A stretch of 64,000 bases of DNA, taken from contig NC_047017.1 of the NCBI RefSeq assembly GCF_902652985.1, positions 17,794,001-17,858,000 of the forward strand, written 5' to 3'. A program made the position numbers and the translations under genes. Shown here piece after piece: positions 1 through 64,000 of the stretch (within the stretch, counting starts at the first letter, position 1; each line of letters starts with the position of its first letter). The stretch is from Pecten maximus. Its lineage: Eukaryota. A model generated the notes under the pieces. It saw nothing but the letters and a program-made list of their open reading frames with translations. It was not told the DNA's origin and ran no database searches.

Positions 1-55
1 TTTACAAACTTCTACAAACTATATACTAGGTACAAGTAAATCAATATTCTATGTT

Positions 56-790
56 TTTTTGTATTACGTATACCTAAGTGTTTATATAATGTATGGATGT
101 ATGTATTACGTATACCTAAGTATTTATATAATGTATGTTTGTGTGTATTACGTATACCTGATCATTGATAATGTCTGTATGTGTGTATTACATATACCTG
201 ATCATTGATAATGTCTGTATGTGTGTATTACATATACCTGATCATTGATAATGTATGTATGTGTGTATTACGTATACCTGATCATTGATAATGTATGTAT
301 GTGTGTATTACGTATACCTGATTATTGATAATGTATGTATGTGTGTATTACGTATACCTGATTATTGATAATGTATGTATGTGTGTATTACATATACCTG
401 ATTATTGATAATGTTTGTGTGTATTACGTATACCTGATCATTGATAATGTATGTATGTGTGTATTACGTATACCTGATCATTGATAATGTATTTATGAGT
501 GTATTACGTATACCTGATCATTGATAATGTATGTATGTGTGTATTACGTATACCTGATCATTGATAATGTATGTATGTGTGTATAACGTATACCTGATTC
601 TTGATAATGTATTTATGTGTGTATTACATATACCTGATCATTGATAATGTATGTATGTGTGTATTACATATACCTGATCATTGATAATGTATGTATGTGT
701 GTATTACATATACCTGATCAATGATAATGTATTTATGTGGGTATTACGCATACCTGATCATTTATAATGTGTTTGTATTACCTAATGATT
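56..790. repeat. 40-bp minisatellite (GTATTACGTATACCTGATCATTGATAATGTATGTATGTGT)n
   Basis: About 18 directly visible tandem units, some with 4-bp deletions; degenerate at both ends. Confidence 0.95.
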
Positions 791-2589
791 ATTTTTGAAT
801 GTACATATATGTATATAATGTGATTTATAGCAACGCACGGCATGTGTATTACAATATCATAAGTGACCCATGTATGATATGATATCATTAACGAATAGCG
901 AATGGGTGTCCTCCTACATGATGACGGTTTCCAATTTCAGTGTTAGTAAACAATTAGGTTTATAGGTTACGACAATAGACATGATGTCGATAACATAGGC
1001 CAGTATTTGTACTTTAATTGTTTTGTGATCAGCAATTACATTTGACTGTCCTTGCCTTATTGTTTATAAATAAGTATATCTAGTATAAGAAATGAAATAA
1101 AAAAAAAGAGCAATATCCATTTGATATATCAAGTATAAATTGAACACTACATATACTGTACGTAGACGACATGTTGGGTCACACCAGATTGGACGGACGC
1201 AGTGATGATTAAAACAGCTGTTGCTTGAACTATCAATAAACCTTGTACAATGTCCAATCGTATGAGTTATTATTGTATGTTAAATAATTTCTGTGAAAGG
1301 TGTTATCCTCACGATTGATTTTATCTAGTTGGCCCTACCTGATCTAATGATAGCTCAAAATTTCAATCTCAAAGAAAGATCAACACAATTACTACATTGA
1401 TATCCATAAACTACCAAGCCATTTGTTTCTTTCGCAACAGACAAGCATTTATGTGAACTTGATAAATCGCTTTACCATGTACTAACAGAAATTTTATTTG
1501 TCAACAGGGCACTTATTTATCTGTTGTGAAGGCCCCTATTTAGAACGAAAGATATATGAAGGTGAATTGCAAAAGACATTTTGGTGATATTAATTTTGTA
1601 TAATAATATCTTTAGAATGGAATGAAATATAGAATTTCACATAAAAAAAAACTCTCTTGAACTCAGAGTATACCATTTGCAGCTTCGTTGAAGAATTAAT
1701 AACCGACAAATGTTGTTTTAGTTAAGAGAATGTGAAAACAGATTGGAACTTAGTAGCACATTGTGATGTCTTTGTTGCAAGACTGCATTTACATTCTTCT
1801 CCCAGATGTATCAAAGTGTTCGTGTAACCTCAGCAGGGGAAATGGAATTTGTGCTGCACATACACTAGTGATAAAAAGCGACATCGTCCGGAATATACGT
1901 CTGACGCGCAGAGCTTGGGAGTATGAGATAACTTCGAGCTCATACATAGTGTGGAGAGGGTCAAAATCAGATAAAGGGGAACATGCATCCGAAAACGTTT
2001 CTTCCTGTAGAATTCAAAAAAGGATAAAAAAAAAAAAAAAAAAAACTAACCGCCAATGAACTGACAGGCTGGTGTTACCATGCATATATGTCTTGATTCA
2101 TCTTTGCATTTAATGTGAAACCCATGTTATACGTTCTGTCAAAGCACACGTATGTACTAGCAAAACACGTTAGAGACAGTGTTTTTCATTATATGTAATC
2201 TCGATAAAATATTTTATTTCTGATGAGTGAACTATTTACTGTAAATGAAAAATTGTATTCAAAATAGTGACAATCTTCTTTTCTGTGCTTAAATCATTTA
2301 ATTTAATTATCATCACGTGAATCTAGCCGTTTAATATCAGTATTCGGTGTTGTTTTCTTATACTGCGTTATTGCTTTAAGATATAAGTTATGATATGGGA
2401 ATACCAATTTAGCAATGCAAGAATATGCAAAATATAAGTAATGTGTTAAAATTTCAGAAATGAAATTATAGTTTCCGTTTTCATTAACTTGGTTCTCAAA
2501 ATAATGTAACGATACCTAAACGGATGTTATCACAATCCGCCACAGGGAGTTGTAGGTCGGTGGTTGTGTCACCGATATACTCGACCTAA

Positions 2590-2840
2590 TTCTTTATCAC
2601 ATGTCAGACTACACACAGTCCATCAATGTATTTTACATCAGATTATCATTTCGTTAGCATTACTTTGACCAGATGCATTGACAAGTGGAACGTCACTAAA
2701 GAATAAGCGTTGATGGGTGAACTATATGGTTATTCCTACTATTCTACGACATGATGTACCAGGAAAGCAGGCCACCTATGGTGATGTTGTACGACAGTTC
2801 ATTATAGTAGTTTTGGACTATTAAAACCTTGGTTGTAAGT
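2590..2840 (+). promoter_or_regulatory. Probable promoter and non-coding first exon of SLC46 copy 1
   Basis: TCACATG at 2597, motif GGTGATGTTGTACGAC at 2780 shared with the upstream regions of the other copies, and candidate donor GTAAGT at 2835. Confidence 0.5.
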
Positions 2841-2929
2841 AGGTGCGGGCGCTGTCTTTAAATAGCCAATCAGTATTATGTGTAGGATATTAAGCGATTT
2901 GCGAAGTTCCCTCCTTTGTCACTCTTCCA

Positions 2930-3052
2930 GTCACATCATAACAATTCAGCAAACAAATTAGTTTTAACTAGTCTAATCACATAAAATGTTTCAGCTAACA
3001 AATTAGATTTAACTAGTCCAATCACATCAAATGTTTCAGCTAACAGATTATA
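2930..3052. repeat. 45-bp tandem repeat, ~3 copies
   Basis: AACAAATTAG/AACAGATT recurs at 2952, 2997 and 3042. Confidence 0.7.
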
Positions 3053-3170
3053 TTTATATAATAGTGTAGTCTAGATAATCAGCTACTACACTGTATACGT
3101 AAAGGCATCTCAGTCTATTACTGTCTAACATTCCATTACAGGTATAACGTTAAAGGCAAATATCTCCATC

Positions 3171-5623
3171 ATGGACAAGCATCATTCCCAGCATGGTTCC
3201 CTGAGGTGGTCGCACGGATTTCTTGCGGTAGCGCTGATGTTCATTTTGTTCGCTTTCCTACTCTCATCGCTTGTGACGTCTCAGTATGTTGTGCTGTACC
3301 TCCAGAAGGAAATGTTTCCAAACTCAACTCTTTCTTCCTCGAATGTGACAACCTGCAACTTCAACACGTCGACAGAGGAGTACCGCGAGAGGACGGCGGT
3401 ACAGAAGGCTGCTTCGGTGTTTAATATTTACAAAACATTGGTTGAAAATTTACCCGCTGTCATTGTCAGTGGTGTCATAGGTGGTCTGAGCGATAAGTAT
3501 GGAAGGACGCGAATTTTGATATATATCACAACTTTAACAACTCTATCGGGATGTCTATCTAGCGTTATAATTTATCTTGAGGTAGATGTTTACTACTTAT
3601 TGTTCAGCAGCTTCTTGTATAGTTTAGGAAGCGGTTTATATGGTTTGCTGTCGATTTGCTTCGCCTATATGTCGGATGTAACAAGTCCTGGAAAGCAACG
3701 AACATTGATGATAACTCTTCTCGAAGCATCCCTCGGAATAGGTTTGGCAGTATCTGGATTCGTTTCTGGGTTCATTATTGACAGTGTCGGATTCTTCTAT
3801 GCAAGCATATGTGTGTGTGCAGCAGCATTCTGTTCAATGTTGGTGGTTGTGTTGTTTCTTCCGAATTCACGACCTCCTAACATGTTGTTATCCGGAACGT
3901 CAACCATTGAAAATGCCCGTGCATCATTTGTATTTTATTTTCGAGCTTCTCCTAAGCGGCACAAATATATACTTGCAATAATTATTTTCATGACTGCGGC
4001 GTTTTCTATTTTAGGAAAACCTACTATAGAAATTTTGTATCAGTTGAATGCGCCATTTTGTTGGACCTCTGTCAAAGTTGGATATTACTCAGCAATGTCA
4101 ACTTTAGCAAAAATGATTTTAGGCGTAGCCTCTGTCAAGATTCTGCAAAAGTTTTTCATGGAGGAAAGCGTCGCCATTTTAAGTGGTATCTCTGGAATGG
4201 CAGCTTGTGTTTTGGAGGCATTTGCGATCAACGATGTCATGTTATTTCTAGGTATGTTGTACTTCATCACACAATTCTACATTGCCATCATTGTTGATTG
4301 GTTAGGTTCAATGTGATATCAAGGAGGAAAATGACCTTGTTTTCTAATCATATGAAATCTCCTTCAATAGGACGTGTTAAATGTAATCTGACTCATTAAA
4401 ATACTTCGTATTTCGTATCTTTGTTGATATGTCAGGGATGCTATTGTTTAGACAACACCGAACAACGTAGAGTATACACCATTTTGTTTTGTGGTACTTA
4501 AGTTCCACACTTTCAACGCTTTTACATCAGTCTGATATGGGTATTTTCCTATGTTCAATTCTTAAGTTTAACTTGTAAAATACATATCGATTCACAAATC
4601 GAACTAACGATATTCTGTCTTAATACTTTCCCTTAATACAAACTTTTTAGTGTCCACTGCACATTGGTATTGTTTGTTGGTCAGTTTTTTTATATTTGAG
4701 TATATATATGAGTTGATAATACTATCAGAAATCAAGGTGATTACCCCAGGCTTCGTGGGCCACAGTTTATAGATTTACATGTTATAATTCTATTGTTACA
4801 GTTCCAGTCATAGGTTTTCTGAGTATGATCGTTCTCCCGATGACCAGAGCGATACTATCCAAGCTTACTCCCGCGGATAGGCAAGGTAAGAGACTCTTTA
4901 ACACTTCCAACGATTAAATCGTTACTCGTTTGTTAAATATGATACATTATGGTATCTTGACAAAAGTGATGCAAATCATTAAATTTATTTATCATTTTAG
5001 GAGCCCTGTTCGCAGGAATAGCCGTGGCTGAGATAGCATCAAACACGGGAAGTGGTCTTGGAGCGTCGGCCATCTATATTGCAACTGTTGGTACCATGCG
5101 GGGATTCGTTTTCCTCGTATTTGCCGGGCTGTCCTTCCTTACAATATGCCTTCTACTGTAAGTACAATCATTTTAGTTTTATATAACAGTGTTTGGTTTG
5201 TTTCTGACTTGTTTCCCTGTTCTACCATGTTGTTGATTAAAAAATCTTCTCCTTTTAAAGGTATATTTTCTTGATAACTATCAGCGTACTATTGTCCGAT
5301 GTTTGTCAATGGCGAAATATTAATGTCAACAAATAGATAGATCAAAACTGAAATTGGAACTACAATATGAGAAAAAAATAAGCCAAATAGAAAAAGTGTT
5401 TGTAAAAAGTCGTTTTATTCCGCCAGCAGTTTGGAGGAGCTATCTTTTATTTCCTACCAAGGTTAAACATTTCCTTAAATATCATTAAGAGCTTTGTTTG
5501 TCTTTCTATTTCAGAATTTATTATATGATAAATAGAGGATCAGGATCGAAAACCGCACCTTTAGCGGATGTGACCAAAGACATTACTGGTACGCAGATAT
5601 TGACAGACCACGAGGGGGAATGA
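3171..5623 (+). CDS. SLC46: SLC46-family MFS transporter (PCFT/SLC46A3-like), copy 1, 476 aa
   Basis: Coding exons 3171-4251, 4802-4885, 5001-5157, 5515-5623, all GT-AG with consistent phases. Motifs GGLSDKYGR (MFS motif A as in PCFT), AYMSDVT..RT..LE, LYQLNAPFCW, RAILSKL..RQGALFAG; N-glycosylation sequons and a Cys in the first loop. Confidence 0.93.
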
Positions 5624-7329
5624 GAACGTGACCAGAGACGTTATTGGTACCCCAGTATTGACAGAGGACAAGGGAGACTGAGGATGGCTTCCTGATAACA
5701 CATTTATCTCCAAAAGTTCATTTAGCTCGAAATCTAGAGGACACTTCGAAATTGTTTTAAATCTTCATTTTTTATTCGAGGCATGCGGACATTTAATAGC
5801 ACGTGAAAGGAATTTCTGATTTGTGAGTGAATTAGACATTATTGATAAAAGTTAAGTATGAATTGATGTATGAACGACATAGCTATGACGTAGCTTCTTT
5901 ATTTAATGCGATTTAAATGTTTTTATTTGGCTGCGCATTTTAAGATGGAATGATGGGATAGGAAGCAGCAAGTTCAGTTTTTTTTTTAAAGATTTCTCTG
6001 TTATTGTGATAAACTAAATATCTAAATATTTTTCGAAGTAGATTATCATATCTGTTACATCAGAAGGTCATTCGCAAAATGTGTAATGGATTTCTAAAAA
6101 TAGAAGTGCATCATGCTCAGCTTCATGAAAAACAATGACATTTCTGTGATATTTAACAACTCGTGAATATGATAGGTTGATGCTGTGCTGATATGTTTGT
6201 ATGAAGTGTTTTATAAAGCATTTAGCATTCTCCTTTGGAAAGTAATTGTCCTATAGTTCTCACAGGATAGCAGTTAAATTGAATAAAGTGCGAGTTAAAT
6301 AATAATAAATCTCCAAAGAAGGCAGTTAAATGATTTAATTTAAATTTCCGTTTTTAATTCGTCTTTCTTTTTTTTAACCTGTAACAGTGTTATCGCGTTC
6401 CAATTCCAATTTCGCACTGAAACGGGGCCTATTTTTGTGACGTCAAGATAGTACATGCGACAGCTTCCGGAAAAAGAATATAGTTCTTGGTAATAAACCT
6501 TCAATCATCAAGTTGATTAAGATGTTTCAATCCATATATAACACCGTAAGAATATTCACCTTTTATGTAGCATAACTATTTTTTAATTCGGTAACCATTT
6601 TTTCCTTTTCCCCCTTTATAACGTTAAAAATAAACTTAATTTATTGACATCAGACAACAAAACGATGTCATGAATGTTTAGGGACGACGTCACGCACGTT
6701 GTTTCTTTACATTACTAAACCAATGAGAATCGTGTGAGAACTATGATCTGATAACGTTCTTAATGTTTTGTAAGGTTTATAGAGACAATGCAGAGCAAAT
6801 GGAAATATCAAGATATAATGATTTATTTAGCAAAAAAGCCGGAAACAACCTAGAAGCCAAAGAAAAAAAATTTACCATTCGTAACGAAACCAGTCAACGC
6901 TAACGAAAAAAAAAACCAACAAAAAACAAGATATACTCAATTCAAAATCATAGCGTATTTTCCAATCATATTTTCATTTATGAAAATAAATATTGCACAG
7001 AAATTCATTTAAGGAATACTTTCAATATTTCTATCAACAAGCAAAAAGGTGTATTATCAAGGTAAATATCAACAAAGTATAATGAGATTGGAAATATTCC
7101 CCGTAGATACCATAGTATAAATATATAGAGTATGTTACAACTTAAACCAACACTTCACAAACATAATCTCAACGACAATTTCTGTTACATTTCTTAGCAC
7201 TTATTGTATAAATGTCTGTTTATCATATAAAACTTTTCATTAAGACTATTTTTACTTGTGTTGGTTATTCAAACAATTAAAACAATTATACTCCAGAAAA
7301 AGCGACTTTTGTTATGATGAAAACACTTA

Positions 7330-9792
7330 CAGTTGAGTGTAGACTAAAGGTTACACAAAGTGCACTCCGAGTGCACTCCGTTTGGACTCCAGGTAAACTT
7401 GGAGTGCACTCGGAGTGTACTCCAAGTTTACCTGGAGTCCTATCAGGCCCCAATTCTACCTTGGTCCACATGTATCACATGTACATGTAACCAAGTACAT
7501 ATACACATAATGTTTATATATAGATGTATACACTCATATACAATTAAGACTCCTAAAACATGTAACAATAAGATATGTGTTACTGTTTTATCTTTGTATA
7601 TACCATATAATTTCGTTGGTTCATTTTTACTTGGTTAACAAACAATGCATCTAATATAATTGATTTTTTTTATTAGAAAACCCTGTATAAGTGACTGAAT
7701 AGATATGGCACTTTGTTGGAAAATATATGACAGCATTCCTTTGATTTGAAGAATTTTAACAAGCCACGCCATAAATGAATAGAAATTGGGAATAAGCAGA
7801 AATGTATTTGGCAAGTTGTTTGTGGTCTCTCAAAATGTAGAGTCTGAATGTGTACTGGAACTATCTTGTACTCAAAGTACAACTGTTTTTAATATTTCAA
7901 ATACTTTACTTCCAACAGTATATATATTACTTAACATACAATACAAAAGAAAGCTTGTTTTTTATCACCTTGATAGCATATTCTGGATCCAATGTCTAGT
8001 TTTGTTTAGAGTGTAACATCAGACTTACATTTCCATTTGGTAAACCAACTGTTTTTTTGTTTTGTTATACTTGCCTAATTAAATCCAGGTCATACATGGA
8101 GTTATTTTAACTGTTATGTAAGATACAATACCCCCCCCCCCCCCCCCCCCCCCATCCCCACTCCCCACTTCCAGAATCAATATTTACCTGTATATCAAGC
8201 GTGATTACAGGGGTGTGGAGAAAAGACAGACTTGCACACTGACCCCAATAATGACCCCGACCCCTTCCTCCAAGTTTACCTTATAATGTGTGAAGATCAG
8301 GACAGGTGTACACACAGTCATCTAACTAGAAAAAGTTTAAACATTTAACTTTATGATTTTATAATTGTCTTGAACAACCATTGTACATTCATGACCTGTA
8401 TCTGTTACATATAATGTATGAGTGACACATCGATGATAGATATTGACTGCATAGGAATAGAAAACGATGTAGTTCCAACAGGTAAGTTTTACAGGTAAAT
8501 GGTACATAGGTTGCCAGTGTCCAACTGCCACGGGGCAAATCGTACCTCAGGCAGAGTTTCCTGTTTCCTATTATGATCCCGTTTCCTGGACGAGAACAAT
8601 GTGTACTAATTACGGGTATACGGCTATAGGTTGGTTTTGGGAAATGGTGAATTTACATTTATTATACCATTGGGAATTATACTGATTTTTTTTTTTACTT
8701 TAATCTCTTTCTTTACAAATATTTTTTTTTAAAGCAATGTCTTTATATTTTTGAATATAACAAGATAAGAACTGCGTCATTTCTTAATTTGATTTACATT
8801 ATTTTTTTCTGAACTTGTATCATTCAACATTTCACCTCTACATACCGGACACCTGCATAAACCGACCAATACGTTTAGTCTCAATGACTTACAGTTTAGA
8901 CAGGTTACAATGCTATAAGAAACAGCTTATTTTTACTTTCTAATTTCGGTATAGAATAACTTCATTTCAATAAAGTTGGTCTTCTAAAACCTGTTTAGCA
9001 GTTTGTTAATGGTTTTACAACTTATTTTGACATTTCCACCTTAATTATATCGGTATTTCGTTTATAATTTTGGTCTGATTAAGGCCTCTCAGATGGAGAG
9101 CTACAATCCTTTCCTTCAGGTCAGGAGATAATCTTACTGTTCTGATGGCCTGAGGCTACACACCCAGCTTTGCACAGCTTCATCATTTGAAGCCATACAA
9201 CAACAAATATGGACATAGGTATTTCTGTGAACCCAGGACAGTACCTGTAGCTGGCTACTAAAACTCACCTGGCACAGTTCTCAGGTGTGTCAGGCCAGAG
9301 TCAGTCATGCATGGCCAATAATAATAGCAATTATAACAGATTCTGTCATTTATTATGTGTAGTACAGAACTTCATATTTATGTGTACATTATGTCAGAAC
9401 ATTATTTTAACCAGGTAATGCTCGTAAATATCTACAGTTGTAAATGTATACTTTTTAACAATACATTTAAAAATATATACCTATATAAACTAAATATTCC
9501 TAGTAGACTAAACAAATGTAAATAGTAATATGAACAGAACAAAAGTGATTTGTAAAAATCTATTTATTTATAATAAATTATATTAAAAGCATCAAAGTAT
9601 TAATATTTATATATGATATACTCTGATTATAGACCCGGGGCAGACATGGTGTCTTATAGGACTCCAGTTAAACTCGGAGTCCACTTGGAGTGCATTCCAG
9701 GTTTACCTGGAGTCCAAACGGAGTGCACTCCAAGTCCAAACGGAGTGCACTCGGAGTGCACTTGGGTGTAACCTTTAGTCTACACTCAACTG
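7330..9792 (-). mobile_element. Tc1/mariner-type DNA transposon, defective, ~2.46 kb
   Basis: Long terminal inverted repeats beginning CAGTTGAGTGTAGACTAAAGGTTACAC (7330) and ending at 9792, with internal GGAGTGCACTC repeats; TA on both flanks; decayed transposase N-terminus inside. Confidence 0.88.
8966..9134 (-). pseudogene. Decayed Tc1-like transposase N-terminal HTH fragment
   Basis: The minus strand reads RLSPDLKERIVALHLRGLNQTKII and then, after a stop and frameshift, VKISCKTINKLLNRF*KT. This resembles the Tc1/Sleeping Beauty paired-like domain (ISQDLRKKIVDLHKSG). Confidence 0.75.
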
Positions 9793-10329
9793 TATGTACT
9801 ACACACCTTTTTTTTTTTATAACTTTCTATGATATAATTGCTGTTTGCGACTTTATATATACAAAATGTATATCGTCTATGTCACGTATTCAGCCTTTTC
9901 AGTATGTGCAGTCACGGAGAATGCTGCGGCATCCCAGTCAGTATAGCGTCTCACAAGGCAGTATGTTTGTTTTATCAGGGGTCACCTAGTTTCGATTTTT
10001 GGTCGCCTCTAGGCCCTTAAAATCACGGAGGAGTCTTAAGGACAAACAACAGTAAGGCGCAGTTTAATTTATTTCAGCTCTAATTTATTTGATTCCCATT
10101 TTTTTTTATATGTGATACCATCTTACTTGTCATTTGCACAATCATCTCTATTAAATTATATATATATCACATTTAAGTGGGTTAAATTCGTCCATGCCAC
10201 AATCTAGAAACAAGAAAATGAGTTCAAATTTGAGTGGTCAAGATATACACATATAAACCAAACGGTTGTAATCATAACCCGTGGATCAATAGATAACAGA
10301 TAGGCGTTACTGATATACACTACCTCATT

Positions 10330-10540
10330 CTCTATCACATGTCAGTTATTAACTCATTAGCCGGACTTGTATGGCACTGCCGAGTGATGGGTTAGGTGGT
10401 TTTCTTTAATTCTTCATCTTCTCGACATGATGTGATCGACACAGAAATACCAAAATGGCCGACAAACCTCAGTGACGGTGTGCGACAGTTTATTTACAGT
10501 AAGTCATGTCACATTGCGCTTCGTTTATCACGTGCTTTAT
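10330..10540 (+). promoter_or_regulatory. Probable promoter and non-coding first exon of SLC46 copy 2
   Basis: TCACATG at 10335, shared UTR motif at 10471, donor GTAAGTC at 10499, TCACGTG at 10528. Confidence 0.55.
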
Positions 10541-11055
10541 TGTCAATGTAAATGGATTGTTACCTTGTTTCGTATCCAATGGGTCCGGTAGTCAATGCGG
10601 GTGACATCGATTAATTAAACAGGTACGCTAACCCTTCCGGAATACCTAGTCTTACTTCCATATATATATATTTTTAAATGTGTCCACATGCAAATGCATA
10701 TCTTGTTTCTTATAGGGATTGCGAGTTATCGGTTTGTTTGTTTGTAAGTATTCTCTGATGGTTCATATAAGAAGACACTGTTGCTTGCCAGTCCATATTA
10801 CATGTATGTTTATAATGTCCAGTGCTCCCTCTCCCACTTTTCCAATCAAACAGAACACATAAGCTAATACAATATCTAGAATTTGGAACTTGGATGTAAA
10901 GGCAATATTTATAAGTTTCATGTTGTACAATAGCATTTCATCATCCATGACAGTTTCCCCTCCATTCACCCATAAGATACAAACCAAACGTGTCCATGTT
11001 TGTTCATCCTCTGCCTTACCATTTTAGGTATAAAGTTAACGGCCACAACTCCATC

Positions 11056-14000
11056 ATGGACAAGCATCAGTCCGAGAATGGTACCCTGAAGTGGTCGCAC
11101 GGATTCCTCGCGGTAGTGTTGTTGCTTCTTCTGTTCTCTTTGCAACTCTTATCGCTTGTGACGTCTCAGTATATAGTCCTGTACCTCCAGAAGGACATGT
11201 TTCCGAACTCAACTCTTTCTTCTTCGAATGTGTCGGCATGCAATTTCAACACGTCGACAGAAGAATACCGCGAGAGGACGGCGGTACAGAAGGCTGCTTC
11301 AAAGTTTAATATTTACAAAACATTGGCTGAAAATTTACCTGCTCTTATTATCAGTGGCATTACAGGCGGTCTTAGTGACAAATATGGAAGAAGACGTATT
11401 TTGGTATTAAGCATATCTTTAACCATGTTATTGGGATGCCTTAACAGCATTATAATTTATCTCCAAATCAATATCTATTACTTCTTGATTAGCTTTTTCA
11501 TATATAGTCTAGGAGGCGGTTTCTATGGTACATTGTCGATTTGCTTCGCCTATATGTCGGATGTAACAGATCCCGGAAAACAACGAACATTGATGATAAC
11601 TCTTCTCGAAGCATCCCTCGGAATAGGCTCGGCAGCATCTGGGTTCTTTTCTGGGTTCATTATTGACAGTGTCGGATTCTTCTATGCAAGCATATGTGTG
11701 TGTGCAGCAGCATTCTGTTCAATGTTAGTGGTTGTGTTGTTTCTTCCGAATTCACGTCCTCCTAACATGTTGTTATCCGGAACGTCAACCATTGAAAATG
11801 CCAGTGCATCATTTGTATTTTATTTTCGAGCTTCTCCTAAGCGGCACAAATATATACTTGCAATCATAATATTCATGAGTTCAACGCTTTCTCTTTTAGG
11901 AAAATCAAATATAGAAATTTTGTATCAGTTGAACGCGCCATTTTGTTGGACATCTGTCAAAGTTGGATATTACTCAGCAATTTCGAATTCAGCCAGAATG
12001 ATTTTAGGCGTAGCCTGTGTGAAAATTCTGCAAAAGTTTTTCATGGAGGAAAGCGTCGCCATTTTAAGTGGTGTCTCTGGAATGGCAGCTAGTATTGTGG
12101 AGGCATTTGCTATCAACGATGTCATGTTATTTCTAGGTATGTTGTACTTCATTCACACCATTCCGCGTTACGATGATAGCCAACTTTGTCGATTTTCATA
12201 TTCAAGCTAAACAATAAATCCAATGTTTTCTAACAAACCAATGCTTATTCAGTACAAGCTACGCTATGTTAACAAACTTACTTACAGGTACTTCACTTTT
12301 ATGTGCGTTTGGTTTTACAATACCAAACTAAAGAATTTCCTCTAAGAATATTTTTGTTGTGCTTCAATACTCTACGCGGCCAAATTTCAATGATTACAAT
12401 CTGACAAAAGTTGCTACGATGTTAAGTATCTGAATTTTACAACTTATATTTGCCGTAGGATTTATTTGCATTATGTTGATACGCCAGGAGAGTCAATTGC
12501 AAATTCAAATAGTTCGCCATTTGTAGAAAACAACATTCTGGAGGGTGGCCAAGCTATCAGTTATCGATATAAGATTCTGGACGAGTCTGTGGCTATAAAA
12601 GTTCATCATTCGTTGATTTAAAGTCATTTCTAATTTATGTTTCAAGAGGTTAGTCCGCAAAATAAAGAATTCGCGAAATGTAAGTGATTTACAGTAATCA
12701 CAGTAGTCCTTGATAAAGTAAAGCATTCTGCATTTACTTAGATATTGTTTGTCTATATAGGAAAAATAGAAAATAGAATTTTTTTTACAAAATACAAGAC
12801 AAAAACGTTTTTTATCTCCTTGAAATATTTTCTGCACAAAATAATACGTACTGTGTGTACGAGTTTTTCCCCTTGTCTAATGCATTTTTCGGATTTTCTT
12901 ACCGACACTTGGAAGTCACCATTCTGCCTCACCAATTGACAAAATGGCCTTAACCTCTTTTTAGACTCTTATTTTATAATCAGAAATCACCAAATTCGAT
13001 AAACTGTATTTGAGACATGCAATCTTATACTTCTGGTAGGTTTCGGCGTTATTTCTTTACATATAATCGGGAACTTTCCGTGCTCCTTGAAACAGTCGAA
13101 ATGCTTTAACAGTATTGCAGAGTTTTTAATGGTTTACTTAATGGCCCTGTCACACTGTTGCGTATGAGAGAAACGTATGAGTTGCGTATGAAAATTCATA
13201 ATATAATTTTCATACGCACAAAAAGCCCTTGAAAATACAGAATTTTGCGTATACTTACCGTATTGAACCTATGAGTAGCGCATGAGTAGCGTATGGCCAG
13301 CGTATTGAGAGCGAATGTCAGCGTATGACCAGCGTATGTCAGCGTATGACCAGCGTATGTCAGCGTATGAACAGCGTATGGCCATCGTACTCTGCGTATG
13401 GCTAGCGTATGCGTAGCGTATGAACTGCGTATGCCCAGCATACGAAGAACTGAAGATGAACTAGAAATGGGAGCCTATATATACACTTTATCAAAACGCG
13501 TATTCAGGCGTATTCAGCGTATGCCTAGCTATGTTTAGCGTATTAACCATACGTCCGAATACGCACAAAATTTTTGAACATGCTCAAAAATTTATTTCTG
13601 CCTCAGCGTATGCCAGCGTATCCCAGCGTATGCCAGCGTGTTTGAAATGTATACAACCTATGCCTTACGTACCCCTAGCGCATGTCAGCGTATACCAGCG
13701 TATGAGTGATAATTTTCATACGCTGGCATACGTTAGTACGATACGCAACAGTGTGACAGGGCTATAACATAACCAATACCACATGAGGGACAGTAATTAT
13801 GAGAATGTTGCAAGGAAATCATTGTGATGTATTTGATCAAGAAACAGGACGGACACAGCCGATCTTAGAATTAAACATTGAAGAAATCCACCTGGCATGG
13901 ATGGAAGAATTTCTGAAAATGACATGGTAATTATCTAGAAGTATACAGGAAATCACAGTTACTTTTTAAAAAAGTGAAATTGTCTTCTTATTTGATAAGA

Positions 14001-16033
14001 TATTCCAAAAAAATGTTACGGTGGTATGTCATCCTAAATGGTGGTTGACAGGTACAATGCAATTGTGTTTCAATAAATGGCATTTTGAAAGGCTATTTTT
14101 GAAAGAGTTATCGTGTGTTACTTGTCTGTAATTTCAGTTTCCAACCGACATTTTTCTTTGATGTAGGTCAAATGGCAAACTGATAAAAAAATCAAAATTA
14201 CCCAGATGATTTCGCTTTAACAAACTCAAGTGACAAGTAGCGTAGGAAATAGAGCTTTGATAAGCTTTATCTTTGATATAGATCAAAGGTCAAAATGTAT
14301 GTCAATGTGACCTTCTTTGAAACATCAAACAATGCCTTGCCTACTTCCTTGCTTGCTTATTAAATGAGATACAGCCCGGGTAATCCTTTTCATTATATAG
14401 ATCAAAGATCAAAATGTAAATCAGAGTGACCGTCTTTTCATGCTTCGCCTCCCCAAGGTAAACTCATGTCCTGGATATGAAGTTCCAGAGACCTTGGCTG
14501 TTTTATTTTTTTTTATGTAAGTCAGATGTTAAAATGTAAGCCAAAATGAATGAACGAGATGAACCTATTTTTTTTAAATCTCCTGAAAAGATATAGTGTG
14601 TATTGTGTAAAAAAAAAAATTGAAAAAAAAATATAATTTTATTTTTTTCCATTTCAGTTCCAGTCATAGGTTTCCTAGGAACATTAGTTATCCCGATGAC
14701 CAGATCTATACTGTCCAAACTTACGCCTGCGGACAGACAAGGTAAGTATTTCCTTAAAGGGGCTCAGTGGTTAGATTTCTTTTCTCTGGACATTTGCGTA
14801 AAGACAGAAATTATAGTAAGTTTACTTTTGCCGAGAGATTGCCGAGTAATCACGTGATTATTATATGATTAAGTCTATATTTACGAAACATCGAACTTTC
14901 TAGATCAACTGCCTAAATTATCCGGTCGGGCTCATGTTGAATCAGGAGCTATTTTTTGTTCATATAATGTACTTTCAGTCGAGTAAGATTCCGTCTGAGC
15001 TGGAAATCCACCATCTTTGTCTTGATACCTAAATTTCGATTTGAGAATATTAATGAGCTACTTTTCATTTGTTAATCTATCTATTTTTCAAGTTATTAAA
15101 AAATCGCGTGTGCGAATTAAAAATTTCATAATGAACAGATATCGCATAATTTTTCACATGCTTTTAAGTTTCCTAACATTTTTATCGTTTATGTAATTGA
15201 AAGCTAACCATTGAGTGCCTTTAACAATTCCGATTATCATTGTTAATCACAACCGAAATAAATGATACTCGTTTCTCATTCAAATACGGCAGATTACAAA
15301 CTTTGACATAAAAACAATGACACGAGCATCGAAAAGACAGAAAATATTTTTTGGCCATTTTAGGAGCACTATTCGCAGGAGTAGCTGTTGTTGAGATAAC
15401 GTCAAATTTGGGAAGTAATATTGGAGCTTCGTCCGTCTACATAGCAACTGTTGGTGCCATGCGGGGATTCGTCTTCCTCGTATTTGCTGGCTTGTCCTTC
15501 CTTACTACATGTCTACTACTGTGAGTATATCATGTCTAAATTCAGAATGATCATAAAATTCTATGTAGCAATTATTCATTTGTAAGTAGAACAGTTTCTT
15601 GCTTGTTATCAGTCCATTGCTCTCCATATTCCCTTGATAGTGCCTACGTCACCAAAGATCAAAGGTTTGACAGATGAGAAATAAAAGCAAACAAATGGCT
15701 AAGTTATAACCTTGGAGAACATGGTTACACATAAGTTATTGCTTGGATTTACAACATAGGTAGGAATATAGGAAACGGGGGAAAATGAAAGTACAGTTAT
15801 ACATTTTTTTGTTTTTGTTTTTGTTTATGTTTTTGCTATTTTATTTTTTTAACACCGTCATTTTAAGGAGTGTTTTCTTAGTAGTGTTAAACACTTCCTC
15901 CACTATCATGAGTTTATCATTTAATTTCAGAATATATCGTATCATAAATAGAGGGTCGAAAACTGGAACGTTACCTGATGTGACTAAAGATATTACCAGT
16001 ACACAGATATTGACAGACCACGAGGGGGAATGA
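11056..16033 (+). CDS. SLC46: SLC46-family MFS transporter, copy 2, 474 aa
   Basis: Coding exons 11056-12136, 14658-14741, 15364-15520, 15931-16033; acceptor at 11027 upstream of the ATG; same motifs and near-identical exon sizes as copy 1. Confidence 0.93.
13142..13764. mobile_element. PIF/Harbinger-type MITE in an intron of copy 2
   Basis: Inverted termini GCCCTGTCACACTGTTGCGTAT...ATACGCAACAGTGTGACAGGGC, TAA on both flanks, interior full of (C)AGCGTAT repeats, no credible ORF. Confidence 0.85.
14758..15220. mobile_element. Kolobok-type MITE in an intron of copy 2
   Basis: TTAA|AGGGGCTCAGTGGTTAG...CTAACCATTGAGTGCCT|TTAA imperfect TIRs with TTAA duplication; the homologous intron of copy 1 has a single TTAA (4897-4900). 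Confidence 0.8.
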
Positions 16034-17430
16034 GAATGAAGCCAGAATGTAGAATGTACCCCAGTATTGACAGAGGACAAGGGAGACTGAGGATGGCTTC
16101 CTGAGAGCACATTCATCTCCAAAAGTTTATCTGCCATGAAAACTAGATGGCAGTTTGACATTGTCTTGGTTGGATTCGTGTTCTGATGTTTTAAACAGTC
16201 AATAACACACCAAAGGATTTTATGAACTGTGTGAATGATTCATTGACGATACATAGCAAAATAGGCTAAATTGGTTGCGGCATAGGTTTTTTTTATGTTA
16301 GGCGATTTTAAAGATATTTTGCTGCAATGTTTTGGGGATTGAATGATTGGATGGTAAGCAGGAAATTTTTGCAAGTTATAGTGTATCGATGTGCGGAAAA
16401 ACAACCTAGCCAGCCAGTCAGCGAAACCAATCAACCCTTAACCTATGATATATTCAAAATCAATGTTTTCCTCCAATCTTAATTGTATTTATTGAAATGA
16501 TATGATGCAGAATTTCATAATACGAAAACATAGGTGTGGAAAACATAATGGAATTTAAAATATTATTTATAAAACGACAAAAAGTTTAATTGTAACGAGC
16601 ATGTTAAAACAAACACTTCAAATTTATCCCAATATGAATCACATGTTTAAAAAAAATACACATACGACAATTTCTGTATTACATTTCTAAACAATGATTT
16701 TTTGAATTTTTCTTCCTGTCTAATAAAACAAAACTATAAAAAGGAATTGATGGCCGCAGCCTTATTCATTTGTTACTTTGCACAACCTGAGAACATGGCG
16801 GGCAGGTGAACCAAGAAGTCCGCCAGGCAAATCCTTGGCCGAGCATTACATACAAATATCATCACAAGTACACGCAAAAGGAAGATAAATGCTAAATATC
16901 TACCCGCAGGTACCGGATATAAAGCAACTTGCTCTATGACCTAGCAGAGTTTGCATGTATTTGTTAAAACAAATTCCCGCTCGCACACCCATCGCGAGAC
17001 GGTAACCAGCATCTCCAACCTGGAGAAACTATATTCTCCCACCTTTCACTGATTTGTCTCCCGTTTTGAGTGTACAAGATTTCTCTGTCTTTTTTAGCGC
17101 GTGCAATCTGTCATACCCTAGGGTGTGACAGATTGCACGCGCTCACTTTCTTCACCGGAAGTACTACCGGAACTACTTTTTTTTGTTTACATTACGTCGT
17201 CTGCTACGTCAACAAACAAATTGTGTACACAATAATACAGGTCTGCAGAGCGATCTCGGAGATGTTTCAAACAGGTGACACTGTTACGGTTGGTGGAAAT
17301 GGTAGGAAGGGCAAAATTGTTGGCACTTTTCGTCCTATTTTTTATATTCATACGCCCATGTGTACTTGTTTACAAACAGACGGAGATCGCCGATGGGAAA
17401 ACACATAAAGAAAAGAGGAGGGAGAAAAAT

Positions 17431-17585
17431 AATCTTTCCCTACCTTGAGGGTGTAACAAAGAAATCTCAACCTTCGGGGGAGATTCTTGAATGTCCAAAC
17501 CCTCGGCAAGCCTCGGGTTGGACATTCAAGAATCTCCCCCGAAGGTTGAGATTTCTCTGTCACACCCTCAAGGTAGGGAAAGATT
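17431..17585. mobile_element. Long near-perfect palindrome (~70-bp arms), probably the end of a non-autonomous hairpin element
   Basis: AATCTTTCCCTACCTTGAGGGTGT...CCTCGGCAAGCCTCGGG...ACACCCTCAAGGTAGGGAAAGATT; explains the mirror ORFs on both strands. Element limits unclear. Confidence 0.75.
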
Positions 17586-18964
17586 CTATTGATCACCTAT
17601 CGCACTTCAGTTCCAAGGGATTCAGATGGCAAGCATTAGTGGGTTGGTTACTAATATATAGAATTTGCACCTTCCTGCCACAAACTTCTACGACACCACC
17701 ATAGCGAGTTTCAATTAGTCTGGTAGGGTAACCCCTATCAACACTAAGTTGGTGAGTCAGTACATAGTCTAATAATACACAACTCGAATAACAGAAAAAT
17801 ATATAAGCATATTGCCTGCCCGCCATGTCCTGCCACTCGGGACTGTCTATACAGTTCTGCATCCCCAAACAAAACATATCTGAGGTTGTACAGCATGTTA
17901 TAATATAGTAAGTACCAATTATCTGTATAAATTAAATGTGCTCACTAGGCAAACAAAAACGCGTTAGTTTCTACAAATTTCTCCTAGTTCCTTGCAAAGT
18001 ATTGATAAAAATGTCATTACCTATGTCTGAAAGATGCACATTGTCATCGCGAAACAATCCCTGACATGTATATATACAATATCAGTATGTTTAATCACCC
18101 TGCCACATGCATCTAATGCAGCTCTCCGACCTTCTCGGTTAACTCTTTTACGTTTTCCTTCCATAGCTTGTATGTTGCCACAACCCCTATATTTTAACCA
18201 TGTCAAAATATATGACCAGATAAATGAATATCCTGGCTAAAGAGTATGAAGTTCATCTATATCGTTTGCTATTTTGGCGCATAGTTCCTCCGTAATTACG
18301 TTAATAAAATCGCTACATCCTACGTGCAGTAATAGGAAATCCGGAACGGGTTTTTTTTTGCGAGGAGTTCACTAACATCGTAAATCATTTTGAACCACGA
18401 CATAACCCGCTTTCCTGACCATCGGATGCCCTTTGAATATGACGACGTTGACAAGTCTCGTAGGGTATAATACTTTTGTGACAACTACATTTCTTATAAT
18501 ATATTTTTAGCACCATAGCTAAAGAAGTTGCTTTATTTTTTGTGTGGCTTATGTGACTAAATACTAAATAATTTAGAGAGATATTTAGGCCTGTTGACAC
18601 CGAAAGTAACAGAAACCTAAAACACCAGGAGCTGTATACCTATAACTGACCGAATCTATGTAAATTGATTATATTATACAATCATATAACTGCTATTCGG
18701 TTTGCTAACGATATATAGGCAAATGTAACACAGAATGTAAATATATGCCCTTCAACTGATAGCCCAAAATACTTTATCAACATATTTCATAAAATGGTAT
18801 CAGTAAGTGGTAGACACGCGGTTTGTTATCTTTCTAACGTAGCTTTTAAATGTAGGACCAACGTCCAGGAACATCTTCCTGTACTTACCATACATACAAG
18901 CCACGAATTACCTTTTAAATACAGTTTTCTACCGTCTTCGGTTTCCTGAATCTCTACTATATTA

Positions 18965-19085
18965 CGTAATTGACCAAGGTGGAAATACCTGAAGAACCGA
19001 TCAGAAACTACTTCCGGTGATGCTGTACGACGATTAACTTTTTGTAAGTCATGTCACCTGACTTTAAATCATTCTCACGTGCTGT
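18965..19085 (+). promoter_or_regulatory. Probable non-coding first exon and E-box of SLC46 copy 3
   Basis: GGTGATGCTGTACGAC at 19016, donor GTAAGTCATGTCAC at 19044 (same as copy 2), TCACGTG at 19075. Confidence 0.55.
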
Positions 19086-19099
19086 ATCATTTCTATACG

Positions 19100-19860
19100 T
19101 TATATTGTATTTTCAAACTTCATAAAAATCCTTATAAACAACGTGTTATTACTGGTTTGAGAAGTTTCTCAACATAGTCGATATCCAAATTCTTACTAAC
19201 ACTCTTATTGATATTAAGTTTGGGTTGCAGTCGTATTGGGATACTGAATGCTCCGATGGTATTAATGGAACGTTTTGAGGAGGTTTATGATTCATTTTGA
19301 ACATCTGCTTTTGAAAAAAAACCCGTCTTTTTAATCAAATATTTGGTACACTTAACAAAATCATAACCCATTTTAAGCTGAGGCTTAGCCATTTGTTCTC
19401 ATCTTTTCAGAGCAGTCCTTTGCAAGAAAGGCGAACGACAATATAGGTGTATTGTTTTGAACTTTTCTAGGGCGTATTTCATATCATACAATTAAGGCCA
19501 ATACTAGATACGCAAATAATGAAATTTGAGAATGATTGAATTAACAACTATGTTGAAGTTGGTGATATGATCTACCAGAAGACAAATTGGAACAAATTGT
19601 ACTCACAATGATTCATATGTTATCAAGAGATATAGGTTGATGAAGATCATGCAAGTTTGATTGTTGACAATATATCATTTGGAAAGATTTAACTTCTATG
19701 TGTGATATGAAGTCAGTTCAATTCCCCTTGATATGCTGCTTGTATCATTGAAACCCCACCCTGGTTCCTATTTCTGTGATATGACATGAAATAACCTAAC
19801 AGGAAATAGCCTGGTTGGTGTCGAAACAGAAGTTTAATACCCTTCTGGATCGCATGCTCT
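19100..19860 (+). mobile_element. Highly decayed Penelope-like retroelement (reverse transcriptase remnant)
   Basis: Collinear broken-frame peptides LYCIFKLHKNPYKQRVITG, GLQSYWDT, FGTLNKIITHFKL, KGERQYRCIVL..AYF, INNYVEVGDMIYQK, IGTNC match the order of PLE RT motifs as I recall them (LYWIPKLHK.PYK.R, FSTLYT.IPH, IDNIYV.FG, MGTNCAP). Confidence 0.72.
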
Positions 19861-20066
19861 TATTTTTCTTTGTCGCCATGAAAACCATATGTAACGTATA
19901 CCTTTTGTACACCACATTCTATGCTTAGCCATTGCACTTCAGATTTGAAGTAGAACAACGGTATATCAACTTAAAACTTTCCATATTTTCAAGGAAGAAC
20001 ATATCCATTTAGTAAATTGTTTTATTTTCCAATACTAGGTCAAGAGATATCAACGTACAGTGCATC

Positions 20067-23000
20067 ATGGACAAGCAGCAAACCCAACACGGGACCCTTA
20101 GGGGGTCGCACGGATTCATTGCAATAGTGATATTACTTGTTATGTTCTCTATGAGACTTTCTTCATTGGTGTTGTCTGAATATGTGGTTCAGTACTTCCA
20201 GAAGGACATGTTCCCCAACTCCAGTATTACAGCGTCGGACAATATGTCAACCTGCAATGTCAACACGTCGACAGAGGAATACAGCGAGAGGACGGCGGTT
20301 CAGAAGGCTGCATCACAACTAAATATTTACTTACGACTGTTGGAAAATCTACCCGCTCTCATCACCAGTGGCATCGCAGGGGGTCTCAGTGACCGATACG
20401 GAAGGACACGAATTCTAACTATTTCTTTAACTGTTTGTTTTTTAGCGGGGTGTATTTCCAGTGCTGTGATATATTTTCAAATCAACGTTTACTACTTTTT
20501 GTTCAGTAGTACATTGTACAGTCTGGGAGGAAGTCTTTTCGGAATATTATCGATAAGCTACGCCTACATATCGGATATAACAAGCCCCGGGAAGCAACGT
20601 ACTATAATGCTTACTCTACTACAGGCATGTACTGGAATTAGTGGGGCAGTATCGGGGCTCGTTTCTGGGTTCATTTTTGAGACTGTCGGCTTCTTCTATG
20701 CAAGTGTATGTGTTTCTGCAACTGGCGCCTGCTCCATTTTGGTCGTTGTGCTTTTTCTGCCGAACTCGCATCCACCCGCAATTATCTCAACAGGAACTTC
20801 AACTTTTGAAAATGTCAGAGCATCCTTTACATTTTATTTTCGAGCATCTCCTTTGAGACACAAATATGTACTCGCAATAATTACTTTCATGATTGCGACG
20901 TTGTCTGTTGTAGGTAAACAAAGTACAGAGATTCTGTACCAGTTGAACGTACCATTCTGTTGGTCATCTGTCAAAGTTGGATATTATTCAGCATTGTCAA
21001 ACTCCACCTCAATGATTTTAACTGTGGTCATTGTAAAAGTCCTGCAGATGTTTTTCACAGAGGAAACCATCGCCATTTTAAGCGGGGTATCTGGAACTGC
21101 AGCTAGTACATTAGAGGCCTTTGCCGTCAATGACACAATGTTATTTCTTGGTTTGTTCAGTTTTGTTGAAACAATACTCTATTGATTTGATCCCTTAATT
21201 TACTAATGATATGGTTGATGATGAACGTTGGTTAATGAGGATAATGCTCAGTCTTTTATTACTGTACATCTTGCTACTTTCTACTTTATGAAGTTTCGAA
21301 AAAAAACGGTTAAATTACTGTAAATGTACTTAGTGCCAAACCAATTTAAAACTTATTCAAGAAGTGGTCAACTAGCTTATCAAAAATATTTGTCATATAA
21401 AAGAAATATAACCAAACTACAAGAAGTACAATAATAATTTTGCGGAATGCTTCTAATGCGAAAAGTGCTAAAATAAAACAGATTTATTCATTAAACTAAA
21501 GGTTAATAAATAAATAAAGGTTGTCGTGTATGTAGCCCTGTGACATGTCGATGTTTACTTTTGTTTCTTTTATTTCTATATTTCAGTTCCCGTCATAGGT
21601 TTGCTTATCATGCTGTTATTTCCTATGATACGATCGATGTTGTCCAAGATAACGCCCCCGGACAGACAGGGTAAGGGATTTTACAACGTTACATAAGTTT
21701 TTCTTAGAAGTCAAACGTGCCACAATAAGTAAAGAAAACAAAGAAATGTAAAAAGTACTTCATAAGTATTTGTAAAAAAAATTACAAGAAGCTGGAGATC
21801 AACTGAGTATAACAAAAGTACATGATCATCGTTTCTACTGAATTTACAATTTTCCGTGTGAATTACATTATATTTTAAGGTAGACTCCACTCATTTGATA
21901 TACAGTCGTCGTATTAACGACTGTATCCAAAACGTAGGTCGACAACATATTTGGCTAAATTCCAATAACTTACTGTGATCACAGAATTTCTGCAATGGTC
22001 GCGAACAGGTTAAACAATGATGCCACAACGATATTGTCCCATTGTTATAGCATTATTAGCATCGTGTAATTTACAATTTGAGCGGTCGGCTGGCGCAATG
22101 GTAACAATCTAGCCTTTCACGTTGACGTCCCATTTCGTTCTTCCGTGAGAGCGTATTGCCTCTCGTAGTTGTAATGTGTTGAATATATGTTATAGATGTA
22201 CAATTCGCATCTATATGTGTATATTCATAGCGATCCATGTATTTATATCACCTAATAGACGATTTGTCACTATGACCATTTCAAGGTATCTGGCAAAATA
22301 TTACTGCGTCATTGAAACGTTTTTTTTATAGAACTTGGATGTGGCGCAGTGGTACAAGATGCGGGTATTTCTGGCTAGGCAATTAGTTACCGTAGATCGT
22401 GAATTCAAAGCTCGGTCAGGGCATGAGTTATATAGTTGTCATCATTGGTCATTTGTGTTATACTTTAGCAAAATTTATCAGATGCACTATGTGTTGTTGA
22501 TCAACATGTCTTAGAAGCTTCTGTTTGAGAGCGATAGCGAGCAAATATGGAACTTCGAGACAAGTTTCATCAATCTTTTTATCGCATGACTAAAAAGAAA
22601 GATATGTTTTGTAAAATATAACAAGCGGACGGAAAATGGATTGGTCAATAGTTAGGGAAATACCAATGCACGTTATATTTTCGGAATATAGTGCTGAAAT
22701 GTGCAGGACAAAATCAAACAGAGTCAGTCATTTTGTTTCGCCATGTTGAATTCATGACATAACGTCATTGTCCAAATCATGACGTTACAATCGATGTTTT
22801 TGAAAAACGCTCCAGAGTATATTGCACTAGTGACATTAACTCAATGTATACCATACCGATTATCTGATAAAAGTTTATACGGTTTGTTTTGCAATGAATA
22901 TAAAACGAATGATGTTCATGAATATGTGTACATACATATTTTTACATTTTTCATCATGATGATTCTCACTAGAGTTTAACATTCTGTACGTATTTAAAGT

Positions 23001-23545
23001 CATTACATTTATAAACATTGCAGGTGCCCTTTTCGCGGGAATATCTGTTGTGGAGATAGCAGGAAACATGGGAAGTGACCTTGGAGGGTCGGTCATCTAC
23101 GAAGAAACTGTTGCTACCATGCGGGGATTTGTCTTCCTCGTCTTTGCCGGTCTATCTTTTCTCACCACATGCCTTCTTCTGTGAGTATATATCGTTATTA
23201 TTGAGTGTTACAACATTTCCTATTGGTCTGTCTGGAGTTGGATTTTAGCCTTATATCAATATTTCATCAGTTAGTCTTTCTCCAATGTGATTTGAGAGTT
23301 TTCCCTTTGATACATACACATAGTGAGCGGATCTCCATATATGGGAACGGAGGACCAAGTCATTTAAAAAAAAAAAATTGCATATTATATTTTAGGAGTA
23401 TAGAACTCAAACAATACCTTATTGTTTTTCGTCATATTTCAGAATTTACCGTATCATCAATAGGACGTCTAAAACCGTACCTTTACCAGATGCTACCAAA
23501 GACAATACCGGCACACAGGTATTGATAGAACACGAGGGAAACTGA
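20067..23545 (+). CDS. SLC46: SLC46-family MFS transporter, copy 3, 475 aa
   Basis: Coding exons 20067-21150, 21587-21670, 23024-23180, 23443-23545; GT-AG with consistent phases; GGLSDRYGR, LYQLNVPFCW, RSMLSKI..RQGALFAG. Confidence 0.93.
22340..22425 (+). mobile_element. Degenerate tRNA-derived SINE head
   Basis: A-box-like TGGCGCAGTGG and B-box-like GAATTCAAAGC about 55 nt apart; I could not fold an intact cloverleaf. Confidence 0.45.
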
Positions 23546-25369
23546 GAATGTAATCTGATGTCACTGTTACAGTTGTTCACAAGTTTTGCCAAGCGGAACG
23601 ACAGCATTATTAATGCACTTCTATAAAACATTTTAGTTGATTACCGACCATGAATAATAATTTTGAACTAAACTGAGTTTTATTACGATCCAAAACTTGT
23701 AGAGCCACTACCAGTTTTCTGTAGTAAATGATGAAGATCCGTCCGAATCATTACCTAAAATGGCAGTGTGATCTTTTTTAGTTGTTTTTTTTATGTATTT
23801 AAGTAAACCATTTAGTCTAAATGCGTTGCGAGATTTTTTAACATTCGTGATACATTTATCAGCTGCAGTTTCATTCTTTGGATATGAAATATACAGAAAA
23901 TTTTGATTTGATTTCTTGTGAAGATTCTAATGTAAATACATGCATGTAGCATAATTAAAACCTATATGACATTATCACATGATATAAGGATTGTAATGTT
24001 TCCTTCCGTAGCAAAACACTAAACGTATGTTGTCAAATAAATGCAAGTTAAATCGATATATCAAACTGTTTCCTGTTTTTTGCTCAATCAGTTTTCCGGA
24101 TTCAGATGCCGCTTTTTTACTATTGATAGCAGCGGTCAAGCCATTGTAACGAGTAATCCTACACATGATGTGCCTAATTGCGTCACTTGAAACGCATTAC
24201 CGTAATACGAATGGTGTTTTAAGACTCCTGGTTGAAATTACAACACTAGACTTACTGGCACTTAACACAACCGTAAACATTCTATGAGTACTCTCGTAAT
24301 TTTAATTCAATATTGATGACATAGGGCAGAGTTATGAACAAGATGGAAAACCTTAAAAAGGAGAATATGACCATGCGTTCTTGAAGGGTAAGCGTCTTTT
24401 TCATTGACAACACTCGCCTTGGACCTGAAGATAAAATCCACATTATTTCATATCCTAGAAATGAATACCAGTGTGCTGAGAGTAAAATCATTACAATGAA
24501 CTTAAACACGTGTATCTCTATAGACAACACAACGGACATTCCCTACTGAGAACATGATATCGAACATACAACTTTCAATTCCTTTTACGTCAGCCGTCGA
24601 CTTTCCTAGGGAAATCGCCATATTGGAGATGAATTATCGAATATAGAAAATTGTTTTCTTTTCTTTCTTCTTCTTCTTCCTGGTACGACCTCCGTCAAAA
24701 ATGACGATTACGGTTAATTGTTGGTTGGATGCTGTTAAAAAAAGTGAGGAAATTTAGGTACAGTGAGAGGTTTATTTTATTAAGTTTGTTTTTAGTGGAA
24801 ACTTGTGTAAATATTACAGTGCTGTGACCGTAAGAAGCATATCGCTCAAAAGCGAATGTCAATGGGGTCTTTCTGGCAATGAATATAAACAAAGGATGTT
24901 TTGGTCATTCAATATGAGCAAAACCGCACGCCGAATAATTCCTTCATGTCGATTTTAACAGTTCACTTCGCGACGATTGATTCAGAGTTGTTAATGGACT
25001 AAACAGCCGCAGATAAATGTTGTAGTATAACTTTTTAACTGTTTTAGTTAGACTAGGTACTTAGATGTACTTAAGTACACTGCTACACTGTACCTTGTGT
25101 GGTCATATGGATAAGACCATTTCCTAATGGGTACAGGGCATTGAACTATGTCTGTCTACCTATATGATATTGCCCTTTATGGATATTTAAACATGTATAG
25201 ATAATTCCTCACGGTGTCAAGATATGTGGTCTAGTTTGTCCAGGAAAATATAACAATAGATATATGTTAATGTTGTTGTCACTTTCCTCACATGGTATAA
25301 CTTTTTATCTAAGCGGGTGAAACTGTTATCCGCGTATCAGCATAACAATAAGAGATAAGGCTATTGTAT

Positions 25370-25610
25370 CTGTCACATGTGAGGGTTCAACTCGTGAACG
25401 TCTTTCTAGATTAAATCATTTATTTACTATTGATCACTTGACAAGGTGAAATAATGTGTTTTCGTTATTCTACAAGTGCACACTATGACGTCAGAGACAC
25501 TGAAAGAAGTTGCTGAAGGAGCCATTTAACAGTTACCTCCGGGGATGCTGTACGGTGGTTCAGGTCAAGTGAGTCATTTCTTTTGAGCTTATATTAGATG
25601 TCACGTGTCA
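25370..25610 (+). promoter_or_regulatory. Probable promoter and non-coding first exon of SLC46 copy 4
   Basis: GTCACATG at 25372, GGGGATGCTGTACGG at 25541, donor GTGAGTC at 25569, GTCACGTG at 25600. Confidence 0.55.
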
Positions 25611-25721
25611 CAACGACCCAATGAATCTAGATTGTCATTCGTTCAAAATTGACAATGCAATGTATTTTACGTTCTTTTCAGATGTATTTTGAGGCTATAT
25701 CCTAAATATCGTTATACATTT

Positions 25722-25808
25722 CTGTTACGTTTTGAACTATCAATCAATTAATCAATCAATTTGTTCATTATGACTCATTAGAAATTTCTGGGCTGTTACG
25801 TTTTGAAC

Positions 25809-25851
<43 letters not shown>

Positions 25852-25880
25852 TAGTTTATTTGTTCATTTTGACTCATTAG
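25722..25880. repeat. Short duplication containing (TCAA)n microsatellites
   Basis: CTGTTACGTTTTGAAC-(TCAA)n-TTTGTTCATT..GACTCATTAG occurs twice, with a longer TCAA tract in the second copy. Confidence 0.8.
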
Positions 25881-26134
25881 TATCACACATATACGTCAAA
25901 GTAACAATCCTTGAACGTTTGTAATTATCAGTAGTTAAGTGTTATGCTTATTAACAAATCTATTTTCGTACTGGGCGATATTGTTTGCAATTTCCCAGTG
26001 ATATACAAGAGATATAAGAAATCATTGTTGTTTGAATTTCAGAACAGTATGTATTCATACGGTAGAAACTATTTGTATTATGACTGCTGTGATTTCCCGT
26101 TTTAGCTATAACATTAACGGTCAACAACTCTATC

Positions 26135-29100
26135 ATGGACAAGCATCATAACCAGCATGGTAGCCTGAGGTGGTCGCATGGATTCCTTGCACTAGTGTTG
26201 ATGTTGTTTTTGTTCGCTTTCCTACTGTCATCGCTTGTGATGTCCCAGTATATAGTCCATCACCTCCAGAAGGACATGTTTCCAAACTCAACTCTTTCTT
26301 CCTCAAATGTAACTACCTGCAATGCTAACAAATCAACAGAAGAATACCGGGAGAGGACGGCGGTACAGAAGACTGCAGCTGAGCTAAACATTTACATCAA
26401 ACTGGTGGAAAATTTACCTGCTCTCGTCACAAGTAGCATAATCGGAGGACTCAGTGACCGGTTTGGAAGAACACGACTCCTTACGCTTACAACGACTTGT
26501 TTTTTTCTCTCAACATGCGTTTTTAGTGTCATAGTTTATCTTGAGATAAATGTTTACTATTTTTTAGTTAGTACAATACTGAATGGTATAGGGGGAGGTA
26601 TGTACAGTGCACTCGCTATTGGATTCGCCTATATCTCCGATATAACAAGTCATGGGAAGCAACGTACTCTAATGATAACTGTTCTTGAAGCATCCATTGG
26701 GATCGGTGCTTCACTATCAGGGTTCGTTTCTGGGTTCATTATTGAAGGTATCGGATTTTTCTATGCAAGTGTTTGCGTGTGTGCAGCATCTGCATGTTCC
26801 TTGTTGGTGGTTGTGTTCCTTCTGCCAAACTCACGCCCCCCTGAATTGTTGTTGTCCAGAACGTCACTTCTTGATAATGCCCGTGCATCATTTGCGTTTT
26901 ATTTTCGAGCGTCTCCTATGAGGCTCAAATATATACTAGCAATTACTGCTTTTATGGTCGGGTCATTTTCCCTTTTAGGCAAACCAAGTGTAGGTGTCTT
27001 ATACCAGTTGAATGTACCATTTTGTTGGACATCTGTCAAAGTTGGTTATTACGCTGCTATCTCTATCTCCACATCAATGATAATAGGCGTTGCCATCGTC
27101 AAATTCCTGCAGAAATTTTTCGCGGAAGAAACTATTGGCATTTTCAGCGGAATCTCTGGTTTAATATCTAGTACTGTGGAGGCTTTTGCCGTCAATGACG
27201 CCATGCTATTTTCAGGTAAATTTGGCCAATTTAAGGTAATTTTGAGTTCTACAATAAAATCTTGATTGAAGATGAGAACGATGAATTGTATACAAAATAG
27301 TTGATAAGTCAGTATTATCTAAATACAGGTTGGGACTGTCGACATTTTAAAGGATATGTGAGGGTATTTTGTGACATCAAATATATATTTTCAAACAAAA
27401 TGCTATCTCTTGTAAGAAGTAAAAAAAAAAAAAAAAAAAAACAATATGTATAAGTTTGCCAAACATATATGAACAGTAACCACCTCATCAATAAAATAAA
27501 TTTGTTCATGAGTAAAGGAAGTATATTTTATATTTTGAAAATTATCATGTGTAGTTTTTAGTTTCTTTTTTTTTTATTTCAAAAGTGGGAAGGTGTGACC
27601 TCTGACTTTTAACCTTTAACTTTGATACTGTAACGTTGTGATATAGATATGAACTAAATATGTCTCGAGGATCATGAATTATCTTACACTTCCTATTCTA
27701 AAAGTGCGTTAATGTATTAATAGCAAACATAAATTTTTATGAAGGTTCCTAATTAATAATCTTTTTTGGTGTTTCCATTTCTTTCATTTCAGTTCCAGCC
27801 ATCGGTTTCCTTAATACGTTATTGTATCCGATGATCAGATCGATACTGTCCAAGCTTACTCCTGCGGACAGACAGGGTAAGTGGTTCATCATAATTGCCG
27901 ATGATCATTTTACTGATTCTGATATTTATCATATTTCTGTCAACCAATCTTCTACCGGTAGTTGAACAGGTAATCAGGCTAGTTATTAACGTATGGTAAA
28001 ACCAATGCATGTGAAACGAGCACACCGACATGAATCGAACAAAATAAGTATGGCCGTCGGCTGAGTAACAGATACATATTTAAATCTGAACAAACTAGAC
28101 GGAGCGATCATGTTCCTGTGTCAGTAAAAGGAAAACAGCAGAAAACAACATAAACGTGATCATCAGATCTGTTTGTCAGTGCATAAGGATTGAAAATTAA
28201 ACAAAAACATTAACACCAACGTATTCAAGTTCAGTTGCCTAACACTTTCAAGGTCAACTGAGGATTTTTTCTATATTGTCTTAGTTTATTTAATTATGAA
28301 TATAATGCATCAATTATTTGTGAAAAAAACATATATCGTATGCAAATAACAGTGTCGGATTAGAACATCTCTTCATTCTCCTAATATGTAATTTCTGTGA
28401 GCACGAGAATCTCCATACATAAGGTTATTTTGAACGTATCTATGAATAACGTTATTTGTCAGAACGAGTGTATATCCTCTATGTTGTTACCTTTAGTGCG
28501 CATGCTTCCGTACGGTTACATTCTTATTGAAGATTATTTGTGATTTCAGCCTCTTTTAAACATAATATATACTACCGCACGTGCACTTTTGTATATCACA
28601 TTTTTGTCAATATGTTGTCATATCTTATTATCTTAAGTTATAAATCCGTATCGGACCAGCTTATGACGATACTTTAAGTACAACACACATAATACTGGTT
28701 TATATCTAATTATCACATGACTTATCAACATAGACATATCGCTATTGTTATCGTTATATATCAGTATAAATAAATCTAATCTAGTATATTTAGCTGCAAG
28801 TGTTAGTACATCGTATGTTATCCATATCAAACCTGAGATTCGACTTGTTTAGTCGTCTAATATCTGCACGAAGTTATGTAGCCTATCGAGTTTTATGTAT
28901 AGAGTTGGTACAATATCTATTACATTATTTACCATAATGTAGTTAAAGGAAGATTTTTTACCATGGTAAATCTCACATTATTTACCATTGTATGTGTCAC
29001 ATTATTTATCATTGTATGTGTCACATTATTTATCATTGTAGGTGTCACATTATTTAACCATTGTATGTGTCACATTATTTAACCATTGTATGTGTCACAG

Positions 29101-31597
29101 TATTTAACCATTGTATGTGTCACATTATTAACCATTGTATGTGTCACAGTATTAACCATTGTATGTGTCACATTATTTACCATTGTATGTGTCACAGTAT
29201 TTAACCATTGTTTGTGTCCCATTATTTAACCATTGTATGTGTCCCATTATTTAACCATTGTATGTGTCCCATTATTTACCATTGTATGTGTCCCATTATT
29301 TAACCATTGTATGTGTCACATTATTTAACCATTGTATGTGTCACATTATTTAACCATTGTATGTGTCACAGTATTTAACCATTGTATGTGTCACATTATT
29401 AACCATTGTATGTGTCACAGTATTAACCATTGTATGTGTCACATTATTAACCATTGTATGTGTCACATTATTTAACCATTGTATGTGTCCCATTATTTAA
29501 CCATTGTATGTGTCACATTATTTACCATTGTATGTGTCACATTATTTACCATGGTATGTGTCACATTATTTAACCATTGTATGTGTCACATTATTTAACC
29601 ATTGTACTTGTCACAGTATTTAACCATTGTATGTGTCACATTATTAACCATTGTATGTGTCACAGTATTAACCATTGTATGTGTCACATTATTAACCATT
29701 GTATGTGTCACATTATTTAACCATTGTATGTGTCCCATTATTTAACCATTGTATGTGTCCGATTATTTAACCATTGTATGTGTCACATTATTTAACCATT
29801 GTATGTGTCACATTATTTACCATTGTATGTGTCACATTATTTAACCATTGTATGTGTCACATTATTTACCATTGTATGTGTCCCATTATTTAACCATTGC
29901 ATGTGTCCCATTATTTACCATTGTATGTGTCCCATTATTTAACCATTGTATGTGTCACATTATTTAACCATTGTTTTTGTTACATTATTTAACCATTGTA
30001 TGTGTCACATTATTTACCATTGTATGTGTCACAGTATTAACCATTGTATGTGTCCCATTATTTAACCATTGTATTTGTTACATTATTTAACCATTGTATG
30101 TGTCACATTATTTACCCATTGTATGTGTCACATTATTTACCATTGTATGTGTCACATTATTTACCATTGTATGTGTCACATTATTTACCATTGTATGTGT
30201 CACATTATTAACCATTGTATGTGTCACATTATTTACCATTGTATTTTGTAACATTTACGTTATTAACCATTGTATGTGTCACATTATCTACCATTGTATG
30301 TGTCACATTATTAACCATTGTATGTGTCACATTATCTACCATTGTATTTGTCACATTATCTACCATTGTATGTGTCACATTATTTACCATTGTATGTGTC
30401 ACATTATTAACCATTGTATGTGTCACATTATTTACCATTGTATTTTGTAACATTTACGTTATTAACCATTGTATGTGTCACATTATCTACCATTGTATTT
30501 GTCACATTATCTACCATTGTATTTGTCACATTATCTACCATTTGTCACATTATTAACCATTGTATGTGTCACATTATCTCCCATTGTATGTGTCACATTA
30601 TCTACCATTTGTCACATTATTAACCATTGTATGTGTCACATTATTAACCATTGTATGTGTCACATTATCTACCATTGTATGTGTCACATTATCTACCATT
30701 TGTCACATTATTAACCATTGTATGTGTCACATTATCTACCATTGTATTTGTCACATTATCTACCATTCGATGTTTGGAATATCATAACAATATTTTTTCA
30801 TTAAGCACATTTTATTATTCTAGGCGCCCTATTCGCCGGAGTAGCTGTAGCAGAAATAGTAGCAAACCTGGGAAGTAATGTTGGAGCGTCGGCTATTTAC
30901 TCCGCAACTGTAGATACCTATCGGGGATCTGTCTACCTCGTTTTTGCGAGTCTGTCTTTCCTTACCACGTGTCTTCTACTGTGAGTGTATGTCGGTGGCG
31001 TTGATATATATATATATATATTACCTGTTAGATTTTCTTTCTTTTTCAACCCTCATTTATGGTATTGAACTTCTTGATAGAAATATTATTGAGAGATATT
31101 GTTATAAAACAGTATGATAGACAGACATTGTTATAAAACAGTAGGATAGACAGATATTGTTATAAAACAATACAAAGGACACATGTTGTTATTAAACAAT
31201 AGGACAGACAGATATTGTTATAAACAATAGGATAGACAGATATTGTTATAAACAATAGGATGGACAGATGTTGTTATAAAACAGTAGGATATACAGATAT
31301 TGTTATAAAACAATAGGATAGACAGATATTGTTATAAACAATAGGATATACAGATACTGTTATAAAACAATAGGATGGACAGATATTGTTATAAAACAAT
31401 AGGATAGACATATATTGTTATAAAACAGTAAGATGGGCTGATAGTTTTATTAAACAATAGTATAGACTCTTACCAACAAGGCGATGTTTGTATATTTCAG
31501 GATGTATCGTATCACAAAAGGAAGGTCGAAGACCGTGCCAATTGCGGATAAAACCTTAGACGTCCCTGACACACAAATACAGGAGGAAAAATTATGA
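26135..31597 (+). CDS. SLC46: SLC46-family MFS transporter, copy 4, 472 aa
   Basis: Coding exons 26135-27215, 27793-27876, 30824-30980, 31501-31597; GT-AG with consistent phases; same family motifs. Confidence 0.93.
28960..30768. repeat. 24/25-bp minisatellite (ACCATTGTATGTGTCACATTATTT[A])n in an intron of copy 4
   Basis: About 1.8 kb of directly visible tandem units; source of the spurious CHIIYHCM-type ORFs. Confidence 0.97.
31094..31465. repeat. 28/29-bp minisatellite (GATATTGTTATAAAACAATAGGATAGACA)n in the last intron of copy 4
   Basis: About 13 tandem units visible. Confidence 0.93.
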
Positions 31598-34139
31598 GAT
31601 GAAAGTAAACAGTTTTTTTTTTGACAACACCAGTAAAAGTATGATTATCGAGTAACGAGGGCAGTTTGGCTTTATAAAATGGTGTCTTTTTTATTCTCAA
31701 ATCCAAATTTGTTCAAGTGTCAATAAAATTTTACATGACGGTTCACAATCTGTTTGCGTTTTTATTTTACCTTTATAACCTGTTTTTGGAATGTACAAGT
31801 GAGATAGGAATGAATTATATCAAACTATTTAAAACTGGGGCTGGTGTCCACTCCATATGTGACACAACCTTCATATATGTATTGCATACCAGAATTCCAA
31901 TTGTTTTGAAATCAATTATAAATATATATCCCCTTTGTAGTTATCATCCTTGAAAAACATATATAAGAAATAATTTTACGCATCAAACTATATTCCGATG
32001 TTAATTTTAAAACATTTCGTTTACCTCAAATTACACTTTGGTTGAAAAAAAAAAAAAAAAAGCAATGCTACGCTTTAGCGAGATGTTCATACTTACCAAG
32101 GTAAAGACCTGTATAACATGATAATTTCTACATCCTGAATAAATAACTTATCTTCATAAATAACTAAGAAAAATCGTAGTGTTTTAGATTAAATAGTGAA
32201 GCTGCATATTCAATAGATAATCAACATGCAGAAATTACTTTTGGTATTTAAAAAGGTTACGGTTTCTACCTAAGAAACCTAACCCAGGTTCGTTGATCTT
32301 GGTTCAATTGGAGGCTTTGAATTTGATAACCGTGATGTATGGCAAATGAACAGAGATTCAAGGACATAACATTCAAAATATTTTATTCAACAAAACTAGT
32401 GTAAAGAGATACCAGTTTCGATTACGTAACTATGATCCAATTTGTGTAAACAACAAGATGAACAACAAGAACGTTGTGAGCTATCAGTTGTAAATGTAGA
32501 ATACTATTACAAGTTGTCTCCATTTTTCACTATGCCAGTTGTATGTATATCCTTAATAAGCGACAAAACAATGATGTATCATAGATTACATGGCGGGTTT
32601 CGTCGATGAAGCAGAAGGCACTTACCTTCTCCCAGTTATTTTCCCGTGGAGAAAACACCAAACACTATCCAGCCAGGATTATCTCCCCCTACAATATGGA
32701 TATTAGAAGGTCTGCAAAATGAAACAGAAAACGCTTACTCCAGCGGAACGCCTGGTCTTTTGTTTTCCGTGCTTTTTTTGGCATTGTTTCAAATTATGGT
32801 ATTATTTTAGTGTCGGTATTCAATGTTGTTGTATAGGGCATGATATACTACCCACGTAAAAGGAGAAAATTTGTTCATAACTTAATTTCAAACAATGCAA
32901 TAAAACGCTGTTTTAGCTGTTGTTGCATTCAATGCCCTTCTTGGCTTCATTAGCTTGATTGAAATCTTATAATGAGTTCTTATAAACATACCTCGGTGGT
33001 TAAATAAATGATGACAATTCATGAAGTAGACTTTTTCAATATCGAGATTTAGTGTCACTTTTACAATTTACGTCTAGTTGTATATCCTATTTACACTAGA
33101 ACAATGCAGTTTTGATATATGACTCGGATGAACATGACATAACTGGACACTACCGGTCTGCTACATATCAGACAATAGATAAAGACTCGAGTGGTAAAGT
33201 CCAGCCTATCGAAACTGACCTCCACATCTTCCAAACACCAGGGTCCATCATGATCTAGCCAAAGAATCCGTAGTACTATTATCTTTTGTATAACGTTTTA
33301 CAGCGTTCCGATAATGTAATACATTTATTGATAGATTTTTTTCTGAAATATTCAATTAATCATATTTTACATAGGTTGGGCAGTGCTGTGGTCACTCAGA
33401 TCAGTAATGTTTGACCAAGATAACCTTGATAACTGTCTGACATTGACATTATACTGAACGAGTAAATAGTGATATATCATACATAAAGCTTGAATAAATG
33501 TTAGAGTCACCAATACATTCATATATGACTTCTTCAACCACCAACAAAGACACTGATGAACAAGAATTCCTATCAGCATGTATGCTTCAGCTTCACAAAT
33601 CTACCGCCTACAGGTAGATAATGCATCCAGTTCTATATTCTTGTAAAGTTCTTTAAGGAAATATAACTGGTTGTTCTTGCACATGTTGTGCTAGCTTTGT
33701 TCGGCGGTCTGTTGTACCACTTGATTACTAATGTACATATTCCGAAGCACAAATGAAGCAGATCGATCATCTTACAGGTAAGTCTGATTTTATTGAAGTC
33801 CTTACAGAGAAGTGTTTACGTAAAAAGTAAATTTTTGCTCGAAATGCCATCACCTTAAAGTGACTTTCTTTAGTTATAGAGAAATAATAGCGGTTGATAG
33901 TTCCATATTTTTTTATTTATTTTTTTTTAAATCTAATTTTATCTTATTTCTTTTTATTGTTATGATTATCATTATTATCTGGTGATCATGCGGTTAATAA
34001 TATTCACAATGAATATTTGAAAGTTTGGTACGTTGACATTTAAGGCTGGGTATTTTTAGATGTTTGTACAAAATGTAATAACATGTAAAATATGTGACAC
34101 TGAAGTAAAATATTTATTTATTTATTTATTTATCCATCA

Positions 34140-34720
34140 ATGAAATACATAGAGGATATTGATTTTTTTTCCCGTTTAATATACATTTTAACATATTTCA
34201 CGAGTATGACAGAATATCGATATATATCGAAATATTCTGTCATACGAGTGAAATATATGTTATATTTAACGGGAAACGATTCAATTTTCTTTTTATTGCA
34301 TTTCATAAACTTCAAAACAAAATTAAAAACAGAAAAATTAATAGCGTCAAAAAGTGCGAGAATCAGCAATGACGTCATTTCTTTGTGACGTTACTCCACG
34401 TCAACTTGACGGCGCCATTTTGAAAGGACTGATAAACGCAATATTTAAGCGTTTTCTGCTGTTATAGGAGAATCTGTGCATGAATAGCTAACGTCAAGTG
34501 AGTATTTTGTCAAAAACTTGTCTGAAAATTTCAAAAATACAGCAAAATAACCAATTTATCTATCTCCGCTTCATTTGGAAAAATCGGCAAGTTTCAACGA
34601 GGTGAATACAAAGGTCCGCTCTGATTGGTCAAAAACGGAAAACTTATATTTTCACTGCAAAACATATTTTCACTGCAAAATCTTATATTTTCACTACTCA
34701 TCGCTGCAGTGAAAATATTT
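34140..34720. mobile_element. Probable non-autonomous element with hairpins at both ends
   Basis: Imperfect palindrome 34189-34262 (TATTTCACGAGTATGACAGAATAT...ATATTCTGTCATACGAGTGAAATA); repeated TATTTTCACT motifs and a small hairpin ending GTGAAAATAT near 34718. Confidence 0.55.
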
Positions 34721-35452
34721 AATTAACTTTTAACTGTATAATAAGGTAATTATTTTCATTTATTTTATTGGGTTAGTCTATTTCTTTCTTCTATCTTTAC
34801 GTCATAATATTGCTAATATGGACAGTAACTTTACAAGACGTATGTTTGGACAAGATACATGTTTAGATTTTTTTTAAATGTGTAAATATTTATTATTCAT
34901 TATCTTGTTCATATGGATTTTCCTAGAAAGTGGCCAGTAATTCTGAACCAAAAAATCACCGCGAAACTGATTTGCATAGAATACTTACGCATACATACGT
35001 ATGCGATCATAATTATTTCAAAGTACAAGAGTTAAAATACGACCGAAACACAGTTAAGGTATCGTGACTTATTTGATATTCACTTTATTTGATAAAACAT
35101 TTTAAATCGTGAATACTCTCCCTAGAAATGTTTACCACGAGGAGTAATTTAACTTGAGTGGTGAACCAGAGTATCAAACTTAATACCTATAGAAGTGACC
35201 CTTTTTTATAATCATATTCCGCGGCAGCTTTATTTCTTTATTTTATTTTTTTCAATTATTCGATATGTTTAAATGGCTCATACAAAACCACTCCCCATAC
35301 ATAGCACTAACATTGGCCGACTTATTAGTACCAATTCCATCTAGACTTTAAAGTATTATAAACGGTGTTTTTCTTCAAAAGAATCAAAGTTATTTAGTTA
35401 TTAGCTTACGTTTTTCTTGCAGGTATAAATCAGGAGTGAAATAAGGGTCGGC

Positions 35453-38400
35453 ATGGAAACACCTGTTAATCTGAGGTGGTCACACTGCTTCATTGGTGTA
35501 ATGATAATAACTCTTGTTTTTGGTCTATCTCTGACGTCAATGATCACAAGTCAGTATTCAGACTATTACCTGGAGACTTACATGTTCCCAAACACAACCG
35601 ACCCTAACATGGAAAATGTTTCAACTTGCAATATGAACAAGTCGACCGAGAAATACCGCGAGAAAACGGAGGTTCAGAAAGCAGCATCACAACTAGATAT
35701 ATATGCCTCGGTGTCAGAAACCGGCCCTGCCCTCATCACCTTAGCCATCATGGGTACCCTTAGTGATCGATTCGGAAGGAACAAAATTCTGATGATCAAC
35801 ATATCGTTTTGTTTAGCAGCTTTCTGTCTTTCAAGTGCAATAATTTATTTCGAGATCAACGTTTACTACTTCTTAATCAGCGGTACACTTTACAGTATAG
35901 GAGGTGGTTTATTTGGTGCACTGTCTATTGGATTTGCCTATATTTCCGATATAACAGATTCTGGAAAGCAACGAACTTTACTTATAGCTCTTCTTGAAGC
36001 TCTTATCGGGGTAAGCGGAGCAGTATCAGACATTGCTTCTGGGTACATGATTGAGAGAATCGGTTTCTTCTATTCAAATTTATGCGCATGTGCTGCAGCG
36101 GTCACTTCCGTTTTGGTAGTTGCGTTGTTGCTGCCGAATTCCCTTCCTTCTGACATGGACTCATCGCATCATACAGTATGTGAACACATCAGTGCATCAT
36201 TTGCTTTCTACTTTAAACCATCACCTAAAAGATACAAATATGTCCTCACTATAACATTGTTCATGGTTGCATCGCTTTCAATATTAGGCAAATCACCCGT
36301 TGAGGTGCTTTTTCAGTAGAATGTGCCATTTTGCTGGTCTCCAATAAATGAGGGATATTTCTCGACAATTTCATTAGCATCCAAGATGGTAGTTGGCGTA
36401 ACCATCATGAAAGTCCTCCAGATATTTTTCGTTGACGAAGTTATCGCCATTCTCGGCGGTATTTCTGGCATGGCCTCCAGCATTGTGGAGGCATTTGCCG
36501 TTGATGATGCCACGCTATTTGCAGGTAAGCATGAGTAATGCAAACGACTTTGGTGTCTTTAATAAACTTTGGGCTTACAAATCACTTAGGATATTTGAAA
36601 TATCAGTTTTAATTTTTTTCTTCTTTTTTTCTTTCTTTTGTTTTTGATTTTGTGTCACCTAAAATGGGTTAAATGACTGTATGGATTTAATTTTTAATAT
36701 CGTCCATGTAGTTCAAGTAGCTATGATGCATGTTTCCAGGTTTAATTGTCGCCCATCAAAAAAGACAAAAGAAACCGTAGACTGATATACGAATATGAAT
36801 GTTTTATAACGGAATGTAACTAAAGTCATGATTGTATTTCCCGAAGTTTATGTTATGAATGTCTTTACAGCAGTTACAAAATACTAAATAGAGAGAGTCA
36901 TGTCATTTACAGAGATAAGTTATCAGCTTTGGATCCAACCTTGTCGTGTATTTATATATATATCCTAAAGTCGAGTCAGATTTAAACTATTTCTGAATAA
37001 TGTACGATTGGCCATTGTATTACACTTATCTACCATATTGCCAATATTTCTAGTAACTATCTCTTCTCGATATTCCAGGATACAGACCCTATTGATAGGT
37101 AGATACCACCCCAAATATTCCATGAAACCGCCCTTTTTCGTGGTTCTACGTATCTTCATCCCCCCCCCCCCCCCTCAAAAAATCGAGATTGAATGTGGTT
37201 ATACTACATCTCTATATTTCAGCTTCTGTTATTGGGTATGTTGTCAGCATTCCAGGCATATATCTATCTCAAAGTTCAGAGACTGACAGTTGACATCTCT
37301 ATATTTCAGTCCCTGACATAGCTTGTCAACATTCCAGGCATAACTATATGTATCTCATCTCAAAGCTCCGAGACTGACATTGGACATCTTTATATTTCAG
37401 TTCCTGTAATAGGAATAGGCTGTCAAGAGTTCAGGCATAACTATATGTATCTAATCTCAAAGCTCCGAGACTGACAGTTGACATCTCTATATTTCAGTCC
37501 CTGACATAGCTTGCCAACATTCCAGGCATAACTATATGTATCTCATCTCAAAGCTCCGAGACTGACATTGGACATCTTTATATTTCAGTTCCTGTAATAG
37601 GAATAGGCTGTCAAGAGTTCAGGCATAACTATATGTATCTAATCTCAAAGCTCCGAGACTGACAGTTGACATCTCTATATTTCAGTTCCTGTCATAGGTT
37701 GTCTCAGCACATTAATTCTTCCCATTGTTAGAGCAATCATGTCCAAACTGACGCCTGCTCACCAACAGGGTATGTTTTAAAAAAGTGTAAATGATTATAA
37801 TTGTTCATCGATTTTTACGTGTAAGAGAACTTAACTAATTTAAACATCCTGCCAATCGTTTTGTTTTCAAAATATCTAACCTATATCTCATCATATGAAG
37901 CAGTGTGTATGTAAATCATTCCTATTTATATTATATACCCGTATAAATTAAAGCTCATCTCATTCATCACATAGGTATCAACTTATATGGGCCATGGTAT
38001 CACTGACAAATCCTTTGTCAACGTCGGTTTCATATTACTTACCATTACAGGTGCCCTTTTCAAGTGGGAATAGCTGTGGTGGAGATAGCAACAAGCCTGG
38101 GAAGTAATGCCGGAGCGTCGGCCATCTACATGGCAACAGTTGACACCTTACGGGGGTTCGTCTTCCTCGTATTTGCCGGTCTTTCATTCCTAGCAATAAT
38201 TATGTTATTGTAAGTGTATTAAGGTTCTTTTTTATATTGTGATGCTGCAGGTTTATTCTGCAGTACCAATCAATGGTAATAATTTTGAACGAAAGTAAAT
38301 ATGATTTTATCCACTTTCAGAAATAACTTAATGTATTTGTTCAGATTAATTTCAACAAATTGTTCTATCCATTCAGTTTAGACCTGGCAAATACCCAGGA

Positions 38401-39790
38401 TTAATTGAATATCAATGTTGCTATGTTTTGAAAGTAAAAAACGTTCTCTATATATTTTTGTCCCAAAACATGACGAACCATTATTTCTACCCTGATGATT
38501 CCTCTAGTTACACATCGGTCTGGTAATGTGACATTTACTGATCACGTTTGCTCTCGACAAGATATTAATTCTGTTCTTGGTCTTAACAATCCTGGTGATA
38601 GATAGTATGATTTCGATTTGAAAGTTACAGTAAGCACAGTTATAACATCAGGATTATGATGTTTGGATTGATCATCTTAAATGGAAATCCCGTATCGATT
38701 ATCAATGACTTTCCGTAGCGCTGTGGGCCCCCATTGCACTAAGATGTAGTTATATATACTAGCAGTTGGTTGATGTATATCAATATGACTTTAAAAAAAA
38801 AATTCCTTGATGATACTCTCCATTAGATTTGATATAGTTAGACTCGTTAGCATGTTGATCTCTGATATTCTCTTGTCTCCCTCTGACAGTTTACTTTATC
38901 TACAGCTATCGTACTCAAAGATTCACGGGTTTAGATCAAAAGAACCGGGTCACGATTCATGCGTGTGACTTTTATATCATAACCAGTGTAGGATTTAAAC
39001 ATGGCGTTTCGTTGACTACATCAGAAAATGACCAGTGCAGAGCAATTCACATTTAAATGTTATGTATACGAAATTGTAACAAACTCGACAGGTCTTTTTC
39101 TTTTACACTCCGAAGGTTACTCAGTGTAGTCCCCGAAACTACCAACCGGAAGAACATGTTTCATAGCATTCGCATATCTACTGCTTCTCAAAGCTTTCAG
39201 GTTGTTGCTATATCAGTTTGGCGGTTCTATTGATTTTAGACTTCGTTCTTTGTCACTTTATTTTTAGTGTTTGCACACGACAAAATTATAATGTTCATAA
39301 ATGTTTTGTTCACATTTGATACTGAAGAATCTGCCAACATTATTTTTCTCATCAACATAAACGAACCAACATTGGTCACTTATCCAATATGTCGTTTCTT
39401 TAACTGCTGCTGTTTCGAAATTTCTTTGAATTCCTATCTCTAAATAGTTCTGTGGTCGTTTCTGCATTTTCTTGCAAGGATTTTAAAATCTTGACTACGA
39501 ATTTACCATAATTTTAACGTCTCTTAATATAATGTGCTTTTATTTTAAGTTAAAATAACTGCACTTGCATCGATCGATAGTGGATATGATAATCGGATGG
39601 AATTTTTATTTTTTTTTTTTTTTTGGTATTGCTTGAAGCGGAGATGGTTCCGAGCTCAATGCTATAAAACAATTAATTTCATTATGCAAATTCTAGGATT
39701 TACCGCATCACGGCTGGAGGGGCTAAGACAGTACCAATACCGGATATGACCAAAGAAATCAACTGTACTCAGGTAGTGGCAGAGGACTGA
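35453..39790 (+). pseudogene. SLC46: SLC46-family copy 5, disrupted
   Basis: Exons 35453-36524, 37686-37769, 38051-38209, 39697-39790. CAG TAG AAT at 36317-36319 where paralogs have CAG TTG AA(T/C). Third coding exon is 159 nt instead of 157 (TTCAAGTGGGAATA versus TTCGCNGGAATA). Confidence 0.85.
37205..37700 (+). repeat. ~91/97-bp dimeric tandem repeat containing the exon acceptor of copy 5
   Basis: ACATCT(C/T)TATATTTCAG ends at 37222, 37309, 37400, 37497, 37588 and 37685 (spacings 87, 91, 97, 91, 97). Confidence 0.9.
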
Positions 39791-39859
39791 AACACCTGGG
39801 ACAGAGCATACGGGTTATAACGACATACATGACGGGGATGGAGCATAAACATTAGAGAG

Positions 39860-40510
39860 TGGGACTGGTTGGTACTTTGGAAGCTGCAAGCGGTGGTGTG
39901 ATAGGTGTTGTTGAGGACGTGGGGTGGGTGATGGTGTAATATGGGTTTGTTCGGCGCTTTGGTAAGTTGCGGGCGGTGGTGTGATAGGTGTGGTTAAAGA
40001 CGTGGGGTGGGTGAGGGTGTAATATGGGTTTGTTCGGCGCTTTGGTAAGTTGCGGGCGGTGGTGTGATAGGTGTGGTTAAGGATGTGGGATTGGTGATGG
40101 TGTAATGAGGGTGTGGTCGATACTTTAAGTTGCGAGCGGTGGTGTGATTGAGGATGTGGAGTGGGTGATGGTGTAATGTGGGCGTGGTTGGTGTTTTGGT
40201 AAGATGCGGGCGGTGGTTGTTGTTAGAGGAGGGTTTGAGGATTTTCAGTTAAGGATGGTGTGTGGGCGTTGTCGGCAGTTTGGTAAGCTATGTGCGATGG
40301 TATGAGTGGTATGATTGAAGATGTGGGCTGGATGATGATGTGTTAGATTGGTGTGGTTGGTGCTTGGGTTAATTGTATGCGGTATTAGGTGTGAGAGGGG
40401 TTTGGAAATTTGAAGTTGGGGACGATTGTGTGGGCGTTGTTGAAAGTTTGGTAAATCGTGGGCGATGGTATGAGTGGTGTAATTGAGGATGTAGAGTGCG
40501 TAGCGGTGTA
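39860..40510. repeat. G/T-rich ~83-bp degenerate tandem repeat just downstream of the copy 5 stop
   Basis: GCGGTGGTGTGATAGGTGT at 39890, 39973 and 40056, decaying thereafter. Confidence 0.85.
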
Positions 40511-42593
40511 GTAATTTCTGATAACAAATGACAGAATGTGCGCGTGGTTGATAGTTAGGTAAAGTTGTGACAGGTGTAGTTAAATATGTAGGATAGGTGA
40601 TTATTTAAGGATTGAATCTTGATTTGGTCGATTTCATGGGGTCATGAATTGAGTTGCTCTTGAGACAAATTTAATGAACTGCGAAGATTCAATCCTTATA
40701 TTTCAATTGTTTTTTTTTTCGAATAAAAAAGTCGGTCTAGATATTAATATCTTGTGCTTGTGCAAGTCTTAAATGCGGAAAAGCCCGAGGAGTAAAATAG
40801 TCCGCAATTTTAGGATTAAAAAAAAGTATCTAGCATATTTGGTCCTTCATAAAATACAAGATCACATTATCAATTTGATAATTTTAATAATTAATCCATG
40901 TTTATAACAACAATGTAGAAAAAGTGAAATAGTTCCGCGGAAGGATTTTAACCATGTATTCATACGCACTGATCAGTGTTAATCTGGTCAAATTCATGAG
41001 CAAATGAAACAGATTAAGTTTGGTAGTTTCATCGAGTCCAACTTGGGTAGAAATTGAAATATTAAGATATGAGAGGACGTAGTGTATCGTGATAACAAAT
41101 GACAGGATTTGGCGTGGATAAGTCAGGTAATCACAATAGATTTTGTAAAGTGGGTGCTATTGTTGTTTTATAATTGTTCTGCATGTGTTGTGTAACGACA
41201 TTCATTATGACATCCTTATGTTGTTATTTCTCTCATTTTTATATATTATTTTATCTGAAACACTTTTGTGTTTCGTATCCCTAACTGCAGTATTGGATAC
41301 GTGACACACGTGTTCCTAACGAATGTCTATAATACTAGCGAAAACGCTATATCAATCAAACATAACATTAATGGTAAAAAAATTCTCTGAGAACGAACAA
41401 CTTGTAGAATAATTATTCATAACGAATACATATTATTTACAATGCTGATGACAGATCGTTATTTCTGAATCGTTTTGCACTTGTAGACACGAATAAACAC
41501 TTGTAACATGTATCACAATGTCTGTGATGTGAAATATGTAAACAAAGTTTTTCATTGATGTGGCTATATACTAGCATGTTAAATGCTATATACAGACATT
41601 ACACCTGCTTGACTGTATAATGTGTATTGACATTATTTACACATACATGTAAATTAACTTCATACTTGCATGACGTTCTCATATATATACTCGTATATCG
41701 CCGTTATCATATCCCCGTACAGTATATTGACAATGTCGTGTATCTATGTTAACAAAAATCACCTGAATGTTGACCATTAACATGCACATACCTGCACGAC
41801 GACAACCTCCGTGTAGCTGTATATTGACAATTATCGTATACCCTTATATTAACCACTGCCATATACCTGTATATTGTCATCTACCGTGTACCTGTATATT
41901 GTCATCTACCGTGTACCTGTATATTGTCAACTACTGTGTACCTGTATATTGTCAACTACTGTGTACCTGTATATTGTCAACTAATGTGTACCTGTATATT
42001 GTCAACTACCGTGTACCTGTGTATTGTCAACTACCGTGTACCCATACAACGGCAACTACCGTGTGCATGTATATTGACAACTACCATGTATCTGTAAATT
42101 GACAACTACTGTGTATATGTACATTGACAACTACCGTGTATGGTAACAACTACCATGTATCTGTATATTGACAACTACCGTGTATCTGTACATTGACAAC
42201 TACTGTGTATAGGTATATTGATAACTACCGTGTATCTGTACATTGACAACTACTGTGTATAGGTATATTGATAACTACCGTGTATCTGTATATTGACAAC
42301 TACTGTGTATAGGTATATTGATAACTACCGTGTATATGTACATTGACAACTAATGTGTATCTGTACATTGACAACTACCGTGCATCTGTACATTGATAAC
42401 TACCGTGTATCTGTATATTAACAACTACCGTGTATCTTTACATTAATAACTACCGTGTTTCTGTACATTAATAACTACCGTGTATCTGTATATTGTCAAC
42501 TACCTTGTACACGAATATCAACAACTACCATGTATATGTATATTGACAACTACCGTGTATGTCAACAACTACCGTGTATCTGTACATTGACAA

Positions 42594-42911
42594 TTGTTAT
42601 ACACCTATAAAATAGTTTCTATAGAAACTCTTTTGACAAAAATGCCAATAAATGAACTGTTCCGTCGAGCGGTCCAAAGAACTGTTAAAATCAACTGTTA
42701 AAACGTGCTGTTGAACGGGAGTGACGTCACACCAACAATTCGTGACGTCAATGGGTTATAACAAAACAGTTATCGATTGGGTTTTCGGGCAACAAATGAT
42801 TTGTTGGACCCTCACACAAACTGTTGCCCTCGGCCTTCGGCCTCTGGCAACAGTTTGCCTTCGGGTCCAACAAATAATCTGTTGCCCTCGACCCCAGTCA
42901 ACAACTGTATA
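42594..42911. mobile_element. 318-bp hairpin-ended element inside the satellite, copy 1
   Basis: Lies between GACAA and CTACC of a satellite unit with no obvious target duplication; the 3' half is an imperfect palindrome centred on CCTCGGCCTTCGGCCTC. Confidence 0.8.
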
Positions 42912-43699
42912 CTACCGTGTATATGTATATTGACAACTACCGTGTATGTTAACAACTACCGTGTATCTGTATATCAACAACTACCGTGTATCTTTACATT
43001 GACAACTACCGTGTATCTTTATATTAACAACTACCGTGTATCTTTACATTGACAACTACCGTGTATCTTTACATTGACAACTACCGTGTATCTGTACATT
43101 GACAACTACCGTGTATCTTAACATTGACAACTACCGTGTATCTGTACATTGACAACTACCGTGTATCTTTACATTGACAACTACCGTGTATCTTTACATT
43201 GACAACTACCGTGTATCTGTACATTGACAACTACCGTGTATCTGTACATTGACAACTACCGTGTATCTGTACATTGACAACTACCGTGTATCTTTACATT
43301 GACAACTAACGTGTATCTGTACATTGACAACTACCGTGTATCTGTACATTGACAACTACCGTGAATCTTAACATTGACAACTACCGTGTATCTGTACATT
43401 GACAACTACCGTGTATCTGTACATTGACAACTACCGTGTATCTTTACATTGACAACTATCGTGTATCTTTACATTAACAACTACCGTGTATCTGTACATT
43501 GATAACTACCGTGTATCTGTATATTAACAACTACCGTGTATCTTTACATTAATAACTACCGTGTTTCTGTACATTAATAACTACCGTGTATCTGTATATT
43601 GTCAACTACCTTGTACACGAATATCAACAACTACCATGTATATGTATATTGACAACTACCGTGTATGTCAACAACTACCGTGTATCTGTACATTGACAA

Positions 43700-44017
43700 T
43701 TGTTATACCCCTATAAAATAGTTTCTATAGAAACTCTTTTGACACAAATGCCAATAAATGAACTGTTCCGTCGAGCGGTCCAAAGAACTGTTAAAATCAA
43801 CTGTTAAAACGTGCTGTTGGACCGGAGTGACGTCACACCAACAATTCGTGACGTCAATGGGTTATAACAAAACAGTTATCGATTGGGTTTTCGGGCAACA
43901 AATGATTTGTTGGACCCTCACACAAACTGTTGCCCTCGGCCTTCGGCCTCTGGCAACAGTTTGCCTTCGGGTCCAACAAATAATCTGTTGCCCTCGACCC
44001 CAGTCAACAACTGTATA
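43700..44017. mobile_element. 318-bp hairpin-ended element, copy 2
   Basis: Near-identical to 42594-42911, with the same junctions. Confidence 0.8.
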
Positions 44018-44955
44018 CTACCGTGTATATGTATATTGACAACTACCGTGTATGTTAACAACTACCGTGTATCTGTATATCAACAACTACCGTGTATCTT
44101 TACATTGACAACTACCGTGTATCTTTATATTAGCAACTACTGTGTATCTTTACATTGACAACTACCGTGTATCTGTACATTGACAACTACCGTGTATCTT
44201 AACATTGACAACTACCGTGTATCTGTACATTGACAACTACCGTGTATCGTTACATTGACACTGACCGTGTATATGTTACATTGACACCTTACCGTGTATC
44301 TGTACATTGACAACTACCGTGAATCTTAACATTGACAACTACCGTGTATCTGTACATTGACAACTAACGTGTACTCTGTACAATTGCAGGCTACGTGTAT
44401 CTTTACATTGACAACTACCGTATCTTTACATTGCCAAACTACCGGGTATCTTTACATGACAACTACCGGGTATCTGTAACTTGACAACTACCGTGTATCT
44501 TTACATTGACAACTATCGTGTACCTTTACATTAACAACTACCGTGTATCTGATTTAAACAACTACGTTGCTCTGTTTTTAAACAACTACCGTTGTATGCT
44601 GTATATTAACAAACTCCCGTGTACTGTACTTGACAACTATAGTGTATATGTACATTGACAACTACCGGTATCCTGTACATTTACAACTACCGTGTATCTG
44701 TAATTGACAACTACGTGTATCTTTAATTAACAACTACCGTGTATCTGTACATTAACAACTACCGTGTATCTGTATATTGACAACTACCGTGTTCCTGTAT
44801 ATTGACAACTACCGTGTTCCTGTATATTAACAACTACCTTGTATCTGTATATTAACAACTACCGTTAATATGTACATTACAACTACCTGTATCTTAATTG
44901 ACAACTACCGTGTATCTTATATGTCAACAACTACCGTGTATCTGTACATTGACAA

Positions 44956-45273
44956 TTGTTATACCCCTATAAAATAGTTTCTATAGAAACTCTTTTGACA
45001 CAAATGCCAATAAATGAACTGTTCCGTCGAGCGGTCCAAAGAACTGTTAAAATCAACTGTTAAAACGTGCTGTTGGACCGGAGTGACGTCACACCAACAA
45101 TTCGTGACGTCAATGGGTTATAACAAAACAGTTATCGATTGGGTTTTCGGGCAACAAATGATTTGTTGGACCCTCACACAAACTGTTGCCCTCGGCCTTC
45201 GGCCTCTGGCAACAGTTTGCCTTCGGGTCCAACAAATAATCTGTTGCCCTCGACCCCAGTCAACAACTGTATA
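44956..45273. mobile_element. 318-bp hairpin-ended element, copy 3
   Basis: Appears identical to 43700-44017, with the same junctions. Confidence 0.8.
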
Positions 45274-48200
45274 CTACCGTGTATATGTATATTGACAACT
45301 ACCGTGTATGTTAACAACTACCGTGTATCTGTATATCAACAACTACCGTGTATCTTTACATTGACAACTACCGTGTATCTTTATATTAACAACTACCGTG
45401 TATCTTTACATTGACAACTACCGTGTATCTTTACATTGACAACTACCGTGTATCTGTACATTGACAACTACCGTGTATCTTAACATTGACAACTACCGTG
45501 TATCTGTACATTGACAACTACCGTGTATCTTTACATTGACAACTAACGTGTATCTGTACATTGACAACTATCGTGTATCTGTACATTGACAACTACCGTG
45601 AATCTTAACATTGACAACTACCGTGTATCTGTACATTGACAACTACCGTGTATCTGTACATTGACAACTACCGTGTATCTTTACATTGACAACTACCGTG
45701 TTCCTGTATATTAACAACTACCGTGTTCCTGTATATTAACAACTACCGTGTATCTGTATATTGACAACTACCGTATTCCTGTATATTAACAACTACCGTG
45801 TTCCTGTATATTAACAACTACCGTGTATCTGTATATTGACAACTACCGTGTTCCTGTATATTGACAACTACCGTGTTCCTGTATATTAACAACTACCTTG
45901 TATCTGTATATTAACAACTACCGTTAATATGTACATTGACAACTACCCTATATCTGTATGTTAACAACTACCCTATATCTGTATATTAACAACTACCGTG
46001 TTCCTGTATATTAACAACTACCGTGTATCTTTACATTAACATCTACCATGTATCTGTATATTGACAACTACCGTGTTCCTGTATATTGACAACTACCCTA
46101 TATCTGTATATTAACATCTACTGTGAATCTTTACATTAGCAAATACCGTGTATCTGTATATTGACAACTACCGTGTTCCTGTATATTAACAACTACCGTG
46201 TATCTGTATATTAACAACTACCGTTAATATGTACATTGACAACTACCCTATATCTGTATGTTAACAACTACCGTGTATCTTTACATTAACATCTACCATG
46301 TATCTGTACATTGACAACTACCGTGTATCTGTACATTGACAACTACCGTGTATCTGTATATTGACAACTACCGTGTATCTGTATATTGACAACTACCGTG
46401 TATCTGTATATTAACAACTACGGTGTATCTGTATATTAACAACTACCGTATATCTGTACATTGACAACTACCGTGTACCTGTACATTGACAACTACCGTG
46501 TATCTGTATATTGACAACTACCGTGTATCTGTACATTGACAACTACCGTGTATCTGTATATTGACAACTACCGTGTATCTGTATATTGACAACTACCGTG
46601 TATCTGTATATTAACAACTACCGTGTATCTGTATATTAACAACTACCGTGTATCTGTACATTGACAACTACCGTGTACCTGTACATTGACAACTACCGTG
46701 TATCTGTATATTGACAACTACCGTGTATCTGTACATTGACAACTACCGTGTATCTGTATATTAACAACTATCGTGTATCTTTACATTCACAAATACCGTG
46801 TTCCTGTATATTGACAACTACCGTGTTCCTGTATATTGACAACTACCGTGTATCTGTATATTGACAACTACCGTGCATGTGTATATTAACAACTACCGTG
46901 TATCTGTATATTGACAACTACCGTGTATCTGTACATTGACAACTACCGTGTACCCGTATATTAACTACTACCGTTTACCTGTTGGAGAATTACAGTATCC
47001 TTTACCTATCATCAAACATTTCAACACACCAGGCATTAGTATATAGATATCTATATTATTTTCCTAAGGAACATGACATAATCGGATTGGTTCCCGGCAC
47101 AGGCGTTGTTCGTTAAAGGAACACATGTGATAATTATATAGAAAATAAATAAATAAAATAAATAAATAAAATAAATAATTAGTCTCGTTAAAGTATACCA
47201 TGGTACAGTGATGCCTCGTTTACAACCATAAGCTAGGAGCTACAAAAGCTTTCAAATGTAGAGTAATCAGAAAATTGTATGCATGATATACAATGCATAT
47301 ACACTTAAATATCTTAAAATTAAATCCAAACAGTTCACCGCATAATATAGAGTATGTCTAAGTGTTTATAGTACACATTTCGACCAGGTACAAAAGGGAG
47401 ATTTAAATAAAACGCTTGTGTGTTAATCCAGGTGACGAGAATATGTAAGTAAGTATCTAAACACTCTGCCGACTGTGACAGCTTTTTGACAGTCGCCTAG
47501 TCCCTTCATCGATCAGCAGGTTCTCCTAAGGGCCTGGACCCTGGCTACCCAGCCCGGTAACACAGCAACTTGTCTGCCCTATTTGGGTAGAAGATCTCTA
47601 AAATCAACGGGATTGTGTCCTAATATCTTATATCAAAGAGAAACGAATCTTGGTTTCAGTAGACAGCGGGTAAATCTCCAATAGGAAAGACTGTCTTCAT
47701 TGAATGGCCTCAGTGCTGTGTATTTCAGAACAACGAAAATAATTCTTTTTCGGAGGGACAAATTTTGGACAAAAATATTCCTTGGCGAAGAAACGGTTTC
47801 TACAATCAACTTTAAACAAGTAAGTACTGTGAAATGTACGAAAACAAAGGAAATACAATCACAATCGATAAACGTTATCGTACTTATCTACCTTATATAT
47901 AAATAATCAATACATATTTAGATGTAACCCTGGAGGTTTAAAAGTACGATAGAGTGGGTAAAGTAGGAAGAACACTCGACTTAAACAAAGAAGTTGGGAA
48001 TGTGAAAATAAAACGATATATTACACATAGGAAAAGGTATATTCCTCTACCACTATACACCACAGCATCACAACCTACAAGTAGCCCCTAATACCTTTCT
48101 ATGTATAGTACATTCTCACCGCAAACAATGAGAGAATGCAAACGTATGTACTTAACTGTAATTCTAACTCAGAAAAGATGAAACTATGGCAAATTATGAA

Positions 48201-50840
48201 CAAGAAATATAGTTTTACAAAGACCAGTGAAAATTACATGGAGAGTAAGACCAGATGATCTGGAAGGGAAAGCGTCGTCTACGTTGTGGACAACACTCAC
48301 CTTGTAAATATAAATCCATGAATTGTCACGTTCTGAAAAAGAGGACAAGGATAGTGACAAAGGAACCACACAACATATCAACTTTGTTCTAATCGACACC
48401 CTCATATAGTAATTATTACATCCGGGCTCCGCGGATTAAGAGGATTTTCCCTGAAAATGACTAATAAATACGGCATTCATCCTCAAAGTATATATGTTTT
48501 AGTCTAAAAGCTCTCGTTAACATTACTAAAAGTATACATTACTTACAGCCAGAGGTTATACGACCAAGACGGGTAATAACATTACTACTCAGTTTGTTAT
48601 CTACGTGTCCATTAATATCTATAATGACATTCAAGTTTTATTACCGTAGTGTATAAGTCGAACATATTTGATATTATGTAGATTTCCCATAGACCATGCT
48701 ACTAATATTGTACACGTACTATTGAATATTTTACTTCTGTATTTAATGACGAGTTATTGTTACCTGGTTTCAGTCTAATTGTTTCCGTTTGGTATTTTAA
48801 GAATACAACCTCTTTTAAAGTCATCCATGCAGGTCAATTCGTTTCACTTATTAACCCTGCTATTTATATATTTGTAATAAAAGTGAAGAAAATTTCTGAG
48901 TCATCAATAGTGTTGACAATAGTCACCACCGTTCCATACTAGTGCAATGGGCGTTTCACGTAGGTGTGTGCCTTTTGGAAAAAAATCATTATCAAACATC
49001 TGGGCCATCTATAATCAGCACGGTATAATACATTAAAGAAGTCATATAGACCAGGTTAAGGTGCCCTTTGTCAGAAAGTTTAATAAAATGTAATTATCTC
49101 AGAGCTGGTCAGGACTAATTGAAACTATTTAGTTGTCGGTCGAGTGGCATATCTAGTGTGAAATTAATCACTGGTCCGCCAGTATGAGTGGGGGACGAGT
49201 GGTGGTGCCTACTGTCGGAAAACCGGAGTCTAGGTAAACACGGCAGACCAAATGGCAGTCCCATGATAACACCTTTTGTGCAACTGTTTGGCCAACTAAA
49301 TCACTGCCTCTTTCAGACTTATCAACATCATTTTAATTTTGACATTTGAAAGCGACTTCCAAAGATAATTGTTATCCTAAGATTGACTGTATATAATCTA
49401 ATTCATGGTATTTGCTAAGCCTGGGTCAGTCATTATACGTACACGATGGACCGGCTCATTGACAACGTAGGATGTGCCAGGGAAAAGGTTTATACTTTGG
49501 TATTCCATCAACTCTTGTGTTTTTTGGCCTCTCAAGGATGTTTTCAGTTGGTGATTGATCTTGTCTCATAACTCTTGTATACTATAGTGCAATAATCATG
49601 GTGATCGGTGTTGTGGTAACATCGGTTACGTTTTGACGCAAATGCCTATATTGGAGTAATGGAAATCCGTTTCAGATGATTACAGTCAAGAACAGGATGT
49701 GCTTGTTTATGAGGTTCATCAGTTATAAAAATAATATTCGTACATTTGTATCTAGTTGTTTGCGAATATGGAGATAATATACGACTACCATAACAATTTA
49801 TAAAAAATAAAAATAGGACAATATAGCTATGCTGTTGAATTTGCTTCTTAACCGGAATTAATAAATTTCACAGAGACTTTGCACTGTAAAACAAGGTTCA
49901 CGCGGCGGACACAGCGAAAACATATGATAATGTAATCCGAGGAATACTATTCATAGAGTCATACATGTCAGAAATGACCACAAAAAGTGGACTTGAGATC
50001 GGATCAGCACTATATTGGGCCAATTATAACCTATATAGCCACGGATTAAACAGCCAGTAAGTAAGTAGGCGGTGACCTAACTTGGAGCTTGTTTGTGTGT
50101 TAAGTTTGTCACTGTATGTGTATGACTTCTCAGTGAGGGTATTAATATAATCCAGTAAATCATTCAAATCAAATTTGGTTTCCTTCCTAGGTTGCTTGTG
50201 ATCAGCAAATATCAATAAAGTTGATGTTTTACTCCAATATTCCTTGTGATTAATGAAGCTGTATTGATAATGTCTTTACACGTCACTATGGAGATCTATA
50301 AATGTCACAATTATTTATAACATGCGTTTTTCTTCCTAGAGATCTATAAATACGGTAGTGTTGATGTTTACCTTTTCTTTTTTGTGATTTCATGTTGATG
50401 ATTTCTTCGATGGTTTCGTTGTGTGTGTGTTTTTTGTTTTGTTTTGTTTTTGTTACTTCATGCAGTCACCTCTAAATCCATACAGTATTTGCTTCCCCTT
50501 TCGACTTTGTGAAATTCGTATTTAAATCTAACTACAATTCATTTGTTGCAATCAAGAATTGAAGTACAGTTAATATATATATATCGTAGCGGTAATAATA
50601 TTACAGCACTTTTCGCTAACTACGATTGTGCTAATTACATGCTCTATATACCATTTATATAGGAAATAATGTTGGTGCGTCAATCTATCATTGTGCTACT
50701 CAACTGCTAATGCGCTAAAATTAGAATGTGTCAAAATCAGTATGTTCACAGTATGGGTCTATTGCCTAGATTAACGTATACATATGTTATTGCATTAACA
50801 TTTCATTATATGTTTCAGACCGTAAGCTGTTCGTCCAGCG

Positions 50841-52088
50841 ATGCCCATGGTAAAACTGGTATCGGCTCAGCCGGTCGCTTTCGGCAAGAATGCGCTACTA
50901 CAGAAGCGCTATGAAAACCAATGCTCTCACTTGGTTCACGATCATCGCGCCAACCAGCGAAAGATCCAGGGCGCAGAGGAACAGTGTGTGATTTCCGCCT
51001 ACAGCCTGCTGATGGAGGCAGAAAAGTTCGAACGGGAGAAAATAGATAGAGGAGAAATCAAATATGATAGTTCCACTGGGAGATACTCAACTACGCCCGC
51101 ACAGGGCAAGTCACGCCGTCATATACAGAAAGTGCGTCCTTTGACGGCGGCTGGGCACGGAACGAGCACACCACGGGTTTCGGTGGATAACAAGAGACCC
51201 TCCACAGCCAGCGCCAGTCTAGGCAAACAGAGTGCTTCCGTTATATCTATGATAGAAATTGACAATGAACCAACGGTGGAAAGTCAAATGACTAAGGAAA
51301 GAAGAAATACACCATTAGCGAACACTCCACGATCGGCCGTTCAACAACCACAAACGGAAAATGTGAACAATACAGAAATGCAATCTAATTCTCATTCACA
51401 ACGGACTTCGGATCTTCATGTTATCATCCCAAAACATCCAGCATCGACACAAAATACTGTACGCCTTCATCCATCGTCCATTCGGCCAAAAGATCGGGAT
51501 AGCAGACTCTTGACAGATCGTTCTAATTCCCGGACATCCTCCAGGTTGTCTTCCATACAGGAAGTAAGGGAAAGTGATAAGGGCTTGCACAACGGCAAAA
51601 CTTGTCGTCCGCGTACGGCAGATGACTTCCGCCGGAAGTGTGACGAGAACGAGATGACAACATACTGGAACAGGCGCGTCACAAAACTGATAAAAAGGTG
51701 GAATCTGGAGGATATATCAGATCCTTTTCTCACTAATGAAAGCATGCCTTATAGTGATGAAATCGGTGGTCATCCTCAAGAGCCTCCCTCTCCGATTCTT
51801 GAGCCACCTACTCGCTCAATAGAACCGGACACGGACGCGTCCCTTAAAACTAAGAAATTCATTCAGACATATGGCAGCCATTTCCGATCGTTGCTTCGGC
51901 CGAATTCGGCGCCATCTGTGACAGAAAGTAAGAACCGGCGCCGACCAGTTAAGGTGACGCGCCAAGAGTTGAACAGCATCAAAGCCGATATATCGCGCAG
52001 GCGCAAACAGACAAATGCAATACTGAAAAAGAGTAAACGTATCCGAAACCACATACAAACACTTGCCGACTGGAAATATGAAGGATAA
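50841..52088 (+). CDS. Uncharacterised 415-aa basic, largely disordered protein (orphan A)
   Basis: 1248-nt ORF with raised GC, preceded by acceptor TTTCAG at 50818; ATTAAA near 52159; shares motif blocks with the ORF at 56010. Confidence 0.85.
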   Translation: MPMVKLVSAQPVAFGKNALLQKRYENQCSHLVHDHRANQRKIQGAEEQCVISAYSLLMEAEKFEREKIDRGEIKYDSSTGRYSTTPAQGKSRRHIQKVRPLTAAGHGTSTPRVSVDNKRPSTASASLGKQSASVISMIEIDNEPTVESQMTKERRNTPLANTPRSAVQQPQTENVNNTEMQSNSHSQRTSDLHVIIPKHPASTQNTVRLHPSSIRPKDRDSRLLTDRSNSRTSSRLSSIQEVRESDKGLHNGKTCRPRTADDFRRKCDENEMTTYWNRRVTKLIKRWNLEDISDPFLTNESMPYSDEIGGHPQEPPSPILEPPTRSIEPDTDASLKTKKFIQTYGSHFRSLLRPNSAPSVTESKNRRRPVKVTRQELNSIKADISRRRKQTNAILKKSKRIRNHIQTLADWKYEG

Positions 52089-54373
52089 TAACCTGACTGC
52101 CAATGGTTAAGTTATAGAAATATATACAACTGAGAGATTATCAGACATATTTATATTCATTAAAAGAAACATGTATTTATTTGTAACTGTGTATATCTTT
52201 ATTTATTAATGTATATGTAGTTAATGTGAAAGCTCCTCCTCTTCTACATTAACCACAGAGTAACGAGGATACTGATACTGAATTTCTTCCATTGCCTTGT
52301 TCTACCTTATTGTCCCATGTGTTTCTTCCCAAACTTGTTGTTGCCCTGTCGTTTTGTTACTATGGTATCACAGCGTGTTAAACGCATTACCATACTTCTA
52401 CTATCCCAACCTATCGTACCATGGTTGATGAGTTTTTAGTATTGGTACAAGCACGCCATTTGTCTATAAGGGCATAAGAGAATATTTTCACGTCACCTGA
52501 AATTGCTGCTTGTAGTATATATGGCGTGAACATGTTGTCAATTCCTGGGATTTAGACTGGTATGTCGTTATCATAGCGCTTCCACTCCGAGATTGTTCAT
52601 TGTGACAGTAAGAAACATTTCAGGTCAGAAAGGAAGCAATCGGGGGTTTCATATGAATGAATCTTTCTGCTGTCAGGACTATGTAGGATGTAACTGAGAA
52701 AACTCGCTAAGAGAGAAAACAATATACAATATAATAATTTATGTAATGCTTAGGCAGCAAATAAAAGAATCACTTTGTATATGCTGAAGTGGGTCAGTTC
52801 TGAATCGAAATAAGGGGTATATGAAAACATATATAAATAGATGCCAACGAATGTAGTTGGCTCAATTTGTAATCGCTATTTCCAACATCTTAAGTTTGCA
52901 CACAAATTATAAAGTTTTACCCTGCCATGGCTATTTCAGACAAAGAAAATGCAATTATTTTCTTATATCATTAGAAACCACATGCTCGCGCAAGTTCTTC
53001 ATATTTTCTTAAATATGAATCGAACAATAAAATATGTGTGTATTTAATTCAAAACAAAATGGTAGAGGAAACGCATTAACGTAAATCGGTAGCATTACTA
53101 TTGGCTTCGAATTAACGGAGCATAATGCAACATCAGCTGTATTCTTATAAGAAGAGTGATTCCAATTATTTACATTTCGTTAAAACAATTTAGGAAAGTT
53201 AATAAGTGATAAGCATACCAGTTTGTCCATTGTTCAGTCGGTCACAAGTGTAAGGCGTAAAACGGCCCCGTATTTTAAAGACCAGATGATATCGAGCTTA
53301 TGAGGGATATTCCTGTCAGCTATCTGTAATCCCGTGCCAGGTGTTAATTGATAGGTGTATCAAACACACGGATAAACTTCTCTCACCAACGATGTGAAAA
53401 ACAGGAATCCGGAAAATCCTTCAGAATACGGTCAGAAATTTAGATAGCTATTTCGTGATATCAACGATGGCATTTCTATTTAGTGGTTATTTCGGGGATT
53501 TTTGAAAAATAATAACTTTACTATTTTCATATCCGAATTCCGGATCACAATTGTCAGTGAAATCATTCAATTTATTTTGTTTACATTACATTCCTGGAGA
53601 GGTAAACGTTGGTGAACGATCGGTCCCATACGGACGACACAGCTGTAGGTTACAATTCTTTATTCATTACTTAACATATCATGTATCTATAACTAGTTTG
53701 ATATTTAAATGTACTATTCAAAATGGTGTTGTACAATCAATTGAACAATTCTCGTTCCTCCTGAAAGGTTTGGGGTCGCTGTTCCGGCGACTTAGTCGTA
53801 AAAATAATCCGATCTCGTTGAAAATACTATTTGGATTTTGAGTGAAACACACATATAAATATTGATTCAAGGCTTATATAATACTTTTACAGCAATAAAA
53901 AAGACACCCCAACTTGTTAAAAATGTTCGCGTGACAGTCGAAATCTTACCCGCAACAAAGGTTGCATTAGAGACGTTTAAAACCCAGACGGACAACACGG
54001 TGGATCAGGAGAGTAAACATACGGGTATTGATCCGACATTTTACCTATAACATACAAAGATACTGACAGGTATCACATGTACAGAAGACAGATTTCCGAT
54101 CGTAGAAATACACAAATTGTAATGACAATCGCCCACAGTAAACAAAGTTGTAATCCACTGTCTTAGTAGTCCGAAATACTCTGACGTTTTATCAATAGTA
54201 TACCGTGCCGGTATTGCGTTGATCGACGGAAGTCCGATATAACAAAAAGATAAAACGTCAGAATTCGTGTGTTATAACTGCCATTGTGATATTGATGATG
54301 TCACATTACACTGTAACCACGGGTGACCTGACGGAATCAGAACGTTCAGACTTCATCTTAAACTGTTTCCTAA

Positions 54374-54457
54374 CCCTTTCATCCCCTACTGATCATATTG
54401 GACATCAAATGATAAATGAATGGTAGAGTCCACTAAAGTTTCATAGGGTTGAAAGAG
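54374..54457. mobile_element. 84-bp piggyBac-type MITE, degenerate copy
   Basis: Aligns along its length with 58402-58485; ends slightly eroded. Confidence 0.7.
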
Positions 54458-56009
54458 TAAAAGCAAGAAGCAAGTCTCATTAACTTAACTGTACTATGTG
54501 AAGGACTGATTATATTCGATACACGTCAAGTTATGAATTTTATGCAGATCTTTAAAACAAAAACAAAGCAAAAAAATGCATTTACTCTAAATATACTATG
54601 GCGTCAGCAAGTTCCAAGTACTAAAAAATACAAATGATACGACAGCGAGAAAAATAATTAATTCTCCAGAAAATCCATTCACACCAAATATAGCAGACAG
54701 TTAGGCACCAGAGAAATATCATAATGGTAGTTCTTCAAAAGATAAATAAACAGTCCCATCTTAATGAACTGAAGGTAGAATACACACCACTAAAACGTGG
54801 ATAAATATGACACATTGGGTATAATGTATGAACGGGAAGGAACTCCCAATAGACAGGAAATTGCCGCAGACAAGCTAGTACCGAAATCATTTAACAGGGT
54901 CACTACATCATTTTAGTTTAAACATAAGTTACATAATCTGTTTTACGCCATGGGTTAATGTAGTGATTGTATATCGAAGGTTTGTAATCTTCGTAATGTA
55001 CAGCAGGAATGACAAAGCTGAAGTCATTCGAATGACTCTATCCCATTTGCTATATTTTGGTCTCATATCGAATTCGGAAATTCCATAATATCAGCAATAT
55101 CAATTTAAACCTCGATCTTTGATTTCTATATATGATCATAACTAGTGCAGGTCCACAAGTACGGTTGCTGGCAATGACGTGGCGAAAACAAATAACAATT
55201 AAAACGGTTTAGCATTGATTTGTTAGTGTGTATTATCACCATTGTGGTTGACTCGCTGCATTATTGAAGTCTACCCGACAATGGCGAGACAATGGTCCTA
55301 AAGCACGGCCGCTCTACAGCAAATGTTATCACATAACGTTACCAGTGAAACAAATACGACAACCTTTTCCGCCACACTGGGTTTCAATGGATGGCCACGT
55401 TGTTCAAGAGCAAAACTACATCTCTAGCAATTGTGGGTCATTGTTTGGGCGAGGTATATTTAATCTTAGCTTTCCGTTCCCCATTAATTAATCACGACCT
55501 ACATTCTTTAAGTAAAGACCAATGCGTCGTCTTCTTTGTTCACGAATTGTTGAACGTATGCAGGATTTATTACTGAGTATCATAATGTTCCCAAGCGCTG
55601 AAGCCGACAACAATGTAAACGAAGGCTTGTTCAAGTGGATATACCAAAGTGGCCGATGTGCGCAGATTTTCGTCCATCTAATAACTTCTTTAACCCGGGA
55701 TCAGTGATTCGTCTTGTTTTATCGAGGAAAAATGAAAACGTTTCTTACAGGATGTGAGCTCTCCAGCTAGTTCATGATTAAATAACCAAACACATCACTG
55801 GAATATCTGTATCCCGTGATCCGGTATCGGTCATCGCCAACAAGGCAGGAGAACTACAGGTCTATACATCGTCTTCATTAAGGTACATTTTACTTCTATT
55901 TACTGCTAACAATAATATTTCCATATTTTCTTCGATTCTCCGTTTCCTCATTTCTGAACATCTAAGGACACTTGTAGTTAATTGTGTGTTTCAGGCCAAG
56001 TCTACAGAT

Positions 56010-57257
56010 ATGCCAGTCAAGCAACTGTCTCTGCGCGCGCTGGATCAGGGCGTGAACAACAGGAACGCCAAGGTTCTGAAGCGATATGAGGCTAGCTGTA
56101 GGACTTTCGAGAAAGAGTACCGAACAGCCATGCGAGGCCATAGGGCAATACTTGCTGACGACCTCCAGTTTGCGTATTATCTTCTCAAACAAATGGAAAG
56201 ATATGAAGACGAGAAACTTACAAAAAGAAACGTGCTGGTCCGATGTACATATAAAGTACATGTACCCCCATTGAAAATCAACATCAGCCGCCCGAACTCA
56301 AAATTGGTGCCTTCCTGTCCACAGACGGACAGACCCGCCGGAAATGACGGCAAGCGCGAGGAGGTAAACGTTGCCTCTGTACGTCCACTTACAGCCCCAG
56401 CCGGTAGATCCCTGACAACAACAGAAAAGAAGAATGCCATCCGTAGATACAGTCAGATTAAAAACAAGACTGGTAAGAAAAAGCGCGGGAAACCAGCTCG
56501 ATCCCGGTCAGCTCCAGTGCCTTCCAACCAGGAAGAGGGCGAGGAAGAAGATGAACCGGTGCCTCCAACGCCTCTAGCAAGGTTCACGCGTACGTATGAA
56601 TATAACCGGAAAGTACTGCTCTGTCGAAGTCGACAAGAGGAACGCCGAATGGAAAGGATAAGGGAAGCAGAAGACGATAGCGAAAACGAAAGTAAGTATG
56701 ATGACGTAAAAGGGGATGAGGATAATTGTTTTGAAATAGAGGATGAGGAATGCCATGAAACAAGGAAACATGACTACTGGATTTGGAAAATTGATGTACT
56801 TTTTGAAAAATGGCGGCGGAACGACAAACAATTAGATGACGATGATATTTATAGTTTGTATGAGGAGGATTTAGACGAAGAAATATTCGATGACAACCAA
56901 GTACAGTCTTATATGAAACCAGGAATACGACAAGTTAACACGTCAGGGCGTAACAAACTAGTCAACTTCACCAAGAACAAAGTTCTTAAGTATCGCTGGG
57001 CATTTGCCGGGGAAGGGTTCAAGAAGAGCGCGGAAGATACCCGCAAGAGTAGACGTAAATTCGTCACTGCTGAGCTCAGTAACAAGGAAAGACAGAAGAT
57101 TCGGGAAGAGGCTGAAACAAAATGTAGGAGGCTGAAAAGGATGGTACAGGAAAGTGACTACCTTCGAAATGAGGTTTACTTGATGGCGCCATTTTATAAA
57201 ACGAAACAAGCACTCATCGCCAAGGTAGCTGCAAAACAACCGGCCTTGTTTCAGTAA
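56010..57257 (+). CDS. Uncharacterised 415-aa charged protein (orphan B)
   Basis: Acceptor TTTCAG at 55994, first ATG at 56010, 1248-nt ORF; probable upstream UTR exon 55751-55882; motif blocks shared with orphan A. Confidence 0.85.
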   Translation: MPVKQLSLRALDQGVNNRNAKVLKRYEASCRTFEKEYRTAMRGHRAILADDLQFAYYLLKQMERYEDEKLTKRNVLVRCTYKVHVPPLKINISRPNSKLVPSCPQTDRPAGNDGKREEVNVASVRPLTAPAGRSLTTTEKKNAIRRYSQIKNKTGKKKRGKPARSRSAPVPSNQEEGEEEDEPVPPTPLARFTRTYEYNRKVLLCRSRQEERRMERIREAEDDSENESKYDDVKGDEDNCFEIEDEECHETRKHDYWIWKIDVLFEKWRRNDKQLDDDDIYSLYEEDLDEEIFDDNQVQSYMKPGIRQVNTSGRNKLVNFTKNKVLKYRWAFAGEGFKKSAEDTRKSRRKFVTAELSNKERQKIREEAETKCRRLKRMVQESDYLRNEVYLMAPFYKTKQALIAKVAAKQPALFQ

Positions 57258-58401
57258 TTTTACACAGATGGCCTTCGATGTTAAATTTGTTTGATCAGTT
57301 ACACATGTGCATTATTGACCATATCGACGATGTTTCGTCAGTGACAACTTCAATATGATAATATTGGTGTCATTTCACAGCTAGATGTTGATATCACGAT
57401 ACTATCAAGAAAACCACATGCGTGTCCACATACTGTTTTTCTATTCCGGATCAGTATTTTTCGTTTTGCTTTCAATTCCCACGCAACAGACGTATATATC
57501 CGTTATTCACATTGTGTTTTTAAAATATCCACGTCCATATTCGCTGTATTGTATAAAATGTAAGTTAAGAATTATCTGGATGACCGTCTTATTGTGAACA
57601 ATAATGATGTTAAAGTTACGAAACATTATCGACAGAGTTCATATTCCTGGAATATATATGATTCATCAGGAATCCTGCAGTTTCAATACTGGCACCATTA
57701 CAAGGTAGGGCTTTGTTTTCATACTTGTGCCTGATACTGACATATTGTCAACGAATTCATTTCATTACATAGAAACATATATGAACAAATTATGAAGGGG
57801 TACTTTGTAAAATCAAAATAAGCCAACAAAATAGAAAATGTTTTCATTTTATTAGATCAATATATAAATATAAAAATATAAAAGGATTTCAGTTGAATAA
57901 TTCAAGCTCCTTCCTATACAAGTGAAACACATTTTGCACTTAAAGAAAATTCTTGTAAAAATTAAAACAAAAAGATTAAAATATTTATATACTTTATATA
58001 AGATTGTTAAATTGTAAATGATTTTTAATAAAGCATTTTCATAACACTCGTTTTTCCAATATCAATACAAAATGACATAAAATCATATCCACGAAATCCT
58101 GCTAACATTGCTATCCCTGAGGTAACAATTCAACTACTTTGTCAATTTCTCTTTGTTAATATTGTTATTACCATAACAATACAAATGTATACATAACTCT
58201 TATAAAGACAATAGTTTAATGTAAGGCATTATCTGTTGTTAGAATAAATATTATATAAACAATAAAATGACAGTGACAATGCAAGTTGGAACTATAGGAA
58301 GGTCAAGCAAGGTCAAACAAGGTCAATAAGTTTCAAAAGGTCACTTGACAAAAAATTACTGTTACTAAGAATCATGATAGGAAGAGAACACAATAAATTA
58401 A

Positions 58402-58485
58402 CCCTTTCACCCACTACTGACCATATTGGTCTTCAAATTATGAAAGAATGGCAGAGTCCACTAAAGTTTCTGAGGGTTGAAAGGG
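58402..58485. mobile_element. 84-bp piggyBac-type MITE
   Basis: TTAA|CCCTTTCA...TGAAAGGG|TTAA; second copy at 54374. Confidence 0.85.
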
Positions 58486-59441
58486 TTAATACCTTGATCA
58501 ATTGCAACACAGAGTCTACCTCAGAAATCCCGGGTATATACTTACAACTATCACTATACTACATCTTATCTTTAATACACCTTTATCACTATACTACATC
58601 CTATCTTTTAATAAACTTTTATACATCTGTGTGACAACATTATATCGTTTAATACACCCTTATGCATCTGTGTGACAATCATGTTGAACAATGGCACAAG
58701 CGACATTGTAACAAGGTTACGTGGAACATTTTATTTGTTTATGTTGAAATCTGTACTTGTGAAATGTCATAGCTTGTGCCATACCCCATTGCTTTTCTTT
58801 TTTGCAATGAATTATGTTTAAATCAAAATAAAATTATTGCGTATGATGAAGACAATCCATCTACATTATGCAAATAACTGTTTACTCAATAGGTCTTTTA
58901 ACTAATTTGAATATACATATTCTGATGTGAAATGCTTGCTTCTTGCATATTTTGTTGAATATTTTGTTATGTTGATAAAAGTATGAAAATAAAAATTGAT
59001 GTTATCATTGACAATTGTGTGTATTCTAAATGTTATATAGATTCTGTCAACTTACACTTTATTTGTTGTCAGACTTGGTTCTGAGGTACATATGTATGTG
59101 AGGACGGAGGTGTTGACGCCCCTTTCACACACAGGGACTTGGCACGAATTCCCAACCCACTGTGATACATCCACATACCTGGTATATAAATGGACCTGGG
59201 TCAGGAAGGGGTGCCAAATCCCTGTGTTATCACCGGACTAATCTAGTCAGCATCAACCACAATGTACTGCATCATTTATGGGATCACAATATTTTGCTCG
59301 GTGACCCTGGACAAAACTGCTTGTGACCATACCAGTTCTGTTTTATTGCTTGTAAGGTACATAAGTAAACCAAATGAAGCTATCCCGATTTTTTCCCGCC
59401 TCCCTTTGACTGGATAAAAGGTTTTGATCACTATTGCAATA

Positions 59442-62400
59442 TCAGGACTTAGCTAGATATTGTTTAACTTTGTCCATGAAGCTAGTACCTAATTCTGTGG
59501 CCTCAATCCATTTACTCTTTTCACCACCTGTATGAACTCGTAGTTTCTCCATGTATTGAAGAACTCCCTTTAAAAATCTGAAAATATCAAAAGGGAGTAC
59601 TGTATTCATTACCTCAATAGAAAATTATATTTATATAGATACAAAATTATCCAAAAACTGATATAATATTAATTTATGTTAAAATATAAACAATTCATAT
59701 TGAATTTAAGTTTTTAACACTTCATTTATCAGCAAAGTATATTATTTATAATTGCTAATTGGCTCAATATCGTTTTGTTTAGCTTTAATATAAAAGCTTA
59801 TGTACCTGACTCTGCCGGTCCCATCAGTTGATGTTGTGTCTAGGGTGTAGATTTGCCACAGGGTCAGAAACACAACAAAATGTAGGCATATATGGAAACA
59901 TGGGCAACTGAAATATATGCAAATACACATTAAGTTTCTCTTAGGCCTTCCTATTTACTGCCAAATATCACAAATCTCCACACTGCTTAGAATATTTCCT
60001 ATCTTCTCTTATATCAAATATTCATATGATAATCGGACAACTTTCAAATTTTATATTTCATCAGACTTTTTACATTGTATGACAATTATACAGTACTATA
60101 TTCGACTAATTAAAAAAATAATTTACTCTTTATAATTCAAGACAGAACCTGCAAGAATTCAACTTTCCAATAGATAATTTAAGATTTTGAAAATACCATG
60201 AGCAGTATTTTAATTTTGATTTTGAATAGCATCATTTCAGTGACATGATTGATGTTGACATTGAGACATATTTTTGATTCTCTCTATAGATAAAAATGCT
60301 AGCACTCTTTACAACATAAATGACTTGAGACTGGTACCTGTTGATAAGTTTACGCAGACTCTCTTCCTGTCGGGGCCGGAGTTTCCCGTTCCCCAACTGC
60401 GTCTGTCGGTCACTCACTGCCTGCTCCACTTGACTGACCACTGACAAACACTCCCCCAGGATCCTCTGTAACAGACCTACCACCTCACTCTGTCTTCCAT
60501 TCTCTCCTCCGGAACTGGCTTCATCTCTGGATGATGCTGCTTCATTCCTGGTGGATGTGATGCCATCTAAGCTTGGTTTGGTTTTATCTAATTTTGGATT
60601 GTTGCTACCTTTGGTGTTTGATGCTCCATCTATGTTTGGCGTGGCTCTGTTGAATCGGTACAATGTACTTATCTTCTTAGCTAAAATTTTTGACACAAAT
60701 TTTTGACCGTCTTCCATTGGTTGTAACAACCTGGAAATGCAATAAAAAATGTTCATGAATACAGAAGTGCCATACCTCATGGTGTGGGACAAAATATCCC
60801 TTATTTTCTAGTCATTTGAGCATAAATTTCCGTATTTCGTAATTCCCTCCAGTATTTTAGCCAATGCCATTTTTGTTTACAACTCAGTAGTTTTTTCCAC
60901 AAATTTTATGAGATTTAGAATTTAGCGATCATGTGATCAATCAATCAGGATATCCTTTCACATGATCACCAGGAAGAAAGACTTTTTTTAATGTTTGAAA
61001 GTGACCATCAGTAACATGAGAAAATAAGAGTTGATAGACAAAGGAACTTTAAGGAGGAACTGAGAAAATGAGTCATTAATGATTATATAGGCAATCATTT
61101 TCCATAAGGAATGACAAAAATGTCGGGGATCAACTTTTTTCTCTCCCTTTCTAGATTGACAATGACCAGTCCTGTGATAGTTCTAGTTGTAAATCTACAC
61201 ACTCTGTACCTACCCAGTGATAACCTTGTCTTTAGTAACACTGCTATTTCTCCACCTCTGACACACAGTCCCTACAAGGCTTTCCATCTCTGTTGTCATG
61301 GTAACCAACTGTTGGTGTTCCTCTCTACACAGCTCAGTGTAATGGAATGTCGACCTGTAAATATGATCCAAAATGGGGTATAAGGAAATATAATCATTGT
61401 AGAAATAATCTACTATAAATATATATATGTAAAATATATTTGATATCTTATTATGTAACGTACATCTCTCGTTCAAATCATTTCCATGACATAAAATTCC
61501 AAATCTGAGTTTTGTTCCAAAGTGTTAACTAATTAATTCACATTATGAGTAATCTCTCACAAATGTTATTTAACAATACACATGAACAGGTAGTACATAA
61601 TTTGAAGTATCTCTTAATAAAATAAAATCTCTAAAATAATAATAATTCAGGAATATCATTTTCCCTATAACATGAGCAACTGCACCACTACATTGTAGAT
61701 TCCCTCAAGTATATTTTTTTTTGAATATTATTATGGGGAATTCTACTGGAATATCATTACCCCTAGAATATACTTCCACTGTAAAATGATAATAAGAATG
61801 TAGGGAGTACCTGGGTTCTAAATGGAAGGTGTAGTGAATCTGACCATTCAATTTGGCCACTTGTTCTATGACACTGTTGATCTGAAATAGTAAAGAACAC
61901 TTATACTATCTATTACAGTTCTGAAGACTCTAGGTGTCATGGTTTTTTACAAGAAGATTTCTGAACCTATTTTAATGCTGTTGGACTCCTTTGACCTTAA
62001 ATTTGAATGCATGTACTCTTCATCCTAATCCCAGAAATATACTTGATAAGTGTTATGAATTAGTTTATCTGGTACTCAAGAAGATTATAAGTTTTTTGCA
62101 TGTTAATCTTATACTAAAACTCAACACATATTCCATATTATGATTTAAATACAAATGAATATTTTCAAAAAATTTTCAAAGATATGCTACTTTTGTATTT
62201 GAATGGTTCATATATAATTGGATTATTATATATAACTTACATGAAACATTGATCATTATACGTTGTTGACTTTTTATTTTCTATTTTTTTCCCTACAGTG
62301 TCAATTTATTGTATTTACCTTCTGTTTGACTAAAGTCACAGGGTGAAATAGAGACTGATAATCACATAATGTTCCGAAAGCCTTGGGAAGTGACATCTGC

Positions 62401-63701
62401 AAAAAATACAAACAACAATAGATTAATCAGTTTTTTTTAAAAAACAGAACAAAATCTGTAAATCTGTGACAAAATTAATTGTGTTTATGTGTACATCAGA
62501 GTCTAAAAATGAATTCACTAATAGTTCTGAAAGATGCTTGATATTTTCTCTTCATGGGAGAGATGAAGAACATGTCGTCTTGGAGGATCATTCCCTCTCA
62601 ACAATCACCAAACTGGGAGTATTTTTGGACATTTTTTGTGGCCAATTTTCTTTACAAGTCATGCATCACTGTAGTAAAAACTGCAAGACTGGCACTGTCA
62701 TCATAAGCAATATAAATTATCTGTAACAAAACCGAAATAAAAATGTGTAAATCATACATATTTAGCAGAACTGGTCTGGGCTGAATCTCGGTGGCCACTG
62801 GCAGCTCAAATGGTTCGAGTGTCTAGAGTTTGGAAGTCCAGGGTTCGAGTCCCAGACTGCAGGTGGTCATTGTGTTTTTCTTAAAACGGTTTTGATTCAA
62901 GACACTTCAGTTTTTTATGCCAATCAGATTTGTAAGCCTATTCATTTGTATATCATCGCCAGGCATATTACAATTGTAGATACAATATACTTACCAGAGT
63001 AGCCTCCCTTCTGGCTGTGACATACACTGCTGTACCCAGAATGACTGTAGCTAGTGTTTGAGGAAATGAGCCGAGATTCACCTCCCCGTGGCCGAGTCTG
63101 TCTCGTACCCTGGGGCCTGATGGGTATTCCAGGAGATCTAGTAGGAGGTCCTGTTGAACATTGAGTATGATTCGGTTACTATACCAGAACATGTTTGTAA
63201 ATTACACCAACAGGACCAGCTGCTCTGAGGGAAACTGAGGAATCCGGGTTCATGTGAAATCTACACAATGAAATGGAGCTAAACATAAGCAATTTTCCAT
63301 TCATGAAGAGTATTGGATACAAGGCTTTACAGGTTTAATGGTACAAGAAGATTTTAACTTATTTGGACTATAGAATCTATGTACCTCAGGGTATGATCTC
63401 AGGTGGTTAATTTGTTCAACTGTCATGCTATCAAGCTTTTCTTCTAAAACAGAATGCCTAAAAGTGGTCAACTTTACCCCTCCGTGAGGAAGTACTTTTA
63501 ACCTACATAATAAGAGAGATAAACTTTGTTTTTGTTACATTGGGATATTACATTTGCCTATATGGCATCATTTAACTGCATGGCTACCTTTCAACAGTAG
63601 AACATTCAACCTCTGACCTCTATAAGACTTACCATACAATTCTCTCCTAACTGAGCTGCAACCTCATTTTTCTGACCAGAAGGTAAACATGGATCTAAAA
63701 T
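59442..63701 (-). CDS. 3' portion (~347 aa) of an unidentified multi-exon gene; 5' end probably beyond the window
   Basis: Phase-consistent GT-AG exons 63701-63633, 63150-62995, 62396-62319, 61881-61811, 61354-61214, 60730-60338, 59577-59442 give one open frame: ILDPCLPSG...DLLLDLLEY...MSLPKAFG...INSVIEQ...STFHYTEL...LLQPMEDG...FLKGVLQY...KQYLAKS*. Confidence 0.78.
62788..62860 (+). mobile_element. Degenerate tRNA-derived SINE head in an intron
   Basis: GGCAGCTCAAATGG (A-box-like) and GGTTCGAGTCCC (B-box); anticodon arm not intact. Confidence 0.5.
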
Positions 63702-64000
63702 CTGAAAAAGAGGTTAGTATCTCATCATCAAACAATGTTATAGCTCAGACATGTACACGGTAGTAAACAGGGCTTGTGGCTAAAATCTGAAAAAGAGGTT
63801 AGTACCTCATCATCAAACAATGTTATAGCTCAGACATGTACACGGTAGTAAACAGGGGGTCTTTTCTGAAACAGGAGTTAGAAATACTAGCACATAGTAA
63901 ACAGGGCCTGGTTCTAAAATCTGAAACAGGGGTTAGAAATACTAGCTCATAGTAAACAGGGCCTGGGTCTAAAATCTGAAACATGAGGTAGAAATGCTGG
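63696..64000. repeat. Tandem repeat (~55-85-bp units) containing TAAAATCTGAAA
   Basis: TAAAATCTGAAA..GAGGTTAG...TAGTAAACAGGG recurs to the window end; the first unit overlaps the acceptor of exon 63701-63633. Confidence 0.85.

What the first reader, a model, noticed from the sequence alone, without database searches (positions are those of the whole stretch)
2590..39790. Five-copy tandem array of diverged SLC46 transporters: candidate repertoire of importers for microbial or dietary ligands
Seen: five head-to-tail paralogs with the same exon structure, four intact and clearly diverged in their hydrophobic segments. Known: mammals have three SLC46 genes. SLC46A1 carries folate, SLC46A2/A3 and a Drosophila SLC46 deliver peptidoglycan muropeptides to cytosolic sensors, and SLC46A2 imports cGAMP. 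Inference: a birth-and-death expansion in a probable filter-feeder could be a diversified set of endolysosomal PAMP or metabolite transporters.
Basis: partly seen in the sequence, partly recalled or inferred. Interest (0 to 1): 0.72.

Follow-up and report, generated by a model that had tools for sequence, protein, structure and literature searches.

The report
Scallop SLC46 transporter tandem gene array
This is a run of five duplicated small-molecule transporter genes (four intact, one broken) in the king scallop, an ordinary kind of gene expansion shared with other scallops, whose copies lack most of the folate-transporter's key residues and the usual lysosome-targeting tag, and which show no specific sign of an immune role.

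Summary
Five head-to-tail SLC46 genes on the + strand share four coding exons. A-D are intact; E has a stop and a frameshift. The window is Pecten maximus, and A, B and E already have NCBI 'SLC46A3-like' models. The copies are 55-82% identical and under purifying selection (dN/dS about 0.3). I found no positive selection (four sequences, low power). Adjacent copies A and B share a homogenised tract. With Ylistrum, Argopecten and Mizuhopecten genes they form one clade; a Pecten-only origin is rejected, and D pairs with an Argopecten gene. This is birth-and-death evolution that largely predates the split of these scallops.

The copies keep the SLC46 fold and gating residues but lack the PCFT residues R148, D156, H281, F282, D286 and Y315. 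'Endolysosomal' is doubtful: the N-terminal acidic dileucine motif found in 49 of 79 relatives is absent. Nothing tested points to PAMPs. The best residual point is that the single basic residue of the predicted pocket sits on TM2 in C/D and on TM8 in A/B/E, which hints at different anionic substrates. Ordinary kind of locus, modest interest.

The parts
3171..5623 (+). Copy A, intact SLC46 gene, 476 aa; coding exons 3171-4251, 4802-4885, 5001-5157, 5515-5623
   Evidence: first 389 aa match NCBI model P0001, which is cut short after exon 2
11056..16033 (+). Copy B, intact, 474 aa; exons 11056-12136, 14658-14741, 15364-15520, 15931-16033
   Evidence: same protein as NCBI model P0002; AlphaFold pLDDT 91.1, best PDB match chicken PCFT
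20067..23545 (+). Copy C, intact, 475 aa; exons 20067-21150, 21587-21670, 23024-23180, 23443-23545; Gln in place of the proton-coupling Glu (human E185)
26135..31597 (+). Copy D, intact, 472 aa; exons 26135-27215, 27793-27876, 30824-30980, 31501-31597; pairs with Argopecten P0006
   Evidence: support 100/100
35453..39790 (+). Copy E, broken; exons 35453-36524, 37686-37769, 38051-38209, 39697-39790; stop at 36317-36319 and frameshift early in exon 3; earliest-branching copy
   Evidence: NCBI model P0014 bridges the lesions; branch dN/dS 0.33
3763..3979 (+). Core of the tract homogenised between A and B (partner 11648-11864): 3 differences in 217 nt; wider tract about codons 160-366
   Evidence: permutation p 0.0002, all sites and third positions only
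3142..3170 (+). Short leader behind an AG acceptor, present in all five copies (29, 28, 28, 29, 30 nt; three phases; in-frame stop in E), read as 5' UTR after an upstream intron
2568..2607 (+). 40-nt element 85% identical to 10306-10345 upstream of B; possible non-coding first exon or promoter piece
   Evidence: E 5e-7; its role is inferred
37206..37701 (+). Tandem repeat in E intron 1 whose unit holds the exon-2 splice acceptor and the first exon bases

Best explanation
A scallop-family tandem array of one invertebrate, mollusc-rich SLC46 subfamily, evolving by duplication, occasional gene conversion and loss (shown, about 0.9). The four intact copies encode glycosylated 12-helix MFS transporters with the SLC46 fold (predicted with high confidence). 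They most likely work like SLC46A1/A3, as acid-activated, proton-driven importers of small organic anions that use the TM5 Glu-TM10 Arg gate (inferred from conserved residues). They do not carry the folate-specific TM4 Arg-Asp switch. They probably act at the cell surface, for instance on absorptive epithelia, rather than being sorted to lysosomes by the ancestral N-terminal dileucine (inferred). The copies probably differ partly in substrate preference, because the one basic pocket residue sits on TM2 in C/D and on TM8 in A/B/E, and C may be uncoupled (inferred). The likeliest cargo is diet-derived or endogenous anionic metabolites (vitamin-like, steroid or bile-like conjugates, xenobiotics), not specifically PAMPs.
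For: Fold and family: E 7e-102 to PCFT; next hit 2e-8; TM-score 0.81/0.88. Atlas nearest clusters are PCFT-like/SLC46A3-like, two of the top three mainly Mollusca. Clade of 14 pectinid proteins has support 100/100; a Pecten-only clade is rejected at p-AU 8e-12. Purifying selection on all five terminal branches, dN/dS 0.26-0.33 with 1 rejected. Kept in A-E: D109, R113, W299, R376 and the chicken-E407 site; E185 kept in 4 of 5; loop cysteine pair and 3-4 sequons kept. Lost in 5 of 5: R148, D156, H281, F282, D286, Y315 (roles from PMC7612623 passages, and PMC8978580 sections). Dileucine: 49 of 79 relatives (shuffled mean 5.0, maximum 11) and 6 of 8 close outgroups, against 0 of 14 pectinid N-termini, 10 of them complete. 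Exactly one basic residue at four contact sites in 12 of 13 pectinid rows and 61 of 79 relatives. [quoted passage not shown]
Against: No transport, localisation or expression data. Pocket positions come from hand mapping on a 26%-identical chicken protein, not from coordinates. The four 'basic' sites were picked from the nine contact sites after looking. The excess of contact-site variation is borderline and vanishes over 14 proteins. Shark SLC46A3 also lacks R148/D156/H281, so their loss does not define a substrate. Human SLC46A2/A3 carry unrelated ligands (muropeptides, cGAMP, bile acids), so the family is promiscuous. A conserved Thr-Gln-hydrophobic-hydrophobic tail element could be a non-canonical sorting signal. 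The TM2/TM8 pattern rests on about two independent events.
Confidence: 0.55

Rival explanations
1. Immune repertoire: the copies deliver muropeptides or cyclic dinucleotides to cytosolic sensors, each with its own ligand range.
For: Mammalian SLC46A2/A3 and a Drosophila SLC46 are implicated in muropeptide delivery (10.1101/2022.09.29.509906 passages). All three human SLC46 import cGAMP (10.1101/2020.04.15.043299 passages). These ligands are anions and fit a pocket with one basic residue. Borderline excess variation at contact sites.
Against: No positive selection in three model pairs (low power). No sequence determinant of muropeptide or cGAMP transport was available to test. The array is only about 25-29% identical to shark SLC46A3. 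The flanking ORFs have no recognisable immune domain. No paper found linking bivalve SLC46 to immunity.
Confidence: 0.12
2. Endolysosomal exporters: the copies sit in the digestive-cell lysosome and release digestion products to the cytosol like SLC46A3, using a non-canonical sorting signal.
For: Most relatives carry a dileucine motif, so the ancestral site was probably endolysosomal. The C-tail is conserved across the clade. Intracellular digestion in bivalve digestive cells (own knowledge).
Against: No canonical dileucine in either tail of A-E. The only tyrosine motif (B, C) lies inside the predicted TM12 helix. The leader before the ATG changes phase between copies, so no hidden N-terminal extension is likely.
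Confidence: 0.18
3. Dosage or drift: largely redundant duplicates of one transporter, kept for expression level or tissue subdivision; pocket differences are tolerated drift.
For: Uniform dN/dS near 0.3, no positive selection, A/B homogenisation, recent loss of E, highest divergence in peripheral TM3, contact sites not special across 14 proteins.
Against: D has been kept as a distinct lineage in Pecten and Argopecten. Charge changes at predicted contact sites follow a near-exclusive pattern: 8 basic at TM2 only, 5 at TM8 only, 0 both, 1 neither, of 14.
Confidence: 0.2
4. Folate/vitamin B9 importers working as true PCFT equivalents.
For: Closest solved structure and only solved SLC46 is PCFT; E193, E407 and R384 equivalents kept; an exon boundary at c.1166 as in human SLC46A1 (title in a reference list).
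Against: R148, D156, H281, F282, D286 and Y315 equivalents absent in 5 of 5 copies; the R148+D156 pair is present in 0 of 79 relatives.
Confidence: 0.07

Closest known systems
NCBI 'SLC46A3-like' genes of Pecten maximus, Ylistrum balloti, Argopecten irradians, Mizuhopecten yessoensis
   Same: A, B and E are these very models (P0001, P0002, P0014). Three Ylistrum and two Mizuhopecten relatives each share one contig length, consistent with arrays there.
   Different: The NCBI model of A is truncated and that of E hides a broken gene. C and D were not returned as database hits. The 'A3-like' label is a similarity name, not shown orthology.
SLC46A1 / PCFT (chicken structure 7BC6/7BC7)
   Same: Fold (TM-score 0.81/0.88, 26% identity), loop cysteines and sequons, TM2-3 Asp/Arg motif, TM5 Glu-TM10 Arg, TM11 Glu, exon boundary at c.1166.
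   Different: No TM4 Arg-Asp bridge, no TM7 His/Phe/Asp, no TM8 Tyr. A Lys/Arg-Glu pair four residues apart on TM7 instead (12 of 14 pectinid, 45 of 79 relatives; lost in D).
SLC46A3 (lysosomal steroid-conjugate and bile-acid H+ symporter)
   Same: Also lacks the PCFT TM4 pair and TM7 His (two shark proteins); broad anion transport is the best functional model.
   Different: Only about 22-29% identical, outside the clade; has a distal tyrosine/dileucine tail motif that A-E lack.
SLC46A2 and Drosophila SLC46 muropeptide/cGAMP importers
   Same: Same family; a plasma-membrane location is reported for SLC46A2.
   Different: Neither sequence was in my data, so relatedness was not tested; no shared ligand determinant known to me.
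SLC family expansions in molluscs
   Same: SLC46 is listed as expanded in Alviniconcha snails (10.1101/2025.05.21.655246 passage). SLC5/6/23 are called scallop-expanded (PMC9324277 passage).
   Different: No paper found on this array. Xun et al. 2020 (PMID 31606578), the genome-wide scallop SLC survey, is not held; I recall it may list SLC46 as expanded, unverified.

Membership tests
MFS | 12-TM two-domain fold, MFS_1 above the curated cutoff | tested here: met
   MFS_1 55.5-65.6 bits against cutoff 33.4 in 5 of 5 first exons; model of B
SLC46 | Closest sequence and structural relative is an SLC46 | tested here: met
   PCFT E 7e-102 against 2e-8 for the next hit; Foldseek rank 1; Atlas
SLC46 | Glycosylated first outer loop with a cysteine pairing to the TM7-8 loop; TM2-3 Asp/Arg motif; TM10 Arg | tested here: met
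   Both cysteines and 3-4 sequons in 5 of 5; D108, R112, R376 in 5 of 5; the disulphide itself is inferred
SLC46 | Intron positions as in vertebrate SLC46A1 (84- and 157-nt exons) | tested here: inconclusive
   Third coding exon starts at c.1166 in A, B, D, as implied for human by a cited title. The c.1082 boundary and exon sizes are recalled and were not found in print.
PCFT / SLC46A1 folate transporter | TM4 Arg148-Asp156 proton/folate switch | tested here: not met
   Ser/Phe/Ser/Thr/Gly and Gly/Gly/Ser/Gly/Gly in A-E
PCFT / SLC46A1 folate transporter | His281, Phe282, Asp286, Tyr315 | tested here: not met
   None kept in any of the 5 copies (register)
Proton-coupled SLC46 (A1, A3) | TM5 acidic residue paired with the TM10 Arg | tested here: met
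   Glu in A, B, D, E; Gln in C, which therefore fails
Proton-coupled SLC46 (A1, A3) | Measured pH-dependent transport | not testable with these tools
   needs an uptake assay
SLC46A3-type lysosomal transporter | Distal tyrosine or acidic dileucine sorting motif | tested here: not met
   0 of 5 with a dileucine; tyrosine motif only within predicted TM12 of B and C; non-canonical signals not excluded
SLC46A3-type lysosomal transporter | Orthology to vertebrate SLC46A3 | tested here: inconclusive
   Two shark proteins fall far outside, on a long-branch join. The tree lacks SLC46A1/A2, and sequences closer to shark were filtered out beforehand.
SLC46A2/A3 muropeptide or cGAMP importer | Ligand transport and coupling to a cytosolic sensor | not testable with these tools
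   no sequence signature found in the passages read
Birth-and-death multigene family | Between-species clustering, lineage-specific duplicates, pseudogenes, purifying selection | tested here: met
   with local gene conversion on top

The most novel reading that the evidence does not exclude
In the scallop lineage an ancestrally lysosomal SLC46 lost its N-terminal dileucine signal and its TM3 Arg/Lys, moved to the cell surface, and radiated into an array. The single anion-binding basic residue then jumped between opposite ends of the pocket (TM2, the PCFT Asn98 site, against TM8, the Tyr323 site), giving each copy a different dietary or microbial anion, with copy C an uncoupled version. The array would be a natural mutagenesis series for how SLC46 proteins choose ligands and couple protons without the PCFT switch.
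Probability: 0.25. Interest if true: 0.55.

Novelty: new member of a known kind. Interest (0 to 1): 0.27.

Why it matters
As it stands, little: tandem SLC arrays in bivalves are common and three of the five genes are already annotated. It is useful in two small ways. It corrects two database models (A truncated, E a hidden pseudogene). It also gives a compact, testable set of natural pocket variants for a family in which only PCFT has a solved structure and the basis of muropeptide, cGAMP and bile-acid recognition is open. If the copies prove to be surface importers with distinct anionic substrates, they would be candidates for how a commercial scallop takes up dietary compounds; I found no evidence tying them to domoic acid or other algal toxins.

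Tried and rejected
Positive selection: my own M1a/M2a, M7/M8 and M8a/M8 fits on A-D, 472 codons, all gave 2dlnL 0; four sequences give little power. Relaxed selection on E or C: not seen (p 0.57 and 0.69 against one ratio), so E broke recently, or its lesions are an allele or assembly error; reads were not available. Pecten-specific expansion: rejected. A+B as a clean recent duplicate: supported 95-98 on the whole protein but unresolved outside the homogenised tract. A hidden coding exon with a sorting motif: rejected on leader phases. More copies or fragments in the window: none. Rfam: 0 hits. A/D and B/D also gave p 0.0002 for N-terminal identity runs on all sites but not on third positions (p 0.26, 0.17), so I do not call them conversion. 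Species and accession look-up of cluster members could not be made, and the Atlas gave no taxa for the two nearest outgroups tried; 78 of the 79 relatives are therefore unnamed (one is a Batillaria snail protein) and the tree is not a metazoan phylogeny. A third homologue search added no new scallop gene. Literature: ten searches found nothing on this array. The supplement of the P. maximus digestive-gland RNA-seq paper PMC8150855 could not be read and may hold expression data; the passages shown from its main text name no SLC46 (0 occurrences). Complex prediction was not used: no binding claim is made. Metagenome and viral collections stayed unchecked and are not relevant to a scallop gene.
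Full report
What is there. Self-comparison and six-frame translation show five similar genes on the + strand between 3171 and 39790. Each has a long first coding exon (1072-1084 nt), exons of 84 and 157 nt, and a short last exon, with GT-AG introns and phases 1,1,2. A-D give open proteins of 472-476 aa. E has a stop at 36317-36319 and a 159-nt third exon, so it is broken twice. Protein identities are 82% for A/B, 62-68% among the other intact pairs and 55-56% to E. A profile scan of all six frames found no sixth copy. All five have an AG acceptor 28-30 nt before the ATG in three different phases, which I read as a 5' UTR intron.

Source and family. The first exon of A is 100% identical to a Pecten maximus protein named 'SLC46A3-like'; B equals P0002 and E corresponds to P0014. 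A further P. maximus paralog, P0009, lies outside the window on a record of the same length. Three Ylistrum, two Mizuhopecten and one Argopecten protein, and two unnamed proteins from short contigs, are 56-71% identical to A. All five first exons pass Pfam MFS_1. A 90-sequence profile hits chicken PCFT at E 7e-102 and the next PDB entry at 2e-8. The AlphaFold model of B (pLDDT 91.1, pTM 0.90) matches PCFT best, TM-score 0.81/0.88 at 26% identity. The profile search found 872 cluster representatives at E 1e-30 or better, so the wider family is large; two of the three top Atlas clusters are mainly molluscan. Of the 146 new representatives I kept 79: those closer to the scallop gene than to shark SLC46A3 and 420-580 aa long. 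This filter biases the comparison set towards the scallop-like side of the family.

Evolution. The 14 pectinid-type proteins form one clade (100/100). E branches first, D pairs with Argopecten P0006 (100/100), and the two Mizuhopecten genes pair with each other. A tree that holds the six Pecten copies together is rejected (p-AU 8e-12). Much of the array therefore predates the split of these scallops, with later gains and losses. Five of 13 inner branches are unresolved. Pairwise dN/dS is 0.23-0.31 with dS 0.34-1.27; branch values are 0.26-0.33 and all differ from 1, including E, so E's inactivation is recent or not fixed. Site models found no positive selection (own code, four sequences). A and B differ at only 3 of 217 nt in mid exon 1, within a tract of about codons 160-366 that is significant by permutation on all sites and on third positions (p 0.0002). 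Outside that tract their sister relation is unresolved. Gene conversion between neighbours is the simplest reading; it works against, not for, diversification of TM5-TM9 in that pair.

Mechanism from residues. PCFT uses two salt bridges (chicken Arg156-Asp164 on TM4, Glu193-Arg384 across TM5/TM10), and binds pemetrexed through Asn98, Arg156, Glu193, Phe290, Tyr323, Glu407 and Ser411, with Gln43 and Gln135 lining a further pocket (PMC7612623 passages; PMC8978580 sections 4 and 5). I mapped these by hand from the printed alignments. The scallop copies keep the TM2-3 Asp/Arg, the loop Trp and cysteines, the TM10 Arg and the TM11 Glu in 5 of 5, and the TM5 Glu in 4 of 5 (Gln in C). They lack the TM4 pair, the TM7 His, Phe and Asp, and the TM8 Tyr in 5 of 5. 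The TM4 pair is also absent from 79 of 79 relatives and both sharks, so it marks PCFT, not the family. A Lys/Arg and a Glu four residues apart on TM7 are conserved in 12 of 14 pectinid proteins and 45 of 79 relatives; this could be a substitute proton-sensing pair (inference), and D has lost the Glu. Among the contact sites, relatives mostly carry Arg/Lys on TM3 (64 of 79), which the pectinid clade lacks. Instead 8 of 14 have a basic residue on TM2 (including C, D), 5 on TM8 (including A, B, E), none on both and one on neither. Counting four sites chosen after inspection, exactly one is basic in 12 of 13 pectinid rows and 61 of 79 relatives. This suggests one anion-binding charge whose place differs between copies, but it rests on about two independent events. 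The nine contact sites vary more than other TM sites among A-D (0.54 against 0.33, p 0.042; p 0.054 against cavity helices) and A-E (p 0.024/0.035), but not across all 14 (p 0.23/0.20). The most divergent helix is TM3.

Location. Human SLC46A3 reaches lysosomes through a C-terminal tyrosine motif (PMC9896951 passages), and both shark proteins have one. An acidic dileucine motif (consensus recalled from general knowledge) lies in the first 45 residues of 49 of 79 relatives, against a shuffled mean of 5.0, and in 6 of 8 close outgroups, including the two that form the sister group. None of the 14 pectinid N-termini has it (10 are complete); one Ylistrum protein has a match in its C-tail. The tyrosine motif of B and C lies within the predicted last helix. 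The clade thus seems to have lost the ancestral signal, which argues against 'endolysosomal', though a conserved C-tail element could replace it.

Comparison with what is known. None of it transfers by sequence to a clade only 22-29% identical to shark SLC46A3. SLC46 is reported as expanded in Alviniconcha (passage), and other SLC families in scallops (passages). The scallop SLC survey by Xun et al. was not available; my recollection that it may include SLC46 is unverified. Mussel, pearl-oyster and squat-lobster papers mention SLC46 only as differentially expressed genes (passages); the glass-scallop passages shown name other SLC families. Ten searches found no study of this array.

Verdict. 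A real, partly annotated, scallop-wide tandem array of a divergent SLC46 subfamily under purifying selection: a new member of a known kind. It most likely works like a proton-coupled organic-anion importer and fails the tests for a PCFT-type folate carrier and for canonical lysosomal sorting. The immune reading is possible but unsupported. The loss of the dileucine and the moving pocket charge are the points worth a bench test. Interest 0.27.

Noticed in passing
window 37206-37701: Intron 1 of broken copy E holds about six tandem units (period 97/188) that each repeat the exon-2 splice acceptor and the first exon bases, possible decoy acceptors; the NCBI model of E has no match to exon 2.
   Followed up: partly
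window 50826-52088 and 55782-57257: Two long stop-free ORFs (420 and 491 aa, charged and low-complexity) with no Pfam match and only weak similarity to each other (E 0.042), possibly old paralogs.
   Followed up: partly
window 41801-46982: A 25-bp satellite of about 207 copies, broken by inserts that recur in both orientations, e.g. 42766-42908 against 43872-44014 and 45128-45270.
   Followed up: no
window 28973-30767 and 31094-31467: Satellites of 24-25 bp and 29 bp inside introns 2 and 3 of copy D; a 40-bp satellite at 60-770.
   Followed up: no
window 60232-60807 (-): A 191-aa open frame, probably an exon of a neighbouring gene; only a sub-cutoff DUF2408 match (E 0.035). CpG counts drop sharply from 58000 onward.
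   Followed up: partly
window 7325-7460 / 9639-9797 and 13141-13196 / 13711-13765: Short inverted repeat pairs, between copies A and B and within intron 1 of B, possibly remnants of small transposons.
   Followed up: no
protein P0009 (outside the window): A sixth P. maximus member of the same clade on a record of the same length; the array may extend beyond the window.
   Followed up: partly
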